From an uncultured Thermoplasmata archaeon (lineage in GTDB: Archaea > Thermoplasmatota > Thermoplasmata > RBG-16-68-12): DNA of 64,000 nucleotides. How positions within the stretch are numbered: the stretch's first letter is position 1; the number at the start of each line of letters is the position of its first letter. The notes beneath the pieces were generated by a model. It worked only from the letters and a program-made list of their open reading frames with translations. It was not told the origin of the DNA and made no database searches. Both the position numbers and the translations under genes were made by a program. Below are positions 1-64,000 of the stretch, piece after piece. Where the stretch lies: positions 1,024,001 through 1,088,000 of the forward strand of contig CAVYJM010000006.1 of NCBI GenBank assembly GCA_963768855.1, written 5' to 3'.

Positions 1-20
1 ATGAGCCCAAGTGGGATTCG

Positions 21-1928
21 ATGAGCATCGAAGACATTCTGAGCGACGCGAGGAGCGTCGTCAAGAAGGTGGTCCCCGACCACGTGGAGATCACCCAGGT
101 GGACTTCGAAGGCCCCACGATCGTGATCTACACGAAGAACATGGAGGCCTTCGCGGAGTCGAACGAGCTGGTACGCCAGATCGCCCAGCAGCTCCGGCGC
201 CGCATCATCGTCCGCCCGGACCCGTCCCTCCTGGCGACCCAGGAAGACGCCGAGAAGGTCATCCGCGAGCTCATCCCGCCCGAAGCCCAGATTACCGGAA
301 TCTACTTCGAGACGGAGACGGGCGAGGTCTCGATTGAAGCCCTGAGCCCCGGCATGGTCATCGGCCGGCACGGGCAGCTTCTCAACGAGATCAAGAAGAA
401 GATCGGGTGGGCGCCCAAGGTCGTTCGCACGCCGCCGATCCCCTCGAAGACGGTCGAGGAGATTCGCCAGTACCTGCGCACGATCAACGACGAGCGCCAG
501 ACCTTCCTCAAACAGGTTGGCCGCAAGCTCGCGCGGGAGATCCCCGCGGGAGACAACTACGTGCGGATCACGGCCCTCGGCGGCTTCCGCCAGGTCGGGC
601 GCTCCTGCGCCCTCCTGAGCACGAAGGAGTCGAAGGTTCTCATCGACTGCGGCGTCCTCATTTCCGAGGACAACGGATCGCCGTATCTGAACGCTCCGGA
701 GGTCTTGCCCCTGTCGTCGATCGACGCGGTCGTCATCACCCACGCCCACTTGGACCACTCGGGGCTCGTGCCGGCGTTGTTCAAGTACGGGTACGAGGGG
801 CCCATTTACACGACGCCACCGACGAGGGACCTCATGTCCCTCTTGCAACTCGACTTCATCAAGGTCGCGATGGGAGAGGCCCGGAAGTCCGCCTACGAGT
901 CGCAACACGTCCGCAAGGCCGTCGCGAACACGATCCCCCTGAAGTACGGCGAGACGACGGACATCGCTCCCGACGTCCGGTTGACGTTCCAGAACGCGGG
1001 CCACATCCTGGGCTCCGCTCTCGCCCACTTCCACATCGGCGACGGCCTGTACAACATCGCGATGTCCGGAGACATCAAGTTCGAGAAGACGTGGCTTTTC
1101 AACCCTGCGGTGAACAAGTTCCCGCGGCTCGAGACCCTGGTCCTGGAGTCGACCTACGGTGGGTACCACGACGTGCAGCCGTCGCGCCACGAGGCCTCGC
1201 AGCAGATCAAGGAGATCGCCCGGCGCGTGTTGAACCGGGGCGGCAAGATGCTCGTCCCCGTCTTCGCGGTCGGCCGGTCCCAGGAGGTCATGCTCGTCCT
1301 CGAGGACGCGATGCGGAACCACCAGATCCCCGAGGTCCCCATCTACCTGGACGGGATGATCTGGGAGGCCACGGCGATCCACACAGCCTACCCGGAGTAT
1401 CTGAACAGCCAGCTCCGCACGGAGATCTTCCAGAGCGGGGAGAATCCGTTCCTGTCGCCCTCCTTCAAACGGGTCGAGACGGCGGACATGCGAGCGAACA
1501 TCATCGACGACGTCGAGCCGTGCATCGTCTTGGCGACGAGCGGCATGATGTCGGGCGGCCCCGTCCTCGAATACTTCAAGGGCTGGGCGGACAACCCGCT
1601 CCACGCGCTGATCTTCGTCGGATTCCAGTCCGAGGGCTCCCTCGGGCGGCGCATTCAGCGCGAGGCCCGCGAGGTCACTCTCAACGACCGCGGCCAGCCG
1701 CTCACCCTCCCGATCAAGATGGACCTCGAGACAATCGACGGATTCTCCGGCCACTCGGACCGCCTCCAGCTCCTGAACTTCGTGGGCACGATGGAGCCTC
1801 GTCCCGAGCGGATCATCGTGAACCATGGCGAGGAGTACAAGTGCGCGGACCTCGCGTCGGGCCTCTACAAGAAGTTCGGCATCGAGACGCGAGCACCGAT
1901 GAACCTCGAGACGATCCGCCTCAAGTGA
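21..1928 (+). CDS. aCPSF1: aCPSF1/FttA beta-CASP ribonuclease (KH domains + metallo-beta-lactamase + beta-CASP)
   Basis: 635 aa; N-terminal KH region (GMVIGRHG), HAHLDHSG metallo-beta-lactamase motif, AGHILGS, C-terminal FSGHSD. Confidence 0.95.
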   Translation: MSIEDILSDARSVVKKVVPDHVEITQVDFEGPTIVIYTKNMEAFAESNELVRQIAQQLRRRIIVRPDPSLLATQEDAEKVIRELIPPEAQITGIYFETETGEVSIEALSPGMVIGRHGQLLNEIKKKIGWAPKVVRTPPIPSKTVEEIRQYLRTINDERQTFLKQVGRKLAREIPAGDNYVRITALGGFRQVGRSCALLSTKESKVLIDCGVLISEDNGSPYLNAPEVLPLSSIDAVVITHAHLDHSGLVPALFKYGYEGPIYTTPPTRDLMSLLQLDFIKVAMGEARKSAYESQHVRKAVANTIPLKYGETTDIAPDVRLTFQNAGHILGSALAHFHIGDGLYNIAMSGDIKFEKTWLFNPAVNKFPRLETLVLESTYGGYHDVQPSRHEASQQIKEIARRVLNRGGKMLVPVFAVGRSQEVMLVLEDAMRNHQIPEVPIYLDGMIWEATAIHTAYPEYLNSQLRTEIFQSGENPFLSPSFKRVETADMRANIIDDVEPCIVLATSGMMSGGPVLEYFKGWADNPLHALIFVGFQSEGSLGRRIQREAREVTLNDRGQPLTLPIKMDLETIDGFSGHSDRLQLLNFVGTMEPRPERIIVNHGEEYKCADLASGLYKKFGIETRAPMNLETIRLK

Positions 1929-1936
1929 GGCTGACC

Positions 1937-2452
1937 ATGGCCGCGCCGCCGAACGCCCCTGGGCCCGCATGGGCACGTCGCGTCCAAGGGTGGTCTTTCC
2001 TCCTGTTCTTCGTCTCGCTCATCGCCCTGACCTTCGTGGCGGTCGAGTTTTGGAACGCCCACGATCTCGTGATGAGCGGCTACTTCGCGGGGCTCGCGTC
2101 CGTCGCGCCGCTCCTCCTGGTCGTCCTCGTCTACTACGGGCGCCCCCTATGGGGGATCACGGTCCCGCTCTCGCCAGGAGCGGTTGCCGGGGCTCTGGCC
2201 TCGGCCGCCCACGGCCGGCGCGTCGAGCCCGTGGCTGAGCGCGAGGGGCCATTCGCGCGTTGCGTCTCTGTCGTCCGCTTCGAAGAGCCTGCGTGCACGA
2301 TCGGCTGGTCCGCGGTCCCTCCCGCGCTGGGTGTCTCGCCTGCAGAAGCAACGTCGGTCGTCCTCCGCCCGGAGACGCGGGACCGGAGGGCCCTCGCTGC
2401 GCTCCGGGAATCGCTCGCCCGGTCCCTGCTCGACGCGGCGCGGCCCGCCTAG
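1937..2452 (+). CDS. hypothetical membrane protein (2 N-terminal TM helices)
   Basis: ATG at 1937 just after the aCPSF1 stop; hydrophobic stretches; 3' part of ORF 407..2452. Confidence 0.7.
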   Translation: MAAPPNAPGPAWARRVQGWSFLLFFVSLIALTFVAVEFWNAHDLVMSGYFAGLASVAPLLLVVLVYYGRPLWGITVPLSPGAVAGALASAAHGRRVEPVAEREGPFARCVSVVRFEEPACTIGWSAVPPALGVSPAEATSVVLRPETRDRRALAALRESLARSLLDAARPA

Positions 2453-2742
2453 AGGCACATGTAGTCGAGCCACGACTGGAGCGCATCGTGAGCGGCCTCG
2501 AGGTCGAGGACCTGTTCCTCCGTCCCGTCGCACACCGCGAACCGCTCCAGGACGACGCGCTCGCCCACCTTCCGGAAGTCGAGGCGTAGGCAGGGCACGG
2601 CGCCGGGGCGGTCCGGCTCGCTGAACCAAGGTTCGAACGCGAGGGAGACGCGGTCCTCGCGGTCCTCGATGCAGTACCCGCGGACGCGGCAGAGGCCCTG
2701 GCGGAATCCCTCGTAGGGAGCCGAGATGGCCTCGGGAGTCAT
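2449..2742 (-). CDS. hypothetical protein, 97 aa
   Basis: ORF with protein-like composition, convergent 4-nt overlap with the previous gene. Confidence 0.6.
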   Translation of the reverse strand: MTPEAISAPYEGFRQGLCRVRGYCIEDREDRVSLAFEPWFSEPDRPGAVPCLRLDFRKVGERVVLERFAVCDGTEEQVLDLEAAHDALQSWLDYMCL

Positions 2743-2849
2743 CGGTTGTCCCGGAACGTCGTTCCCCTCCGAAGAACGCTGTGCAAGTACTGTTGCGAGC
2801 GATTCCCTCCGGGGGAAACCTTTTGGCCTGGCTCGCGTTCGGCCCCGTG

Positions 2850-3308
2850 ATGCGGCCTCACTACGAGAAGGTGAAGGATCGCATGCCGCCGGAAGCGTTC
2901 GACCGCGAGATCGACGAGACGGCCCGCGCCTGGGGGGGCCTCCTGGACCGGGATGCCGCGGCGATGGTCGTCGTGGAACGGCACGGCGGCAGCGTCGCGG
3001 CCTTCCAGGCGATCAAGGACCTCGAGGAGGGCGGGGAGGCGAACCTCCGCGCGAAGGTGGTTGGGCTATCGCCCGTCCGCACGTTCACCCGCCAGGACGG
3101 CAGCCCGGGCCGCGTCGTGAACCTCGAGCTCCGTGACGACAGCGGGTTCTGCCGCATGCCGCTGTGGGACGAGGACGTCGCCCTCGTCGAGAAGGGACAG
3201 GTCGCAGTCGGCAAGACCGTGCGGGCGATCGACTGCTTCGTCAAGCGCACGAACTTCGGACTCGAGGTCGGCCGGGGTAAGTTTGGTGCGCTCCTCGTGG
3301 AGGAATGA
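2850..3308 (+). CDS. RPA-like protein: N-terminal helical domain plus a single OB fold
   Basis: FDREIDE..WGGLLDRDAAAMVV resembles the archaeal RPA N-terminus; OB fold with FTRQDGSPGRVVNLELRDDSG..LWDE; ATG at 2850 chosen within ORF 2781..3308. Confidence 0.8.
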   Translation: MRPHYEKVKDRMPPEAFDREIDETARAWGGLLDRDAAAMVVVERHGGSVAAFQAIKDLEEGGEANLRAKVVGLSPVRTFTRQDGSPGRVVNLELRDDSGFCRMPLWDEDVALVEKGQVAVGKTVRAIDCFVKRTNFGLEVGRGKFGALLVEE

Positions 3309-3309
3309 G

Positions 3310-3867
3310 ATGGCCGAGGCCGCGACCGAGGTGCGCATGGCCCCGTCCTGGATGTACGTGAACGAGCTGCGACTGGTCACCGTGGTCCTCGGTGCCGCCA
3401 TCGTCGTGCTCGGCATCGGGTTGCTCGTCTTCCTGGTGGATGGTCCCGAGCAGATGGACACGGTCGACGTGCTCCTCGGCACCGGGGTCTTCTTCATCCT
3501 GTTCACGGTCTTCCTCTTCGTACCGCGGCTCCGGAGCCGCGGCGCAATGAGCTTCACCCTTCTCGTGGAGCATTCGATGGACGAGGTGGAGATCGCCGTC
3601 ACCGAGGCCTTGCAGGCGAGCGGCCGAAAGGCGCACGTCGAGGTTCAGAAGTCGCGCTTCCAGCGGCCGCCCCGCGAAGTAGCGATTGATGGGCTCACGT
3701 GGAGGTTCTCCCTCCGGGCCGCGCCGTACCGCGAGAGCCGGGCGGAGGGGACCCCGTGGACGGAGATCGTGCAGACGGGACTCCAAAAGGAGGAAGATGA
3801 GGTCGCCCGCGACCTCCGGGAGCGGGTCCTGAGCCGCCTGGCGACCTCGAATTCGGTGCAGAGCTAG
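3310..3867 (+). CDS. hypothetical membrane protein (2 TM)
   Basis: ATG 1 nt after the upstream stop; two hydrophobic helices. Confidence 0.7.
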   Translation: MAEAATEVRMAPSWMYVNELRLVTVVLGAAIVVLGIGLLVFLVDGPEQMDTVDVLLGTGVFFILFTVFLFVPRLRSRGAMSFTLLVEHSMDEVEIAVTEALQASGRKAHVEVQKSRFQRPPREVAIDGLTWRFSLRAAPYRESRAEGTPWTEIVQTGLQKEEDEVARDLRERVLSRLATSNSVQS

Positions 3868-3874
3868 GCCGACG

Positions 3875-5539
3875 TCACATGCCCATGCCGGGCATGCCGC
3901 CCATGCCGCCGCCGTGCTCGTGGCCGCCGGCGCCGGGGGGCGGCGTCGGGCTCTTCCTCGAGGCGATGACGTCGTCGATGCGGAGGATCATGCTCGCGAC
4001 CTCGGTCGCAGACTGGAGCGCCTGGGTCTTGACCCGAAGCGGTTCGATGATGTTCGCCTTGAGCATGTCTTGGGGTTCACCCGTGAGGACGTTGACGCCC
4101 ATGTTCTTGCCCGACTTCTTCCCGTGCTCGGATCGAAGCTTGATCAGGACGTTGATCGGATCCAACCCCGCGTTCTCCCCGAGGGTCCTCGGGATAACGT
4201 CTAGGGCGTTCGCGAACGCCTCGATGGCGAGCTGCTCGCGTCCGCCGACGTTGGCCCCGTAGTCCTTCAGGCCGAGGGTCAGCTCGATTTCTGCAGCGCC
4301 GCCGCCCGGGAGCGCCTTACCGTCCTCGACGCCTGCGGACACGACGCGCAGCGCGTCGTGGAGGATGCGCTCGACCTCGTCGACCACATGCTCCGTGCCG
4401 CCGCGAATCAGGATCGAGACCGCGTGGGCGCTCTTGCAGCCCGTGACGAACGTGAGCTCGTCCGGCCCGACCTTGCGCTCCTCGACCAGCTCGGCGTGTC
4501 CGAGCTCCTTCGCGGTGAGGTCGTCCAGGTTCGTGATGATCCGGCCGCCCGTGGCCTTCGCGAGCTTCTTCATGTCGCTCTCCTTGACCCGCCGGACCGC
4601 ATACATGCCGGCCTGGGCCAGGTAGTGCTGCACAAGGTCGTCGACTCCCTTCTGGCAGAGGACCACGTTCGCACCGGAGGCTTTGATCTTGTCCACGAGG
4701 TTCTTGAGCCCCTTCTCTTCCTCGTCGAGGAACTTCTGGAGCTGATGAGGGTCGCGGATGCGAATCTCCTCGCTGACCTCGGTCTTCTTGACCTCGAGGG
4801 CGCGGTTGATGAGCGCGATCTTGGCCCCGCGCACGAACTTGGGCATCCGCGGGTGGACGCGCTCCTTGTCGAGGACGACGCCATCGATGAGAGAGGTCTC
4901 CCGGATGTCGCCGCCGTGCTTCTTCTGGACGAGGATGTTGTCCACGTCCGCCCGGGTCTCCCCCGCGACCTCTTCGATGATGGACAGGACCGCGTCCACG
5001 GCGATGTTCGCGAGGAAGTCGCTGCTGTCCCCGACACTCCGGCCGCTCATCGCGGTGCGGGCGATAGACCGCAAGGTCTCCTTGTCCGTGCGCTTCACGT
5101 CGAAGGCGATGTCTTGGAGGCGCCGCACAGCCTCCTGCTCGGCCATCCGGTAACCGTTCACGATGATGGTCGGGTGGACCTCCTGCTCGATGAGCCGCTC
5201 CGCCATCTTGAGGAGCTCGCCCGCGATGACCACGGCGCTCGTCGTCCCGTCGCCGACCTCGTCGTCCTGGGTCTTCGCGACCTCGACGATCATCTTCGCC
5301 GCTGGATGTTCAATCTCAATCTCCTTGAGGATCGTCACGCCGTCGTTCGTGATCGTCACGTCGCCGAGGGAGTCGACGAGCATCTTATCCATGCCCTTCG
5401 GGCCCAACGTCGACTTGACGGCGTCCGCGACGGCGCGAGCCGCCGCGATGTTGTTGTGCACCGCACCGGTGCCCTTCTCTCTGTCCGTCCCCTCTTTGAG
5501 GATGATGACCGGCTGTCCCTGCATCATTGGAATTCCCAT
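3875..5539 (-). CDS. ths: thermosome subunit (group II chaperonin)
   Basis: [31 protein letters not shown] motifs; Gly/Met-rich tail. Confidence 0.97.
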
Positions 5540-5641
5540 TCGTCTATGCTAGGGCTTCTATATGAACGTTCCCCCCTTCGCCTCCTGCTGGGCCCGTTCC
5601 CGCCCGTCCGGTGGACCGGCCGCCCGTGCGGGGCCGAACAC

Positions 5642-5716
5642 TCAGATTGCCTCGCCGCATTCGTCGCAGGACTTCGCGCTCTCCCCGTCGAGGTGGCCGC
5701 AGTCCTGGCACCTCAC
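5642..5716 (-). CDS. 24-aa zinc-ribbon microprotein (MRCQDCGHLDGESAKSCDECGEAI)
   Basis: Two CxxCG motifs; GAGGT Shine-Dalgarno 7 nt before GTG; 3' end of ORF 5642..5827. Confidence 0.6.
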   Translation of the reverse strand: MRCQDCGHLDGESAKSCDECGEAI

Positions 5717-5816
5717 GCTGATGACCTCTGCACTCCCCCGGCGCCCGACCTGGTCATGTCGGGACGCGCGGAAGTTTATATCGAACCGGGAGATTGACTT
5801 CGCTGCAGGTGAGTAG

Positions 5817-6143
5817 ATGGCTGACAAGCCCGTTCATGTTACCGATGCAGAGTTCGACAAGGTGGTCAAGGAGAATCCCTACGTCGTCGTCGATTTCTGG
5901 GCCGAGTGGTGCGCTCCCTGCCGCGCGATCGCCCCCACGATCGAGGAGCTCGCCAAGAAGTACAACGGCAAGGTCACGTTCGCCAAAGTGAACAGCGACG
6001 AGAACCCGAAGACCGTCCAGCAGTTCATGATCATGGGCATCCCGACCCTGCTGTTCTTCAAGGCCGGGAAGCTCGTCGACCAGGTCGTCGGCGCGATGCC
6101 GCGCGGGCCCCTCGAGGAACGTGTCAAGAAGCACCTCGCGTGA
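5817..6143 (+). CDS. trxA: thioredoxin
   Basis: WAEWCAPC active site, GIPTLL; GGTGAG SD; TTTATA box at about 5774. Confidence 0.96.
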   Translation: MADKPVHVTDAEFDKVVKENPYVVVDFWAEWCAPCRAIAPTIEELAKKYNGKVTFAKVNSDENPKTVQQFMIMGIPTLLFFKAGKLVDQVVGAMPRGPLEERVKKHLA

Positions 6144-6189
6144 CGACATTTAGAAGTACCTAAACTTCGCTCTTTGGAGACGAGGAACC

Positions 6190-6348
6190 ATGAGCTCCGT
6201 CATCGAGACCCTCGCGAGCAAGAAGAAGCCGGCCGTGGCCCCGCTCACGATGCTCCTGCCGGTCGTCCAGAAGGAGCACGAGGGCGGCTGCGGGGACCAG
6301 TGCGGCTGCGGTCAGGACGAGGCGGAAGGCGGCTGCTGCGGCGGTTGA
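6190..6348 (+). CDS. 52-aa protein with Cys/Gly/acidic C-terminal tail (possible metal-binding microprotein)
   Basis: Hand translation MSSVIETLASKKKPAVAPLTMLLPVVQKEHEGGCGDQCGCGQDEAEGGCCGG; GAGGA SD; below the ORF-track length cutoff. Confidence 0.65.
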   Translation: MSSVIETLASKKKPAVAPLTMLLPVVQKEHEGGCGDQCGCGQDEAEGGCCGG

Positions 6349-6393
6349 ACTCCGCCGACAGCCATCTTCGTGTTTGACGATTTGAGAATCAGT

Positions 6394-6413
6394 GCGGATA
6401 ACCGTCTATCCGC
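6394..6413. promoter_or_regulatory. palindrome GCGGATA-N6-TATCCGC, candidate operator upstream of the HTH regulator
   Basis: Perfect 7-bp inverted repeat directly before a TTCATATA TATA-like box. Confidence 0.4.
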
Positions 6414-6444
6414 GGTTCATATACCATCTCACTCCTCGATTCCA

Positions 6445-6831
6445 TTGCAACGAGGAGGAAGAGATACGGACCCTCTGGAAGCATCTCGTCTCGTGACCGA
6501 CGAGTACTCGGCCAAGATTCTGGTGGCCACCTTCAAGAAGCCGAAGTCCGCCATCGATCTGAGCCGGGAATACGGCATCCCGATCGCAGCCTGCTACCGC
6601 CGCATCCACGCCCTGGAACGCGCCGGCCTGATTCGCTGCACGGAGCGGGCGCTCACCCAGAAGGGCAAGCGGATCTCCCTCTACATGTCCCAGCTCAAGA
6701 ACGCGTACATCTTCTTCGAGAACGGCCGCCTCCGCGTCCGCTTCCAGCTTGCGACCGGGATCACGAAGGACTTCGGCGGCGACTGGAAGGCAGTCGACGT
6801 CGTCGAACCAGAGCCCACCCTCTACCACTAA
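6445..6831 (+). CDS. winged-helix (ArsR-like) transcriptional regulator
   Basis: DEYSAKIL..KSAIDLSREYGIPIAACYRRIHALERAGLI; start uncertain (TTG 6445 or ACG 6466). Confidence 0.85.
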   Translation: MQRGGRDTDPLEASRLVTDEYSAKILVATFKKPKSAIDLSREYGIPIAACYRRIHALERAGLIRCTERALTQKGKRISLYMSQLKNAYIFFENGRLRVRFQLATGITKDFGGDWKAVDVVEPEPTLYH

Positions 6832-6850
6832 CCCCTCCTCCACAACCCAC

Positions 6851-6888
6851 AGGCAGGACCGAGAACCCCTCGTCCTGCCTCTTTTATT
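6851..6888 (+). terminator. stem-loop terminator with T-rich tail
   Basis: AGGCAGGAC/GTCCTGCCT 9-bp stem followed by CTTTTATT, 20 nt after the regulator stop. Confidence 0.55.
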
Positions 6889-6989
6889 CCGCCTCGCAGG
6901 GAGGGTCGTTCTTCTCGTCCAATTTGTGCATGCGGGGGGCCGCCTTGACAAACCCTCCATGCCGCCATCGTCGGACGGCTTCGAGGTGT

Positions 6990-7005
6990 GTCTCAAAATT
7001 GAGAC
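6990..7005. promoter_or_regulatory. palindrome GTCTCAA-AA-TTGAGAC, candidate operator
   Basis: Perfect 7-bp inverted repeat about 15 nt upstream of a TTTTATA box preceding the 7039 gene. Confidence 0.4.
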
Positions 7006-7038
7006 CGTTGACAATTCCGTTTTATATTCCGCGCTGGG

Positions 7039-7269
7039 ATGAGTCCACTCTCCATGGACCGCGACCGCATGAAGTACTTGTTCAGGGAGATCCTCGGCGT
7101 CGACGTCGACGAGGTCGTCCGGCAGGTCGTCGCCACGATCGCAGTGGAGCGTGCGAAGCAGGCCCAGCAGAACAGCCGGGACTGGAAGAAGTACATGGAG
7201 GCGGAGGGCGGCCTGATCATCCTGCCGTCCAACGTCACCCAGTTGGGGAGAAAGGAGTCCAAACCGTGA
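7039..7269 (+). CDS. hypothetical protein, 76 aa
   Basis: ORF with host-like codon usage, TATA box about 12 nt upstream; real start may be ATG 7054. Confidence 0.7.
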   Translation: MSPLSMDRDRMKYLFREILGVDVDEVVRQVVATIAVERAKQAQQNSRDWKKYMEAEGGLIILPSNVTQLGRKESKP

Positions 7270-8744
<1,475 letters not shown>

Positions 8745-8758
8745 GCGATGATCCGCGC

Positions 8759-9391
8759 CTAGGCCTGCCAGCTGACCGACTGAATCTGGGATCCATCGGA
8801 ATACAGCAGATAGAATGTCAGCGAGGTGCCAGCGGCCGGTGCCGACGGGAACGCGATGGTGAGCGTGTCGCCCGCGTTCACGGTGCCTTCGCCGCCCAAA
8901 TCGGTCCATGTAATGCCGACCGTGGCGGGGATCGCAGCCGTGGTCACGCGGACGTCCTGTCCGCTGGTTCCCATGTTCACCGCTGTTCCCGTCGCCGTCC
9001 CGATCCCGAAGTTCAGTTTGAAGTAAGACGGGGACACCGCCGGCGATGCGGACGCCACCGAGAATGTCCATGTCAGGGAGTTCATCTTCGTTACGGAGCT
9101 GAAGGTCACGAAGGGCTTCGCGTAGCCGGGACCGGGCGTGAGGAGTCCCGAGACCATGATGTAGAGGACACCTGCCAGGACCGTAGGTACGGCGATCACG
9201 AGCACCACGATCAGGACGATGATCCAAGCTACGTTGTCCCTCCTGGGCGGAAGCACCGGATAGACCGGATAGCCGGCCGCAGCCGCGACGGGTCTGCCGC
9301 AGGCCGCGCAGAAGTGGAAGGGAGGGACCAGCTCGCTCCCGCAGTAGGGACATGCCGTAATCCGCATCACCTCCAGCCTCGATACGCCCAT
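8759..9391 (-). CDS. zinc-ribbon + TM + pilin/archaellin-like beta-rich extracellular domain protein
   Basis: CPYCG..CAACG; VLAGVLYIMVSGL helix like an archaeal type IV pilin N-terminus; Ser/Thr-rich C-terminus with D-x-G-x-x-x-x-N-AGD. Confidence 0.7.
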   Translation of the reverse strand: MGVSRLEVMRITACPYCGSELVPPFHFCAACGRPVAAAAGYPVYPVLPPRRDNVAWIIVLIVVLVIAVPTVLAGVLYIMVSGLLTPGPGYAKPFVTFSSVTKMNSLTWTFSVASASPAVSPSYFKLNFGIGTATGTAVNMGTSGQDVRVTTAAIPATVGITWTDLGGEGTVNAGDTLTIAFPSAPAAGTSLTFYLLYSDGSQIQSVSWQA

Positions 9392-9539
9392 GAATCCCGA
9401 GGGACAAAAGAGTTGGGGCGGTCCGCTTCCTCGTCCCGGCGTGGCGTTATCCGGGCGTCTCGTTTGTCAACCGGCTCGCCACCGAAGGGCTTAAGAACCG
9501 AGGCCCGAATACGCCCGCAACAGAAGGGATGGTGAGCGT

Positions 9540-9812
9540 CTGCTCGGAGAAGTCTCTGAGATAATCGGGCTGCAGGTCTACACCCAGAACGGCGTGTTCC
9601 TGGGCAATGTGAACAACTTGGTCGTGGACGTCGACAACGGCGCCGTCGACGGCATCTTCGTCGGGGAGACGAATCCGCTCCTCGTCGAGGGGAGCCGCGC
9701 GGTCAGCGTCCCGTACCGCTGGGTGCAGAGCGTCGGGGACATCGTCGTGCTCCGGTACTTCCCGAAGCGCGTGACGGCGAAGCGTGGCGCGGCCCCGGTG
9801 GCCCCGCAGTAG
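9540..9812 (+). CDS. PRC-barrel protein (CdpB-like)
   Basis: GLQVYTQNG..LGNV..LVVD and VPYRWVQSVGDIVVL; coding similarity extends to a CTG at 9540 with a GGTGAG SD, in-frame TAA at 9492. Confidence 0.85.
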   Translation: MLGEVSEIIGLQVYTQNGVFLGNVNNLVVDVDNGAVDGIFVGETNPLLVEGSRAVSVPYRWVQSVGDIVVLRYFPKRVTAKRGAAPVAPQ

Positions 9813-9867
9813 AGTGCCTCCTGTTACTTACGTCAGGTTTATCCTGCCGGCCCTCGATAAGTCGGGC

Positions 9868-10299
9868 ATGGCCCGCGCGGGGTTTGCGACCAAACAGCAG
9901 CCCGCCGCTCGCTTCGAACTCCTCGACATCGAACTCCTCCATTGCCATGAAGAGATCCAGCTCCCTCTCCTCGAGCGCGTGATGGAGCAGATCCGCGAGG
10001 ACGGCTACGTGAAGAAGCCGATCTTGGTCGCGGACAAGGTCTGGGTCATCCTCGACGGGCATCACCGCTACGAGGCCCTGCGGCGGCTCGGTTGCCGTCG
10101 CGTGCCCGCGTACGTGATCGACTACTTCTCGGACGTCGTCGATCTCACGCTCTGGCCAACCGCGAAGGAGAAGGACGTCCGCAAGCAGGACGTCGTCGAG
10201 CGTGGCCGGGCGGGCCTCCTCTACACGCCGAAGACGACGCGGCACACGATCAAGATCCACCTGCCCGACGTGTTCACGGACCTCGAGGACCTGATGTAG
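9868..10299 (+). CDS. stand-alone ParB/sulfiredoxin N-terminal-like domain protein
   Basis: LLHCHEE, PILV..ILDGHHRYEAL. Confidence 0.85.
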   Translation: MARAGFATKQQPAARFELLDIELLHCHEEIQLPLLERVMEQIREDGYVKKPILVADKVWVILDGHHRYEALRRLGCRRVPAYVIDYFSDVVDLTLWPTAKEKDVRKQDVVERGRAGLLYTPKTTRHTIKIHLPDVFTDLEDLM

Positions 10300-11245
10300 T
10301 CTCGGCCGGTGCGCGGCCTTCCGGGAGAAGCGGGCTCGGCTTGCGCTTTCGGCGACGGACCAGGAGGACGGCGACCGCCGTCGCGGCAACGAGGAGCGAG
10401 GCGAGGACGATCCACTGGACCCCGGTCAGTCCGAGGAAGGTGGGCGTCTCGAGGGCTTGGTAGCGGTAGGAGACGAGTGTCGTGACTGCGGTCAGATTGC
10501 CCCCGCTGTCATAGGTCTCTGTGCGGACCTCATTCCCGACCATGGGGGACAGGAAGAGGCGTTCCCACGTGCCGTCCGGGGAGTCCACGCGGAGGGGATA
10601 CGACTCGAACGTGCCGGCCGGGGTGTCCACGGGGACCGCCTCAGAGAGGGAGAACCCGACCACCTCCTGCGTCGTGCCGTTCTGGCGGTAGTGCCCGGCC
10701 ATGGGGCTGTAGAAATCCTGCGTGAAGTTCGCTTCCTCCGTGACGTTCCCCGACATTCCGACGAACATGGGGTAGCCCCATTCGTCGGAGAGGATGTGGA
10801 AGAGGGTCGTGTTTTGGATGCGCAAGGTGAAGGGGAGCGGGATCCCGTAGGTGTACGTGCCGTTCACGAAGAGGTCGAGCAGGTTGTAGACCGGGTGGAG
10901 GTTCGTGGGCTCGAACCGCTCCTCTCCCGTGGCCGTCCACCGCCCCGAGATCGTGACGGTCCCGGTCGAGTTCGTGATTGCTCCGGATGCGATCCCGGCC
11001 CCGCTCAACACGACGCGGTACGCGTCGACCGTCCCGCCGCCCGCGGCGGTGGGCTCCGTGCCGGTCAGGGTCGAAGTGGCGGTCCCCGTCAGCCAGAGGC
11101 CGGGGAGGATCGTGCTGTTCGTGCGGTAGCTCCAGGAGTCGCCCGGCGTCCAGGAAGGCCGGTCCAGCGACCCGCCCGCTGCGGTCGCCATGGGCCCCAC
11201 GAGCGCGAGGGCCACGAGGACCGAGAGCCAGCGGATTCCGGGCAT
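10274..11245 (-). CDS. secreted, C-terminally membrane-anchored protein
   Basis: Signal-like N-terminus MPGIRWLSVLVALALV, Thr/Gly-rich body, C-terminal TM followed by RRRKRK. Confidence 0.75.
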   Translation of the reverse strand: MPGIRWLSVLVALALVGPMATAAGGSLDRPSWTPGDSWSYRTNSTILPGLWLTGTATSTLTGTEPTAAGGGTVDAYRVVLSGAGIASGAITNSTGTVTISGRWTATGEERFEPTNLHPVYNLLDLFVNGTYTYGIPLPFTLRIQNTTLFHILSDEWGYPMFVGMSGNVTEEANFTQDFYSPMAGHYRQNGTTQEVVGFSLSEAVPVDTPAGTFESYPLRVDSPDGTWERLFLSPMVGNEVRTETYDSGGNLTAVTTLVSYRYQALETPTFLGLTGVQWIVLASLLVAATAVAVLLVRRRKRKPSPLLPEGRAPAETTSGPRGP

Positions 11246-11286
11246 GCCGATGGGATGCGAGGCGGGCCGAGATAAAGCTTCGCCGC

Positions 11287-11796
11287 TCAGGGCGACTCGT
11301 CGACCACGTCCTTCCCTCGCGCGCTCGGTCGGATGCGGAGGCGGCCCCGGAACTCCCGACGCAGGCCCCCGCCTTCCAAGAGGCGGTCCAGGAACACAGC
11401 CAGTGCCGCGACCTCCGAATGGGGCTGGTTGCCGATGGAGACGTTGACGTCCGCGAGCCGGAATACGTCGGCGGGCACCTTTTCCGCGCCGACCACGACG
11501 AGCAGATCGTCCCGCGGCAGGGTCGGGAGCACCTCGTCGAGCCGGAGGCCGTACATCGTGAGGTGGACTTTCGTCCCCGGGAACTCCCGCATCGCGCGGC
11601 GCCACGGGACGCCGGTCTCGAGCTCGAACGGCCCCCCGAATCGGCGCACGAGCTCCCGGACCGTCTTCTCGAGTGCAGCGTCCTTCGTGTCCACGAGGAC
11701 CCGCTCGGCGCCGAACGCGCGCGCGGTCAGGGCGACGTGCGTCGTGACGCGCTTGTCGCGGGCCGGCCGGTGGCCGATCCGCAGGACCGTGATCAC
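11287..11796 (-). CDS. aTrm56: tRNA (cytidine(56)-2'-O)-methyltransferase (SPOUT)
   Basis: VLRIGHRPARDKRVTTHVALTARAFGA, VHLTMYG, VGAEKVP, NQPHSEVAAL. Confidence 0.95.
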   Translation of the reverse strand: MITVLRIGHRPARDKRVTTHVALTARAFGAERVLVDTKDAALEKTVRELVRRFGGPFELETGVPWRRAMREFPGTKVHLTMYGLRLDEVLPTLPRDDLLVVVGAEKVPADVFRLADVNVSIGNQPHSEVAALAVFLDRLLEGGGLRREFRGRLRIRPSARGKDVVDESP

Positions 11797-11800
11797 CGCG

Positions 11801-12298
11801 TCAGTCCTCGAAGCGGATGATCCGGTGGCCGCGGAAGTCGAGCCGCGGGGAGCGTTTGACGAGGGCCTTGAGCATCGTCTGGGTGACCTTCAGTGCGTCC
11901 GCGACGTCGCCCGAGAACTTGCCTTCAGGACCCACCATCTCGAAGATGTTCTTTTCGATCTTCTCGTAGTCCGCCTCGGGCATCATCGCGGCATGCAGGA
12001 CGTCCGAGATCTCCTGGACGGGGGCCGTCGCATTGATGTGGAAGGACGAGTAGAAGGCGTGGTAGGCCTTCTCTGGCGAGGATCCCGCCCCCGTCTGCCA
12101 CTTCGTCTCGACGAGCTTCATCTTCTCGAAGAACCGCAATGCGTCGAGGCCCTGCGCGCCGAACTTGTCCTCGATCTGCTTCGCGGTCTGCCAGTTCGCG
12201 GTCACTTCCTTGAAGACGTTGCTCTTGATCTCCGAATCGACCGCCCGGAGGATGGGGACCAGCTCTGCAACTTCACTGACAACCTTGATGCGATTCAA
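11801..12298 (-). CDS. conserved archaeal winged-helix/ArsR-like protein
   Basis: ELVPILRA.., LVETKWQ..PEKAYHAFYSSFHIN resembles a conserved euryarchaeal family (recall); co-oriented with aTrm56. Confidence 0.65.
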   Translation of the reverse strand: MNRIKVVSEVAELVPILRAVDSEIKSNVFKEVTANWQTAKQIEDKFGAQGLDALRFFEKMKLVETKWQTGAGSSPEKAYHAFYSSFHINATAPVQEISDVLHAAMMPEADYEKIEKNIFEMVGPEGKFSGDVADALKVTQTMLKALVKRSPRLDFRGHRIIRFED

Positions 12299-12507
12299 AT
12301 CAATCGACTTCCCCTTTATCGGCCTGTGGCGTTATAAGTTTAATTCGAACGCTGAAAAGAATTTCGTCGTGCTACTGCGAGACAAGGGAAGGACCGCCCT
12401 TTCCGTTCGACGGTTTTCGCCCATCCGGGAGACCACCGACCCCGGGTCACGGGGGACGCTGAGGCGAAAGTCCTTATGCCCGGGGCCGGCATGGCATCTG
12501 CGATCCG

Positions 12508-12801
12508 ATGAAGGTACAGGACCTCCGAGCCGAAGCGAAAGTCGACGTGCTCGAGCTCATCGTCAAGGAAAAGGGCTCGCCGCGCGACTTCACGAGCCGA
12601 TCCGGCTCGTCCGGGAAGGTGTGCGACGCGAAGGCCGTCGATGATGCGGGCCAGGAGGTTTCTGTGAGCCTCTGGAACGACGAGATCGAGCGCGTGTCCG
12701 CGAACGATCGCATCCGCATCACGAACGGGTGGGCGCGGGAATGGCGGGGGAACCTGCAGGTCACTGCGGGCCGCTTCGGAAAACTCGAAGTCCTAAAGTG
12801 A
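12508..12801 (+). CDS. single-OB-fold ssDNA-binding protein (SSB)
   Basis: 97 aa; GKVCDA.AVDDAGQ.V.VSLWNDE, RITNGWAREWRG.LQVTAGRFG. Confidence 0.85.
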   Translation: MKVQDLRAEAKVDVLELIVKEKGSPRDFTSRSGSSGKVCDAKAVDDAGQEVSVSLWNDEIERVSANDRIRITNGWAREWRGNLQVTAGRFGKLEVLK

Positions 12802-13398
12802 CACCCAGGCTGGCAGCAAGAACGCGGCGGCGGCGAGGAGCGCGTACGGGACGAGCTGCATGAGCAGGTCGTCATCCACCTGGGGGACGAACGGTCCCTC
12901 GACCGCGATCGCGGCCAATGTCGCCAAGGCAGCGAACACGAGCGGGCCGGGTCCCTGGACGAAGCCCAAGACGTACTCGGTCCCGAGGAATAGCACAAAG
13001 TACGCGACCGCGGGAATCGCGAGCGACCATTCCCGCCTTCGGGTGTAGGCCGCGAACGGGTCGATCCACGCCATCCCGAGGAAGACGGGCACGACGATCC
13101 GGGGATCCTGGACCAGGAAAATGCCGATCGTCAGGCCGAGCAGTCCCTGGGCGTAGGCCGAGACGCGCTGCCCCTCGTAGGGCCGCATCCCGAAGAGGCG
13201 GACCCCGAGGGCGATCCGCGCGATTTCGATGCATCCCGCGGTCCCGATGAAGAGGATGGCCAGGCTCAGGCGCGTGATGTTGGGCGTGATGGACTCGGGC
13301 AGGAGATAGTACGCCAGGAACGCCGGTGAGGCGATGTGGAACGCCCGCCGGAACGCCGCCCCACGGTCCATGTCGCTCCACTCAGCGCGCTCACTCAC
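12793..13398 (-). CDS. membrane protein, dolichol kinase/cytidylyltransferase-like
   Basis: RRAFH, WIDPFAA, VEG..P.VDDDL pattern; multiple TM helices. Confidence 0.6.
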   Translation of the reverse strand: MSERAEWSDMDRGAAFRRAFHIASPAFLAYYLLPESITPNITRLSLAILFIGTAGCIEIARIALGVRLFGMRPYEGQRVSAYAQGLLGLTIGIFLVQDPRIVVPVFLGMAWIDPFAAYTRRREWSLAIPAVAYFVLFLGTEYVLGFVQGPGPLVFAALATLAAIAVEGPFVPQVDDDLLMQLVPYALLAAAAFLLPAWVSL

Positions 13399-14854
13399 CG
13401 AACTCGTGCCCGCGCCACTTCGCCTCGATGCCCTGAAGCAAGAAATACGTTGCTCCTCCGAGCACGAGCAGGACGAGGCCGATGCCCGCCACCGCGAACC
13501 CGAGGTCCCGGTCGATCGTGAACGAGAGGATCGTCAGGCCGAGGTCCGGGAGCATGGAGAGGATCGTGAACCGCGCGAGGACGCCCGGATCGAACAGGAA
13601 GGAGTTCGTGCGGAGTCCCGTGAGGTACGCCGTCATCGTGACCATGTAGACGGAGGTCACGAGCGCCACGGGGATCGCGAGCCACAGGAGCCGCGTGTCG
13701 CCGTTGAGCCAGCCGATCCCGATCACGAAACCGACCGTGATCCAGGTGGTCATGAGGAGGAACGCCAGGAGCTTCGACCGGATGACCTGAGGAACGGAGA
13801 CGGGGAGCGTTGCCAGGTAGTCCATCGCGTCCACGTTGTTGAGCCAGTTGTAGAGCATCACGCCGAAGAACCCGACCATCCCGGCGTAGAAGACCGTGTT
13901 GAATCCCACGGGGACCTGGAGGCCATAGCGGACGAACCAGGCGGTGAACGAGAGGAACAGGAGCGGAGTCACGAACGAGAAGAACATCTTCGCGAAGGTC
14001 CCGCTCCGCTTCAGGTCGACGAGCTCCTTCGCGAGGAGCGCGCCGTATCGCGGGAAGCGCGCGAAGCGAGCGGCGTACCGGGAAAGCTCCTCCCGGGCCA
14101 CGACCGCCTTGGGCTCGTAGCGTTCTGGCACCAGGGCCACGGCGGCCGCGGCCAGGAGGGCGACCACCCCGAGACCCAGGGCGGCGTATCCGGCCGCGGT
14201 CCCCAGGTCGCCGGAGAACGGCGGGAGCTGCTCGTGGGCCGCGAGGCCCGGCAGGATCCAGGAGACCGGGATCCACCGGAAGGCGCCCGCCGCGGCGAAC
14301 AAGGCCGAGACGCCTGCGACGGAGACGCCGAAGCCGACGCGGGAGCGCATGTACAGGGTGGAGACGAAGAAGCTCAGGGACATCCCGACCAGGAAGTCCA
14401 GGAGCGTGGCCCCGAAAAGGATGCCGATGCTCGTGAGCCGGTAGTGGGTCACGGGGACGGACAGCGCGAGGCCGATCGTCGCGGGTGCGAGGAGCAGGGC
14501 CACGTAGAACAGGGCGTCGCGGACGTACATCCCGAAGAACGTCCTGCGCAGACGCATGGGCAGGATCCCCGGCATGGTCACGATGTAGTTCCGGGTGCCG
14601 TTTGTCCTCTCGAGGTATTGGCGGCCAAGGAAGCCGAAGGCCCCGACGCTCAACCCGTACAGGAACACGCTGAGGTGGAGGAGGAGGATCGCATCCACGA
14701 GGGGGGTGAGGGAGAAGAGGCGCTGGCTCGTGACCGCGATGGCCAGCGAGAATATCGTGATGATGAACGGGAACGACAAGAACATCGTGCGGCCGGAGTA
14801 CGAGGCGTGGACGCGGAACTCTTCCTTCATCATGAGCGGCAGGAGCCAGCTCAT
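13391..14854 (-). CDS. ABC exporter permease, multi-TM
   Basis: About 12 hydrophobic segments; ATG overlaps the ATPase stop; internal repeat of KEE/KEL. Confidence 0.75.
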   Translation of the reverse strand: MSWLLPLMMKEEFRVHASYSGRTMFLSFPFIITIFSLAIAVTSQRLFSLTPLVDAILLLHLSVFLYGLSVGAFGFLGRQYLERTNGTRNYIVTMPGILPMRLRRTFFGMYVRDALFYVALLLAPATIGLALSVPVTHYRLTSIGILFGATLLDFLVGMSLSFFVSTLYMRSRVGFGVSVAGVSALFAAAGAFRWIPVSWILPGLAAHEQLPPFSGDLGTAAGYAALGLGVVALLAAAAVALVPERYEPKAVVAREELSRYAARFARFPRYGALLAKELVDLKRSGTFAKMFFSFVTPLLFLSFTAWFVRYGLQVPVGFNTVFYAGMVGFFGVMLYNWLNNVDAMDYLATLPVSVPQVIRSKLLAFLLMTTWITVGFVIGIGWLNGDTRLLWLAIPVALVTSVYMVTMTAYLTGLRTNSFLFDPGVLARFTILSMLPDLGLTILSFTIDRDLGFAVAGIGLVLLVLGGATYFLLQGIEAKWRGHEFGE

Positions 14855-15567
14855 GGTCGGACCCCGACCAGGCGGAGGAACGCGGACTCCAGATTGGCCT
14901 CGGTGCCGCGGACCTGTTCCACGCTCCCGGTCGCGATCAGGGCCCCGTCCCGGATGACCGCGACGTGGTCGCAGAGGCGCTCCGCGATGTCGAGCAGGTG
15001 GGACGCCATGAACACGGTCCCGCCCTCCGCGACGTATTCCTGGAGGAACTCCCGGAGCTTGCGCTGGAAGATCGGGTCGAGGTTGATGAAGGGCTCGTCG
15101 AGGAACACGAGCGCGGGGTCGTGGATGAAGGCGGCGGCGAGCATGAGCTTCTGACGCGTCCCCTTCGACAGGTCCTTGCAGAGGGTGTCCCGCTCGTCCT
15201 GGAGGTCGTAGAACTCGAGCCACTTGCCCACGCGCGCGTCAATCGCATCCTGCTTCCGCACGCGGACCACGAACTCGAGGTACTCGTACGAGGTCAGGTA
15301 CGAGGGCGGCGACTCGACCTCGGGGACGATCCCGACGAGCGACTTGACCCGGAGGGGTTCCCGGACTACGTCCACGCCGAGGACCCGCGCCTCGCCCGAG
15401 GTCGGGCGCAGCTGACCCGTCAGGATGCGCAGCATCGTGGTCTTGCCCGCCCCGTTCGGACCGAAAAGGCCGAAGAACTCGCCCTTCTCGATTCGCAGGT
15501 CGATCCCCCGCAGGGCCTCGACGGATCCGTAACGCTTCGCGAGATGGACCGCCTCGACGGTGGGCAC
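14851..15567 (-). CDS. ABC transporter ATP-binding protein
   Basis: GPNGAGKTT Walker A, LSKGTRQK signature, FLDEP, SH switch. Confidence 0.95.
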   Translation of the reverse strand: MPTVEAVHLAKRYGSVEALRGIDLRIEKGEFFGLFGPNGAGKTTMLRILTGQLRPTSGEARVLGVDVVREPLRVKSLVGIVPEVESPPSYLTSYEYLEFVVRVRKQDAIDARVGKWLEFYDLQDERDTLCKDLSKGTRQKLMLAAAFIHDPALVFLDEPFINLDPIFQRKLREFLQEYVAEGGTVFMASHLLDIAERLCDHVAVIRDGALIATGSVEQVRGTEANLESAFLRLVGVRP

Positions 15568-15668
15568 GATGGGTTCGACGCGTCTCCCGCTATATAGGAT
15601 TGCGGCGTGATTATCGCCGGAGGCAATGCCCCGGCAGATTCAAGTCGCGCGTGCGCCTCGGCGGGCGG

Positions 15669-16070
15669 GTGCCCACGGTCCTGTTCGTCTGCGTCGAGAA
15701 CACGTTCCGCAGCGTGCTGTCCGAGGCGATCTTCAATGCGCGCGCCCCGCCCGGGTGGCGGGCGGAGAGCGCGGGCGTCCACCCGGTCGAGCAGATCAAC
15801 CCCGTGGTCCTCGGATTGCTGCGGGAGGTCGGGATCTCGCTGGGCCCGAAGACGCCGCGACTCGTCACCCCGGCCCTCGTTGCTACGGCGGACCGCGTCG
15901 TGACATTCGGGTGCCTCGACCGATGCCCTCCGGGAGCGCGGGGGAAGGGCGAGGACTGGCCGCTCCCGGGTGCGACGGGCAAGAATCCGGACGAGCTCCG
16001 AGGCATCCGAGACGAGTTGACCCGCCGGATCGATCTCCTCATCCGCTCACTGCCGCGTGCGCACGCGTGA
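15669..16070 (+). CDS. low-molecular-weight phosphatase / thioredoxin-coupled arsenate reductase family
   Basis: LFVCVENTFRS (Cx5R), SAG, FGCLDRCP, EDW.LP. Confidence 0.85.
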   Translation: MPTVLFVCVENTFRSVLSEAIFNARAPPGWRAESAGVHPVEQINPVVLGLLREVGISLGPKTPRLVTPALVATADRVVTFGCLDRCPPGARGKGEDWPLPGATGKNPDELRGIRDELTRRIDLLIRSLPRAHA

Positions 16071-16119
16071 GACCCGTTTCGGAGGAAAGGTTCAAACGAC
16101 GACTGCGTCTGGCGGGGCC

Positions 16120-16977
16120 GTGAAACCGATTCTTCTCACGCATTGCGGCGCGGGCTCCGATCGAACCGTCCAGGATGCCGCGGAGGCCGCGGGTCGGGCC
16201 GGCCTCGCGGTCCTCCGGCGCGGCGGACGGGCCCTGGACGCCGTCGTGGATGCCGTGGTGCTCCTTGAGGACGATCCGCGGCTCAACGCTGGGACGGGTT
16301 CCCGGATGCGCACGGACGGGCGGATCCAGATGGACGCCGCGGTCATGGACTGGAACCTCGAGGCGGGCGCGGTTGCCGCGATTGAGCGGGTGCGGAATCC
16401 GGTCCGGGTCGCCAGGGATGTCCTCGCGACGCCCCACATCCTCCTCGCCGGACCCGACGCGGAAGCCTTCGCGCGCTCTCACGGCCACGCCGTCTACGAT
16501 CCTGCGACGCCGGAGTCGCGCCGCAAGCTCGAGGATTCTCTCCAGCGGATCCGGGAGGGTCGCTTGCCGCGGTACTACCGAAAGTTCAAGGACCTGGACC
16601 TTCACGGGACGGTCGGTGCGGTCGCGCGGGACCGGCGCGGCCACTGCGCCGCGGGCGTCTCGACCGGCGGGACCTCCTTCATGCTTCCGGGTCGCGTGGG
16701 CGACTCGCCGATCATCGGTTCCGGGATCTACGCCGGGCCGCACGGAGCCGTCTGCGCCACGGGCATCGGAGAGGAAATCATGAAGCGCGTCCTCTCCAAG
16801 TACGTTTACGATCAGATGGCGGCGGGGCGCTCGCCGCAGGCGGCCGCGGACCGCGGCCTCGCCTTGTTCCCTCGCGACGTCTCGGCCGGGCTCATCGTCG
16901 TGGGCAAGCGGGGCTGGGGCGAGGCATGCGCCCAGGACATGGCGTTCTACGCGAGCGCCGAAGGGCGAACTCTTTAA
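16120..16977 (+). CDS. isoaspartyl peptidase / L-asparaginase (Ntn hydrolase)
   Basis: LEDDPRLNAGTGS, MDAAVM, HGTVGAVA, STGG, GRVGDSP, ATGIGE. Confidence 0.92.
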   Translation: MKPILLTHCGAGSDRTVQDAAEAAGRAGLAVLRRGGRALDAVVDAVVLLEDDPRLNAGTGSRMRTDGRIQMDAAVMDWNLEAGAVAAIERVRNPVRVARDVLATPHILLAGPDAEAFARSHGHAVYDPATPESRRKLEDSLQRIREGRLPRYYRKFKDLDLHGTVGAVARDRRGHCAAGVSTGGTSFMLPGRVGDSPIIGSGIYAGPHGAVCATGIGEEIMKRVLSKYVYDQMAAGRSPQAAADRGLALFPRDVSAGLIVVGKRGWGEACAQDMAFYASAEGRTL

Positions 16978-17000
16978 GGTACCCCACGTTATCACGCGCC

Positions 17001-17339
17001 ATGGCACTCCGTGCAGGGGAGGGGTCGCACTTGGTTCGTAGGAGCGCACTCACGAGCAAGATCGAGGCGGAGATCAAGCTCCTCCAGAGGCACGTTGCGA
17101 TGCTCAAGGCGATCATGGAGAACCAGCCCATCGGGATCATCCGCCTTTCCGAGCTGCTGGACTTCCCGCAGCACAAGGTCCGCTACTCGCTGCGCATCTT
17201 GGAGCAGGAAGGCCTGATTAAGCCGTCCCCGGAGGGCGCGGTGACCACGGACAAGCTCGAGGAGTTCTTGGACTACCTGAAAGGCGTGCTCGACTCCATG
17301 TCCACGACCGTCGTTGACCTCCGGAAGACGCTCGAGTGA
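17001..17339 (+). CDS. winged-helix transcriptional regulator, conserved archaeal
   Basis: QPIGIIRLSELL..PQHKVRYSLRILEQEGLI; start uncertain. Confidence 0.75.
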   Translation: MALRAGEGSHLVRRSALTSKIEAEIKLLQRHVAMLKAIMENQPIGIIRLSELLDFPQHKVRYSLRILEQEGLIKPSPEGAVTTDKLEEFLDYLKGVLDSMSTTVVDLRKTLE

Positions 17340-17396
17340 GAGATCGAGCGTCCACGGAACAAACTATTTGAGGAACGCGCCGGTATCGCGGCGCGG

Positions 17397-17470
17397 GCCG
17401 TCGTAGCTCAGTCTGGTAGAGCCCCCGACTGTTAATCGGGTGGTCTGCGGTTCGAATCCGCACGACGGCG
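17397..17470 (+). tRNA. tRNA-Asn (GTT)
   Basis: Cloverleaf by hand: GCCGTCG/CGACGGC acceptor, CCCGA-CT-GTT-AA-TCGGG anticodon arm, TTCGAAT T-loop; CCA not encoded. Confidence 0.96.
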
Positions 17471-17473
17471 CTC
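17452..17473 (+). repeat. attL core, 22 bp TCGAATCCGCACGACGGCGCTC
   Basis: Exact copy at 45477..45498; covers the tRNA-Asn 3' end. Confidence 0.92.
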
Positions 17474-17476
17474 CCT

Positions 17477-17500
17477 CTAGGAGTGGGAGGATTCCAATTG
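17477..17500. repeat. left arm inverted repeat CTAGGAGTGGGAGGATTCCAATTG
   Basis: Reverse complement matches 45448..45471 at 21/24 positions. Confidence 0.8.
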
Positions 17501-17516
17501 AGGCCATCGGGCGATC

Positions 17517-18500
17517 TCAGGCTCGGCCGAGGGCTTCGCGGACCTCAGCGTGCGCCTGCTTGACCTGCTTCCTAGCGTAGTAGCGCTCGGTCGTGGCAGT
17601 CGTCCTGTGCCTCATTGAGACGCTGACAGCGTCCAGCGGGGCCTGTTGGTCGATAGCCACCTGCCCGAATGTCGCCCTGAAGGTCTTGAGGTGGAACTTG
17701 AGGCGCGCGCGCCTTTCAATCTGGGCCTTCAACTTGCGCATCATCGCCTCCGACCAATAGCCAAGGCCGCCATCGGCGTGACGGAACGGGATGAGTGCCT
17801 CGTGGTAGTCACCTTTCAGGAACCGCTCCCTCGCGTCCAGGAAGTCCCGCAGGGCCAGCATCCCGTCGTCGGAGATGGGCGCGGTCTCGGAGTGTCCTTC
17901 GTTCCACGCGCCTTCTCCCTTAGGATGGCACACGAGGACCTCCTTGTTCTCGAAGTCGACACAGGTGAGGTCCTGTAGCGTTAGTTCCTTCGGCCTCAGG
18001 CCCGTCGCGGGCGCGAAGCGGACGATGAAGCGCGCAACATCTCCCCACCAGCCCTCGTAGCCCTCCACCGCGAGGCGGAGCGCTTTGAGTTGCTCAGGTG
18101 TCAGCGCTTCTGGCGGCTTCTGTGAAGGCCTCGGGAGCCTGTATTGCGGTTTGGTCTTCAGTTGGCCCACGGCGCCGTTGCCACAGAAGGCGAGGAAGCC
18201 CTTGAGCGCACGGAACAGGTGGACTTGGCTCGTCCCGCTTAGGGTGCCGTCCTTGTTCTTGCCCCGCTTCCTTCGGGTGCGCCAGTAGCCGAGCAGGTTT
18301 CCGATGTCGTCCACGGTCATCGCCCTCGGGTTCGTCGTGGATAGCCTGCCACGCTCGCGGAGGAACTTCGCGTCCTCGTTGATGGTGTTGAGGTCCCTGC
18401 GGAGTTGCTCCAGCGTGACGGACGCTCGGTGGTCACGCAACGCGTCCAAGTAGTCGTCGCTCAGCGCAGAGAACGGGTATCGCCCGTGTGGGTTAGGCAC
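17517..18500 (-). CDS. tyrosine recombinase/integrase
   Basis: TGLRPKEL (R), HPKG (K), KTFRATFG (KxxR in place of HxxR), MRHRT (H), TERYY (Y); start uncertain (GTG 18500 chosen, ORF open to 18767). Confidence 0.92.
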   Translation of the reverse strand: MPNPHGRYPFSALSDDYLDALRDHRASVTLEQLRRDLNTINEDAKFLRERGRLSTTNPRAMTVDDIGNLLGYWRTRRKRGKNKDGTLSGTSQVHLFRALKGFLAFCGNGAVGQLKTKPQYRLPRPSQKPPEALTPEQLKALRLAVEGYEGWWGDVARFIVRFAPATGLRPKELTLQDLTCVDFENKEVLVCHPKGEGAWNEGHSETAPISDDGMLALRDFLDARERFLKGDYHEALIPFRHADGGLGYWSEAMMRKLKAQIERRARLKFHLKTFRATFGQVAIDQQAPLDAVSVSMRHRTTATTERYYARKQVKQAHAEVREALGRA

Positions 18501-19388
18501 GCGGACGAACTTCCCTCTGCCATTCCTGTGCTGTCGACAGCGTCTCCCGGTTGTCCCGTGGGTGTTTCCTTCGGCTTCCAAAGTCGAAGCACGGGTTCTT
18601 TCTCCTAGAGACAAGCGAAGTGTCCCGTCTTCGCTCGCCTTCGGAGAACCCATTGACCTGTGGGAGGTTAATGGCTTCGGCCCCGTTCGTCGAGTTGAAC
18701 GCCCCCGCGCCTTCTCGGGTTTGGGTTCGGCGTCTGGCGTCTGGTGACGGCGGGCTAGCGAGAACAAGGGCGTGGCGGTACGGCTCCCGTGGCCGCCCGC
18801 CTCGCGTCATACAGACCCCTGCCTTCGTCGCGGCCGTGGACCAGCCGTGACCCGCCGAGTACTGCCATCAATCTTACTAGGCGAAGATCCCCTATAAACA
18901 ATCGGGTCATGGCGGTCCGCAATCGGTGCGCCCTGCCTGGGCTTCCCGTCATGACCGCAGATCCTAGAGAGGCTGGGCGGGTATCCCAACCGTGGCTTGG
19001 CCGAGCATGGCAGCCCCGGGAATCTTTTTTATGCGGCTCCACGATAAATGTGCTCTCCTGAGGAAACGATTAGGACGGCTCTCCGGGCCTCTGCGCGTGA
19101 GGAATGGCTGTAATGCGTCCTAATGCGTTGCTAGGGGCCTTCGCGGGGCGCTTGCGGGAGTTCGCCCCATCTGAGGACGCTTGATCGCAAGCCCCCCCAT
19201 CTGGCGGGCCTCGGTGATGGTCTGGGCAAGGATCGGCCTTCGGTGGGTCGGGTGCTATCAGTGTCAGTGATGAAAGTGCCAGCGACGCGTTTATGCCCTC
19301 TGCAACCAATGGAATTGCAGAAGCGCTCCGGAAGCTTTCTTCGTCCTTGCGTGGCCCGGGGCGTTCCATGTTAAGGGAGGACTTGCCC

Positions 19389-19667
19389 ATGAGACGACCC
19401 ACCCCTGCCCAATGGGAACGTTGGGAGCGAATCCGGCGCGAGAACGATGAGCGTGAGCGGCGCGAAGGGACGTATTGCCGCATCACGGAAGGTCCGGCTA
19501 CGGACTATGAGGAACGCAAGGAGAGCCAGCAGGAAGCAGACCAGTTCGAGCGGGCGATCCCCATCCTGGTCGTGGACGATGAGTTCGTGCTCCTGGAGAG
19601 GCCCGACGGGGGAGTCGTCCAGGCCCGAATCCTCGGGCGGAGGCGGCGGTCCCCGCCGAAGGGGTGA
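19389..19667 (+). CDS. hypothetical protein, highly charged, mobile-element type
   Basis: AGGGAGG SD before ATG 19389; 92 aa. Confidence 0.6.
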   Translation: MRRPTPAQWERWERIRRENDERERREGTYCRITEGPATDYEERKESQQEADQFERAIPILVVDDEFVLLERPDGGVVQARILGRRRRSPPKG

Positions 19668-19674
19668 ATCGTCG

Positions 19675-19794
19675 ATGAAATGGACCGTCCCCGGTGCGAT
19701 CGTCGATGAGGCGCTTGCCCCCTGGGTCGAGTTCGCCCTGGTCGATCCCCGTACAGGCCGAGTGGTGCTCCGAGTGACCGACGCCGAGGTGTGA
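19675..19794 (+). CDS. 39-aa hypothetical protein
   Basis: GGGGTGA SD before ATG; MKWTVPGAIVDEALAPWVEFALVDPRTGRVVLRVTDAEV; directly follows the previous gene. Confidence 0.45.
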   Translation: MKWTVPGAIVDEALAPWVEFALVDPRTGRVVLRVTDAEV

Positions 19795-20079
19795 GCCTAT
19801 GCGCTGTCGAGTCGGCTGGTGATCGAGCTCTGGTCCACCTAGCACACGGCAACCCTTCCGCCCGTCCGGTGCAAGCCTATTCAGCTCCGCGTCTGGGAAG
19901 TTGCGAGCAGCCGTTCACGGAATCGTGCCGAGGGCTCCGCCCCCATTCGTTGAGCCCGCAATGGAGCCATCGCCGACAAGGGGTGTTTCCTCGGCAGTCG
20001 AAACTCGACTGACAGCATCCGTGTCGGCGCGCCAGGGAAAGGTTTATAGGAACGCGATTCTACCTTGTCTTGGAGAGAT

Positions 20080-20295
20080 ATGAGGATAGTTGCCTGCGAT
20101 GTCTGCGGCAGGACGGACGGTGTCCACGCATACCACATCACCGTCTTTAACGGAAGTGTGCGTGTGAGGGGCAAGCCTCTGGGCGACCTCTGCGACACGG
20201 ACCTGAGGCGGCGCCTGAATCTCCTCGACCTGCCTCTCCCCAAGCTCGGACGTCCCCCGAAGAACCAGACGAAGAAGACGAGCAACCCGCGGTAG
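20080..20295 (+). CDS. small Zn-finger-like protein with AT-hook-like tail
   Basis: CDVCG..H..DLCD, KLGRPPK; GGAG SD and TTTATA box at 20043. Confidence 0.65.
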   Translation: MRIVACDVCGRTDGVHAYHITVFNGSVRVRGKPLGDLCDTDLRRRLNLLDLPLPKLGRPPKNQTKKTSNPR

Positions 20296-20426
20296 AATCG
20301 ACCACGCTCTGGGATGATCGTCTCATCGCGGTTGGATTGGCCCAGCCTTTCGTCCTTGAGCGCACTCGTCTGGCTTCCTTGCGCGCTTCCGAACAGCGCG
20401 TTCCGGAGGGCGCCTCTCGATGCGGC

Positions 20427-20843
20427 TCAAATCTGCTCTCGGCCGTAGCGCATCCGAGGATCAAGGCGACCGCACAGAATGTCGGTCTTCAAGGCAACAA
20501 CGCCCATGATCGAGGCGACTAGAAAGACCCCTAAGAGGACCGGGTAGTCGCGAGTCGTCGCAGAGTCGAACAGTAGCCTTCCCAACCCCGGCCAGGCGAA
20601 GATGACTTCGATAAGTACCGCGCCAATCAGAGAGTATCCCAACCAGAGCCCCGCGAGGGTGACGGTCGGCAGGGATGCGTTCTTCAACAAGTAGCGCGGG
20701 AATACAGACGTCTTCCTAAGTCCTGTCGCCCGGAGGGTGGTCACGAAGTCCTCGTCCAGGGTTTCGATGACGCTTGAGCGAGTCAACTGGTAGAACTGCG
20801 GCACGTAGAACGTCACCATGGAGGCGATTGGCATTACCATCTG
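20427..20843 (-). pseudogene. 3' remnant of a DppB/OppB-like permease
   Basis: QFYQLTRSSVIETLDEDFVTTLRATGL..NASLPTVTL..DPRMRYGREQI, closely parallel to the C-terminal part of 41486..42463; 5' two-thirds missing. Confidence 0.9.
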
Positions 20844-21543
20844 GCCTGTCAATGCACGTATCATGCGTGCGAGCGTGCTCTCCTTGAAGGAGCGGCAGTT
20901 CGTTCGGGTGTCCTCCCGCGTCGTGAGCATCCTGGAGCAAGTGGGACTGAGTCCCGTGGACGCGTTCATGCACAAGTACCCGACAGAGCTCAGCGGAGGC
21001 CAGCGCCAGCGGATGGCAATCGCGAGGGCCCTCGTTGTCAAACCGGACTTCGTCCTCGCGGATGAGCCCGTTTCGATGTTGGATGTCTCGGTCGCGTCCG
21101 GCATCCTCAATCTGATGCCTGATCTACGTCAGCAGTACAAGACTGCCTTCCTGTTCATCGTGCACGACCTGGCCGTCGCACGGTACATAGGCGATCGAAT
21201 CGCTATCATGCATCGTGGCAAGATCGTCGAGCTCGGATATGCAACCGACGTTGTCGGGAATCCATTTCATCCATATACCCCGCTGCTGCTCTCAGCCGTA
21301 CCTGTCACTGACGTCTTGGAGGGACGCGGGCGCGTCGAGACTTGCTCCGATGTTGTCGTCAGGGAGTATGCGGCAATTGGATGCAGATTCTAGTACCAGT
21401 GCCAATGGGTGATGGACATCTGCCGAGACGCGGTTCCGGAGTTGATGCAGCCCGAGAACGGACACACCGTAGCTTGCTACAAGTGCCCGTCCGGAGGCGT
21501 AACCGGTGACGCGGCCTCGGTCGCATCCACTCAGTCGCAGTAG
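20828..21543 (+). pseudogene. in-frame fusion remnant of DppC-like and DppF-like genes with internal TAG
   Basis: GITIWPVNARIMRASVLSLKERQFVR (DppC-like) joined to ILEQVGL..LSGGQRQR..ADEP (DppF-like, no Walker A); TAG at 21391 where the intact paralogue has Gln; homology continues to 21480. Confidence 0.9.
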
Positions 21544-21642
21544 CCGAGACCAAGTTGACAACGAGATGGCACTGAGAGAGCACTGGCATCGGTCTGCGCG
21601 TCTGTTGTCCTCAGCTCAGTGTCAACGCTGTCCAGAAACGCG

Positions 21643-22737
21643 TCAGCCTGCCGATTGTGCCATCCGAAGCAGCTTCCGTGCAGGCACGTACCGGCCCGGG
21701 TAGCCCATTGCACGGAGGGCGTCAGAAAACAGCACTGATGCTGCCTTCGATCTCCACTCCTTCTGTGCCTCGACCACGAGAACGACCACTTCATCGTTCG
21801 GCCTCAGGTCCGCGTTAGTGGTTGCTGAGCCGTCCGGCGTCATATAGCAGATGCGATCGGGAGCGAGTGCAGCGGGGCGTTGGTTCCGCAATGCAATCAT
21901 ATTCTCGTTCATCGACTTCACCCTGACATGGCATCCACGATATTCGCCTGTGCCTCGAACGTCGAGTAGTCCAAACGTGTAGCTTCCCTTGCTCTCAGTC
22001 TTGACGCGCTCCACACGTCCGCGCACAAGGATTGCCCCGCCCATTTTGCCCAGCACGGCAGGGACCGGATCCTGTTCCGACGCGACTGCTTCGCGTATGG
22101 CCCTGCCGACTTCTTGTGCTAGGGAGATGGTGCCGGAGATGCACACGCGCTTGGCAATACGGCCGCTCACTCGGTAGCAGGCAAGCCCGGCGAGCCATCC
22201 AAAATCCTCCAGCGCCGAAAGCGCGAGCCTCTCAGCCAGTGCATAACTGTCGGTTCTGATCACCACAGTCTCTCCTGGCGCGTTTCCAAGTGCCATTGGA
22301 GTAAGATGGATGCCCTCGGCAAAGAGAAGCGACTGATTGAGGTGGGGAATAGCCCGTCCCGCACCATCGGCGTCGACGAGGGTGACTGGAGCGTGGGCTG
22401 CGACGGTCATCGGAGTAAGAAAGTTGAATCCACTTGCCTCAACCGGGAGCACGTACTGAATCCGTTCTCCGATCGACTCTTCAAGGGAGGCGAAGGCGCT
22501 CTGCGCCTGCGTCGTGAACGGGATACGTAGCATGGCTTCAGGTGACCCCATGCCCGCAACAGTCACCACTGACGCCTGGTCCTGGACTCCGGAGAGTGGA
22601 GTCATCTGAATAGACTTCCTCCGGAGCCAGCCATCGGCAAGTGCTTTGGCAGCTCGGAAGGATCCACCGCCTCCAGTGCCGAGAATCGTCCCACCCAAAG
22701 CAATATCGAGGAACTCTTTGTACCCGAGCGATCTCAT
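21643..22737 (-). CDS. DUF917 family protein
   Basis: GGTILGTGGGG, AGMGSP, PVEASGFN, VDADGAGRAIP, MNENM..APDRIC. Confidence 0.85.
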   Translation of the reverse strand: MRSLGYKEFLDIALGGTILGTGGGGSFRAAKALADGWLRRKSIQMTPLSGVQDQASVVTVAGMGSPEAMLRIPFTTQAQSAFASLEESIGERIQYVLPVEASGFNFLTPMTVAAHAPVTLVDADGAGRAIPHLNQSLLFAEGIHLTPMALGNAPGETVVIRTDSYALAERLALSALEDFGWLAGLACYRVSGRIAKRVCISGTISLAQEVGRAIREAVASEQDPVPAVLGKMGGAILVRGRVERVKTESKGSYTFGLLDVRGTGEYRGCHVRVKSMNENMIALRNQRPAALAPDRICYMTPDGSATTNADLRPNDEVVVLVVEAQKEWRSKAASVLFSDALRAMGYPGRYVPARKLLRMAQSAG

Positions 22738-23029
22738 CGCGACACCTCAAGCGACTGACTCTATTTATGCCTAGGCATCCCCGTTCGCGGGCATGGGACG
22801 CCGTGGAATACATGGACGGAGCCTGACAACAGGGGGACTAGGCGGACCCTTACAGCGGAGTCTAGTCAACTCTGCCAGCACCTTATGTTGGCCACAGCTT
22901 GGCTGGACGTCGCGCTGCGCGAGCTGGTCCGCTCCCTGGGTCCGAGCCCGATGCATCAGATCTGTCATCTGAGCTTCTCCTCACCATAGCAGTTGCTTAC
23001 GGCCGAGGCCCCCGCATGAGACTCGCCGT

Positions 23030-23818
23030 CTAGAAAGACGCGACCGGGCATGCTGCCGTGATCCCCCCGTCAATCGAGAAGACTGCACCGGTGACATACG
23101 CCGACCGATCGCTTGCCAAAAACAACATCAGCTCTGCAATCTCCTCAGCCGTCCCGAGACGTTTCAGAGGATGGGAGTCTGCGAGCGCCTTTTGCAGCTT
23201 GTCTCGATCGGGAGCAGCGTCGAGCACTTGATCAAGCATCCGTGTATGCAGAGTTGAGGTTGGGGCAACTGCATTGACCCGAATGTTACGATCCCCATAT
23301 TCAATTGCGAGTGCCCTCGTCAGTTGTATGACACCACCCTTCGAGGCACAATATGCGCCGAGATTTGCAAAGCCAACGATTCCTGCATCCGAAGCTGTGT
23401 TGATGATCACCCCCCCGTTCGCACTCAGAAAGTGAGGTATCACATGCTTCGACATCAGGAAAGCTCCCTTGAGATTCGTGTCAATGATGTCGTCCCAAAG
23501 AGCCTCGGATGTCTCGATGATCTTTGCGACCCTCGCGATGCCGGCGTTGTTCACGAGAATGTCTATCCCCTTGAAGGCCTTCAGAGTCTCATCGACGGCG
23601 TGCTTCACTTGGGCCTCATTCCTGACATCTGTCTCAATAAAGAGCGCCTTGCCCCCCGTCCGTTCAACCATGTCTACCGTCTCTCGGCTCCAAGCAGGAT
23701 CCAAGTCGATTACCGCAATCGATGCTCCCTCCTTCGCGAAGCGAAGTGCCGTCGCACGTCCGATGCCTGATGCCGCCCCCGTGATTGCCGCGGTCCGGCC
23801 TGAGAGCTCCATGAACAC
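23030..23818 (-). CDS. short-chain dehydrogenase/reductase
   Basis: TGAASGIG, NNAG, YCASK, NAVAP; Asp after beta2 suggests NAD preference. Confidence 0.93.
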   Translation of the reverse strand: MFMELSGRTAAITGAASGIGRATALRFAKEGASIAVIDLDPAWSRETVDMVERTGGKALFIETDVRNEAQVKHAVDETLKAFKGIDILVNNAGIARVAKIIETSEALWDDIIDTNLKGAFLMSKHVIPHFLSANGGVIINTASDAGIVGFANLGAYCASKGGVIQLTRALAIEYGDRNIRVNAVAPTSTLHTRMLDQVLDAAPDRDKLQKALADSHPLKRLGTAEEIAELMLFLASDRSAYVTGAVFSIDGGITAACPVASF

Positions 23819-23946
23819 CGATCAGGCATCGTCGGCTGAGTACAAAACTGTTTTCAGAAAGTCCTTGTTCCGAGAGCTGGAGCCGCGACAGGACTCGCCT
23901 CGAGCCACACGGATTCGTTAAATATGTTCATTCTGATTACTTCTCC

Positions 23947-24972
23947 ATGTCACGTAGGCGCTTGAAACTCTCGTCCCTTGGTGGAGTGCCGATGAGACCC
24001 GCATGGCGAACAACTGGGGTCATCAAGGTCGCGGAGCACCCGGACGGCTCCGCGGAGACCATTCCTTTCGTAGTTGTCACAGGAGCCGCGGAAGGTCCGT
24101 CTCTCTGGATAACGGCGTGTGAACACGGCGACGAGGTACTTAGCGCGAGTGCTGTCGTAGAGTTCATGAGCCGGCTCGATCCCAACGAGGTCAAGGGTCA
24201 GGTTGTCGCCTTGCCCGTCCTTGACAGCACGGCATTCAACATCAAGCGGCGGTTCAGTCCTATCGACAGCTATGACTTCAGTAGGGCGTGGCCAGGCTTC
24301 AAAAACGGTTGGTTGGCGCAGCAGGTTGCCGTTAGGATGTTCGAGCTTCTGAAGGCTCATGCTGACTTCGTGATCGATGTTCACAACGGAATGCCTGGAA
24401 TCTCTGAAGTGGCTCCGTACATGATTGCAGGCTACGAGAGGAGGGAGCAGTGGGAATCTACGATCAAAGGTTTTGCCGAATCCTTTCTCTTCGAGAAGAT
24501 TATCCACTGGGTCGGAACGTCCACTGAACGAGGAGCGCGGACATCAACGATGATGGCGGCGCTCGTCAAAGAGGGGATTCCATCGTTCGTGCCTGAAATC
24601 GGACCCGATACCAACACGGGCACCAAGGTCGCACTTCGAGGCTTCGAGAACTCAATGAAGTACCTCGGAATGCTTGAGGGCGAGCCCAAGAGGTTGCCCA
24701 ATTACATGGCCTTCCCTGATGTGATTCACGTCTTCTCGACGAGGGGCGGTCTATTCAAATCGCACGTGAGCCTTGAGGACGAAGTCAAGGAAGGGCAAAA
24801 GCTAGCTTCAATCCGTAACTTCACTGGCGAGATCACTGAAGAGCTGGTGAGCCCAGCGGCAGGTATTGTCATCGCTATCTGGGTACTCCCGATGATAGGA
24901 TCAGGTGATTTCTCCGCGTACGAGATTGCGACATTCGACGAATTCAGGAAGCCTTGGCCTGGCGAACGATAG
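23947..24972 (+). CDS. AstE/AspA family (M14) deacylase, paralogue 1
   Basis: CEHGDE zinc motif, DFSRAWPG, DVHNG, VPEIG, C-terminal biotinyl-like domain. Confidence 0.9.
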   Translation: MSRRRLKLSSLGGVPMRPAWRTTGVIKVAEHPDGSAETIPFVVVTGAAEGPSLWITACEHGDEVLSASAVVEFMSRLDPNEVKGQVVALPVLDSTAFNIKRRFSPIDSYDFSRAWPGFKNGWLAQQVAVRMFELLKAHADFVIDVHNGMPGISEVAPYMIAGYERREQWESTIKGFAESFLFEKIIHWVGTSTERGARTSTMMAALVKEGIPSFVPEIGPDTNTGTKVALRGFENSMKYLGMLEGEPKRLPNYMAFPDVIHVFSTRGGLFKSHVSLEDEVKEGQKLASIRNFTGEITEELVSPAAGIVIAIWVLPMIGSGDFSAYEIATFDEFRKPWPGER

Positions 24973-25127
24973 CGATGTCGGCTATCCTACGTTGACAACC
25001 CTCTCCGAAATATCCGTAAGCGTGGTGCGTGAGGTCCAGCGGGTCGCATGACGTCGTTCGATTGGCATGCGCCCGCTCCGAGGTATTATCCCTGACAAGC
25101 CGCTACTCCCACCGAGGTGGTGTATTC

Positions 25128-26375
25128 ATGGAACGGATCGATGCGGATGTACTCATCCCGGGACGTGGGGATGTGGTGAAGAACGGTTGCGTGGTTTTGG
25201 ATGGGAAAGCAATTGCCTACTCAGGTCCCATCGAAAGCGCTCCCAACACCCCCGCCGACACCATAGTCCACAACGTGCCCGTCATCATGCCGGGGATGTG
25301 GGATTGCCATGCGCATTTCATGGGGCTGAAAACCGCGGATCTCAGCGAAGCCGCCAGGAGCTCGCCGCAGGTGACGGTTGTGCGAGCTGCCAAAGACGCA
25401 GAGCTCGCGCTACGGGCGGGCTTTACGAGTGTTCGCGAGGCTGGCGGGTATGGAGTCTTCCTTGCCCGCTCCGTGGAAGAGGGGACGCTGAAAGGGCCCC
25501 ACATTTATGGATCTGGGGCTATCCTCAGCGCCACCGGCGGTCACGGGGATCTCCACTCATATCCACTGGATTGGGTGCTCTCCATGGCCTCTTCGGTGGG
25601 CTTCCTCGGCCTCTGCGATGGAGTCGATCAATGCTTCAAGGCCACCCGAAGCCAGCTTCGGCTAGGCGCGCGAGTAATCAAAGTCTGTGCCTCTGGAGGC
25701 GTTCTCAGCACCTTTGACAGCCCCGTTCATCAGCAGTTCACGGACGCCGAACTGAGGGCAATCGTAGAAGCTGCGGGCATGGCGGACCGCATCGTCATGG
25801 CTCATTGCCATGGAAAGGCTGGCATTATGGCCGCTTTGAACGCAGGATGCCATTCCATTGAGCACGGCTCTTACCTCGATGACGAAGCAGCGGAGTTGAT
25901 GGTCCTCAGGAAGGCGATACTGGTTCCTACGCGGTTCATTATCAATCGCCTCCGCGACTTCGCTGAGGTGGCTAAGTTGTCAGACGTATCCTGTCGCAAG
26001 CTCGATCTCCTCGCGGATCATCACAAGGAGGCAATGCGGCTTGCCGTAAGGAAGGGGGTGCGAATCGCCCTGGGGACGGACATCCAGACCTCCGGCATGG
26101 ATACGGCAGTTCCCTGGGGTATGAACGCCTCGGAACTCCGATGCCTCGCCGAGGCGGGCATGACCTCCCTCCAGGCGCTCGAGGCTGCAACGGCCACGGG
26201 GCCGCTCACCTTGGGGCCACAGGCCCCGAAGTCGGGCCAGCTCAAGGAAGGCTACGACGCGGACATACTCGCAGTCGTGAAGAACCCTCTCCAAGACCTC
26301 TCCGTGCTGACGAACCCGGCTAACATTACGGAGATTTGGAAGTCCGGGGCCCTCGTAAAGGATCTGTCCGGGTGA
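25128..26375 (+). CDS. metal-dependent amidohydrolase, prolidase/ochratoxinase-like subgroup
   Basis: PGMWDCHAH, IKVCASGG, AHCHG, IEHG, ALGTD; GAGGTG SD before ATG 25128. Confidence 0.9.
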   Translation: MERIDADVLIPGRGDVVKNGCVVLDGKAIAYSGPIESAPNTPADTIVHNVPVIMPGMWDCHAHFMGLKTADLSEAARSSPQVTVVRAAKDAELALRAGFTSVREAGGYGVFLARSVEEGTLKGPHIYGSGAILSATGGHGDLHSYPLDWVLSMASSVGFLGLCDGVDQCFKATRSQLRLGARVIKVCASGGVLSTFDSPVHQQFTDAELRAIVEAAGMADRIVMAHCHGKAGIMAALNAGCHSIEHGSYLDDEAAELMVLRKAILVPTRFIINRLRDFAEVAKLSDVSCRKLDLLADHHKEAMRLAVRKGVRIALGTDIQTSGMDTAVPWGMNASELRCLAEAGMTSLQALEAATATGPLTLGPQAPKSGQLKEGYDADILAVVKNPLQDLSVLTNPANITEIWKSGALVKDLSG

Positions 26376-26870
26376 GTTCGAGGATCTGAATCTTCTCGAA
26401 CAAAGCTCCTTTGTGTGGGAGGCCACGCGCGCGAAACCCAATGTCAACCGCTTCTCAGGCGACTGACTCCGATTTGCTCGGGAACATGTGCCAGCGATGG
26501 GGAACGAGCACGTACGGGAGACCGTTGGGAGGAATTGAATGCACAGCTCGTGCCCGGCTCGCCTTACTTGTGCGCTCGGTCGAGGCCGTCTACAGGCGCT
26601 CCGTCCGATTAGGGGGTGGACGCCACTGGGCCGAAAGGACCGCCGGCGCATGACATCAAGTCCGTGAAGACAACGCCGAGGCAGATACACTTCCACCTCG
26701 CACGTGATGGGCAATAGAAGCAGTCTGGGGAATTCCTTCCGTGGGCTTCGGGCGGCTAGCCGTATGGAGGACAATGACGCCGATGCTTTTCCACAAATCG
26801 GGGCGCTGGACCCTCAGTCGAGCGCAGGATTCGTCAAGCAGAAAGTAGAAGCCCTCGCTCGGCCGGGAGT

Positions 26871-27785
26871 TTAGGCGCCGCCTCGCTTCTTCGCTCGCTT
26901 CTCCTTTTCCTTGGGCCACCCCTCGACAGCCCGGGCCGTCGCGAGGGTGTCCTTCTGCGTGCGGTAGACCGCTATGTCGATCATCTGCCCTCTAAGGGGA
27001 ACCGAAGCTTCCCCTCTTTCTATCCCCTCCTCGAAAATCTTGACGACTTCCTTGGCGTAAGCGATTTGAGCTTGAGTCGGTGCGTATATCTCATGCGCGG
27101 GTTCGACCTGTGATGGATGTATCAACATCCTTCCCTCAAAGCCAAGCTGCCGCCCCGTCCGCGAATCCCTGGCAAATCCTTCTTCGTCTCTGAAAGCAGG
27201 ATAAGGTGGGTCTATCGCTATGCATCCGGCGGCCCTGGCAGCTATGGCAGTCCAAGAACGGGCGACCAAGATTTCGCCGCCCTCCTTGGTGAGTGTGACA
27301 CGCATGTCGCGGGTGTAGTCCACGGCTCCGAACACGAGCGAATTGACTCGTTTGCTGCCGAGAGCTGACTCGTATGCGTTGACAACCCCCTTAGCTGTTT
27401 CAATCAGACACTGGATGGCAATGCTGCCTGGCTCCAGACCGTGTGCTTCTTCCAGCTTTGCCAGCCTGTCGTCGAGCTTTGCGGTGTCGTCCTTCGACTC
27501 CGTCTTGGAGAGAACGACGCCATCGAGCCCATCTTGGACTGTGGCTTCGAGATCGGTATCTGTCAGACCAGTCCTCCAGTCATTAACCCTGGCGTAGACG
27601 TAGGCCCCACTCTTCGCCAGGTTCGGAATCGAGTCGTGGACTAGGAACCTCGCTGTCTCCTTCTCGTTAGGCGGTACCGAGTCCTCCAGATCAAGGACGA
27701 ACACATCTGCGGACAGTGTCGGCAGCTTCTCGATCATCCTAAGGTTGTTGCCCGGTGTGTACAAAACTGATCTCATGACGACCAA
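26871..27785 (-). CDS. CitE/HpcH family acyl-CoA lyase (citryl/malyl-CoA lyase-like)
   Basis: RSVLYTPGN, LDLEDSV, ARVN, IETAKG, FGAVDY, GFEGRMLIHPSQV. Confidence 0.92.
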   Translation of the reverse strand: MVVMRSVLYTPGNNLRMIEKLPTLSADVFVLDLEDSVPPNEKETARFLVHDSIPNLAKSGAYVYARVNDWRTGLTDTDLEATVQDGLDGVVLSKTESKDDTAKLDDRLAKLEEAHGLEPGSIAIQCLIETAKGVVNAYESALGSKRVNSLVFGAVDYTRDMRVTLTKEGGEILVARSWTAIAARAAGCIAIDPPYPAFRDEEGFARDSRTGRQLGFEGRMLIHPSQVEPAHEIYAPTQAQIAYAKEVVKIFEEGIERGEASVPLRGQMIDIAVYRTQKDTLATARAVEGWPKEKEKRAKKRGGA

Positions 27786-27819
27786 GCTGTCTCACCTTTC
27801 CCGAAAGCGAGCTCCCGGC

Positions 27820-28734
27820 CTAATATGTTTGTTGCCTCGACTCGCTCAGGATCTCCGCGACCCTTGTAGGAATCTCAGCTGGCTTCTCGACGACGTAGGC
27901 TCCTGCGTCTTTGAGGGCTTCTATCTTGCTCTTGGCCGATCCCTTTCCGTGCTCTACAATGCTGCTGGCGTGCGAGAAGCGCATCCCTTCAGGGGCCCAG
28001 GCTCCCGCAATATATGCTACCAGTGGCTTCGTGAAGTGACCCTTCTTTATCTCCTCGGCGGCTTCTTCTTCGGTAGTTCCTCCGAGTTCGCCGAACATTG
28101 CCACGGCCTTTGTCTGTTCGTCAGCCTCAAAGAGAGGGAGTAGGTCCCCAAAGGACGTGCCTATGATTGGCTCTGTCCCCTCATGGACGAGCGTGCTGCA
28201 GCCATAACCTGCGCGCTTGATGATCCACGGCAAGGTACCGGACTGCCCTCCACTTCGGGACAGAATCCCAATTGGGCCTGGCTGGAAAACCTGAGCTGCC
28301 CTCTCAACCGAGCTTCCAACCCAACCCAGCACAGCCTTCCCAGGAGTCATCACCCCAATGGTCCCCGGTCCTACGATCCGAGCTCCTCTCCGTTTTGCAG
28401 TCGCCACCATCAACATTATGTCGTGCAGCGGAACGCGCTCGACCGGCGATACGATTAACTTTATCCCTGCGTCTATCGCCTCGAGCACCGCGTCTTTCAA
28501 GAGTGGTCCGGGGACGAACGTGACGGTTGCCTCGACGGGCCCGTACTTCCCAACAGCCTCTTGCACCGTATCACAGACCGGGACGCCGGCAGCCACCGTT
28601 CCTCCTCGACCAGGTGTGACACCCGCTAGGATCTTCGTGCCGTATTCTCTCATATACCTCGTATAGGTCTCGCCGGCCCGTCCAGTAACCCCTTGGACTA
28701 TGGCCGTGGTTCTCTCATCAATGAGGATCCCCAC
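27820..28734 (-). CDS. ADP-forming acyl-CoA ligase alpha subunit (SucD-like)
   Basis: VQGVTG, AGVTPGRGG, VGPGT.G, LSRSGG, GELGG, FSHAS phospho-His. Confidence 0.9.
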   Translation of the reverse strand: MGILIDERTTAIVQGVTGRAGETYTRYMREYGTKILAGVTPGRGGTVAAGVPVCDTVQEAVGKYGPVEATVTFVPGPLLKDAVLEAIDAGIKLIVSPVERVPLHDIMLMVATAKRRGARIVGPGTIGVMTPGKAVLGWVGSSVERAAQVFQPGPIGILSRSGGQSGTLPWIIKRAGYGCSTLVHEGTEPIIGTSFGDLLPLFEADEQTKAVAMFGELGGTTEEEAAEEIKKGHFTKPLVAYIAGAWAPEGMRFSHASSIVEHGKGSAKSKIEALKDAGAYVVEKPAEIPTRVAEILSESRQQTY

Positions 28735-28737
28735 ACT

Positions 28738-29031
28738 TCATCCCCTGACATTGGACAGCGACTCCCTGTACTTGCTCAATTCCGGCATCGGAACAACTAT
28801 CCTGATGGCGCTTAACCCTCGGAGCCGGCACTCATATTCACATGCGAGGCACTCTGTTCCCTGCCTTTCTGTCTCTCCCGAGGACACCACGACCGTGGGC
28901 TTTCCCGCTTGGAGCCTCAGGATACCGCGACTGTAGCGACTACAGGCCTTGATGCATGCCTTTGTTCGGCAGTCTGTGCATCTGGTGTCGTCGATGAATA
29001 TAGTTATCGTTCTTTCATTGAATGCTGTCAT
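28738..29031 (-). CDS. ferredoxin-like Fe-S protein
   Basis: CTDCRTKACIKAC and ECLACEYEC Cys motifs; 4-nt overlap with the SucC-like gene. Confidence 0.8.
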   Translation of the reverse strand: MTAFNERTITIFIDDTRCTDCRTKACIKACSRYSRGILRLQAGKPTVVVSSGETERQGTECLACEYECRLRGLSAIRIVVPMPELSKYRESLSNVRG

Positions 29032-30290
29032 GCGCGCAACCCCCTCTGCTTTCTGTACTCATCCACGAGTGCTCGCATCCTGTCGGCAATGAAGTCAGGG
29101 TTGAAGACGTAGTCGCTTCCGTAGATTTCAAGGCGTATAGGCAGGCCCGCAAGACCCTCTTGCAGAATGGAGTGAGACTCCTTCTCCCGGTTTCCACAAA
29201 TCAGAAGTACCACCGGGAAGCCGGTTTTGTCGATGAGGTCCTCCCTGAACGCCTTCACAAGCGCATGGGCGTGGTGCCACTGCTCTTGGTTGGCCACGAT
29301 GAAACCTCCTAGCAGATATCCCTCGATTCCAGGTTGTGCAAGAATCGTTTTGGCCAAACGGTACACCTTGGACGCAGTGGGGTCACCGCTTGAGTCGGAG
29401 TAGTTGGCGATCCTCAGCCCTCTTCTGTTCAGGGCGTCGACGCCGAGGATGGCTCCGCCGCCGCCGATACCGTGGTAGCCAACATACCCCGGCTCCTCAA
29501 TTTTGGAGACCATTTGTGAGAAATATGCATTGCCCCTGTAGTCACCCTCCTCTATCATCCAGGCGGCCACTTCCAAGGGAGTTGGCTCTCTCTGGAATTC
29601 CCTGGCTACTCGTATCCCGAGTTCTGGATGGCGGAATATGGCTGAATCATCAACGACAACACGACAGTCTGCCGCGACTATGTTCCCATCCGTCGTAAAG
29701 ACCAACGGATTTACCTCCGCCGACCGAGCCTCGTACTTTATGAAGAGTTCGTAGATTCCGCAGACAACGACACTTAAGGGGGCCAGAAGATGTCTCGGAG
29801 CTCCTGCGCTTGAAACGAGTTCGATGGCTTCGGATGACGTAACGCCACGGGGGAAGTCAACGATCAGGCGGGCTACTCTCTCAGGCGACTCCTTTGCGAC
29901 CTCCTCAATGTCGACCCCTCCCCGAGTACTGAACATGATCACTGGACCTCTTATCGCTCGAGAAGTGTCGACGATAACCCCAACGTAGAACTCCGTGTCT
30001 ATGTCAAGCCTCTCCTCGACCAGTACCCTTTCCACCCTTACCCCTTTGATTTCAGCGCCTAGAAGCTCCTTTGAAACCGCCTCCGCCTCGTCGGGGCTGT
30101 TTGCAGGCTTGATTCCACCGGCTTTGAAGCGACCGGTTGCCCAGATCTGCGCCTTGATCATCACCGGTTTCCCAATCTCGGTGGCGATGCTTTTCGCTTC
30201 GGCGGATGTGGAGGCGACCTTGCCGGACGGCACGGGAATCTTGACGTCGCGCAGCAACTGCTTTCCCTGGTACTCATGCAATCTTACCAT
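29028..30290 (-). CDS. ADP-forming acyl-CoA ligase beta subunit (SucC-like, divergent)
   Basis: RLHEYQGK, IKAQI..GRFKAGG, VLVEE, GGVDIEE, EVNPL; acid-binding loop reads GIGGGG rather than GNGAG. Confidence 0.9.
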   Translation of the reverse strand: MVRLHEYQGKQLLRDVKIPVPSGKVASTSAEAKSIATEIGKPVMIKAQIWATGRFKAGGIKPANSPDEAEAVSKELLGAEIKGVRVERVLVEERLDIDTEFYVGVIVDTSRAIRGPVIMFSTRGGVDIEEVAKESPERVARLIVDFPRGVTSSEAIELVSSAGAPRHLLAPLSVVVCGIYELFIKYEARSAEVNPLVFTTDGNIVAADCRVVVDDSAIFRHPELGIRVAREFQREPTPLEVAAWMIEEGDYRGNAYFSQMVSKIEEPGYVGYHGIGGGGAILGVDALNRRGLRIANYSDSSGDPTASKVYRLAKTILAQPGIEGYLLGGFIVANQEQWHHAHALVKAFREDLIDKTGFPVVLLICGNREKESHSILQEGLAGLPIRLEIYGSDYVFNPDFIADRMRALVDEYRKQRGLRA

Positions 30291-30896
30291 GCTGCTGCTC
30301 AGACTCCGTAATGCACGTCCTTGAGATTAAAGGATTCTTTCGGTTGCTCACACCGCCTGTCGAGGTTTCGCTCCCATGGCCGAGTCTCGGAGTTGCAGAC
30401 CCATCACGTGGCACTGCCAGAAGTGCTATCCGATCTGCCAAAGTTACCGGGTTCACGGTGGCGCCGCGTCCGAGGCATCTTACTGCGATGGGCGAAATCA
30501 TGTTGGACGGAGCCAACCGCCATACATTTCCAATCGATTCACCGATGGCGATTAGTGATTGGTCCCGGCACGGCAATGATCACAGGATTGAATCCGCTTA
30601 CAGGCGTTCCGCTCATGATGTCTCTTATGAGATTATTGTCACTTGGCCACGGGTTGCGGGCTTGTAGGTGGAAGGTGCCCGCTGAATTCCCATAAATACC
30701 ACACCGGATCGGGACTATCATCCCGCGACCCGGCAAAGGTTGAAGATCTCTTCTCGAAACTGTGTCTTCAGACTTCGGGGTAACGCAACCACTCCGCAGC
30801 AGGCCCAGCTATCTGCAGCAGACGGCTAGGCAACAATCTGCAAGACTGCGGCGAGCCTCGTTGTTGGCGGTGCAGAACATATCCAAAACGGCGGCT

Positions 30897-30911
30897 GGGA
30901 ACGTTCAAATA
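30897..30911 (+). promoter_or_regulatory. promoter-like motif GGGAACGTTCAAATA shared by deacylase paralogues 2 and 3
   Basis: 14/15 match to the reverse complement of 33189..33203, each about 36 nt before its start codon. Confidence 0.5.
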
Positions 30912-30947
30912 ATAGGATCCAAATACACGCAGTCGGGGGTCAATTCC

Positions 30948-31958
30948 TTGGCCGATCTTGTTCTAGGGAGGACGAAGGCGAAACAGGGGACGAAAGCTCA
31001 CGGCACTCTCAAAGTAGCTGAACATCCCGATGGGTCTCCTGAACAAATCCCTTTCGTCCTCGTGAATGGCTCAGGCGACGGACCCTCGCTATGGATCGCA
31101 GGCTGTGAACACGGGGACGAGTATCTTGCTGCTGCCACGATTATAGAGTTCATTGCCCAGCTCGACCCCGAGAAGGTGAAAGGCCAGGTCGTTGCATTCC
31201 CCGTACTTGACAGCACCGCCTTCAATATCAAGGAGCGGTTTAGCCCGATTGATCACTATGACTTTAGCCGGGCGTATCCAGGTTTCAGGAACGGGTGGTT
31301 GGCCCAACAGATCGCTTTTCAGTTTATTGAACTCGCTTCAAAGAGAGCGGACTACGCCCTTGATATGCACAATGGTATTCACGGGGTCGTGGAGGTAAGC
31401 CCATATTGTGTCGTCAATTACGAGACCGAAGAGCAGTGGAAGTCGATGTATCAAGGATTCGTCGAGTCCTTCTTGACCGAGAAGATTGTGCATTGGTTTG
31501 GGACGTCTACTGAGCGCGGTGCTCGCACTTCGATGATGAATAACGCCCTCATGCACAAAGGGATTCCTTGCTATGTCCCGGAGATCGGGCCGGATCTGAA
31601 GACTGGAATGCCTCATGGCATCCGGGGTTTGCAGAACACCATGAAGTACCTGGAAATGCTCGATGGGCGGCCAGAAAAGCTCGAGAAGTATAGAAACTTC
31701 CCGGACGTCCTCCACGTGTTCCCAACACGGGGTGGAGTCTTCAAGTCTTACGTTGAACTCAATGAAGAGGTCAAAGAAGGACAGAAGCTGGCGTCTATCC
31801 GTAGTTTTTACGGCGAGATTACCGAAGAGCTCGTGGCACCAGCCGCAGGAGTCATCGTGGCGAGATGGCTAATCCCGGTGATCGGTACAGGCGATTTCAG
31901 CGCTTTCCAGTTAGCGCCATTCAAGCCCTTTGACCGACCGTGGCCTGGTGAGCGCTGA
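30948..31958 (+). CDS. AstE/AspA family (M14) deacylase, paralogue 2
   Basis: CEHGDE, DFSRAYPG, DMHNG, VPEIG; TTG 30948 chosen by alignment to the other paralogues. Confidence 0.9.
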   Translation: MADLVLGRTKAKQGTKAHGTLKVAEHPDGSPEQIPFVLVNGSGDGPSLWIAGCEHGDEYLAAATIIEFIAQLDPEKVKGQVVAFPVLDSTAFNIKERFSPIDHYDFSRAYPGFRNGWLAQQIAFQFIELASKRADYALDMHNGIHGVVEVSPYCVVNYETEEQWKSMYQGFVESFLTEKIVHWFGTSTERGARTSMMNNALMHKGIPCYVPEIGPDLKTGMPHGIRGLQNTMKYLEMLDGRPEKLEKYRNFPDVLHVFPTRGGVFKSYVELNEEVKEGQKLASIRSFYGEITEELVAPAAGVIVARWLIPVIGTGDFSAFQLAPFKPFDRPWPGER

Positions 31959-32142
31959 CTGGTGACAACGAGCGCTCCCCACCATGGCCTTCGGAGTGCC
32001 TCGAGATACACTCGGCTGCCAAGCCAAATATCCCGGAGCTCAAGTGGGCAGCCTGGATTTGGTATTCTCTCAATTCGCAGTGTAATCGTCTGATGAGTCG
32101 CCCTCAAGAAGGTGCGACGCCTGCATCCCAGCGGGCGCAAGC

Positions 32143-33153
32143 CTAGCGCTCGCCCGGCCACCGCTGTTTGAACTCGTCGAACGTGGCGACCTCGAACGCG
32201 GCGAAATCCCCGGACCCAATCACAGGGTTTGTCCAGACAGTCACAATGATCCCTGCCGCAGGGGTGACCAGTTCCTCCGTGATTTCTCCCTTGAAGTTGC
32301 GGATGGATGCCAGCTTCTGCCCCTTCCGGACCCGATCATTGTTCGCGACATAGGATCTGAAGACCCCCCCACGGGTCGGGAAGATATGTATGACGTCTGG
32401 GAAGGACTGGTACTTGGCAAGCCTCCTGGGCTTCCCAGGTGACATCCCGAGGTATCTCAGCGAATTCTCGAATCCCCTGACACCCGTTCGGAGGCCGCCT
32501 TCTGTGTCTGGTCCCACCTCCGGCACGAAAGAGGGGATTCCTTTCTTGGTCAACAGAGCAGTCATCATGGACGTCCGCTCACCCCGCTCCGTCGAGACTC
32601 CAATCCAGTGGATAATCTTGTCAAACAGGAAGGACTCCGTGAACCCCTTCAACATGGAATCCCACTGCTCGGGTTTCTCATACGACGCGACACAATACGG
32701 TTGGACCTCGAGTTTTCCCGGAATCCCGTTGTGGACGTTGATAACATAGTCCGCGTTCTCCACCACGAGTTCCATGATTTTGTATGCGACTTGTTGGGCG
32801 AGCCATCCGTTCTTGAAACCGGGATAGGCACGGCTGAAGTCGTAGCTGTCGATCGGACTGAACCGGCGCTTGACATTGAACGCCGTGCTGTCAAGCACGG
32901 GGAGCGCCACAATCCGTCCCTTCAGCCTCCTGGGGTTGACTCGACTGATGAACTCGATAATCGAGGCAGTGGCGAGGGTTTCATCCCCATGCTCACAGCC
33001 TGTAATCCATAGAGACGGTCCATCGCTCGACCCATTCACGAGAATGAATGGAAGCTGTTCAGGAGAGCCATCAAGATGTTCAGCCACCGTGAGTGCCCCG
33101 AAAGCTTTCGTCCCCGGCTTTGCCGTTGTTGCTTCTACTGTAAGACTGGACAA
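32143..33153 (-). CDS. AstE/AspA family (M14) deacylase, paralogue 3
   Basis: CEHGDE, DFSRAYPG, NVHNG, VPEVG; same WPGER C-terminus. Confidence 0.9.
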   Translation of the reverse strand: MSSLTVEATTAKPGTKAFGALTVAEHLDGSPEQLPFILVNGSSDGPSLWITGCEHGDETLATASIIEFISRVNPRRLKGRIVALPVLDSTAFNVKRRFSPIDSYDFSRAYPGFKNGWLAQQVAYKIMELVVENADYVINVHNGIPGKLEVQPYCVASYEKPEQWDSMLKGFTESFLFDKIIHWIGVSTERGERTSMMTALLTKKGIPSFVPEVGPDTEGGLRTGVRGFENSLRYLGMSPGKPRRLAKYQSFPDVIHIFPTRGGVFRSYVANNDRVRKGQKLASIRNFKGEITEELVTPAAGIIVTVWTNPVIGSGDFAAFEVATFDEFKQRWPGER

Positions 33154-33739
33154 TGACTCAAGCCCCGCGACCGGGATTCAATTAACGATATTTCAACGTT
33201 CCCACACTGAGCGGGGGATGCATTTCGCGTCGTCTCATGCTCACTTGGAGGCGCCTGGTTTTCAGGGGAATTGCGAGCAAGACCACTTCAGCCTCCTTAA
33301 GCTCCGGTCCGCTTCACTACGAAAATCACATGCATCGCGAAACCTCAGGGCGGAAACTGCAATCCCGAGGCACGAGGGCCGCACTCAAAGCCGATCTTCA
33401 TCGGGAAGTTTCGGTGGCGGCGGCTGTCAAGTCGACTTCGTAATGTTCGCTCGCGGGCTCGATTCTGTAAAAGATCACCAATCTGTCTGCACACGGGGGA
33501 GACGCTAGCTAGTGGATTTGCTCGAGGCCTTCGGTACGTGACTTCGGGACGGCATTGCCCCGCCCTTATGAACAACCTCAATTTCCATTCGCGGGGAACC
33601 AGTTCTCTTCTGCACTTCCTCCTGCATTCTTGAGAGGGTGAGTCCCTAATTTTCGTTGCCCCAATCCCGAGGAACGCACCCCTCTTGGAGTCATGGATTG
33701 CAGTCTTCCGCAACGCTAGTCGCAAAGGCGGGGAACATC

Positions 33740-34837
33740 TCACTGTTGCAGATTCCGGATTGTTTCGGGAAACGCATCCGCGAAGCGCTTCGCGTCTCGC
33801 TCTGGAACGGTAAAGGAGGCGCGGAGGAACTTGTCCCCATTGAGTTTTGAGAGGTACGAGCCCGCGCGGGTGTACACGAAGTACTCGTGGAGCAGACGCT
33901 CCTCGACAATCTCCGGGTTGACGCCGGTTGCACTCAAGTCGATCACCAACATGTTGGCCTTCGACGGGAAGACGGGGAGGAAGGCGCCGTCGACCCTGCC
34001 CACCGCGGCCTGAATCGTCTTTTGATTCTTCTCGCAGAGCGAAAGGATTCCGGGCAGCCATTCCTTCTTCGTCCGCAATGCCGCCAGCGCTGCGTGCTGC
34101 GCCACTACATCCACACCGAGGACGTTCGCGTCGTACCGCTTGATTTCCTTCATCACATCCGACGTTGCGAGGATTGCACCCACGCGCATGCCCGCAAGTC
34201 CCGGTGCCTTGCTGAAGGAGTATGAAAGGAGCGTCCTCTCCGGGTAGAACTCCGCGGCGTGGACGTGCTCCGGGTTGAAATCGCGGTATGCGATGTCGTC
34301 GAAGAGATACAGCCCGTGGTCACGTGCGACCTCCGCGAGTCCCCTGACCTGGGAGCGCGTGTAGCCGGAGCCAAGGGGGTTGTTCGGGTCGATCAGGAGG
34401 AGCCCTTTCGTTGCAGGCGTAATTGCTTCGTTCACAGTCTCAGGCGTGAGGACGTAGGGCTTGCGGTAGATGTCCACCGGGACCGCCCTCGCTCCGGTCA
34501 AGGCGATTTGGTCGTGAATCGGCAGGTAACTGGGGTCGGTTGAGACGACCTCGTCGCCAGGGTTCAGGAGGGCGCGGGTCGCTACGTACTCGCCCTCGAT
34601 GCTGCCGTTGGTTAGTAGGACCCCGAAGTCCTCTATACCCAGGTCCTCGACAATCGCCTCCGGGAGGCCGAAGATCCCCTTCCGGAGTGGATAGTTGTTG
34701 AACTCGCGGTCCTCGACACTCCGGTGAATCGCCTCAAGGATCGGGGGGTACATCGGGAGGGTGTTTGTATTCCAGGACATCCAGGCGACTTCGGTGCGGT
34801 GCTGATGCGCGAACTCAAAGTTGTCAAGGGAGGCCAC
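33740..34837 (-). CDS. PLP-dependent aminotransferase class I/II
   Basis: LLTNGS.EG, DPNNPLG, DDIAY, SFSKAPGLAGMRVG; start uncertain (GTG 34837 chosen). Confidence 0.9.
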   Translation of the reverse strand: MASLDNFEFAHQHRTEVAWMSWNTNTLPMYPPILEAIHRSVEDREFNNYPLRKGIFGLPEAIVEDLGIEDFGVLLTNGSIEGEYVATRALLNPGDEVVSTDPSYLPIHDQIALTGARAVPVDIYRKPYVLTPETVNEAITPATKGLLLIDPNNPLGSGYTRSQVRGLAEVARDHGLYLFDDIAYRDFNPEHVHAAEFYPERTLLSYSFSKAPGLAGMRVGAILATSDVMKEIKRYDANVLGVDVVAQHAALAALRTKKEWLPGILSLCEKNQKTIQAAVGRVDGAFLPVFPSKANMLVIDLSATGVNPEIVEERLLHEYFVYTRAGSYLSKLNGDKFLRASFTVPERDAKRFADAFPETIRNLQQ

Positions 34838-35492
34838 GACGCTCACTTCCGCAAGGCGAGAAAGGTCTACCGGCCTATTGTAAATTTCGGTCGAGAGGGG
34901 AGGGCATTGGTCACGTCTCATATCACCGACGACCCGGTCCTTGTCATTCACACGCTGGCGGCCGTCGGCGCCGGCTGGAATCCGTCGCGGCGGCTGAAAC
35001 TTCGACGCCCCGTGTGCACCTCGGGGCTCTCTGCGCACATGCCCGACTCATTCGACTCGGGACTAGACGAGGTCGTCCGCGAATGCAGTCCGTGCATCGG
35101 TCGTCGTGGTGTCGTCCCCTGTGCTAGGGAGGATAAGAGCAACTCTGGCGGCAGCGCCAACTGACCAAACAGACCGTGCAGAGGTTATGCGTCAGGACCA
35201 TGCGAGTGGCCACGTTGCGGCAATCGGGTCTTCTCCTTTCCGCTCCCGATTCCTTAGACTGAATCCAGCGGAGCTGTGTATGCATGGAACCGTATTAGCA
35301 GTTGCGGCGACTGGCAGCGAGATTCACACAGCCCCGGGGGCTTGTCCTCTCTACAACACTTCGCGTCGAATGGACCACCGCTTCCTACGATGACTGTCGG
35401 CACGCCCAAGCCAAATACGGCCGCTTCGTCGCTCGCACTGGACGGAGTGGTCTTGCGGCAAGCTTTTGCCCGTCTCCTCCTCTCACGTCTCC

Positions 35493-36398
35493 ATGTTTCG
35501 GTTTTGGCGGAACTTTCCATTCATGGTGGCCGCGGGCCTTGTTCTGGGCCTCGTGACGGGGGGTTTTCCGGCCACTTATTCAGGAACAATCCTAGATTTC
35601 ACGTTGATTCTTGCAATGGTCTTCGCTCTAACAGAGATCTCCTTCCGAGGGATTTCACCAAGGTCGGAGACTCGAGGGGTCGCACTTTCCTTCGCGATGA
35701 ACTATGGCGCACTGGGAGGCCTCGTGCTGCTGTTTGGACTCTGGAGTGCGAACTCAGATATCAGGAGCGGCTGGATTCTCATGGCCGCGGTGCCACCGGC
35801 GATTGGCGTGGTGCCCATCACGTCCTTCCTGACCGGGGACGTTCGACGCGCACTCATTTCCAACGCGGTCATCTACCTTCTCGGTTTGGCCACAGTGCCG
35901 TTGTTGAGTCTCCTGTTCCTAGGCCAAGCGGTCCCGGCGACCGACCTAGTCGTGCAAACGCTTCTCCTCATTGGGATTCCCATTGTGGTCTCGAGACCTC
36001 TTCGACGATGGGAACAAATCCAGAAAGTCCGGCCGACCGCGGTGGGGGTATCCTTCTTCTTCTCCGTACTCACGATTGCCGGCTCAACACGAAGCGTCCT
36101 TCTCGGTCGACCCGATCTAGTTGTAGACCTGTCGGGGCTTGCCTTCCTTCGCACGTTTGGCCTCGGTCTTGCACTTTACGTGACCACACGCGCGGTTGCG
36201 GTCCCTCGAAAGGATCGGATTGCCGTCATAACCTTCGCGGGATTCAAGAACCTTGGGCTCACAGTGGTCTTGGCTTTCACTTTCTTCGGGCCTCTCGCCG
36301 CACTACCGTCCATCGTTTCGCTAGTCTTCGAGATTCTCTGGACGAATGCACTCCCATTTCTGTTCCGCGTGCCCGCAAGAGGCGTGAGAAGAATCTGA
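35493..36398 (+). CDS. bile acid:sodium symporter (BASS)-like membrane transporter
   Basis: About 9 TM; GWILMAAVPPAIG, NAVIYL, GFKNLGL motifs. Confidence 0.75.
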   Translation: MFRFWRNFPFMVAAGLVLGLVTGGFPATYSGTILDFTLILAMVFALTEISFRGISPRSETRGVALSFAMNYGALGGLVLLFGLWSANSDIRSGWILMAAVPPAIGVVPITSFLTGDVRRALISNAVIYLLGLATVPLLSLLFLGQAVPATDLVVQTLLLIGIPIVVSRPLRRWEQIQKVRPTAVGVSFFFSVLTIAGSTRSVLLGRPDLVVDLSGLAFLRTFGLGLALYVTTRAVAVPRKDRIAVITFAGFKNLGLTVVLAFTFFGPLAALPSIVSLVFEILWTNALPFLFRVPARGVRRI

Positions 36399-36581
36399 GG
36401 CGAGGACGGCTTGGTGAAGTCGGTGAGCCTCCAAGAGTCCCTTCACGGTAGGATTCCATCGGTTCAGACCCTCCCTTCGCCGTCGCATGAGGAGCCCGTC
36501 TGGTTCATGTCGCCTCTGAAGTGCGCGCATATCCTCCGTATCCTCACATCGACTAGATGGTCGACATGTCAAAGAGGTCTG

Positions 36582-37622
36582 CTACTGCTTCTCAGGTGGG
36601 TGATATTTGAAGCATGCTACGGAATGGCCGTCGGTGGTTTCTCTAAGAGGGGGTGCGGCGTTTCGGCATATGTCCATCACCCATGGACACCGGAATTGGA
36701 AGTTGCACCCCGCCGCCTCACGTTGCGCCTCGGTGACCTCAATGCTGGTTTGCACGCGCTTCCGACGAGTCAAGCCTTCCGCGACAGGGACCGCCGAGAG
36801 GAGCAGCTGAGTATATGGATGGAGGGGGCTTCCGACGACGTCAGCGGCCAATCCAATCTCAACAATCTTGCCACGATACATTATGGCGATTCGGTTACTG
36901 ATGTATCGGGCAACGGCCAGATCATGCGTGATGAACAGAAAAGCAGTCCCGAGTTGCTGACGAAGGTCGAGCATGAGGTTGAGGATGCCCGACGCGACCG
37001 AAACGTCGAGCATGGAAACAGGTTCGTCGGCCACAACAAACTCAGGCCCGAGCACCAAAGCCCTCGCAATCGCGACGCGCTGGCGTTGCCCACCACTGAG
37101 TTCTGAAGGGAACTTGGACATGAACGCGCTGGCAGGGCTTAGTCCCACCTGCTCAAGGATCCTAACAACGCTGGAATGCAGGTCTTCTTTTCCGATGTCC
37201 CGATTCACTCGAAGCGGTTCCGCGACAGTGCGGAACACCGTCATCCGAGGGTCCAAAGATTGGAATGGGTCCTGAAAGACCACTTGCATTCGTCGCCGGA
37301 ACGGTCGGAGTTGCCTTCGCTTGAGTTCGCAGAGGTTCGTGTCCCCGAGGAATATGCTTCCTTCTGTGGGGAACTGCAGCATGGTGAGAAGTTCTCCCAT
37401 CGTTGTCTTGCCACACCCGCTTTCACCCACGAGGCTGAGTATCTCTCTCTCCTTGATGTCCAAATCGACTCCATCCACGGCCCTGATAGGTCGCTGCTTC
37501 CTCCCCGCGAGTGATCGAAGTAGGCCAGCGGATGGCGTGAAGTATTTCCTGACTCCGCGAGCACGGACAACGGACACATCGTTAGATGGTGTCATTTCGA
37601 CCCCGTTGCGTAGAGGAGACAT
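36582..37622 (-). CDS. oligopeptide ABC ATPase (DppF/OppF-like)
   Basis: GESGCGKTT, LSGGQRQR, ADEPVS, HPYT, C-terminal FeS-type Cys motif. Confidence 0.94.
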   Translation of the reverse strand: MSPLRNGVEMTPSNDVSVVRARGVRKYFTPSAGLLRSLAGRKQRPIRAVDGVDLDIKEREILSLVGESGCGKTTMGELLTMLQFPTEGSIFLGDTNLCELKRRQLRPFRRRMQVVFQDPFQSLDPRMTVFRTVAEPLRVNRDIGKEDLHSSVVRILEQVGLSPASAFMSKFPSELSGGQRQRVAIARALVLGPEFVVADEPVSMLDVSVASGILNLMLDLRQQLGTAFLFITHDLAVARYISNRIAIMYRGKIVEIGLAADVVGSPLHPYTQLLLSAVPVAEGLTRRKRVQTSIEVTEAQREAAGCNFQFRCPWVMDICRNAAPPLRETTDGHSVACFKYHPPEKQ

Positions 37623-38557
37623 CTGGTTGGATGGCGGAGCTCGGGCATATACAGGGCAATGGAGTCACGCTCGCACTCGGGGAACGCCTTCGGGCAGCGT
37701 GGGCGGAACAAACACCCCTCGTGCCGCATGCTCAGATCGGGGGGGATCCCCGGCAGGGTTGCCAGCCGCGACCTGACTCCTCGAACGGTCGGGACACAGT
37801 GAAGCAGCGCCTCGGTGTAGGGATGAAGCGGCCTACTCAGTATCTCATCCTTGTCAGCGAGTTCCACCACCTGACCAGCGTACATGACTGCGACACGGTC
37901 ACAGACCTCGGAGACAACCGCGATATCGTGAGAAATGAAAACCACCGTCCGCCCTCCTTCTTCCTGCCAGTCTTCGACATTCTTGAGGATTCGGTCTTGA
38001 ACGACCACGTCCAGTGCTGTAGTCGGCTCATCTGCGATTAGCACTTCTGGGTCAAGCAGCAAGGCAAGAGCGATGGCGGCGCGCTGACGCATTCCTCCCG
38101 AGAACTCATGCGGATAACTCCGAACGCGAGACTCAGGGATTCCCATCGAGACCAGTGCTTTCTCAGCGGCACGAGTCGCCTCGCTCTTGGAGGATCCGAG
38201 GTGGGACATATGAACGGCGGCAAGTTGCTCAACAATCCGGTGAACGGGAGAAAAAGCGTTCATCGAACTCTGGAAAACCATTGCGACTCTCGTCCAGCGA
38301 ACTTCCCGCAACTGCGACTCGTCCATTCTGACAAGGTCTGTGCCATTGAGCAAAACCCGACCCGAGGCGATGATTGCGTTCATCGGCAAGACCCTAATAA
38401 TCGAATAGGCCAGGCTCGACTTACCACAACCCGATTCACCAACAATGCCAACGATTTCGTCGTTGTCAACTCTTAGAGACGTGTTGGTCACTGCGTTGAC
38501 CCTCTTTCCCGCGGGCAACTTATACTGAAGCGTCAAGTCTTGGATGTCAACAGTCAT
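37592..38557 (-). CDS. oligopeptide ABC ATPase (DppD/OppD-like)
   Basis: GESGCGKSS, FSGGMRQR, ADEPTT, HPYT. Confidence 0.94.
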   Translation of the reverse strand: MTVDIQDLTLQYKLPAGKRVNAVTNTSLRVDNDEIVGIVGESGCGKSSLAYSIIRVLPMNAIIASGRVLLNGTDLVRMDESQLREVRWTRVAMVFQSSMNAFSPVHRIVEQLAAVHMSHLGSSKSEATRAAEKALVSMGIPESRVRSYPHEFSGGMRQRAAIALALLLDPEVLIADEPTTALDVVVQDRILKNVEDWQEEGGRTVVFISHDIAVVSEVCDRVAVMYAGQVVELADKDEILSRPLHPYTEALLHCVPTVRGVRSRLATLPGIPPDLSMRHEGCLFRPRCPKAFPECERDSIALYMPELRHPTRCLLYATGSK

Positions 38558-39486
38558 GGGGACACTTCACCCAGATCCTCTCGCGCCACACTCACGCGGG
38601 CAGCGCCTTGGGTCGCGGCCAGCCCATCCCCTATGAGGTTGAAACTAAGGATCAGCAGGGCTATCGCGATTCCCGGAAAAAACGCCAGCCACCAAGCATC
38701 AACAAGGTGAAACGCTCCCACATTGACTATTTGACCCCAGCTGATGACGTTCGGGTCGCTGAGTCCTAGAAAACTCATTCCCGCTTCGAACAGAATCGCC
38801 TGTCCGATTTGGAGGTTGGAGTTCACAATAACCGGCTGAATCGCATTCGGCAGAATGTGTCTCACGATTACGGATGGGCCGGAAGCACCAGTTGCTACTG
38901 CGGCCCGTACAAACTGCCTCTCTTTTAGTGACAGCACGCTCGCCCGCATAATGCGAGCATTGGCCGGCCAGATTGTGATGCCAACCACTAGGATTTCGAA
39001 ACCGATGTTATTGCCGAAAATGGCGACTACCATCACCAATAGGAAGAAGGGAGGGATCATGAGGACGATTTCGAAGGAGCGGGAGAGCAGCTGGTCAAGC
39101 CACCCACCGAAGTATCCTGAGACAAGCCCCAATGGAATTCCGAAAACCATCGATAACCCTGCAGCCAGTACACCAAACAGTATCGAAACGCGTGCACCCC
39201 AAATCACTCGGCTAAACACATCGCGTCCTATGTCATCCGTTCCGAAGAGGTGAGCGGAAGAGGGTGGTTGGAGTTGCCCGAAGGCTATAGATGAGGGGGA
39301 ATAGGGCGCCAGCAACCATGGAACAAGAGCGAGGATTATGAAGAACAGCAAGACCGCGAGACCGAGAACAGCGGGCTTGTCTGCTCGAAAGCGTCGCCAA
39401 AAGGCTCTAACCCGTTTGGCCGACTCAAGCAACCCAGGATGGCCCCTAAGCGCTTCCAAAGCTCGTCGCAAGTGATATCGTTTCAT
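38554..39486 (-). CDS. oligopeptide ABC permease (DppC/OppC-like)
   Basis: HLFGTDDIGRDVFSR, RHILPN, EAGMSFLG, FNLIGDGL. Confidence 0.94.
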   Translation of the reverse strand: MKRYHLRRALEALRGHPGLLESAKRVRAFWRRFRADKPAVLGLAVLLFFIILALVPWLLAPYSPSSIAFGQLQPPSSAHLFGTDDIGRDVFSRVIWGARVSILFGVLAAGLSMVFGIPLGLVSGYFGGWLDQLLSRSFEIVLMIPPFFLLVMVVAIFGNNIGFEILVVGITIWPANARIMRASVLSLKERQFVRAAVATGASGPSVIVRHILPNAIQPVIVNSNLQIGQAILFEAGMSFLGLSDPNVISWGQIVNVGAFHLVDAWWLAFFPGIAIALLILSFNLIGDGLAATQGAARVSVAREDLGEVSP

Positions 39487-39699
39487 CGGATAAATCGTTT
39501 TCCAGGCTCAATGTCATGGAATCACGCTTTCGCCGACAGAGAGTTTTGTGCTCACTCGACGGAGATGTTCGGAATGGTGCCGTGCAACTGGCTCTTTATG
39601 GAATTTCACCGAATCGCAATACAATCTATTCCGAGGTTTGGGGATGCCAAGTATTATCTAGCATTCAACCCTTTACCGAATAGGTTCGGAGGACGAAGG

Positions 39700-41439
39700 A
39701 TGCGGCTCTTGGTGATCGCTTTTGTCTTGGCAACCATTGTGGCGGGGTCGTTTGCTGGGGTTGTGTCCACGGGCGCGGTCAGAGCCCAGGGCGAAAAAGT
39801 GCTCGTGATCGTGCAGCAGAACGACCCTGGGATATTCAACAACATCCTGGCGAACACGATTGGAGCACGATACGTGCACTACAATGTATGGCAGGAGTTA
39901 GTGCACCTCAGCTATGACAGCCAGAACATAACGTACCAGCTCGCCAACAGTGTGAGCATATCTTCGGATGGGTTGAATTACACCTTCCATCTTCGTCCGG
40001 GACTGAAATGGAGCGATGGCGTTGCGTTCACTGCGGACGATGTCAAGTACACGTTTGACGAGGCCTTCGCACTACCGACATGGGGTCTCGACTATCTCTT
40101 GGACGTCAACTCCACCCACGTGGATGACCCCTACAACATCAGTTTTGTTTTGAAGGGGGCTAATGCAGCATGGCTCCCGTATTTTGCCTTCGGATCTGAC
40201 CATGGTCTCAACATTCTCCCGAAGCACTTGTATGAGGGCACCAACATTTCGACGAACCCAAACAACTTCCATCCAATCTCGCTCGGCCCGTTCCTATTCG
40301 ACTCGTACACCCCAGGTCAATCGATTACCCTCGCAGCAAACCCCAACTATTGGGGCGGCAAGCCTACTGTTGACAAGGTTCTCATCAAGATTCTGCCGTC
40401 CTCGGCTACCGCCCTGCAGGAGCTGCAGTCAGGCGACTTGATGTACGTCGGTTCATATGACAACTCTATCGCGTACTCACAAATCCCGCCGGTCGCTGCG
40501 ACACCCAACATACGCGTCGATGGGGCGGAATGGCCTGTCGTCACCTTGATGCTCATGAACACCAAAGACGCAGCGGTTGGGAATGTAACACTGCGCCAAG
40601 CGATCGGATATGCCATTAATCGTACCGAACTCGCTACCAAGGCGTTCTACGACTATGCCTTCGCCATGAACGGGTTCTACCTCAACACCAAGTGGTATAA
40701 CCCCGCGGCAGAGCTAGCCTACAACCCGACGAAGGCGACTCAGCTGCTAGACCAGCTCGGGTACCCACAGGGAACTTGTCGCGTCAACATTGAACTCTCA
40801 TACCACACCCTGTTTGGCATGGATGTTGAGGCTCAGGTGATAAAATCGCAGCTGGCCGAGGTGGGCATCTGCGCGACACTCTGGTCGGGAGACTACGCAA
40901 CTTGGTTCCAGAGAGTCCAGGTGGACGGCAATTACCAGATTGCACTACGCGCGTGCATGATCGGACCAGACCCTGACCTCTTCTGGCCATGGCTCAACCC
41001 GCTTCACCAGGGCGAGAGCGGCTCAACCTTCTTCAACAACACTGCAATGAACAACTTGTTCAGTCAGGCAAGACAAATCAACGACTTCGCCCAGCGGAAG
41101 TCGATGTACGACCAGGTCCAGCAGATTCTACATGACAATGTGCCGCTCCTCCTGCTCACGAACCTGCAGGACGTTAACCTGTGGCGGACCGACTTGGTGC
41201 GCAACATGGGGGCCGAAACGGGGACAAACAGATGGGATCTGGCCACGGCGGAATTGGTTACTACCGCAGCACCGAGCACTCTGGACCCATTCATCGTCAC
41301 CGGTGTCGTGATTGTTGTGATCGCCGCCGTGGGCGGAATTGTGTGGTGGCGAGTGAGCAAGGGCCGAGCCAGCAAAGCAAAGCTGAGAGAACCACCCCGC
41401 GAACAGCAACCACCCCAAGGAGGGCCACCGGGAGGCTAG
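39700..41439 (+). CDS. ABC substrate-binding protein family 5 (DppA/OppA-like) with C-terminal TM anchor
   Basis: Signal peptide, YTFHLRPGLKWSDG..FTADDVKYT, LGPF, C-terminal hydrophobic helix; GGAGG SD before ATG 39700. Confidence 0.93.
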   Translation: MRLLVIAFVLATIVAGSFAGVVSTGAVRAQGEKVLVIVQQNDPGIFNNILANTIGARYVHYNVWQELVHLSYDSQNITYQLANSVSISSDGLNYTFHLRPGLKWSDGVAFTADDVKYTFDEAFALPTWGLDYLLDVNSTHVDDPYNISFVLKGANAAWLPYFAFGSDHGLNILPKHLYEGTNISTNPNNFHPISLGPFLFDSYTPGQSITLAANPNYWGGKPTVDKVLIKILPSSATALQELQSGDLMYVGSYDNSIAYSQIPPVAATPNIRVDGAEWPVVTLMLMNTKDAAVGNVTLRQAIGYAINRTELATKAFYDYAFAMNGFYLNTKWYNPAAELAYNPTKATQLLDQLGYPQGTCRVNIELSYHTLFGMDVEAQVIKSQLAEVGICATLWSGDYATWFQRVQVDGNYQIALRACMIGPDPDLFWPWLNPLHQGESGSTFFNNTAMNNLFSQARQINDFAQRKSMYDQVQQILHDNVPLLLLTNLQDVNLWRTDLVRNMGAETGTNRWDLATAELVTTAAPSTLDPFIVTGVVIVVIAAVGGIVWWRVSKGRASKAKLREPPREQQPPQGGPPGG

Positions 41440-41485
41440 TCCGAGTCACCGCTTCCCTAGAGTACTTCCTGGAGCGCAGGCGGAT

Positions 41486-42463
41486 ATGCTACGCAGGTAC
41501 CTAGTGACCCGGCTTTTGCAGATAGTACCCGTACTGTTCGCGATTGTCACTATCGACTTTCTCATTATACATCTGGTTCCAGGAGACCCGGCAATCGCAC
41601 TCGCTGGGCCCAACGCCAACCCTGACTTCATAGCAGCAATCCACCGGGAATTCGGTTTCGACAAACCGCTCTACGAACAGTACTTCATCTATATTCTCAA
41701 CCTCATGCAAGGCAACCTCGGTATCTCCGTTGCGCAGCACCGCCCAGTTCTCGACACGATCTTGGAGCGGCTTGGACCCACCCTGCTCCTCATGCTAACA
41801 GCCTGGTTCGTGTCGCTTGGCCTTGGAATCTACCTTGGGACGAAGTCTGGAATGAGACAAGGTTCTCTTTGGGACCGCTCAATGTCTCTTTTTGCGCTAA
41901 CAATCTACTCAATCCCTGTCTTCTGGCTCTCCCTCATGACAGTGACGCTGCTCGCGCTTCGGTTTCCCGTCTTTCCAGTATCGGGAATGGTGGACCTAAG
42001 ATACCCTAGCCAAGGGATAGGTCTCGTTATTGACCTAGGTCGACACATGGTTCTTCCACTGATCAGCATGGTTGCATTCTACATGCCACAATTCTATCAG
42101 CTGACTCGTTCCGGCGTCGTCGAGACGCTCAATGAAGACTTCGTGACCACCCTTCGCGCGACAGGACTGAGGCAAACCCCCGTGTTCTCGCGCTATGTCC
42201 TGAAGAACGCCTCTTTGCCAACGGTGACCCTGGCGGGGCTATGGTTGGGCTACGCCCTGACTGGCGCGGTACTTATCGAAGTGATTTTCGCCTGGCCTGG
42301 GCTCGGACGACTGCTGTTTGACTCGGCGCTGGCACGCGACTACCCAGTGCTCCTGGGTGTATTCATATTCGCCTCGGTCATGGTCGTTTTCGTGGCTTTG
42401 ATTACAGACCTGCTGTATGTGTACCTGGATCCCCGGATGCGCTACGGCAAGGAGCAAGTTTGA
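41486..42463 (+). CDS. oligopeptide ABC permease (DppB/OppB-like)
   Basis: RRYLVTRL, PGDPA, GFDKPLYEQY, LIEVIFAWPGLG, DYPV, LDPRMR. Confidence 0.94.
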   Translation: MLRRYLVTRLLQIVPVLFAIVTIDFLIIHLVPGDPAIALAGPNANPDFIAAIHREFGFDKPLYEQYFIYILNLMQGNLGISVAQHRPVLDTILERLGPTLLLMLTAWFVSLGLGIYLGTKSGMRQGSLWDRSMSLFALTIYSIPVFWLSLMTVTLLALRFPVFPVSGMVDLRYPSQGIGLVIDLGRHMVLPLISMVAFYMPQFYQLTRSGVVETLNEDFVTTLRATGLRQTPVFSRYVLKNASLPTVTLAGLWLGYALTGAVLIEVIFAWPGLGRLLFDSALARDYPVLLGVFIFASVMVVFVALITDLLYVYLDPRMRYGKEQV

Positions 42464-42615
42464 GTCAGACTCTGGCCGCGCCCCGCTGATGATGCGGAGG
42501 TCAGCTGCCAAGCTGGACCAGTTCTCAGGTCATGTGCGGTTCGTGCTGCTGATTGAGTGCGGACCGTGTGTGCCCGCGGCTGGTGACCCGCTTGTCTCGA
42601 GGATCAAGTTGTGGT

Positions 42616-43653
42616 CTACCCTGCAATCGGCCCTATGGCAAGGTCCGGATGGACTATCTTCCCGTCCTTGACGACGCACTCATCGTCCAAGAACATGCTC
42701 TGCTTCATGAGCATGGTGTCCAGGTGCGACCTCGCCTTGTTCTTGCCTCCCAGACCGCGGAAGATGTTGGCACCGAGCGCGAAATTGATGCATCCCTCGA
42801 TGCTCTCGACCTCCTGAGCCTGGTCGATACTCGCCCGCGGATCCCCCCCGAATCCTATGTGCGAAACAATGTAGCTATTGGGGTCTCCGAACGAGGCCAG
42901 CCAGTTCTCCATGCGTCTCGCGTCGGCACGTCCTTGGATTTCCATCGCTCGCCCCTTCTTGAGTTTGATGGCAAACTGGTCAGAAACGAGTATCTCCTGA
43001 GGCGTGGTCCACACAAAGTCGCCGGGTTCTACAACGAGCGTGCCTTCCACGGACCCTTCAATCGGTGCGCATGCGAATATAGAGGAGGGTGTGCTGTCCC
43101 ACTCACCGGGTTTCCGGGCAATTCCATCCTGCCCCCAGCCATTTCGACCCTCGACGTTCGCAACCACGTTGGTGCCGTTGTCCGAAGTGATTCGAATCTG
43201 CTTCGCCTTCGTGAGCATTTTGGCCACACGCTGTGCCCGCTGGACCAGTGCCTCCGTGGGCGGCATCTTCACGAGGGTATGCTCAGTGGAAAGGACCTGA
43301 AGGACTCTCCCCCCCGAGTCGAGGATCTCGTTGAGTCCATTGGTGTACAACCACTGCTCAGACGAGAGATCTGCAACCATCTTCGCACCTTTCATCGCGA
43401 GCAGGGCGGGAGGACTCGGTTCCTGAAGCATCTTGTGCGGCGCAGGAATGGTCAGCATGAGCGGCTCCAAGTCCAGCGCCAGCGCCGCGCCAAAGAAACC
43501 CTCCACCAGAGCCGGGGACTTGCCTGTGTCGGTATATATCGCAAGCAGGTCACCCGGTCGCAGTTCACACAGACTTAGTATCTTCCGTATGCTTCGCAGT
43601 GCCTCCAATCTGTACAAACTCAAATCCTCACCCCGCGTCCAGACGTGGTCCAT
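42616..43653 (-). CDS. NicX-like / M29-fold metalloenzyme
   Basis: GIARKPGEWD..PS, SHIGFGGDPRA, SHLD, LDDECVVKDG parallel the recalled NicX motifs. Confidence 0.7.
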   Translation of the reverse strand: MDHVWTRGEDLSLYRLEALRSIRKILSLCELRPGDLLAIYTDTGKSPALVEGFFGAALALDLEPLMLTIPAPHKMLQEPSPPALLAMKGAKMVADLSSEQWLYTNGLNEILDSGGRVLQVLSTEHTLVKMPPTEALVQRAQRVAKMLTKAKQIRITSDNGTNVVANVEGRNGWGQDGIARKPGEWDSTPSSIFACAPIEGSVEGTLVVEPGDFVWTTPQEILVSDQFAIKLKKGRAMEIQGRADARRMENWLASFGDPNSYIVSHIGFGGDPRASIDQAQEVESIEGCINFALGANIFRGLGGKNKARSHLDTMLMKQSMFLDDECVVKDGKIVHPDLAIGPIAG

Positions 43654-44051
43654 TCAATGGCCGGTCTGTAGTCAGCGGGATGGGCAATCTGAGTCATAAG
43701 CCTTTCCAGAGGGGACCTTACCCCTGGGACTCCGCATCGGCCTCAGTGGCCGTTGAACCCGCATTACGGAAATGTGACTCGGCCGGGTCTGGCAGAAGTT
43801 ACCCAGGTTTGGATACGCCTTTGCCTGCCGCTTCCCAGGTTTCACTAATGTTCGATCCGTTTCGACCTTGTGTTAAGTCCGAGTGTCGGTGCGGCAGTTT
43901 TATGTCGGTGCATAACCATATCGTATCGGAGGTCTGTGGGGTCCGGCACCTCCTCCAGGTTGTCCCTAACTCGTTAACCCACGCGGACTCCCGGCCTCCC
44001 TTCGCATGCCTGACCAGTACTGTTCTAGAGGAAGTCTGTGGAGTTGTCGAG

Positions 44052-44697
44052 GCGAAGAAGCTCAGCATCCTTGGAAGCGGGGACGTGGCACAGGCGCTTG
44101 GTCGCGTTTCGCTCGACATGGGCGGGAGGTGATGCTGGGCTCACGGACGCCGAACAGCAAGAGGCTGACGAGATGGGCTAGGACCTCTGGATGCAGAGCC
44201 CACACCGGCACACTAGACGAAGCCGTTGCATTCGGAGACGTCGTGCTTCTGGCGCTGCGTGGCACAGCTACGGTGGAAGTCGTCGGACGTCTCGTTCCTT
44301 CAGACCTCGTAGCAAGCTTGTGCTCGATGTGACGGACCCAATCGACTATTCGGCAGATCGCCCCTACGGTCTGTTTATTGGAAACACAGATTCCCCCGGC
44401 GAACGGGTGCAGCGCGCGCTCTCAAGCTCGTTCGTGGTGAAGTGCTTTAATGCGGTTAACAACAGCCAGATGATAGACCCTGAGTTTTCGGAGACAACGC
44501 CTCCTATGTTTATCCGTGGCGACAGTGCTGGGGCGAAGAAGCGCACGGCGCCTATTCTGCGTGAGCTTGGTTCGCCGGCGGCGATCGACGTTGGCCATAT
44601 CGAAGCGGCGCGGTGGCTTGAGACGCTCGTGCCTCTGTTCATTCGTGTCGGAACTCGGCTGCGAACCGTGCGCCAAGCATTCAAGGTCGTGACCTGA
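44052..44697 (+). pseudogene. frameshifted NADP oxidoreductase (F420-dependent NADP reductase-like)
   Basis: KLSILGSGDVAQALG (frame A), ARHG.EVMLGSR (frame B), KLVLDVTDP..VVKCFN..DVG.IEAARWLE (frame C): two 1-nt deletions near 44106 and 44311; no clear start codon. Confidence 0.85.
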
Positions 44698-45447
44698 GAC
44701 TGCGTCGGCGAACTTCCGACCGAATAGCCCCCACTTCAATGCACATGCGGGGGTTTCATCCGAGCTGGAAAGTCACAAACACCGGGGACACGTACACGAT
44801 GAAGAACGGCCAGGTGAGACGCAGGAGCACATCTGGCGCCTGCCCCGTCCTATTCCACCGAGATTCGACAGGGGCTGGTTCGCAATAGCAGCCGGAGCCG
44901 TTGTAGACTGTGAGTAGCATCCTAGCCCTAGCGTCACGTGGGCAGGCCACGACAATCGGATGCATATTTCAGGTCCCTGTGCACCGAGCAGGTTGCGTTC
45001 GTACGATGGTGTGCCGGATGGGCAGAGCGTGAGAGTTAACGGGCGAAGGCCTTTCGGCTCCGGTTCAGGGACGCATGATGGAGCCCCATCTGGGCATCCG
45101 CCTCGGATGAGCCCTAAGGGGCAGGCTGACGCCAGAGCACCCGAAAGATGGACGGGGCGGGGTCCTTGCAGAGCCTAGGGTACAGGGACAGGAGCCGATA
45201 GTCGAGCGCGGTTGCGGTCTCTAGATTCGCCGGAGATGCGCACCTACCCCTCCCTAAGAACGAATCCTGCCCCGGACGCTCTCAGAAAAGGCCGAGTGCC
45301 GATTCTGGAGTCAACGCTGTGAGTGGACCCTGACGGATCGGAACTGCCTTTCGATGGCAGATCGGGGTCGAAAAAGGGGAAGGGGGAGGCGATTGCCCGC
45401 CTCCATGATGGGACATACCGGGAGACGGACTCTTGGGCCGTTGCCTC

Positions 45448-45471
45448 CAATTGGACTCCGTCCACTCCTAG
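45448..45471. repeat. right arm inverted repeat CAATTGGACTCCGTCCACTCCTAG
   Basis: 21/24 match to the reverse complement of 17477..17500; ends 5 nt before attR. Confidence 0.8.
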
Positions 45472-45476
45472 TGTGG

Positions 45477-45498
45477 TCGAATCCGCACGACGGCGCTC
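45477..45498 (+). repeat. attR core, 22 bp
   Basis: Exact copy of 17452..17473. Confidence 0.92.
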
Positions 45499-45533
45499 TT
45501 CTCGGTGTCAGCGCTCCGCTCTCGTCGCCCCGA

Positions 45534-45553
45534 AGCGGCCGGAACGGCTATGC
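45534..45553 (+). promoter_or_regulatory. repeated motif AGCGGCCGGAACGGCTATGC, putative BRE-TATA promoter
   Basis: Exact 20-nt copy at 46735..46754, degenerate copy at 47169..47182; each 24-25 nt before an ATG. Confidence 0.6.
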
Positions 45554-45577
45554 TAGGACGGGTCGATGGCGATGAAG

Positions 45578-46366
45578 ATGGGGCCTCGCGAGCGGGTCTC
45601 CTCCGTGGTCAGGACGGGTGCCATCCTCCTCCTCGGGGGTTTGGGCACCGTTCTGGACGTTCTCTTCGTCAGTTGCATCCCTCCCTGGATGTGCGTCCCG
45701 TTGCCTGCGGTGCCTATCGTCCTGCCCTTGTTCCCCTTCTTCGCCGGAGTCTTTCTTATTATCGCAGGTCTCTGGCGCGAAACGGAGGACGCAGAGAGAC
45801 GCGAACGCACTGCGAGAGAGCGGCGCTCCGCGCTGACCGTTTCCGTGACGTTGCTCATCGCACTCACTCTCGTCGTGGCCTGGGGACTGGGGGCCTTCGG
45901 GCCGCCTTTCGGAAGCCAACCGGGTCCGTTCTGCGGTGTCATTGGCCCGGCCACCAACAAACCATTTGGGACCTTCTATCTCCCAAACGCGACGACCTCG
46001 GCCGTGGAGATTGCGGTCGCCTCATGCATAGCCGAGGCGGTGTGCGCGGGATTCGCCTCTAGGCAACGCGACGCGTATCCGTGGCAGGAGCTTCCCAAAG
46101 GGGTTTCTTCGCCATGTGAAGATGAACAGCCACTCTCCCGTGTACTCGCACAAGTTGTCGAGGATTGCAAAGTACTCGTCATCGTCCACGATGTGGAACA
46201 AGAGATCCAAACAAAAGACAACCCTGCGTCGGACCTTGATGCGAACCGAAGCGGTCGCAGCAATGAACGCCCAAGTCGGTCGTCGCTGCCGATTTCGAAC
46301 GAGGACCGAAGGCACGATGTCGATGCCCACATAGGATGCACAGTTGCGGCCCTCCCAAAAAGATAG
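45578..46366 (+). CDS. hypothetical membrane protein (3 TM, Cys-bounded loop); 3' end doubtful
   Basis: Hydrophobic helices in the first ~110 aa; last ~115 codons overlap the antisense methyltransferase. Confidence 0.55.
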   Translation: MGPRERVSSVVRTGAILLLGGLGTVLDVLFVSCIPPWMCVPLPAVPIVLPLFPFFAGVFLIIAGLWRETEDAERRERTARERRSALTVSVTLLIALTLVVAWGLGAFGPPFGSQPGPFCGVIGPATNKPFGTFYLPNATTSAVEIAVASCIAEAVCAGFASRQRDAYPWQELPKGVSSPCEDEQPLSRVLAQVVEDCKVLVIVHDVEQEIQTKDNPASDLDANRSGRSNERPSRSSLPISNEDRRHDVDAHIGCTVAALPKR

Positions 46367-46531
46367 GTCACCACAACCCACGTCCAAGACCTCCTCGGGA
46401 TCGCCAACATACCGGCGAATAATTCGCCACTTCCATTCGCGGATTCTGCCAATGCTCCCGGCTCCACTCGTCCCTCCGGTGGCATAGCGTTGTTCCCAGT
46501 ATGTCGCCGCGCCTTCCGACGCAGGGGTCAT
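46022..46531 (-). CDS. class I SAM-dependent methyltransferase, possibly 3' truncated
   Basis: YWEQRY..GGTSG.GS, VLDVGCGD, YVGIDI, CLDLLFHI. Confidence 0.75.
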   Translation of the reverse strand: MTPASEGAATYWEQRYATGGTSGAGSIGRIREWKWRIIRRYVGDPEEVLDVGCGDLSFWEGRNCASYVGIDIVPSVLVRNRQRRPTWAFIAATASVRIKVRRRVVFCLDLLFHIVDDDEYFAILDNLCEYTGEWLFIFTWRRNPFGKLLPRIRVALPRGESRAHRLGYA

Positions 46532-46684
46532 CGTCGGCGGGGAGGATTTACCCTGTCTATCAAGCTGTTGTCCGGCTCGGGGTGCGGGGTGATTTAGAAT
46601 ACCAGGGATCGGGCAGAATTTCGGCGGGCCTGGTCGGGTACCTGGTCTGGGGGTCAAGCTCGCCATCTCACATGGGAAAGCGAC

Positions 46685-46699
46685 CCGCACGACGGCGCT
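46685..46699 (+). repeat. third, partial att copy CCGCACGACGGCGCT (15 bp)
   Basis: Exact match to 17458..17472 and 45483..45497. Confidence 0.75.
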
Positions 46700-46779
46700 T
46701 TACTGAGTCGAAGCGGGCGCCTCGTGGCCCTCCGAGCGGCCGGAACGGCTATGCGGGCACAGGATGATTGTGTCGCGGC

Positions 46780-47136
46780 ATGGACGAGGGCTGGAGGAAT
46801 GCGCGGGCTCGCGCAATGAAGTACGCACGGCTGAAAGTGCACGTCCTCTTCGTGGGGGTTTACCTTGGGTTGGGCTTGTCATTTCTGCTCTCCTTCGACA
46901 ACCCCCGCCCCGCGTTGATCACTTGGGCGGTCTCGTTCATTCCTTCTTTCGCGGCAATATACTACGTTTCTTCCGTTCGGGGATGGGACGTTCCCAGGGA
47001 CTTCGTCTGTCCCGGATGCAAGCAATACATTCCTTTCGACTCTGAGTCGTGTTCCATGTGTGGGTACCGTCCTCCGTCCGCGCCAGACACCAGGGCTCCT
47101 CATATCACCGCTCGGAGGGTCCCGAAGTCCAAGTGA
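46780..47136 (+). CDS. small membrane protein with C-terminal zinc ribbon
   Basis: 2 TM helices, CPGC..CSMCG. Confidence 0.7.
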   Translation: MDEGWRNARARAMKYARLKVHVLFVGVYLGLGLSFLLSFDNPRPALITWAVSFIPSFAAIYYVSSVRGWDVPRDFVCPGCKQYIPFDSESCSMCGYRPPSAPDTRAPHITARRVPKSK

Positions 47137-47207
47137 TTCCTCTCGGCCAGGGTCAGCTGATGTTTTGTCGGAAGGACTATGCCGGGACCGAGCGATGCCG
47201 CCCCCGA

Positions 47208-47458
47208 ATGAACACGGGCCAGGTTCCGGGACTCGCCCTCATTGTCGCAGGACTTGGTCTGTTCACTCTCGGATTCCTTACCCAGAGTTGCCCGCCGGGA
47301 GCCACCGGTCCCCCCTCATCTTGTCCGGGCTCTCGACTACGGGAGGCGCCCTCAACTGCACGCGACCGGCGTTCCCCTTCGTCTTGCTGTTCTGGTTGCC
47401 CGGTGCCGTCCTCGTGGTCCTCGGAGCTGTCTCCTATCACCGAGCCGACAAGAAGTGA
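47208..47458 (+). pseudogene. small 2-TM Cys-loop membrane protein with one frameshift
   Basis: TM1-SCPP in one frame, C-TRPAFPFVLL-TM2-stop in the -1 frame; shift near the C6 run at 47310-47315 or the G run just after. Confidence 0.55.
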
Positions 47459-47518
47459 TTCGGGAGGGACTCTGAGAAGAGTGCCGCGCACCTCCTTGCC
47501 CACGATTGGCCGGGAGGC

Positions 47519-49042
47519 CTACCTCAGCGCCCCGACGACCTTCTCCACCGCGCCCAGCACTTCTCCGGATCGTGCGGCCTTCGTCAGGTCGTTGATGTCG
47601 GAGTAGATCGGCCGGTCCTCTTCCAGCTTCGTCACGTGCTTCCGGATCACCTCGTAGGCCGCGTGGCATCCTTTGGAGGGCTTCGCGGGCGCTCGGAACT
47701 CAAAGGCCTGGGCCGCGGCCATCAGCTCGATCGCAACGATGGTCCAGGAATTCTCGAGGATCTGCCTCGACTTGATCGCCGAGGTCATCCCCATGGAGAC
47801 GAAGTCCTCCTGGTCGGCCGCGGCCGGGATGGAACCCGTGGCGGCAGGGTGGGACAGGATCCGGTTCTCGGAAACCAGGGCTCCGGCCGTGTACTGGGAG
47901 AGCATGAGCCCCGAGAACATCCCCGCTCCCTTCGTCAGGAAGGCGGGCAGTCCCACCGAGAGGTGGGGGTTCATCAGGCGGTTCGTCCTCCGCTCGGAGA
48001 GGACGCCCACCGTCGTGACCACCATCCCAAGGACCTCCAGCGCGAAGGCCAGGGGCGTGCCCTGGAAGTTCGCGCCGGTGAGCACGAGCTCCTCGTCCGG
48101 GAAGAACGTGGGATTGTCGGCCGCGTGGTTGAGCTCGATCTCGAGCATGTGCCTCGTCCACACCAGGGCGTCCTTCGCAGCACCCACGACCTGGGGGCTG
48201 GACCTCAGGGAATACGCGTCCTGCACCTTCTTCCCGGGGCGCTTCAACAGCTCGGAGCCCTCCGTGATTCTCCGAACGTTCTCGGCGCAGGCTTGAGCGC
48301 CAGGATATCCTCGGACCTCGTGGACCCGGTGGTCGAAGGCCTGCATGTTCGCGTTGAGCGCCTCCAGCGTCATCGCCAAGGCGACCTCCTGGGTCTTGAG
48401 CCATCTCTCGGCGTCGACGAGCTGGATGCAACCCATGCCCGTGATGACGTTGGAGCCGTTGATCGCCGCGAGCCCGTCTCGTTCCTTGAACACGATCGAG
48501 GAGAGCCCGGCGGCCTTCAGCGCCTCGGCGCCTGGCATCCGCTTGCCCTGGTGGAAGGCCTCTCCTTCACCCATGAGGACCAGGGCCATCTGGGCCATCG
48601 GGGCAAGGTCTCCGGAGGACCCGACCGATCCCTTCTGACACATGACGGGGTTCACGCCCCGGTTGAGCATCTCGATCATCAGGTCCACGAGTTCGTGGCG
48701 GATGCCCGAATGGCCCCAGCAGTGGGTGTTCAAGCGGGAGAGGATCGCCGCCCGCGTGTCCTCCTCGGCCATCGGCTCTCCGCAGCCCGCCGCGTGGGAG
48801 TAGACCAGGAAGCGCTGGTACTTCTCGACCTGTTCCGGACTGAGGACGACCTCGGACAGCTCGCCGATTCCGGTGTTCACGCCGTACATGATTTCCTTGG
48901 CAACGATCTTGCGCTCCAGGAGCGCGCGGCACCTGTTGATCCGGTCAACTGCGTCCTTGCTGATCGAGATCGGTTCCCCGCCCCGGGCCACTCTGACGAC
49001 ATCCTCGGCCTTGAGAGAATGCCCGTCCAACATGACGACCAT
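47519..49042 (-). CDS. hutH: histidine ammonia-lyase (MIO enzyme, SSG variant)
   Basis: YGVNTG.G, YSHAAG (His-type SH), GSVGSSGDL, KERDGLA.ING, QDAYSLR, NFQG, QEDFVSMG. Confidence 0.88.
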   Translation of the reverse strand: MVVMLDGHSLKAEDVVRVARGGEPISISKDAVDRINRCRALLERKIVAKEIMYGVNTGIGELSEVVLSPEQVEKYQRFLVYSHAAGCGEPMAEEDTRAAILSRLNTHCWGHSGIRHELVDLMIEMLNRGVNPVMCQKGSVGSSGDLAPMAQMALVLMGEGEAFHQGKRMPGAEALKAAGLSSIVFKERDGLAAINGSNVITGMGCIQLVDAERWLKTQEVALAMTLEALNANMQAFDHRVHEVRGYPGAQACAENVRRITEGSELLKRPGKKVQDAYSLRSSPQVVGAAKDALVWTRHMLEIELNHAADNPTFFPDEELVLTGANFQGTPLAFALEVLGMVVTTVGVLSERRTNRLMNPHLSVGLPAFLTKGAGMFSGLMLSQYTAGALVSENRILSHPAATGSIPAAADQEDFVSMGMTSAIKSRQILENSWTIVAIELMAAAQAFEFRAPAKPSKGCHAAYEVIRKHVTKLEEDRPIYSDINDLTKAARSGEVLGAVEKVVGALR

Positions 49043-49186
49043 GACGATAACCCTCCGCGGCTGTGGATTTTGGGCGGCCAACACGGAGCCCACCTAAGTA
49101 CTTTCTCGGGGACGGGAACGCGGCCGAACAACGGCCTCATCGACCTCCACAGGGGGAACGCAGGAGCCTTTGCCGCCACGTGCTCC

Positions 49187-50014
49187 CTACGGCTTGGGCG
49201 GGGGCGGGCCTTCCGCGCTCGGCGGGGAATACGGGTACATCGGCCGGTACAACAACGGATAGAGCTGTTCGATCCTCGGCAGGACGGGCGCGGGCGTCCC
49301 GGCTTCGAGGGACCGCCGCGTCTCCCGGTAGGCGAGCCAGAAGAGGAGGAGCGAGATCGCCGAGATGCCCTGGCCCGCGATCGCCGACGCGAGGATTCCG
49401 GAGGCCAGGAGGTCGACTGTGATCGTGCTCCCCGCGGTGGCCAGCAGGATCAGCAACGGGCCGACGACCGCTCCCACCACGCCCAGGCCGAGCGCGAACC
49501 GCAACCGGGAACGGACCGGCTCGCCGGAAATAGACCCGATCGTCTGCAGGAGCGTCAGGCCGGCGAAGAGGGCTCCCAGCGGCGCCAGGATGAAGTCGCC
49601 CGTGAGGTCCGTGAGGATCGCCTGCCCGGTCAGCCCTGGGGTGAACACGCTCGATGCGGAGAAGCCAGCGCCCACGGCGCTCAAGACAATGAAGACGATG
49701 AGGAGAACAAGGGCGCGTTCGAGGGAGCGGGACTGTTCGAGCCCGTACTCGTGCCTCCCGGCATGCGCCTGAAAGAATCCGATCAGGAATACGATGGCCA
49801 CCCCCAGCTCCGCGATCTCGATGCCGCACAGCGCGGCCAGGGCGCCCAGGAAGGGGCCGAGGAGGTCCGCTGGGTTCGTCAGGAGCGCGCCGAACGCGAG
49901 GCCGAATGCGGCCTGGGTGACGCCTTGGGCGATGACCACGACGACCTGAACAAGGAGGGCCCACCCCATGAGCCCAATCCCCTTGATCGTGCGTCCCTCG
50001 TAGACGTAGTACAC
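49187..50014 (-). CDS. hypothetical multi-TM membrane protein
   Basis: About 6 hydrophobic helices, Pro/Tyr-rich tail; GGAGG SD before GTG. Confidence 0.75.
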   Translation of the reverse strand: MYYVYEGRTIKGIGLMGWALLVQVVVVIAQGVTQAAFGLAFGALLTNPADLLGPFLGALAALCGIEIAELGVAIVFLIGFFQAHAGRHEYGLEQSRSLERALVLLIVFIVLSAVGAGFSASSVFTPGLTGQAILTDLTGDFILAPLGALFAGLTLLQTIGSISGEPVRSRLRFALGLGVVGAVVGPLLILLATAGSTITVDLLASGILASAIAGQGISAISLLLFWLAYRETRRSLEAGTPAPVLPRIEQLYPLLYRPMYPYSPPSAEGPPPPKP

Positions 50015-50081
50015 GACCGGCTCCCTCCCGGAGAGGCACGGGGTCTGTATTAATAGCGTGCTGCCGGGCGGGGCGCACGGG

Positions 50082-50273
50082 TCAGCGCGACTTCGTCTCG
50101 GGCTCCCGGATGATCCGCGACGTGAAGTCGATCATGACGATGATGATGACCGTGAAGGCCATGAACGCGAGGGTGATCCACCGGAACCCGAAGATCATCC
50201 CCGCAGCCACGAACAGGCCCAGGAACAGCAGGATGTACACCACGTAGAGCAGGGTTGGGACGTCGATGCGCAT
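50082..50273 (-). CDS. 63-aa membrane protein
   Basis: Two hydrophobic helices, host-like codons. Confidence 0.7.
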   Translation of the reverse strand: MRIDVPTLLYVVYILLFLGLFVAAGMIFGFRWITLAFMAFTVIIIVMIDFTSRIIREPETKSR

Positions 50274-50409
50274 GGGACCCCTCTCGGCCTTCCTCGCCGC
50301 GACGCAGTCCTCGCTTGGGTATAGCCTTTACGCACGCCGCGGGCCTCATGGGTTCCGCCTCCTCCGCCGTCGTCAACCCTTAAGTAACGTCCGGCCGTTG
50401 CCGCGACGA

Positions 50410-50515
50410 GGGCCCGTAGCTTAGTCCGGTGGAGCGTCTGGCTCATAACCAGATGGTCGCTGGTTCAAAGGGCTCCGCGCGCTCGGCACGGAGCCGGGAA
50501 ATCCGGCCGGGCCCA
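50410..50515 (+). tRNA. tRNA with CAT anticodon, probably tRNA-Ile2, with a 32-nt intron at 59/60
   Basis: GGGCCCG/CGGGCCC acceptor, TCTGG-CT-CAT-AA-CCAGA arm; removing 50470..50501 restores TTCAAAT and a 74-nt tRNA; G1-C72 and no GGG/CCC run exclude initiator; 5' end resembles recalled archaeal Ile2 tRNAs. Confidence 0.85.
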
Positions 50516-50521
50516 CTTCTT

Positions 50522-52615
50522 TCACTCGTATTCGGGGAGCTGCGGCGCCACGTGGTTGTGGTTGTTCGAGCCGAGGAGGGAGTCCCGGATCAGGTCCCGC
50601 GCGCCGACGACCTCCTCCATGTCGCCGTCCCACTTCGCGAGGACGGCTCCGAACTCCTTCTCAATCAGTTCGATGACGGTGCGGACCTTCTTCCGGATCG
50701 AGGGCGACTCCGCGCCCGAATAGACCACGGCCAGGTAGACGTACTTCCCGCGCTCGATCAGGATCCGGTAGTCCCCGAAGTCCAGCTGGTGCAGCTCGCG
50801 GTGCTCCCCGTACTGGAACGCCTCGCGGACGAACTCCTGCACCGCGGTCAGCATGCCGCTCAGGACATCCTCGTCCTTCTCCCGCAGGAGCGTCCGCGAG
50901 AGGTGAGAGATGAGGACACCATCCCGGTACACGAGGAAGACCTCCTCGATCTCGACGTGCTCGCGGCGCACGAGGAGGACGATGACCACGGCCCCGAAGA
51001 CCGCCGCGACGCCGAGGATCCATAGCAGTGGAGTGATGTCTTCCCCAATGCGGACGGTCACCGGCAGAGATCGGATCGACGCAAGGACGAGGCCCACGCT
51101 GTTTGTATACGAGGCCTCAATGCTGTTCGGGATGTCCGTACCCGCCGCCAGTCCCTCCCCGGCCCGGACCGTGATGAAGATCGTCTCCGTCTGTCCGGGC
51201 GCGAGATCCGTGAAGTTCCAGGTCAGGTTCTGCTGTCCCTGCCCCGGCACGCTCGACGTGAACGAGACGACCGCGAGGCGCGTGTCCAGATCGTCCTCAA
51301 TCCAAACGCTGTGTGCGATCGTCATTCCCGCGTTCGCGACCCGGAGCGTATAGTTGAACGTCCCTCCGCTGGCAAGCGTCGCATCACTCGCGAACACGCT
51401 CAGGACGAGCGTCGGGGCCAAGACGGTCGTATGAACGGTCGCGTTCACAGCAGGCCGAGACAGCAGGGTCGCGTCGAGGAAGTCAAGATGGAATCCGAGG
51501 TCCGCGGCGGTTCCGTTCGGCGTCGCGGGGCGTGCGCGGAGGTCCAGGGTGAATAGGTTCTGGGTGAAGGGCTGGAGGATCCTGCTGCCGCTGGCCCAGT
51601 GCCAGGAGATCCCGGTTCCTGCGACGTAGGGCAGGACGCCAGAGTTGTCGCCCAGGTAGTCCAGCCCTCCGGGGAGGGTGACGTTGAGCCAAGCCTGCGC
51701 GGCCGCCACGCTACCCTGGTTGTACGTTGAGACGATGAGGAAGAAGGTCGTCCCCGCCTCGACGGCGGTCTGAGTTGGCGTGACGCCGAGCGTGAAATCT
51801 GGGGAAGCGACCGGGATAGAGGCCGCCGAAAGGACGAGGGCCGGGAGCCGGTTCCCGTATGCGTCCTGGGCCTCGAGGCTCCCATGCACTTGGAGCGGGG
51901 CCCGGTCGAGCGCGCTCGGACTGACCGTGAAGTTGAGGAACAAGGTCGTTAGGCCGAGACCTACGCCGGTGAACTTGAAGGAAGGGGCCGAGGCTGGCCC
52001 GGAGAACGGCAGGCTCGAATTGGACACTGTGAGCAGGGGATCGAGGGTCAGGTTGGCCCAAACGTACGGTGCGGCTTCGTTGCCCGTGTTCCAGAATCGC
52101 ACCGCGGCCGGCACGGCGCGGCCTGGGCTGGCCTGGCCCGCCAGGAAGGCGACCAAGCCCTGCTCGAACCACGGTGACAGCGCGAGGGACGAGACGTTCG
52201 TCGAGTCGACGGGCATCTGGTACCCGTTGCTGCTCGTATAATTCACGTCAATTGAGTCCACGTACGACCCGTTTCGGGTCAGCGTGGCTCCCGCCTTCGC
52301 GCGAATCTGGAATGAGAGTCCCGTGCCTGCCGGGACCGGCGCAAACTGGTAGAGCAGTCTCGATCCGAGCTGGGTCAGAGTGCCCCCTACCATGGAGGCG
52401 GTGTCGGAAAGGTAGGCAAAGCCCGTAGGGAGCGTGTCGTTGATCCAGACGGAGCCGGAGTCGTCGCCGCAGTTGTTGAGCGTCACGGTGTAGACCACGG
52501 TCTCGTTCGCGTGGATCGTCCGGACGGGGAGGCTCGTGAGGGAGACCGTGAGGACGGGTCCGTTGAGGTATACGGACGCGTTCGAGACAAGGGGTCCTCG
52601 AGTGACCGCTCTCAT
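50522..52615 (-). CDS. C-terminal part of a large surface protein: DUF11-like repeats, TM, cytoplasmic roadblock/longin-like domain
   Basis: Repeated YTxxxxNxG..A..VWI.D.LP units, TM helix, EEVFLVYRDG..SGMLTAVQEFV; continues the upstream ORF after a frameshift. Confidence 0.8.
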   Translation of the reverse strand: MRAVTRGPLVSNASVYLNGPVLTVSLTSLPVRTIHANETVVYTVTLNNCGDDSGSVWINDTLPTGFAYLSDTASMVGGTLTQLGSRLLYQFAPVPAGTGLSFQIRAKAGATLTRNGSYVDSIDVNYTSSNGYQMPVDSTNVSSLALSPWFEQGLVAFLAGQASPGRAVPAAVRFWNTGNEAAPYVWANLTLDPLLTVSNSSLPFSGPASAPSFKFTGVGLGLTTLFLNFTVSPSALDRAPLQVHGSLEAQDAYGNRLPALVLSAASIPVASPDFTLGVTPTQTAVEAGTTFFLIVSTYNQGSVAAAQAWLNVTLPGGLDYLGDNSGVLPYVAGTGISWHWASGSRILQPFTQNLFTLDLRARPATPNGTAADLGFHLDFLDATLLSRPAVNATVHTTVLAPTLVLSVFASDATLASGGTFNYTLRVANAGMTIAHSVWIEDDLDTRLAVVSFTSSVPGQGQQNLTWNFTDLAPGQTETIFITVRAGEGLAAGTDIPNSIEASYTNSVGLVLASIRSLPVTVRIGEDITPLLWILGVAAVFGAVVIVLLVRREHVEIEEVFLVYRDGVLISHLSRTLLREKDEDVLSGMLTAVQEFVREAFQYGEHRELHQLDFGDYRILIERGKYVYLAVVYSGAESPSIRKKVRTVIELIEKEFGAVLAKWDGDMEEVVGARDLIRDSLLGSNNHNHVAPQLPEYE

Positions 52616-54707
52616 CTGTGAAGGTGAGCGTGGCAGTATCTTGGATCCAGGCCGGCGTCGTGCTGGACCCGGGCACGTTCACGTCGATCTCGAGGACATG
52701 GTTCCCGACGGAGATGTCGGTCAAGGTCCAGTTGTACTGGTTTCCGGATGACGAGGTGTACGCGACACTGCTTGCGATGTAGGTCACCTCGGAGGGCAGG
52801 CTCTCGTTGATCCACACTGTGCCAGCGGAGCCCGTGCCGGAGTTGTTGTAGTAAAGGTAGTAGGCGAACGACATGCCTGCGTGGGCGCGGCCGACGGAAC
52901 TCAGGTCGGAGAAGGAGAAGATCGGGACCGCGACATGGGCGCGGGCCTCCGCGAGGTCTACAACTCCGTTGTCCTCCATCGCCTCCACCTCGATCCGGTA
53001 TTCCCCGGTGACCAGGGGCGGCGAGAGCGTGTAGTTGAGGAGGATCCACGACGGGAGACTCGAGGGGTCTGCGGCGACCGGGCTCATCGGCCCCGCGGCC
53101 GCCACACCTCCCGACGGCGAGGTGATGTTGATCCAGACCCCGGTGATCTTCGAGCGGCCGAACGGGTCAGAGACGTTCGCGAAGACGACGATCGAATCGA
53201 GGGGAGACCACACCGTCGCGTTGGAATACGGGTTCGTGAGTTCGATCTCATCGATCGACACGTACGTCGTTGTCGTGACGTCGAGCCGAGAGGGGAGCGC
53301 CGTGCTGTTGTAGTCGAGCAGGAGGTTGTCCGTGCTGCCACCGCCACCGCCGAAGCTCCAGACGGAAAGACCGACTCGGTGGCCGCTGGCGAAGCTGTAG
53401 TTCAGAGTCCCGAAGGCGAAAGTCACCTGGTGGAACCCCGACGAGGTGAGGGTGAAGCTCGGTAGGATCGAGGCGACCGCCGAGCTGCCGTCGAGAAGGC
53501 TGACGTTAAGCCGGTAGCTCTGAGGGGGCGCTTTCTGCGTGGAGACCCAGAGGCTCGCCGAGACATCGACGGCCTGGAACGGGCGCGCCAGGCCCGGTTG
53601 CAGGATGAACTGCACAGGCTGTGCGGCTCCCGGATTCAGGGTGGAGCTCGCGGCGGTCGCGCCCGTCGGTGTGGTTGTCGTCAGGAGCTTCGTTGCCACG
53701 GACGTGCCGCCCAGGTACAGTTGCTTCGTCACGAGCCCCACGAGGAGGGAGGCCGCGGCTTGGCGGCCCCGGAACATGGCGCCAGTCTCGTTTTCGAAGT
53801 CGAGGGCGGCCCGCGTCGTCGCAACGGTACCCGGCGGCGTGCCGACCGCGACCTGGCCTGTCATGGTGAAGGAGTGCGGGCCGTTGGGGACGTTGAGGAA
53901 CGTGAGGTTCGGGAATGCGACGGCGGACACCGGCTGGAGGCCAGGGAAGCTCGGGGATGCATTCGTGATTGCCGACGACATTGTCGTGTTGATCCAGACC
54001 TGTCGCGCGGTCTGCGTCCCCGTGTTGTTGAAGTTGACGGTGACGATCACGGAGTCTCCAGGGAGGGCCCGCGCCGCGCCCACGGTCATGGCAGGGCTGA
54101 CGTTCGCGCTCCACTCCCGCCCGTAGGTCACGAAGTAGAGATCGTACGGCAGGCCCGTCCAGATGCCAGAACTCGGATCGAGGACGGCGGCCGATCCGCT
54201 CGGAAACGTGTCGGCGTTGCTGTTATGCCACTCGTAGCCGTTCGTCGGCGGTCCCTGAGGCGCGGTGTTCTGGGCGACGATCCAATAGACCGTACCAGCC
54301 CGGAGCACGGGCGAGGGGCTGAAAGGGAAACTCCAGTTGTCCGGCACCGCCTGGTTGTTGGGGGAGACCTGGGAGGTCGAGGCGAGCTGGCTCGTCATCA
54401 CGGGGAAATGCCGCGTCGGGTCGTCGGCGCGAACGGAGACGACGAGGGCGTTCATGTTGCCACCGTCGTTTCGCACCCGCAGCGTGACGTTGGAGAGGAC
54501 ATAATCCTGCGAGACGAGGACGGACTGGGCGACCGTTGCGCCGCTGTACACGTCGTAGTATGGGTCCCCCGGACCCACGACCGGGTTCGCCTGGAACACA
54601 TGTTGCCCGAACGCGCTCGCCGAACCTGCGAGGAGTGGAGCGCCCGAGCCGACCGCCACGAGGCACACCACGGCCACGAGGGTCAGGGCTGGCAGGCGAC
54701 GGCTCAC
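52248..54707 (-). CDS. N-terminal part of the same surface protein (signal peptide, beta-sandwich and DUF11-like repeats)
   Basis: Signal peptide, Ser/Thr/Asn-rich domains; frame breaks at about 52591; last ~115 codons are off-frame. Confidence 0.8.
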   Translation of the reverse strand: MSRRLPALTLVAVVCLVAVGSGAPLLAGSASAFGQHVFQANPVVGPGDPYYDVYSGATVAQSVLVSQDYVLSNVTLRVRNDGGNMNALVVSVRADDPTRHFPVMTSQLASTSQVSPNNQAVPDNWSFPFSPSPVLRAGTVYWIVAQNTAPQGPPTNGYEWHNSNADTFPSGSAAVLDPSSGIWTGLPYDLYFVTYGREWSANVSPAMTVGAARALPGDSVIVTVNFNNTGTQTARQVWINTTMSSAITNASPSFPGLQPVSAVAFPNLTFLNVPNGPHSFTMTGQVAVGTPPGTVATTRAALDFENETGAMFRGRQAAASLLVGLVTKQLYLGGTSVATKLLTTTTPTGATAASSTLNPGAAQPVQFILQPGLARPFQAVDVSASLWVSTQKAPPQSYRLNVSLLDGSSAVASILPSFTLTSSGFHQVTFAFGTLNYSFASGHRVGLSVWSFGGGGGSTDNLLLDYNSTALPSRLDVTTTTYVSIDEIELTNPYSNATVWSPLDSIVVFANVSDPFGRSKITGVWINITSPSGGVAAAGPMSPVAADPSSLPSWILLNYTLSPPLVTGEYRIEVEAMEDNGVVDLAEARAHVAVPIFSFSDLSSVGRAHAGMSFAYYLYYNNSGTGSAGTVWINESLPSEVTYIASSVAYTSSSGNQYNWTLTDISVGNHVLEIDVNVPGSSTTPAWIQDTATLTFTDESGHSRTPCLERVRIPQRTRPHGLPHEPPRPDDPRERDRGLHRDAQQLRRRLRLRLDQRHAPYGLCLPFRHRLHGRGHSDPARIETALPVCAGPGRHGTLIPDSREGGSHADPKRVVRGLN

Positions 54708-54762
54708 TCTACGACCTCTGACACGGGGTAGCGCGGGGGCTTATTGACCCCCACCGAGGCGG

Positions 54763-54819
54763 TTATCCCCCCTGATAATTTTTTACCGAAACGGTTGACA
54801 GAATTATCCGCGGTGATAA
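54763..54819. promoter_or_regulatory. two TTATC-N6-GATAA palindromes between divergent genes
   Basis: Copies at 54763..54778 and 54804..54819, 41 bp apart. Confidence 0.5.
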
Positions 54820-54867
54820 CTTTTCACGACGCGCACCTTTTTGGCCCGCGACCCCTTGCGAGCGTGG

Positions 54868-57612
54868 ATGGACTCCCTGGGATTGGATCCGCGGATCCTC
54901 GACGTCGTGAAGGAGATGGGCATCGAGTCCTTCACGGAACCCCAGGTCCAGGCGATTCCCCGCATCCTGGTCGGCTCCAACGTCCTCCTCGTCGCACCAA
55001 CCGGGATTGGCAAGACAGAGGCGGCCTTCCTCCCCGTGCTCCACCGCATCCTGACGGAGAAGCCGGAGCCGGTCAGCTGCCTCTACATCACCCCGTTGCG
55101 GGCGCTCAACCGGGACATGCTCCGGCGGATGACCTTCTTCGCGGAGCGCCTCCACGTCACGGTCGCGGTGCGGCACGGGGACACGAGTGCGCAGGAGCGT
55201 GCGCGGATCACGCGACACCCACCCGACGTGCTCATCACGACTCCGGAGACCTTCCAGATCCTGTTCACGGGCCGGAAGCTGCGCGAACACTTGCGCACCG
55301 TGAAGTGGGTCGTGATCGACGAGATCCACGAGCTCGCCTCGGATGAGCGGGGCGCCCAGCTCGCGGTCGGGCTCGAGCGCCTGCGCGATCTGGCGGGGCA
55401 CGAGGTCCAGCGCATCGGACTGTCGGCAACCGTCGGGACGCCCGAGGAGGTCGCCCACTACCTCGGTGGCGTGGGGCGGCCCGTCGAGGTGCTGCGGATC
55501 CGGATCCCGAAGGGGATTCATATCGCGGTCGAGGTCGCTCCCCCGCAGACGGGGGACCATGAGATCGGGGACCGGTTGCGCGTGCAGCTCGGCCAGGCGA
55601 CCGCCCTGCGCCGCTGCTACGAGCTCCTGAAAGCCCACCAGTCCACGCTCTTCTTCGTGAACACCCGGGACACGGCCGAGTTCCTCTCCTCGCGCCTCGC
55701 AGCCTGGTACCAGGACCCGACCATCGGGGTGCACCACGGCAGCCTGTCGAAGGACATCCGGATCCAGATGGAGGACGACTTCAAGGCGGGCCACCTCCGC
55801 GCCCTGGTGTGCACATCGTCGCTCGAGCTGGGCATCGACGTCGGAAGCGCGGACTTCGTGCTTCAGTACAACAGTCCACGGGAGGTCGCGCGCCTCGTGC
55901 AGCGCATCGGTCGCTCGGGCCATGGCGTCGGCGAGGTGGCCGACGGTGTGATCCTGGCGACCCACGAGGACGATTTCGCGGAGGCCGCGGTGATCGCGCG
56001 GCGCGCCCTCTCCGAGGAGATCGAGCCGCTGACGGTCCGCCTGAACAACCGCTCCGTGCTCGCCAACCAGATCGTGGCCACGGCCGTCTCAGAGCGGTTC
56101 GCCTCCGCGGAGACCGTCTATGCGGCCGCGCGCCGGAGCTGGCCGTATCGGGAACTCCTCCGGAAGGACTTCGACGAGCTTCTGGAGCAGCTGGCGAGCC
56201 TCAAGGTGATCTGGTCCCGCGAAGGTCGTTTCGGCCGCAGCTCGAACTCCCTCGCCTACTTCTACGAGAACATCTCGATGATCCCCGACGTCAAGACGTA
56301 CCGGGTCGTCGACCTCGGTTCGAGGCGGGTCATCGGCACGCTGGACGAGTGGTTTGTCGCGGAAAACGCGAAGCTCGGGCAGAGCTTCATCATGCGCGGC
56401 ACGGCCTGGCGGTTCGTAGACTTCAAGGACGATCACATTCTCGTCGAACCGGTCAAGGAGATCGGCGATGTGCCCTCCTGGGTGGGTGAGGACATCCCGG
56501 TGCCGTTCGACGTGGCGGAGGAGGTCGGCCGTTTACGCCGAGAGCGGGACCTGTCCCGCTACCCGGTGAACGAGTTCGGCGTCGGGAAGCTCGAGGAGTA
56601 CCTGCGCTCCGCCGGCGAGGCGCCCGTGGCGACGGACCGCCGGATCACGATCGAGAACTCCCGCGAGCTCATCGTTGTCAACGCGTGCTTCGGATCCAAG
56701 GTCAACGAGACCCTGGGCCAGCTCATCTCCTCCCTGATTTCCGCGAGGTTCGGCCAGAGCGTCGGCGTCCAGACGGATCCATACCGGATCGTGCTCGACG
56801 TGCCTCGGAGCGTGAGCCCGAAGATGATCGAGGAGATCCTCCGCCCCACGGACCCCGATGCCCTCGAGCCGTTGCTCCGGGTGATCCTGAAGAACTCCGC
56901 GTTCCTGCGCTGGTCGTTCGTCTATGTCGCGAAGAAGTTCGGCGCGCTGCGGCGGGACGTGGAGTGGGAAGCCGTCTCGATCCCTCGCCTCCTGAGGACG
57001 TTCGAGAACACGCCGCTCTTCGAGGAGGTCTTGGACAAGGTCTTCTGGGAGCGGATGGACATCCCGAGGACGATCGAGGTCCTCCACCGCATCCGGCGTG
57101 GCGAGATCGAGATCGTCGCGACGCACCTCACTCCGATCGGGCGGGCCGGCCTCGAGGGGGGTCGGCTCCTCGTCTCGCCCGCGAAAGCGGACCACGCGAC
57201 CCTCATGGCCGTCAAGGCGCGCCTGGAGAAGGAGACCGCGACCTTCCTGTGCCTGAACTGCAAGATGAGCTGGCGCGCGGGAGTCAGCGACCTTCCCGCG
57301 AAGATCCTGTGCGCGAACTGCGGCGGGGCGATGGTCGCGGTGATCGCGCCGTACGAGAAGGACCGGCTCGCGCACTTGGACCTGCAAGGCTCGGACAAGG
57401 AGAGCCGCGCCTTTGCGAAACGTCTCTTCACGAACGCGAGCCTCGTGATGGCCCACGGCCGCAAGGCAGTCCTTGCCCTCATGGCCCGCGGGGTCGGCGA
57501 GGACACCGCCGCCCGCATCCTCCGGGGGTACCACGAGACCGAGGAGGACTTCCTCCGCGACCTCCTCGCGGCCGAGATCAACTACGCCCGGACGAAACGC
57601 TTCTGGGATTGA
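54868..57612 (+). CDS. lhr: Lhr-family SF2 helicase with C-terminal Cys-rich domain
   Basis: APTGIGKT, YITPLRALNRD, TTPE, DEIH, LSAT, HHGSLS, TSSLELGID, QRIGRSGH; CLNC..CANC. Confidence 0.93.
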   Translation: MDSLGLDPRILDVVKEMGIESFTEPQVQAIPRILVGSNVLLVAPTGIGKTEAAFLPVLHRILTEKPEPVSCLYITPLRALNRDMLRRMTFFAERLHVTVAVRHGDTSAQERARITRHPPDVLITTPETFQILFTGRKLREHLRTVKWVVIDEIHELASDERGAQLAVGLERLRDLAGHEVQRIGLSATVGTPEEVAHYLGGVGRPVEVLRIRIPKGIHIAVEVAPPQTGDHEIGDRLRVQLGQATALRRCYELLKAHQSTLFFVNTRDTAEFLSSRLAAWYQDPTIGVHHGSLSKDIRIQMEDDFKAGHLRALVCTSSLELGIDVGSADFVLQYNSPREVARLVQRIGRSGHGVGEVADGVILATHEDDFAEAAVIARRALSEEIEPLTVRLNNRSVLANQIVATAVSERFASAETVYAAARRSWPYRELLRKDFDELLEQLASLKVIWSREGRFGRSSNSLAYFYENISMIPDVKTYRVVDLGSRRVIGTLDEWFVAENAKLGQSFIMRGTAWRFVDFKDDHILVEPVKEIGDVPSWVGEDIPVPFDVAEEVGRLRRERDLSRYPVNEFGVGKLEEYLRSAGEAPVATDRRITIENSRELIVVNACFGSKVNETLGQLISSLISARFGQSVGVQTDPYRIVLDVPRSVSPKMIEEILRPTDPDALEPLLRVILKNSAFLRWSFVYVAKKFGALRRDVEWEAVSIPRLLRTFENTPLFEEVLDKVFWERMDIPRTIEVLHRIRRGEIEIVATHLTPIGRAGLEGGRLLVSPAKADHATLMAVKARLEKETATFLCLNCKMSWRAGVSDLPAKILCANCGGAMVAVIAPYEKDRLAHLDLQGSDKESRAFAKRLFTNASLVMAHGRKAVLALMARGVGEDTAARILRGYHETEEDFLRDLLAAEINYARTKRFWD

Positions 57613-57923
57613 ACAGCTCCCTCGGGCGTCCAAAAGAAAGGAGAGCCCGAAAGGCTTGGGGACGGGAGGACCGCTCTGCCTCGCGGGCTCGCTGTGTGGG
57701 TAATCGTTTTTCATTCAGGAGAAAGGTCCGTGCCGGCCCCGCGCAGCGCCGCGGTGCCGCATGTGAGCCTCCCCCCAAGGAGCTGAAATGGAGCCCCCGA
57801 TTCCGGAAGCAGTGGTTCATCGAGATATGCGTATTTAATCATTCTCCGTTACGCGAGGCCGCGAGTCGCCGGACCTCTCGCCACGGAACGACGGGCGGGA
57901 TTACGTTTCCGGCTCGCCTGGAC

Positions 57924-58538
57924 TCATCCAACGCGACCGCGTGCCAAGACGTACATCTCCGCACTCGAAGGGGTCGACGCTTTCGGCTTGACGCCTTTCA
58001 CGGCCTCGAAGTGTGCCTCGGCGCGTCGTAGGAAGGCCCGGTAGCCGTCGCATTGGAACACCTTGACGAGCAAGTCGCCTCCGGGTCGCAGGGCGCGAAC
58101 CGCGAAGGAGAGCGCGGCATCGGCCAGTTCGAGCGCGCGGGCCTCGTCATAGGACTTGTTTCCGCTGAGATGAGGCGCCATGTCGCTCACGACGACGTCG
58201 GCGGGTCGGCGCAGGTGTTCGAACAACCTCGCTTGGACGGAGCCCTCCATGAAGTCCCCTCGCACGACCTCGACGCCTTCGATGGGTTTCATCGGTGCAA
58301 CGTCGATCGCCAGGACGCGTCCCTTGGCGCCGACCCGTTCCGCCGCGATCTGGGACCACCCGCCCGGCGCGGCCCCGAGGTCGACGACCGCGTCGCCGGG
58401 ATGGAACAGGCCGTAGTCGCGGTCGATCTGCGAAAGCTTGATCGCCGACCGGCTGCGGTACTCCTGGCGCTTTGCCGCGCGGTAGTACCGGTCATGCCGT
58501 CTCGACTTCACCCACGCCTTCGGCACGAGGTGGCCCAT
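57924..58538 (-). CDS. rlmE: 23S rRNA Um2552-type methyltransferase RlmE/FtsJ
   Basis: YRSRSAIKL, VDLGAAPGGW, SDMAP, KVF, KP.AS..SAEMY. Confidence 0.95.
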   Translation of the reverse strand: MGHLVPKAWVKSRRHDRYYRAAKRQEYRSRSAIKLSQIDRDYGLFHPGDAVVDLGAAPGGWSQIAAERVGAKGRVLAIDVAPMKPIEGVEVVRGDFMEGSVQARLFEHLRRPADVVVSDMAPHLSGNKSYDEARALELADAALSFAVRALRPGGDLLVKVFQCDGYRAFLRRAEAHFEAVKGVKPKASTPSSAEMYVLARGRVG

Positions 58539-58571
58539 GTGTGCGGAGGCGATGAAGGTTTGGGGGCACGG

Positions 58572-58835
58572 TCACGCGCGCACGAGGAGCCGCACGGGCG
58601 CCTCCGGGAGGCGTTCGATCTGGCCGGTGAGCTCGAGATCCCGCTGGACGACCTTCGCGTACCACCGGGCGCGGCTCTCGTCCGGGAAGAGCTCAGGCGG
58701 CACGAGTCGCGACACGCCTTGGAGAAGCTCGTTGAAGCTCACCGGCTTCTTCACGCGGCGGAGATAGGCCAGGATCGCGGCTTCCATCGCCTCGTACTCG
58801 GGTTGTTTCACGGAGAAGCCTGCGGGGGAGCGCAC
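58572..58835 (-). CDS. small hypothetical protein (winged-helix-like)
   Basis: AILAYL..SFNELL..ARWYAKVVQRDLE..G.IER; start uncertain. Confidence 0.65.
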   Translation of the reverse strand: MRSPAGFSVKQPEYEAMEAAILAYLRRVKKPVSFNELLQGVSRLVPPELFPDESRARWYAKVVQRDLELTGQIERLPEAPVRLLVRA

Positions 58836-58957
58836 GACGGAGCCCGCATCCCATCGGGGACTGGCGAATATGAAACCTTCCTAAAGACTGTTCGACGGCG
58901 GAGCTGCGTGGCCAACGGTCTAAATAGCCCCCGTCTGCTTTCCCGCGGTGTGGTGGC

Positions 58958-59980
58958 ATGGTCCGGACCTACGCGGAAGCGGGCGTGAGCCAGGACGAGA
59001 AGGCAGCCCACATCGCGGCGCTCGTGTCTGGCCTCACCTACCGGCGGCGGGGCGTCGGGCGACCTCTCACGAAGATCGGCCACTTCACCGGACTCGTCGA
59101 GTTCGGCAGGTATGCGCTCTCCCTGTGCACCGACGGCGTGGGCACGAAGCTCATCGTCGCCAACGAAATGCGGAAGTGGGACACGGTCGGCATCGACTGC
59201 GTCGCGATGAACGTCAACGACATGATCTGTATCGGGGCGGAGCCGATTGCCTTCGTGGACTACTTCGCGATCGAGTCGTACGACCACGGAGTGGCCCGTC
59301 AGATCGGGATCGGGCTGAACCGCGGAGCCCGGATGGCCAACGTGTCGATTATCGGGGGCGAGGTCGCGGTCCTCCCCGAGATCGTGAAAGGCTTCGATCT
59401 GGCCGGCACGTGCTTCGGGGTCGTGGATCGCAAGAACGTCATCGACGGCCGTGCGATTCGCCCCGGGGATGTGATCATCGGCCTGCCGAGCCACGGCATC
59501 CACTCGAACGGCCTCACCTTCGCGCGCCGCCTCCTGCGGGACGCGGCGCTCACCGTGTTCGATCCGGTGGGCGCGTCGAACCAGCGCTGGGGACCCGCCC
59601 TCCTCGAGCCGACCGCGATTTACGTGAAGCCGGTCCTGAACGCGCTCCAGAAGGCTCGGATTCACGGCATGGCGCACATCACTGGCGGCGGCGTCCGTAA
59701 CATCGTCCGCCTCAAGCCGACCGTGGAGTTCTCGATCACGGATCCCCTCGAGCCCCACACGCTGTTTCGCGAGTTGCAGGCGTTAGGCGGAATCCAAGAC
59801 GACGAGATGTACCAGACGTTCAACATGGGCATGGGGTACGTGATCGTCGCCCCGGAGACGGAGGCGAAGGCGGTCGTCCAGGCCCTGCGGCCCTCGGTCC
59901 GAGCGCGGATCGTCGGCGAGGTGCGAAAGGGTCGCGGCGTGAGCGTGCCGTCCCTCGGACTCCACTGGGATTCGTACTGA
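58958..59980 (+). CDS. purM: phosphoribosylformylglycinamidine cyclo-ligase
   Basis: TYAEAGV, TDGVGTKL, VAMNVND, GGEVA, HSNG, AHITGGG, TFNMGMG. Confidence 0.97.
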   Translation: MVRTYAEAGVSQDEKAAHIAALVSGLTYRRRGVGRPLTKIGHFTGLVEFGRYALSLCTDGVGTKLIVANEMRKWDTVGIDCVAMNVNDMICIGAEPIAFVDYFAIESYDHGVARQIGIGLNRGARMANVSIIGGEVAVLPEIVKGFDLAGTCFGVVDRKNVIDGRAIRPGDVIIGLPSHGIHSNGLTFARRLLRDAALTVFDPVGASNQRWGPALLEPTAIYVKPVLNALQKARIHGMAHITGGGVRNIVRLKPTVEFSITDPLEPHTLFRELQALGGIQDDEMYQTFNMGMGYVIVAPETEAKAVVQALRPSVRARIVGEVRKGRGVSVPSLGLHWDSY

Positions 59981-60033
59981 CGCGTCGGCAATCCCTTATC
60001 CCTTCAGGACCTTCCCGCGCGCGAGGCCTCTCC

Positions 60034-61218
60034 ATGCCCGGTCTTCTGTTGGGAATCCGCGTCCTCGACGTCTCCCGCGTGCTGACAGGCCCGTACTGCT
60101 CCCTCATGCTCGCGGACCTCGGTGCCGAGGTCACCAAGATCGAGATCCCTGGAAAAGGGGACGACACCCGCGCATGGGGTCCGCCGTTCCTCGGCGGCGA
60201 AAGCGCGTACTTCCTGAGCGTGAACCGGAACAAGCGGAGCGTCACGCTGAACCTGAAGGATCCGGAAGGTCGGAAGATCCTGCTCGAGCTCGCGGCCCGG
60301 AGCGATGTGTTCCTGGAGAACTTCGCGCCCGGCGTCGCGGAACGCCTCGGCCTTGATTACGAAGCGGTGCGAGCCGCGAACCCCGCCATCGTGTACTGCT
60401 CCATCTCTGGCTTCGGTCAGGACGGCCCGTATCGCGACCACCCGGCGTACGATCTCATCCTCCAGGGGCTCGGCGGGCTCCAGGGCATCACTGGGGAAGC
60501 GGGCGGGCCGCCGGTTCGCATCGGCGTCGCGGTCGCGGACATCGCAGGAGGCATGTTCGCTGCGTACGCGATCGCGGCGGCCCTCGTCCAGCGCGCTCGC
60601 ACGGGCCAAGGAGAGCGCATCGACGTCTCCCTGTTCGATTCCCAGCTCGCCTGGCTCACGTACATGGCGGCCAACTACTTCGCGACCGGCCAGGATCCGG
60701 AGCGGGCCGGCTCCCGCCATCCGACGATCGTCCCCTATCAAGCCTTCGCCACCCGCGACGGATTCATCAACGTCGCGGTGGGGAACGACGACATCTTCCA
60801 CCGTCTGTGCGCGGCGGTCGGCCGTCCTGAGCTCGATCAGGACCCGCGGTTCGTCACGAACCCCGAGCGCGTCGAGAACCGCGGGGTGCTGGAACCGTTG
60901 CTCGAGTCGATCTTCCGCACCCGCACCACGGCGGAGTGGCAGGCTGCGCTGAACGAGCACTCCGTCCCCGCCGGGCCTGTCTACCGCATCAGCGACATCG
61001 TGCGCGATCCGCAGGTGCGGTCGAGGGGCATGGTCCTCGAGCTCTCGCACCGGAAGGCGGGAAGGATCCGGCAATTCGGTCCGCCCTTCCGCTCCTCGAA
61101 CGATCGCGGCGACCACACGCCGCCGCCGCTCCTGGGCGAGCACACGGACGAGGTGCTGTCCGCCCTTGGATACACGCCCGACCGGATCGCGGATCTCCGC
61201 CGCCGGTCCGTCGTGTGA
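60034..61218 (+). CDS. CoA transferase family III (CaiB/BaiF)
   Basis: RVLD.SRVLTGP, NRNKRS, ENFAPG, SISGFGQ.GP, VADIAGG catalytic Asp. Confidence 0.95.
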   Translation: MPGLLLGIRVLDVSRVLTGPYCSLMLADLGAEVTKIEIPGKGDDTRAWGPPFLGGESAYFLSVNRNKRSVTLNLKDPEGRKILLELAARSDVFLENFAPGVAERLGLDYEAVRAANPAIVYCSISGFGQDGPYRDHPAYDLILQGLGGLQGITGEAGGPPVRIGVAVADIAGGMFAAYAIAAALVQRARTGQGERIDVSLFDSQLAWLTYMAANYFATGQDPERAGSRHPTIVPYQAFATRDGFINVAVGNDDIFHRLCAAVGRPELDQDPRFVTNPERVENRGVLEPLLESIFRTRTTAEWQAALNEHSVPAGPVYRISDIVRDPQVRSRGMVLELSHRKAGRIRQFGPPFRSSNDRGDHTPPPLLGEHTDEVLSALGYTPDRIADLRRRSVV

Positions 61219-61277
61219 TCCGCACCGAGGGGCGCAGCTTTAAGCCCGGCCGGGCGTCCCGACTCCGCGAGTCCCCC

Positions 61278-61940
61278 ATGCTGCTCGGCATCCTGTTCGA
61301 CATCGACGGCACCCTGATGGACACGCTCGACGCGATCGTCGCCTCGATGAACGCGGCCCTCGAAGCCTTCAAGGTCAAGCCGCTCGTCAGGGAGGAAATC
61401 CGCCCGCTGATCGGGATGCCCGTTCAGCGGCAGATGGACCTGCTCCGCGGGATGCAGGGGCCCGTGGTCGACGAGATCACGGATCGCTACTACGAGCACT
61501 TCATGGAACACGTCGAGAGAGGTTTGCCCTTGTACCCCGAGGTCAAAGAGACCCTCCCCCGGCTCGCGGAGCGCCCGATCAGCACGATGACCACGCGGCG
61601 CCTGCACGGCGCCCGGCGGATGCTCGAGGTATCCGGGATCGCGCCGTACTTCAAGGCGATCGTGGGCGGCGACGAGGTGTCGCGGCCCAAGCCGTTCCCC
61701 GACTTGCCGCTGTTCTCCGCGAACGCCCTCGGGATCCCTTCGGAACAGTGCGTCGTGGTCGGCGATGCGCCCGTCGACATCTTGGCCGGACGATCGGCGC
61801 GCATGTGGACGGTCGCGGCCGCATACGGATACGGGAGCCCGTCCTCCCTTCGCGAGGCGAAGCCCCACGCGACGATCCAGCGGTTCTCCGAGTTGCCGTC
61901 CGTGATCGAGGACCTGGAAACCCGGGTTCAGGATCGCTGA
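61278..61940 (+). CDS. HAD-family hydrolase (phosphoglycolate phosphatase-like)
   Basis: FDIDGTL, KP.PD, VGD..VD..AG. Confidence 0.92.
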   Translation: MLLGILFDIDGTLMDTLDAIVASMNAALEAFKVKPLVREEIRPLIGMPVQRQMDLLRGMQGPVVDEITDRYYEHFMEHVERGLPLYPEVKETLPRLAERPISTMTTRRLHGARRMLEVSGIAPYFKAIVGGDEVSRPKPFPDLPLFSANALGIPSEQCVVVGDAPVDILAGRSARMWTVAAAYGYGSPSSLREAKPHATIQRFSELPSVIEDLETRVQDR

Positions 61941-61986
61941 GCGGTCCCTCGGAACGTTCTTACCCGCGTCGCCCGTTCTCGCCGCC

Positions 61987-62928
61987 ATGGCGGAGCCCGA
62001 GGTTTCCAGCAAGCTCATACCCCTCGCGGAAGCCGTGAAGAAGTTCATCCCGGACGGATGCCGCCTCCGGTCAGGCGGCATCGCGGTGCGCAAACCGTTC
62101 GCCGTCATCTACGAGATCATGCGACAGAGGAAGCGCGACCTCACCTTCCTGATGAGCGGCTGGACCGAGGATGCGGACTGGCTCATCGGCGCGGGCTGCG
62201 TTGACAGGCTCGAGGGCTCGTATCTCGGCCTCGAGGCCCTCGGACTGGCGTACTGCTACCGCCGCGCCGTCGAGAAGGGGATCCCGCGGAAGGTCCTGAT
62301 CGAGGAGTACAGCAACTTCGGGATGACGATGCGCTTCATGGCCGCGGGCATGGGCCTCCCGTTCATGCCGGTCAAGTCCCAGCTCGGTTCGGACCTCCTG
62401 ACCGTGGAATCGTTCCGGCATCCGAAAGCCCTGGTGGTCGAGGACCCGTTCGGGAGCGGCGAGAAAGTCGCCCTCCTGCCGGCCTGCCCCGCGGACGTGG
62501 CCCTGCTCCACGCCCAGCGGTGCGACGAGGACGGGAATGCCCAGGTCTGGGGCCAGATCGGGGACGATCTCTGGGGGACGTACGCCGGGAAGAAGATCCT
62601 CCTCACCGTCGAGGAGATCGTGCCCACGCGGGTCATCCGCCACGACCCGAACCGCACGATCGTCCCGGGGTTCCGCGTCGACGCGATCGTCCCGATCCCG
62701 TTCGGCGGCCACCCGTACCAGGTCCAGGGATACTACGACACGGACCGCGCGTTCCGCAAGGACTACGCGGCGCGAAGCACGACCCTCGAGGGCTGGCAAG
62801 GGTGGGCGGAGGAGTGGGTCTACGGCGTCGAGGGCCACGAGGCCTATCTGAAGAAGCTCGGCGAGGAACGCCTCGCGCACCTGCGGGCCAAGCCGGTCAT
62901 GAGCGGGAAGGTGAATTATGGCTACTGA
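61987..62928 (+). CDS. family I CoA transferase subunit A (glutaconate CoA-transferase-like)
   Basis: EYSNFGM, AAGMGLPF, HAQRCDEDGNA, TVEEIV. Confidence 0.88.
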   Translation: MAEPEVSSKLIPLAEAVKKFIPDGCRLRSGGIAVRKPFAVIYEIMRQRKRDLTFLMSGWTEDADWLIGAGCVDRLEGSYLGLEALGLAYCYRRAVEKGIPRKVLIEEYSNFGMTMRFMAAGMGLPFMPVKSQLGSDLLTVESFRHPKALVVEDPFGSGEKVALLPACPADVALLHAQRCDEDGNAQVWGQIGDDLWGTYAGKKILLTVEEIVPTRVIRHDPNRTIVPGFRVDAIVPIPFGGHPYQVQGYYDTDRAFRKDYAARSTTLEGWQGWAEEWVYGVEGHEAYLKKLGEERLAHLRAKPVMSGKVNYGY

Positions 62929-63715
62929 CGCGCCCGGGGCAGTTGCTCCCCCGGCGTACAAGCGGACCGAGCTCATGGCCATCTGCGCGGCGCGCGAGAT
63001 CCGCGACCGCGAGATCGCCTTCATCGGGACGGGGCTCCCGATGCTCGGGGGCATGCTGGCGAAGTACACGCATGCCCCGAACTGCATCATGATCTTCGAA
63101 TCCGGCGTGGTCGATGCGCGCCCGAAGCGGACGCCGCTGTCCATCGGCGACGCGTGCCTCGTCCCCGGGAGCGTGATGCTCTGCGGGCTCACAGAGGTCT
63201 TCGGCTTGATCATGCAGCCCGGCTACGTCGACGTGGGGTACATCGGCGGGGCCCAGATCGACCGATTCGGGAACCTGAACACGACGGTCATCGGCGACTA
63301 CCACTCGCCCAAGGTACGCCTCCCGGGCTCCGGCGGTGCGAACGACATCGGGTCCCTCGCGAAGCGCACGATCATCATGATGAAGCAGGACCGCCTGAAG
63401 TTCGTCGAGAAGCTCGATTACGTGACCACGCCCGGGTACATCGACGGTCCCGGCGGCCGGGAACGGGCGGGGCTACCGCGCGGAGGTCCATCCTGTGTGA
63501 TCTCCGACATGGGCGTCTACCGCTTCGACGCCGCGACGAAGGTGATGTACCTCGACTCGGTGCATCCGGGCCTCAGCGTGGACGAGATCCGGAGGAACGT
63601 GTCCTGGGATCTCGAGGTGGCCCCCACGGTCCGGAAGACGAAGCCGCCGACCAAGCGGGAGCTTCAAGTCCTTCGGACGAAGTGTGACCCCGAAGGCATC
63701 TTCCTCGGCGCGTGA
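62918..63715 (+). CDS. family I CoA transferase subunit B (glutaconate CoA-transferase-like)
   Basis: FIGTGLP, IFESG catalytic Glu, GAQIDRFGNLN, LPGSGGANDI. Confidence 0.88.
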   Translation: MATDAPGAVAPPAYKRTELMAICAAREIRDREIAFIGTGLPMLGGMLAKYTHAPNCIMIFESGVVDARPKRTPLSIGDACLVPGSVMLCGLTEVFGLIMQPGYVDVGYIGGAQIDRFGNLNTTVIGDYHSPKVRLPGSGGANDIGSLAKRTIIMMKQDRLKFVEKLDYVTTPGYIDGPGGRERAGLPRGGPSCVISDMGVYRFDAATKVMYLDSVHPGLSVDEIRRNVSWDLEVAPTVRKTKPPTKRELQVLRTKCDPEGIFLGA

Positions 63716-63721
63716 GATCTC

Positions 63722-64000
63722 ATGGCCCGATCGCCGTCCCGCAAGCGAAGCCGAAACGCTCCGAAAGAACCGTCCCCCCGAACGGAGCCCCGCGGCGCGC
63801 CCCGAACCCTGAGCGGCCTCCCCGTCGACCTGGTCGTGGGGCCGAAGGAGTCGGCGCGGTACCTAGACGACCTGGGATTACCGGGCGAGCCGCCGTACAC
63901 CCGCGGCATCCGTGCGACAATGTACCGGGGCCGGCTGTGGACGATGCGCGAGTACGCAGGCTTCGGGACCGCGGAGCAGGCGAACCGCCGGTTCCGGTAT
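63722..64000 (+). CDS. methylmalonyl-CoA mutase family, N-terminal fragment (runs off the window)
   Basis: Hand translation: [42 protein letters not shown]. Confidence 0.92.

Follow-up and report, generated by a model that had tools for sequence, protein, structure and literature searches.

A probable non-autonomous genomic island with metabolic cargo at the tRNA-Asn gene of a Thermoplasmata genome

The assembly of an uncultured Thermoplasmata archaeon holds one tRNA-Asn gene. It is followed by a tyrosine integrase gene and ~24 kb of genes for transport and metabolism, and then by a second copy of the tRNA 3' end. How did this block come to be there, what does it carry, and can it still leave? 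We analyzed a window of 64,000 nucleotides spanning the locus; all positions are those of the window. An earlier note on this DNA had proposed a non-autonomous island, and we found that the gene content is consistent with that proposal. Our results make it very probable that the block is a non-autonomous integrative genomic island, or cryptic integrated element, with metabolic cargo.

We found that the block is inserted at the 3' end of the tRNA gene between exact repeats. ARAGORN and Rfam identified the integration target as an intact tRNA-Asn(GTT) gene at 17397-17471 (plus strand). The attL core (17452-17473, plus strand) consists of the final 20 nt of the tRNA gene and 2 additional nt, and the attR core (45477-45498, plus strand) is its exact duplicate. 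These are the two exact occurrences in the window of the 22-mer TCGAATCCGCACGACGGCGCTC, just as the earlier note had described for the two ends, and they are spaced 28,025 bp apart from start to start.

The sequences just inside the two cores are inverted partners. The arm adjoining attL (17477-17504), a candidate integrase binding site, contains GGATTCCAATTG and is an inverted repeat of the arm adjoining attR (45443-45471). The arms match at 25 of 29 positions, with a score of 36 compared to a null maximum of 25 in 2000 trials. GATTC...TCAAT motifs similar to the island arm also follow the att core in four of the genomes compared (G009, G014, G020 and G017). We suggest that a circular form of the element, whose attP would be a 22-bp core between inverted arms of ~29 bp, recombined with the only tRNA-Asn gene of the host, at its 3' end. 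The element brings its own copy of this 3' end, which explains why attL still holds an intact tRNA and why the displaced copy now forms attR. We infer that the junctions were made by the island's own tyrosine integrase, for which Y397 would be the nucleophile.

This tRNA gene has been used as a site more than once. A third, partial att copy with 15 exact bases is located at 46685-46699 (plus strand), making the locus a tandem array, and G017 likewise has two att copies. The second and third copies are separated by 1.2 kb (45499-46684) with a small membrane-protein ORF and a methyltransferase-like gene (46022-46690, minus strand). This stretch was either left behind by an older insertion or produced by duplication at the locus. 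The 20-mer AGCGGCCGGAACGGCTATGC is found 35 nt downstream of attR and likewise of the third att copy, and these two occurrences are each other's closest relatives. We rejected it as an att component. It is part of a ~45-nt motif present in nine copies in the genome, and therefore is not an integrase site in itself.

We found that the block is foreign in composition and missing from the locus in congeneric genomes, the two comparisons that the earlier note had recommended. The GC content of the island is 0.578, compared to 0.660 +/- 0.018 for the genome, and is the lowest among 174 windows of 28 kb. Its tetranucleotide distance (0.361, compared to a mean of 0.103) is the second highest in the genome. 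At the corresponding locus in G013, tRNA-Asn is followed by ~215 nt, a homologue of window positions 47169-47516, and then synteny with 49242-59967. We do not claim the 215-nt spacer as a scar, as its likeness to the island arm is weak. In G003, a homologue of position ~50378 is reached within 1 kb of the tRNA. The block is also missing from this locus in G014, which has only a 75-aa integrase stump at the tRNA-Asn site. In G009 the site is occupied by a different element, whose integrase belongs to the same family (48% identical). With repeats at a tRNA 3' end, deviant composition and absence in relatives, the block is a tRNA-linked genomic island.

These comparisons bear on whether the region could have been inherited vertically, with a repeat that arose by chance. 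Some cargo genes have homologues in the congener G014 that have diverged about as much as core genes have (cargo homologues 78-84%, core genes 80-83%), and part of the cargo may therefore be long-standing in the lineage. However, the G014 copies are also low in GC and are located on separate small contigs, and the chance expectation for the 22-bp repeat was 0.01 matches in shuffled sequences with up to 3 mismatches allowed. Vertical inheritance is contradicted by these repeat statistics, by the lowest GC content in the genome, and by the locus in G013, G003 and G014, and we regard it as hardly credible.

The foreign composition might also indicate an assembly or binning chimera, in which low-GC DNA of another organism was joined to this genome at the tRNA-derived 22-mer. 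The source genome is a metagenome-assembled genome (MAG) with an estimated contamination of 7.7%. However, the block is inside a contig of 1.13 Mb, the usual assembly k-mers are longer than 22 bp, and the junction of tRNA and integrase is seen again in G009 and G014. Furthermore, the arms beside attL and attR pair as inverted repeats, and the GC3 of the integrase gene is host-like (0.82, compared to 0.62-0.70 for the cargo). A chimera is very improbable on these grounds.

As proposed in the earlier note, the integrase gene is intact and oriented toward the tRNA. Its longest ORF (17517-18767, minus strand) encodes 416 aa (327 aa in the source assembly), and the stop codon is 43 nt from the att core. 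The product matches PF00589 with 50.2 bits (cutoff 27.1), which places it in the tyrosine recombinase superfamily, and matches the PHROGs integrase family phrog_1 (6.2e-18). It has a full catalytic set: R258, K283, K361-x-x-R364, H387 and Y397. R258, K283, R364, H387 and Y397 are invariant across a 17-member alignment of the family. The first HxxR position is variable (K/R/Q) within this Thermoplasmata family. In the island integrase the motif reads LKTFR, and K361 aligns with the HxxR His of Pyrococcus abyssi XerA. K361 is a tolerated variant; compare the SSV1-type (K) and pNOB8-type (Y) enzymes. The Lys at this position had been noticed before and linked to SSV1-type archaeal integrases; the residue is indeed there, but the family is variable at this position and is closest to XerA, not SSV1.

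The integrase family is small and targets tRNA genes, with ~60 sequences in 5.8 billion. Members directly abut genes for tRNA-Asn, tRNA-Leu(CAG), tRNA-Phe and tRNA-Ser, and a tRNA-Gln gene is ~1.5 kb off. Searches by tblastn with the integrase gave no match in 50,697 phage and virus records and no match in 72,556 plasmid records. A single-sequence pairwise search of PDB also gave no match, and a family profile was required to detect relatives among solved structures. At E<=0.1, this profile matched PDB chains of XerA, XerD and Tn1549-type Int, and the SSV1 integrase was absent among these matches.

We found that two small genes accompany the integrase. The earlier note had described an integrase-only island with three tiny ORFs. 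The integrase is present, but it is joined by two small conserved mobile-element genes, and these are not the ORFs that had been proposed. We rejected the minus-strand ORFs at 18755-20285 as genes: their codon-position GC is flat, their products are rich in Arg, Ser and Pro, and they have no family or homologue. The real small genes are on the plus strand and are transcribed divergently from the integrase: gene B (19293-19667; 124 aa) and gene A (19675-19794; 39 aa). In a Prim-Pol mobile element (L026), a homologue of gene B (8192-8536) adjoins the integrase, and gene A has homologues in L026 (8028-8156) and in a second island, on contig C12. The Prim-Pol element uses an integrase of the same family as the island. 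Pfam, PHROGs, NCBIfam and the ESM Atlas gave no family or function for gene B. The non-coding stretch from the integrase to gene B (18768-19292) belongs to a segment (window 18552-19296) that is 80% identical to the C12 island and probably holds a divergent promoter and regulatory region. Codon usage in the integration module (integrase, control region, genes B and A) is host-like. We take this module, with its ~0.5-kb control region, to be common to the island and to self-replicating Prim-Pol elements of Thermoplasmata.

The second island is in the same genome, at tRNA-Ser on C12, and its integrase is 44% identical to that of the tRNA-Asn island. Its low GC extends to the end of the contig, and its attR was not found: the tRNA-Ser 3' end is not repeated on C12 over 12 nt or more. 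The integrase and genes A and B could be a portable integration cassette, with replication-less islands as satellites moved by a helper and tRNA-Asn as a multi-entry accretion site. We consider this improbable. If it is true, both the tRNA-Asn and tRNA-Ser islands would depend for excision and movement on a helper element whose integrase family is compatible, and the cassette would be common to Prim-Pol plasmids or viruses of Thermoplasmata and cargo islands.

The remaining ~24 kb of the island is devoted to transport and to catabolism or other metabolism. Pfam, NCBIfam and PHROGs agree on this with the earlier note, which had also recognized no replication, conjugation or virion genes. Every island ORF of at least 150 aa is for transport or metabolism, and the three databases together gave no replication, conjugation or virion family for the sizeable ORFs in the island. 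PHROGs was run on ten ORFs (the integrase, the small ORFs and those otherwise unassigned), and the integrase was the sole island match. Unassigned DNA is found only in pieces of <800 nt, and no room is left for a replication, conjugation or virion gene. The ATPases encoded on the island are Opp-type ABC subunits. No conjugation ATPase or mating-pore module was found among the island ORFs, nor any capsid, terminase or portal gene, and the island fits neither an integrative and conjugative element nor a provirus.

The cargo begins with a decayed second Opp-type transporter (20427-21431), comprising a C-terminal piece of permease B (minus strand), an 81-nt piece of permease C, and the C-terminal half of an ATPase (plus strand). 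Its ATPase genes have a full-length continuation in G014 (C271), to the contig end. The transporter is followed by genes for an S-Me-THD-like protein (21643-22737, minus strand), an SDR (23030-23818, minus strand), a first AstE/AspA-family deacylase (23947-24972, plus strand) and an amidohydrolase resembling Xaa-Pro dipeptidase (25029-26375, plus strand). This block (21643-26375) has homologues in G014 with 78-81% nucleotide identity.

A four-gene operon (26871-30290, minus strand) encodes a CoA-ligase beta subunit with a Citrate_bind domain, a 97-aa protein, a CoA-ligase alpha subunit and a CitE/HpcH-type lyase. The operon is also found on archaeal contigs of 52% GC (77-78% nucleotide identity), and it was not found at the DNA level in 37 congeneric genomes. 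Its closest named relatives are in Bathyarchaeia. It was probably acquired from a lineage of ~52% GC.

Two further AstE/AspA-family deacylases are encoded at 30762-31958 (plus strand) and 32143-33153 (minus strand). A PLP aminotransferase gene (33740-35038, minus strand; NF004870, 375.7 bits compared to a cutoff of 351) is a paralogue of a core gene on C11, with 77% nucleotide identity. It is followed by an SBF-family (bile acid:Na+ symporter-like) transporter (35466-36398, plus strand) and an intact Opp/Dpp-type ABC transporter (36582-42463), with ATPases F and D and permease C on the minus strand and binding protein A and permease B on the plus strand. A 345-aa protein without a Pfam family (42616-43653, minus strand) has a homologue in G014 (C222; 84% nucleotide identity) and distant paralogues elsewhere in the genome. 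The last gene, for an npdG-like F420-dependent NADP reductase (44006-44697, plus strand), is split over two reading frames, by either a frameshift or an assembly error.

The annotations point to a catabolic pathway. Peptides or acylated amino-acid derivatives would be imported via Opp and SBF and then deacylated or hydrolyzed by the three AstE/AspA enzymes, the amidohydrolase and S-Me-THD. The products would be transaminated, and an organic acid would be processed via a CoA ester by the ligase and lyase.

The GC content within the island is mosaic: 0.63 in the integrase module and 0.55-0.61 in the cargo modules. This might indicate a composite, in which a small integrase element was at the tRNA and cargo was added later by insertions, by rearrangements, or by tandem elements that lost their inner att sites. 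G014 shares some island genes in another order, without the CitE/ligase and Opp modules between them. The re-use of the site evident from the third att copy, and the two copies in G017, are also consistent with stepwise growth. However, a search that tolerated up to 3 mismatches found no inner att copy in the 28 kb, and the outer arms pair as a single attP. The mosaicism is equally explicable if it is older than the last integration. We think a composite unlikely, and prefer a single integration of an island whose 24-kb cargo is a lower-GC mosaic with several genes in common with G014.

The island may still be able to excise, judging from intact catalytic residues, exact repeats and inverted arms in the sequence. 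The predicted attP junction and attB site had no exact match in public metagenome contigs. Little weight attaches to this result, since the search required exact matches and the source sample may be outside the collection. No recombination directionality factor was recognized among the island ORFs, and the decay of one Opp transporter, like the split in the npdG-like gene, points to long residence. All of these findings would be expected if the island is real but is now fixed and decaying, with an integrase and att sites that are relics and no longer support excision. The 75-aa stump at the same site in G014 would then be the end state. In contrast, the integrase ORF is not truncated and retains all catalytic residues, attR is exact at 22 of 22 bp though outside selection for the tRNA, and the inverted arms still match closely. 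At 10% neutral divergence, we estimate that ~10% of 22-bp sites would stay exact. A fixed island is quite possible, if somewhat short of probable.

As a clean case with well-defined borders, the island illustrates how uncultured Thermoplasmata of soil and sediment gain catabolic capacity, with ~20 transport and catabolic genes apparently delivered by a single site-specific event. Its genes for peptide and acyl-amino-acid catabolism are best regarded as strain-level accessory traits, not traits of the genus. The analysis also defines a small tRNA-targeting integrase family in which the first HxxR position is variable. The predicted attP, a core with inverted arms, is a candidate genetic tool for a lineage in which such tools are lacking.

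How does the island compare to known systems? SSV1-type (type I, 'suicidal') integrases have the consensus R...KxxR...Y (PMC8371274). The island integrase fits this consensus, with Lys at the first HxxR position. However, it is not split by integration, and the att core is outside the ORF. We rejected SSV1-type membership based on the unsplit ORF, the lack of an SSV1 integrase among the profile matches and the lack of a tblastn match to viruses. Like the pNOB8-type (type II) integrases, the gene is intact after integration, but it has K in place of Y and so departs from R...YxxR...Y. The closest solved relatives are XerA of P. abyssi (4A8E; E 5.5e-6) and T. acidophilum (5HXY; 3.1e-3), which have the same catalytic fold and residues. 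We rejected identity as a XerA equivalog (37.6 bits on NF040815, compared to a cutoff of 220 bits). XerA has HxxR and resolves chromosome dimers at dif, whereas the island integrase is at a tRNA att site and carries an additional conserved N-terminal region.

The SNJ2-type system of haloarchaeal pleolipoviruses has a tRNA target, short direct repeats, an intact integrase and small accessory proteins encoded beside it (Wang et al. 2018, PMC5861418). The island likewise has a tRNA target, short direct repeats and an intact integrase, with two conserved small genes beside it. In SNJ2 the accessory genes are co-transcribed with the integrase, but in the island genes A and B are transcribed divergently from it. 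The cargo of the island is metabolic rather than viral, and its integrase has no pairwise match in phage and virus records.

Bacterial tRNA-linked islands are inserted at tRNA 3' ends, restore the tRNA by means of a direct repeat, carry an integrase beside attL, and show deviant GC and a patchy distribution among relatives. The island shares every anatomical point with these islands and with integrative mobilizable elements, but its host is archaeal and it has no recognizable oriT or relaxase-type mobilization function.

The cryptic integrated elements of Thaumarchaeota have an integrase and att repeats, often in tRNA genes, and lack virus, conjugation and casposon hallmark genes; auxiliary metabolic and transport genes are common, and re-use of sites builds tandem arrays (Krupovic et al. 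2019, PMC6563490). The island differs from them in its host (a Thermoplasmata MAG), in its integrase family, in the lack of a candidate replication protein and in an unusually large share of metabolic and transport genes (~24 of 28 kb). Like them, it combines an integrase and att sites with no virus, casposon or conjugative hallmark genes. It is an element of a known kind, a cryptic integrated element or tRNA-linked genomic island, and a clear but ordinary case.

We found that a 28-kb island lies between two exact copies of the end of a tRNA gene. tRNA-Asn(GTT), at 17397-17471 (called by ARAGORN and Rfam alike), is the sole tRNA-Asn among 40 tRNAs in the 2.87-Mb, 24-contig assembly. Its final 20 nt plus the 2 nt that follow make up a 22-mer (17452-17473, attL) with an identical second copy at 45477-45498 (attR). 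Even when 3 mismatches are tolerated the window has no further copy, and shuffled sequence gave 0.01 matches. The repeat therefore brackets 28,025 bp, and the earlier note was right that identical 22-mers stand at both ends. The element-side flanks of the two full cores are also mutually inverted (17477-17504 versus 45443-45471; 25/29 positions paired). The alignment score of this pairing was 36; 2000 random pairs gave 11.5 +/- 2.4 (maximum 25). Because these flanks are inverted copies, the reconstructed attP would be a 22-bp core flanked by two inverted arms containing GGA(T/G)TCCAATTG.

Elsewhere in the source genome, a 21/22 copy of the core without a tRNA is present at C11:212210-212231 (locus L011). 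What follows it (CCACCCAT...) is similar to the arm of the element beside att copy 2 in a congener (G017), and the site probably represents an att copy that was displaced or orphaned. A weak Rfam tRNA match (31.3 bits) at 50410-50467 was not called by ARAGORN.

The integrase ORF (17517-18767, minus strand) reads toward the tRNA and ends 43 nt from the att core. It matches PF00589 over threshold, and also phrog_1, and scores far under the equivalog cutoffs of XerA, XerC and XerD. The ORF is unsplit, in agreement with the earlier description of an intact tyrosine integrase. A search of 5.8 billion proteins gave only 61 relatives, mostly from soil metagenomes, with one labelled Thermoplasmata. 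GTDB members come from MAGs labelled Thermoplasmata, Thermoplasmatota, Methanomassiliicoccaceae, Methanobacteriota or euryarchaeote. By tblastn, neither 50,697 records of phages and viruses nor 72,556 of plasmids gave a match to the island protein.

R258, K283, R364, H387 and Y397 are invariant in a 17-member alignment of the family. At the first His of HxxR the island integrase has K, and the family K, R or Q. The earlier note had likened this Lys to SSV1-type integrases. KxxR is indeed the SSV1-type consensus, YxxR being that of the pNOB8 type (PMC8371274). However, SSV1-type genes are split on integration and the island gene is not, so we rejected an SSV1-type system; the K at this position likewise led us to reject a pNOB8-type one. 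Among solved structures, the family profile best matched P. abyssi XerA (E 5.5e-6), whose His aligns with the island Lys, and the SSV1 integrase chain was absent from its matches. Of modest interest are the confinement of this small family to Thermoplasmata and related MAGs and its variable K/R/Q position.

Other family members adjoin tRNA-Asn (congener G009), tRNA-Leu(CAG) (six loci), tRNA-Phe and, in the source genome, tRNA-Ser; at one locus a tRNA-Gln is ~1.5 kb away. Relatives at 74% and 59% identity (the closest examined) and at 50% lie within elements dense in small ORFs, and one at 55% adjoins UvrD and PD-(D/E)XK genes. None of these elements carries metabolic cargo.

Three tiny ORFs had been described beside the integrase. 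The minus-strand candidates were unconvincing as genes. Small genes do exist there, but they are two and on the plus strand: B (19293-19667, 124 aa) and A (19675-19794, 39 aa). Homologues of both adjoin the integrase of a metagenomic element (L026) whose genes include one for a Prim-Pol/PriCT/AAA_25 replication protein alongside many small ORFs. In the precedent SNJ2, small accessory proteins aid an archaeal tRNA-targeting integrase (PMC5861418); by analogy, A and B might have such a role, which we offer as a lead only.

All sizeable ORFs from 20.4 to 44.7 kb belong to transport or metabolic families, except one 345-aa protein without a family. The cargo comprises a complete Opp/Dpp ABC transporter, an SBF-type symporter, a PLP aminotransferase (33740-35038), an SDR, an S-Me-THD-like protein, three AstE/AspA-family deacylases (the first DoeB-like), an amidohydrolase similar to Xaa-Pro dipeptidase, and a four-gene operon encoding CoA-ligase beta (with a Citrate_bind domain), a 97-aa protein, CoA-ligase alpha and a CitE/HpcH lyase. 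Among the island ORFs we found none of a replication, conjugation or virion family, and every unassigned piece of DNA is <800 nt, which leaves such a module no space. These matches bear out the earlier reading of metabolic cargo without such genes, and we rejected the ICE and provirus classes for want of any conjugation or virion family. The very high share of metabolic cargo is a point of modest interest.

Two features of the cargo show decay. A second Opp system survives in pieces at 20427-21431 (the tail of permease B, 81 nt of permease C and the C-terminal half of an ATPase); its ATPase genes are full-length in congener G014 (Thermoplasmata archaeon UBA8695), where they run to the contig end. 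An npdG-like gene is divided between two reading frames.

Composition, a check that the earlier note had suggested, sets the island apart. Its GC (0.578) is the lowest of 174 28-kb windows (genome 0.660 +/- 0.018), and its tetranucleotide distance (0.361; mean 0.103) is the second highest in the genome. GC is 0.63 in the integrase module and 0.55-0.61 in cargo modules; GC3 is 0.82 in the integrase, 0.83-0.88 in flanking host genes and 0.62-0.70 in cargo genes. The first ~140 kb of contig C6, which is 1.13 Mb long (C6:1-140000; GC 0.61-0.62, tetranucleotide distance 0.33-0.38 from the genome mean), deviate as strongly as the island does and may represent either a very large island or a chimeric join (estimated MAG contamination 7.7%).

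The origin of the cargo is mosaic, which is also of modest interest. At DNA level, 37 congeneric genomes contain no homologue of the ligase/CitE operon. Over 3.4 kb it shares 77-78% identity with a four-gene operon of the same make-up on JGI contigs (52-53% GC) that also bear archaeal housekeeping genes, and the closest named homologues of its beta subunit are from Bathyarchaeia. Unlike this operon, the aminotransferase comes from within or near the genus, since it has 77% DNA identity to a core paralogue (C11:234934-236005) found in nearly all congeners. Several cargo genes have 78-84% identical copies in G014, on small contigs of 0.60-0.63 GC (core contigs 0.68-0.71), in a different gene order and without the ligase/CitE and main Opp modules interposed; they are absent from congeners G009 and G013. 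This divergence equals that of the core (80-83% identity), and part of the cargo may therefore have long circulated in the clade, either within an island inherited from an ancestor or through exchange among congeners.

Comparison with sister genomes, also suggested earlier, found loci without the 28-kb block. In G013 (~80% flank identity), ~215 nt separate tRNA-Asn from a homologue of 47169-47516; an unrelated insert of 2 kb comes next, after which synteny with 49242-59967 begins. In G003, a homologue of 50378 lies within ~1 kb of the tRNA. At the tRNA, G014 has only a remnant of a family integrase (the last ~75 codons, including KTFR, H and Y) and then a homologue of 49693-50986. A full integrase, 48% identical, is present at tRNA-Asn in G009, and G017 has two att copies 767 nt apart. 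Across these genomes the site thus emerges as a hot spot, repeatedly filled and decayed in the genus. In the variable zone that follows tRNA-Asn in G013, an inserted 2-kb segment (L019, G013:C158, 10857-12874) is 92% identical to C6:880014-882035 of the source genome, against ~80% for core genes of the two species; a mobile gene or an IS exchanged recently is the probable explanation.

Conserved host synteny resumes at ~47169, not 45499. A partial third copy of the core (15 nt exact) lies at 46685-46699, and a methyltransferase-like gene and an ORF for a small membrane protein lie in the 1.2 kb between the second and third copies. A shared 20-mer lies 35 nt downstream of each of these copies (45534-45553 and 46735-46754). 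It is part of a ~45-nt motif with 9 genome copies, centred on CGGCCGGAA[CG]GGCTATGC and often ending GTCGATG directly ahead of a small ORF. Motif sites are these two, ~47170, C4:1709, C6:325866, C6:886140, C6:744482, C6:374222, C7:128986 and C11:212989; in G013 the motif likewise appears downstream of tRNA-Asn. It may serve as promoter or leader for a family of small-membrane-protein genes; a miniature mobile sequence is the alternative. The 1.2-kb stretch is either an older, decayed insertion or a local duplication of tRNA tail, motif and gene; both origins leave the borders of the 28-kb element unchanged.

The simplest account is lambda-like integration, in which the element's own integrase would recombine attP with attB inside the 22-bp identity and regenerate the tRNA at attL. 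Judged from the sequence, the element could plausibly still excise, given an intact enzyme, preserved arms and an attR that is exact without tRNA selection to keep it so. Exact-pattern scans of public metagenome contigs, a collection that possibly does not include the source sample, gave no match to the predicted attP and attB junctions. With no replication or transfer genes, movement between cells would need a helper or another route (vesicles, natural uptake).

The source genome contains a second island (L071, C12:105703-122960) at tRNA-Ser(CGA), with a 44%-identical integrase and a homologue of gene A. GC falls to 0.54-0.60 from about position 110 kb to the contig end, and the island runs off the contig. 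Its cargo includes a TGT-like protein, Ogg (Ogg-HhH glycosylase), QueC, ThsB-TIR and 8xMP, a set that looks like a 7-deazaguanine/Thoeris-type defence cluster, together with EamA and MFS transporters, an amidohydrolase and an S-Me-THD protein. No replication gene was found among the ten largest ORFs scanned. The two islands share a common design of integration module plus cargo. The tRNA-Asn island belongs to kinds already known: it agrees on every point tested with a tRNA-linked genomic island and with the 'cryptic integrated element' of Thaumarchaeota (PMC6563490), including tandem re-use of the site.

Follow-up and report, generated by a model that had tools for sequence, protein, structure and literature searches.

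The window, a 64,000-nucleotide stretch of DNA from a sediment Thermoplasmata archaeon, contains an integrase island of about 28 kb at a tRNA-Asn gene, which holds all the genes under study (Table 1). The island is very probably a mosaic of two modules that evolved independently. Module A consists of a family-5 ABC importer, a DUF917 protein, a short-chain dehydrogenase (SDR) and two to five M14 deacylases; module B is a CoA-ligase/lyase cassette. Every reaction and substrate proposed below for these modules is one that we infer; with moderate confidence, the account of module A, module B and the island as a whole is the best explanation of the locus.

The island and its mosaic history

The 3′ end of the tRNA is directly repeated at both ends of the island, the integrase lies next to an att site, and an empty site is found in a congener (G013, 98% complete), where the tRNA is followed by sequence matching window positions 47169-47516. 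Island GC content is 0.54-0.60, compared with about 0.65 in the host. The att repeat, the integrase and the GC drop confirm the preliminary description, all of whose named genes are ORFs in a single island; the island exceeds the range then considered (21643-43653), as the att sites, the integrase and the ABC remnant lie outside it. The genes form about ten alternating-strand units, not a single operon. Apart from the remnant and the pseudogene marked in Table 1, all are open and under purifying selection (dN/dS 0.05-0.29, a value that reports selection since the split from relatives, not necessarily today). An ammonia-lyase gene (47519-49093) with host-like GC3, scoring above the HutH cut-off, is located beyond attR.

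Two relatives (L130 and L131) are colinear with window positions 20037-26360 and 42626-44709 at about 80% identity. In both, the amidohydrolase and M14c genes are about 310 nt apart and cassette B is absent between them; a close relative has module A intact, without B, aminotransferase or BASS transporter. Relative to L130, the outer island genes have a dS of 0.71-0.94, and in the intact ABC set dS ranges from 1.6 up to saturation; the ABC remnant shows 0.75-0.88, similar to the neighbouring module A genes. Module B, the aminotransferase, the BASS transporter, extra M14 genes and the replacement importer probably arrived together by later insertion. The hydrolases of module A (DUF917, M14, NicX, amidohydrolase) were found in none of 80 cassette B loci, and cassette B in none of 40 module A loci.

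The genes had been proposed to form one pathway, in which a substrate is imported and its ring opened before the released hydroxy-acid is activated with CoA and cleaved. The lack of co-occurrence argues against it, and so does the closest relative, in which the amidohydrolase stands beside the next M14 gene. The aminotransferase and the BASS transporter, both listed in the preliminary description, are each a copy of a core host gene (73 and 64% identity, respectively) and occur in none of the other module A clusters. The suggested search for recurrence of the neighbourhood gave a divided answer: an importer accompanied by several amide hydrolases is found again in other lineages, but cassette B was never beside those hydrolases in the other loci compared. 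The window is an example of how co-location in an island can mimic a single pathway.

Table 1. Features of the island, in window coordinates.
Feature	Position	Strand	Basis
tRNA-Asn(GTT), integration target	17397..17471	+	
attL, 22-nt exact repeat of tRNA 3′ end	17452..17473	+	repeat match
Tyrosine integrase, likely ATG at 18653	17517..18767	-	
Ancestral ABC importer, deletion remnant: OppB 3′ end (-), OppC fragment and OppF 3′ end (+)	20426..21483	.	
DUF917/S-Me-THD protein, "a" subtype, module A	21643..22737	-	dN/dS 0.09
NAD-type SDR, module A	23030..23818	-	
M14a, AstE/AspA-type deacylase, Ser-Arg subfamily, module A	23947..24972	+	
Ochratoxinase-like amidohydrolase, accessory to module A in this lineage	25128..26375	+	
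CitE-family acyl-CoA C-C lyase, probable malyl-CoA lyase, module B	26871..27785	-	
SucD-like CoA-ligase alpha subunit, phospho-His kept, module B	27820..28734	-	
Ferredoxin-like 7-Cys protein (97 aa, Cys-rich), module B	28738..29031	-	
SucC/CCS-like ATP-grasp beta subunit, own acid-binding loop, module B	29028..30290	-	
M14b, fast-evolving paralogue inside M14c clade	30948..31958	+	
M14c deacylase, inverted relative to L130	32143..33153	-	
Class I PLP aminotransferase (PRK06225)	33740..34846	-	376 bits vs cut-off 351
BASS/SBF-like transporter	35493..36398	+	weak match, E 1e-5
OppC, OppD, OppF, intact replacement family-5 ABC importer	36582..39486	-	
Binding protein of family 5, anchored in the membrane at its C terminus, and OppB	39700..42463	+	
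NicX/M29-fold metalloenzyme, probable hydrolase	42616..43653	-	
Oxidoreductase pseudogene, frameshifted, F420/NADP-oxidoreductase-like, open in L130	44046..44697	+	sequence
attR, second copy of 22-nt repeat	45477..45498	+	repeat match

Module A, importer and amide hydrolases

Module A appears to be a new, undescribed cluster. It recurs in about eight lineages, all of this genus among the genomes searched (L130, L133, L138, L143, L153, L189, L190 and L191), these copies being kin and not independent. DUF917a and the SDR (dN/dS about 0.09) are found with M14 genes in all long copies. DUF917a falls below the NCBIfam equivalog cut-offs of thiohydantoin and S-methyl thiohydantoin desulfurase (77 vs 450 and 47 vs 440 bits), it is without the acidic residues that DUF917b and c keep, and none of the ergothioneine pathway genes, including ergothionase and urocanate hydratase, is among the island ORFs. 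A hydantoinase role has been suggested for DUF917 proteins (10.1101/2023.09.25.559410). No solved structure is closely related to the binding protein, whose matches (best E 2e-37) are a mixture of peptide, nickel and opine binders.

Most copies of module A (L133, L138, L143, L153 and L189-L191) carry an extra HyuA-DUF917 pair. The short HyuA gene beside DUF917 is absent from the window's island, and orthologues of HyuA and DUF917b were not found in the host genome (best matches 27-34%). We modelled the complex of the two L189 proteins, that is, of the pair missing from the window. The score was 0.80, the best of three controls giving 0.00; 58 of 80 solved complexes score at or above the mark set, compared with 2 of 110 mismatched pairs. 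Runs share at least 92% of contacts, with a partner pLDDT of at least 88. In most relatives, ring opening would probably fall to an ATP-driven HyuA-DUF917b enzyme.

The three AstE/AspA-type M14 paralogues are 63-65% identical to each other. Both their Zn ligands (H-x-x-E and H) and the catalytic Glu are kept, also in 29 other rows of the clade, and the Asn-Arg carboxylate-binding pair of AstE, AspA and DoeB has become Ser-Arg in 32 of 32 subfamily rows. With the DoeB model TIGR02994 they score 72-93 bits (cut-off 403). The amidohydrolase, a paralogue of a host gene (62%), aligns to 4C5Y (E 2e-97) with its binuclear site (H-x-H, Lys, His, His, Asp) kept.

NicX is the fold of the remaining metalloenzyme (7CN3, E 1.6e-26; Foldseek TM 0.86; model pLDDT 92). 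Iron ligands His265, His318 and Asp320 are kept and Ser302 is Ala; at the substrate residues, His105 is replaced by Tyr, Glu177 by Gln, His189 by Ser and Arg293 by Glu. Mutation R293A in NicX abolished iron binding and activity (PMC7910607). As these five active-site residues are missing, NicX-type oxidative opening of dihydroxypyridine, the NicX reaction cited in the preliminary description, is unlikely, and its sequence points to a probable hydrolase. M29 aminopeptidases, in which the metal site is binuclear (three Glu, two His, Asp), have a related fold (TM about 0.6), and one Glu and the H-x-D motif are seen in the island protein. In a second lineage (L224) a NicX-like gene lies tail-to-tail with an M14 gene; other NicX-like genes occur in multiple copies amid M24/M20 peptidases and ABC5 importers. 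Most module A copies are without one.

In the scheme that we propose, the ABC system would import a peptide-like or cyclic amide and the ring would be opened by hydrolysis; the M14 enzymes and the amidohydrolase would then remove N-acyl or N-carbamoyl groups, or cleave the remaining amides, and the SDR would adjust a hydroxyl or keto group. That module A opens or deacylates amides, and does not encode plain peptidases, is slightly favoured. As the window's lineage appears to have lost the HyuA-DUF917b pair and carries NicX/M29-fold and ochratoxinase-like hydrolases, the ring-opening step may have been replaced, or the substrates may be amides that are already open. Module A would be a compact and conserved cluster by which an uncultured Thermoplasmata genus scavenges nutrients, and the ligand of its binding protein could point to the substrates of three orphan groups, namely DUF917 with HyuA, the non-dioxygenase NicX fold and Ser-Arg M14.

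Module B, a CoA-ligase/lyase cassette

SucC-ferredoxin-SucD-CitE is a free-standing cassette: among 80 cassette loci, ferredoxin is present in 79, SucD in 78 and CitE in 70. It was not found in 37 congeners or in 400 genomes of the class, and it clusters phylogenetically with archaeal, Bathyarchaeia-like copies (SH-aLRT 99). Gly is the consensus in place of the eighth Cys in the ferredoxin-like family (73 of 85). Scores with succinyl-CoA synthetase models are 227-246 bits (cut-offs 370-376), the NGAG/NFLD succinate-site motifs are replaced, and the host genome has a second SucCD pair outside the cassette. The MtkAB malate-CoA ligase and malyl-CoA lyase models give 165 vs 604 and 92 vs 500 bits. 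The ligase matches Citrate_bind weakly (PF16114, E 2e-6) and carries GGGGA and ANY..SG.P motifs resembling those of ATP-citrate lyase. It is similar to CCS 6HXQ (E 2e-37); Thermus SCS is a far better match (E 8e-69). Where the ATP-citrate lyase loop reads ANFTN, the cassette family has an invariant ANQEQWHH.

Cassette B adjoins a GlcD-like oxidase in 44 of the 80 loci, a glyoxylate-reductase-like gene in 10 and an alanine-glyoxylate-aminotransferase-like gene in 11; 34 of 45 long loci have at least one of these types. This context is that of bacterial copies (51-63% identity); the closest archaeal copies differ, having TPP enzymes, a GltD-like gene and a 2-oxoacid:ferredoxin oxidoreductase as neighbours. 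As the bacterial neighbours are glycolate/glyoxylate genes, module B would most likely turn glyoxylate and acetyl-CoA into malate and ATP, an assignment drawn from neighbours only. CitE would condense the two into malyl-CoA, and the SucCD-like ligase with the Fe-S protein would release malate and form ATP, as a stand-in for malate synthase. A malyl-CoA route is fairly probable, and the likeness to malate thiokinase and malyl-CoA lyase already pointed out in the preliminary description fits these neighbours.

The host genome has isocitrate lyase, and malate synthase was not found in it. Since malate synthase was likewise not found in 20 of the 37 congeners, none of them with B, its absence is a weak argument. 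Anaerobic glyoxylate use through malyl-CoA has been described physiologically (PMC8092247, PMC6313629); our literature search found no gene assignment for that route and no paper linking cassette B to this activity. Module B is a candidate for it.

Alternative explanations and related systems

The modules could be linked if A freed glyoxylate (or glycine, converted by the aminotransferase) from a hydantoin/ureide-type ring and B had been recruited for its ATP-yielding capture. Of the original idea this is the closest surviving form, with condensation replacing hydroxy-acid cleavage. Consistent with it, B sits mid-A in the window, a glyoxylate reductase adjoins two other A copies (that of L191 passes PRK13243 with 480 vs 455 bits; that of L133 shows 88% identity), and another 2-hydroxyacid dehydrogenase is present in L138 and L193. 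We nevertheless consider the link improbable: A and B are together nowhere else among the loci compared, the dehydrogenases are at cluster edges and missing from most A copies in the stretch fetched, and the host's isocitrate lyase is an alternative source of glyoxylate. Just as doubtful is a complete new route, with a hydantoin/ureide or lactam ring opened by the NicX-fold or DUF917 hydrolase and processed to glyoxylate by the Ser-Arg M14 enzymes, for ATP-yielding capture by a B recruited from another archaeal lineage. A pairing of citryl-CoA synthetase and CitE-type citryl-CoA lyase that splits citrate or a related hydroxy-acid, possibly from N-citryl amides, would account for the citrate-type matches and motifs of module B; the higher Thermus SCS score, the invariant loop and the glycolate neighbours make it quite improbable, no citryl-amide link was found, and nothing came to light in favour of the N-citryl/N-malyl conjugate breakdown once considered.

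The window's module A might also be an oligopeptide importer with a peptidase/carboxypeptidase set, DUF917a and the SDR being leftovers of a lost ring opening. M14, M29-fold and carboxypeptidase-type amidohydrolase beside a family-5 ABC system are all peptidase folds, and the missing HyuA/DUF917b orthologues and DUF917a acidic residues would fit. The strong constraint on DUF917a and the SDR, kept with M14 genes in every long copy, and the deacylase-type M14s with a changed carboxylate site render this unlikely. A genuine Fe(II) dioxygenase role for the NicX-like protein, with a hydroxypyridine opened to an N-formyl amide for the M14 enzymes, would agree with NicX being its nearest solved structure and with the three kept ligands; it is very unlikely in view of the five replaced residues, the absence of pyridine hydroxylase and other nic genes from the island ORFs, and the module A copies that do without the gene. 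Decaying cargo without current function, as the ABC remnant and the frameshifted oxidoreductase could suggest, is scarcely credible for open genes with such dN/dS values.

The island resembles tRNA-targeted integrative elements with a tyrosine integrase in its att duplication, adjacent integrase and empty site in a congener; its cargo differs in being metabolic only, with no replication, transfer or virion genes seen. Module A shares with ectoine catabolism (DoeABCD: M24 ring hydrolase, M14 deacetylase DoeB, aminotransferase) the logic of import, ring hydrolysis and M14 deacylation, DoeB being the closest named M14 model and among the closest structures. It differs in the below-cut-off scores, the Ser-Arg pair, two to five paralogues and absence of the DoeA, C and D set. 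Most relatives have a HyuA-type ATPase in common with the ATP-dependent lactamases HyuA/HyuB (N-methylhydantoinase, 5-oxoprolinase, caprolactamase), but their pair is without HyuB and its modelled partner is DUF917b, the window having the divergent DUF917a only. With the ergothioneine thiohydantoin desulfurases, module A DUF917 shares the fold and E/D metal-site motifs. The NicX-like protein has the fold of NicX 2,5-dihydroxypyridine dioxygenase and of M29 aminopeptidases (AmpT, PepS), and three of four NicX iron ligands, but an altered active site and homologues in peptidase-rich contexts. Like malate thiokinase MtkAB with malyl-CoA lyase Mcl, module B pairs a SucCD-fold ligase with a CitE-family lyase; it is distinguished by an acid-binding loop of its own, a 7-Cys Fe-S gene lying between those of the subunits and scores below the MtkB and Mcl cut-offs. 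Bacterial copies of B, adjoined by glycolate oxidase-like and glyoxylate genes, recall the anaerobic malyl-CoA route of glyoxylate/glycolate oxidation in Syntrophobotulus glycolicus, Desulfofustis glycolicus and Moorella sp. HUC22-1.

A tRNA-bounded island of mosaic composition

The region read in the preliminary description as one catabolic pathway for N-acyl amides or N-heterocycles (21643-43653) lies within a 28-kb integrated element, which is defined by a tRNA-Asn gene, a tyrosine integrase and a 22-nt repeat that exactly copies the tRNA 3′ end (see table). As a type of element the island is ordinary; its cargo is two uncharacterised modules, one consisting of a family-5 ABC importer (ABC5), DUF917, SDR and several M14 deacylases (module A) and the other being the CoA cassette SucC-ferredoxin-SucD-CitE (module B). 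GC content drops from about 0.65 to 0.54-0.60 over 20-45 kb of the window, which itself spans positions 1024001-1088000 of G000:C6. In the congener G013 (98% complete) the site is empty, the tRNA being followed by sequence matching window positions 47169-47516. The flanking genes are archaeal in appearance, and the M14 proteins have close homologues that carry the name "Thermoplasmata archaeon". Reads of a freshwater sediment run (X1), which may be the source sample, covered 30/30 bins between 17000 and 36900, for the most part at 99% identity or higher; no contig from this run spanning the cassette joins was found.

Features of the island and the adjoining sequence (window positions)
Feature	Position	Remark
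tRNA-Asn	17397-17471	Integration target
Exact 22-nt repeat of tRNA-Asn 3′ end	17452-17473 and 45477-45498	
Tyrosine integrase	17517-18767	
Small Cys/His-containing ORF	20074-20292 (+)	90% identity over 73 residues to an ORF of metagenome contig L130; possibly an unannotated zinc-binding protein
Deletion remnant of second ABC importer	20426-21483	
Second islet (1.2 kb), in tandem	45500-47170	Marked by the degenerate copy below
Weak methyltransferase-like ORF	46022-46690	Within the tandem islet
Third, degenerate copy of tRNA-Asn 3′ end	46683-46699	

All genes named in the preliminary description proved to be open frames of the families assigned to them, BASS being a weak assignment. The remnant of a second ABC importer escaped that description. 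The island genes are arranged in about 10 units on alternating strands. Their dN/dS values against orthologues are low (0.05-0.15; 0.29 for the ferredoxin), and they have therefore been under purifying selection.

The closest relatives of module A, on metagenome contigs L130 and L131, form a 13-kb block (OppB, SBP, OppC, OppD, OppF, DUF917, SDR, M14a, amidohydrolase, M14c and a NicX-like gene) in which about 310 nt separate amidohydrolase and M14c; the same block is found in pieces in congener G014. The window is about 80% identical to it over 20037-26360 and 42626-44709, and the 16 kb between these stretches hold the CoA cassette, M14b, an inverted M14c, the aminotransferase, BASS and the intact importer. 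The latter is a replacement of different ancestry, because its dS to L130 runs from 1.6 to saturation, against 0.71-0.94 for the outer genes and the ABC remnant. Core-genome paralogues exist for the aminotransferase (73%), BASS (64%) and the amidohydrolase (62%). Since neither 37 congeners nor 400 genomes of the class yielded the CoA cassette, its gain in the window's lineage is the simpler reading.

The CoA cassette

SucC-ferredoxin-SucD-CitE is a fixed four-gene unit: the ferredoxin is present in 79, SucD in 78 and CitE in 70 of the 80 genome loci. In a quick tree with midpoint root, from which no donor is claimed, the window's cassette clusters with copies from Bathyarchaeia, Nitrososphaerales and unclassified archaea. 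That the ferredoxin is degenerate was considered and rejected; its Cys-to-Gly position is the family consensus. An ESM Atlas search returned automatic ATP-grasp clusters only, and no description of the cassette was found in the searchable literature, which includes few subscription papers.

Glyoxylate use via malyl-CoA has been reported for anaerobes (PMC8092247, PMC6313629), and module B would most likely take glyoxylate and acetyl-CoA through malyl-CoA to malate and ATP. Across the 80 loci its neighbours include a GlcD-like oxidase (44), a formyltransferase-like gene (43; e.g., L042:13640-14551 and homologues), a GntR regulator (35), and genes resembling alanine-glyoxylate aminotransferase (11) and glyoxylate reductase (10). 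TPP enzymes, not GlcD, adjoin the closest archaeal copies, so that the substrate could also be another acid. The module B proteins fall below the SCS, MtkB and Mcl cut-offs and carry their own, invariant acid-binding loop; the module would thus work like the malyl-CoA route rather than belong to it. The host encodes isocitrate lyase, and malate synthase was not found in it. This absence is a weak hint at a reason for module B, and many congeners show the same combination yet lack the module. Ca. Angelarchaeales (PMC9038741) would fit such a peptide-transporter-rich, glyoxylate-shunt lifestyle and is a candidate order for the host.

The M14 cluster and its relation to the cassette

The set ABC5, DUF917a, SDR and two to five M14 genes recurs in about eight lineages. 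Outside the window the cassette was not seen beside it: DUF917, M14, NicX-like and amidohydrolase genes occur in 0/80 cassette loci (within up to 10 kb), and cassette genes, aminotransferase and BASS in 0/40 module A loci. The gene inventory of the preliminary description is confirmed, and its interpretation is supported in part. A functional link between the two modules appears improbable; the single hint in its favour is a glyoxylate reductase adjoining two other module A copies.

The M14 proteins make up a tightly knit subfamily, with about 60 clusters sharing 48-91% identity and nothing further until 35%; among genomes, the subfamily was found in this genus only (2/36 congeners; 1/400 class genomes). 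Zinc ligands and catalytic Glu are kept, and the Asn-Arg carboxylate pair is replaced by Ser-Arg in 32/32 rows. The Ser-Arg M14 cluster is apparently a new module; no description of it was found in the searchable literature, with its few subscription papers. Ochratoxinase, which hydrolyses N-acyl amino acids, is the nearest match of the amidohydrolase (E 2e-97). Solved structures gave no reading of the binding protein's specificity. Ergothioneine catabolism was rejected: DUF917 scores far under the cut-offs, and the ammonia-lyase nearby is the host HutH, outside attR.

An integrase or integrase-like ORF at a tRNA adjoins further module A copies (L191:19059-20291, L141:522-2000), which suggests that the cluster travels on islands. 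A second island of the host (L002, G000:C12:103000-122960) sits at tRNA-Ser. It carries DUF917, a related integrase (43%) and an amidohydrolase of dihydropyrimidinase type, besides several ORFs that by eye resemble defence or 7-deazaguanine genes. A low-GC cluster of the host, L004 (G000:C8:56000-72663), has genes for a PKD-domain binding protein, aminotransferase, DUF917, HyuA/HyuB and amidohydrolase, together with M20-like and ornithine-cyclodeaminase-like genes. Elsewhere in the class, a genome of another family has five DUF917 paralogues within 8 kb (G256:C3:119222-126751; L161, L174, L182, L186, L188).

The NicX-like protein and the HyuA-DUF917b pair

The NicX-like protein has the NicX fold (pLDDT 92, TM 0.86), M29 aminopeptidases being next most alike. 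Of the NicX active-site residues (PMC7910607), His265, His318 and Asp320 are kept, and Ser302 is changed to Ala, Arg293 to Glu, His105 to Tyr, Glu177 to Gln and His189 to Ser. Homologues (52-60%) occur in three to four copies beside M24/M20 peptidases and ABC5 importers, and the protein is probably a hydrolase. A putative NicX-like remnant at 19567 was not confirmed by tblastn. Another ABC5 operon of the host (L001 5543-13070, G000:C6:835-843 kb) has at its end a DUF917 gene and a NicX-like gene that overlap. Loci L122, L123 and L118, where three to four NicX-fold paralogues stand in tandem alongside M24/M20 peptidases and a PKD-domain ABC5 importer, are a separate uncharacterised system.

In most module A copies a short HyuA-type ATPase gene stands between two DUF917 types, DUF917a and DUF917b, and SnoaL-like and aldo-keto reductase genes are present as well; IlvD or a 2-hydroxyacid dehydrogenase joins them in some. 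Neither HyuA nor DUF917b was found in the window's lineage, whose DUF917a is without two acidic residues that the b type has. An M14 gene adjoins the NicX-like gene in two lineages (L130, L224), and copies with the NicX-like gene show no HyuA-DUF917b, a pattern with few events behind it that hints at replacement of the pair by the NicX-like protein.

The complex modelled from the HyuA and DUF917b of locus L189 scored 0.80 (best control, 0.00), a mark reached by 58/80 solved complexes and 2/110 mismatched pairs. Contact agreement between runs was at least 92% and partner pLDDT at least 88; no solved complex of this type was found by sequence. As a prediction, the model supports binding of HyuA to DUF917b, and it would fit an ATP-driven cyclic-amide hydrolase in the relatives of module A, with DUF917 in the place of HyuB.
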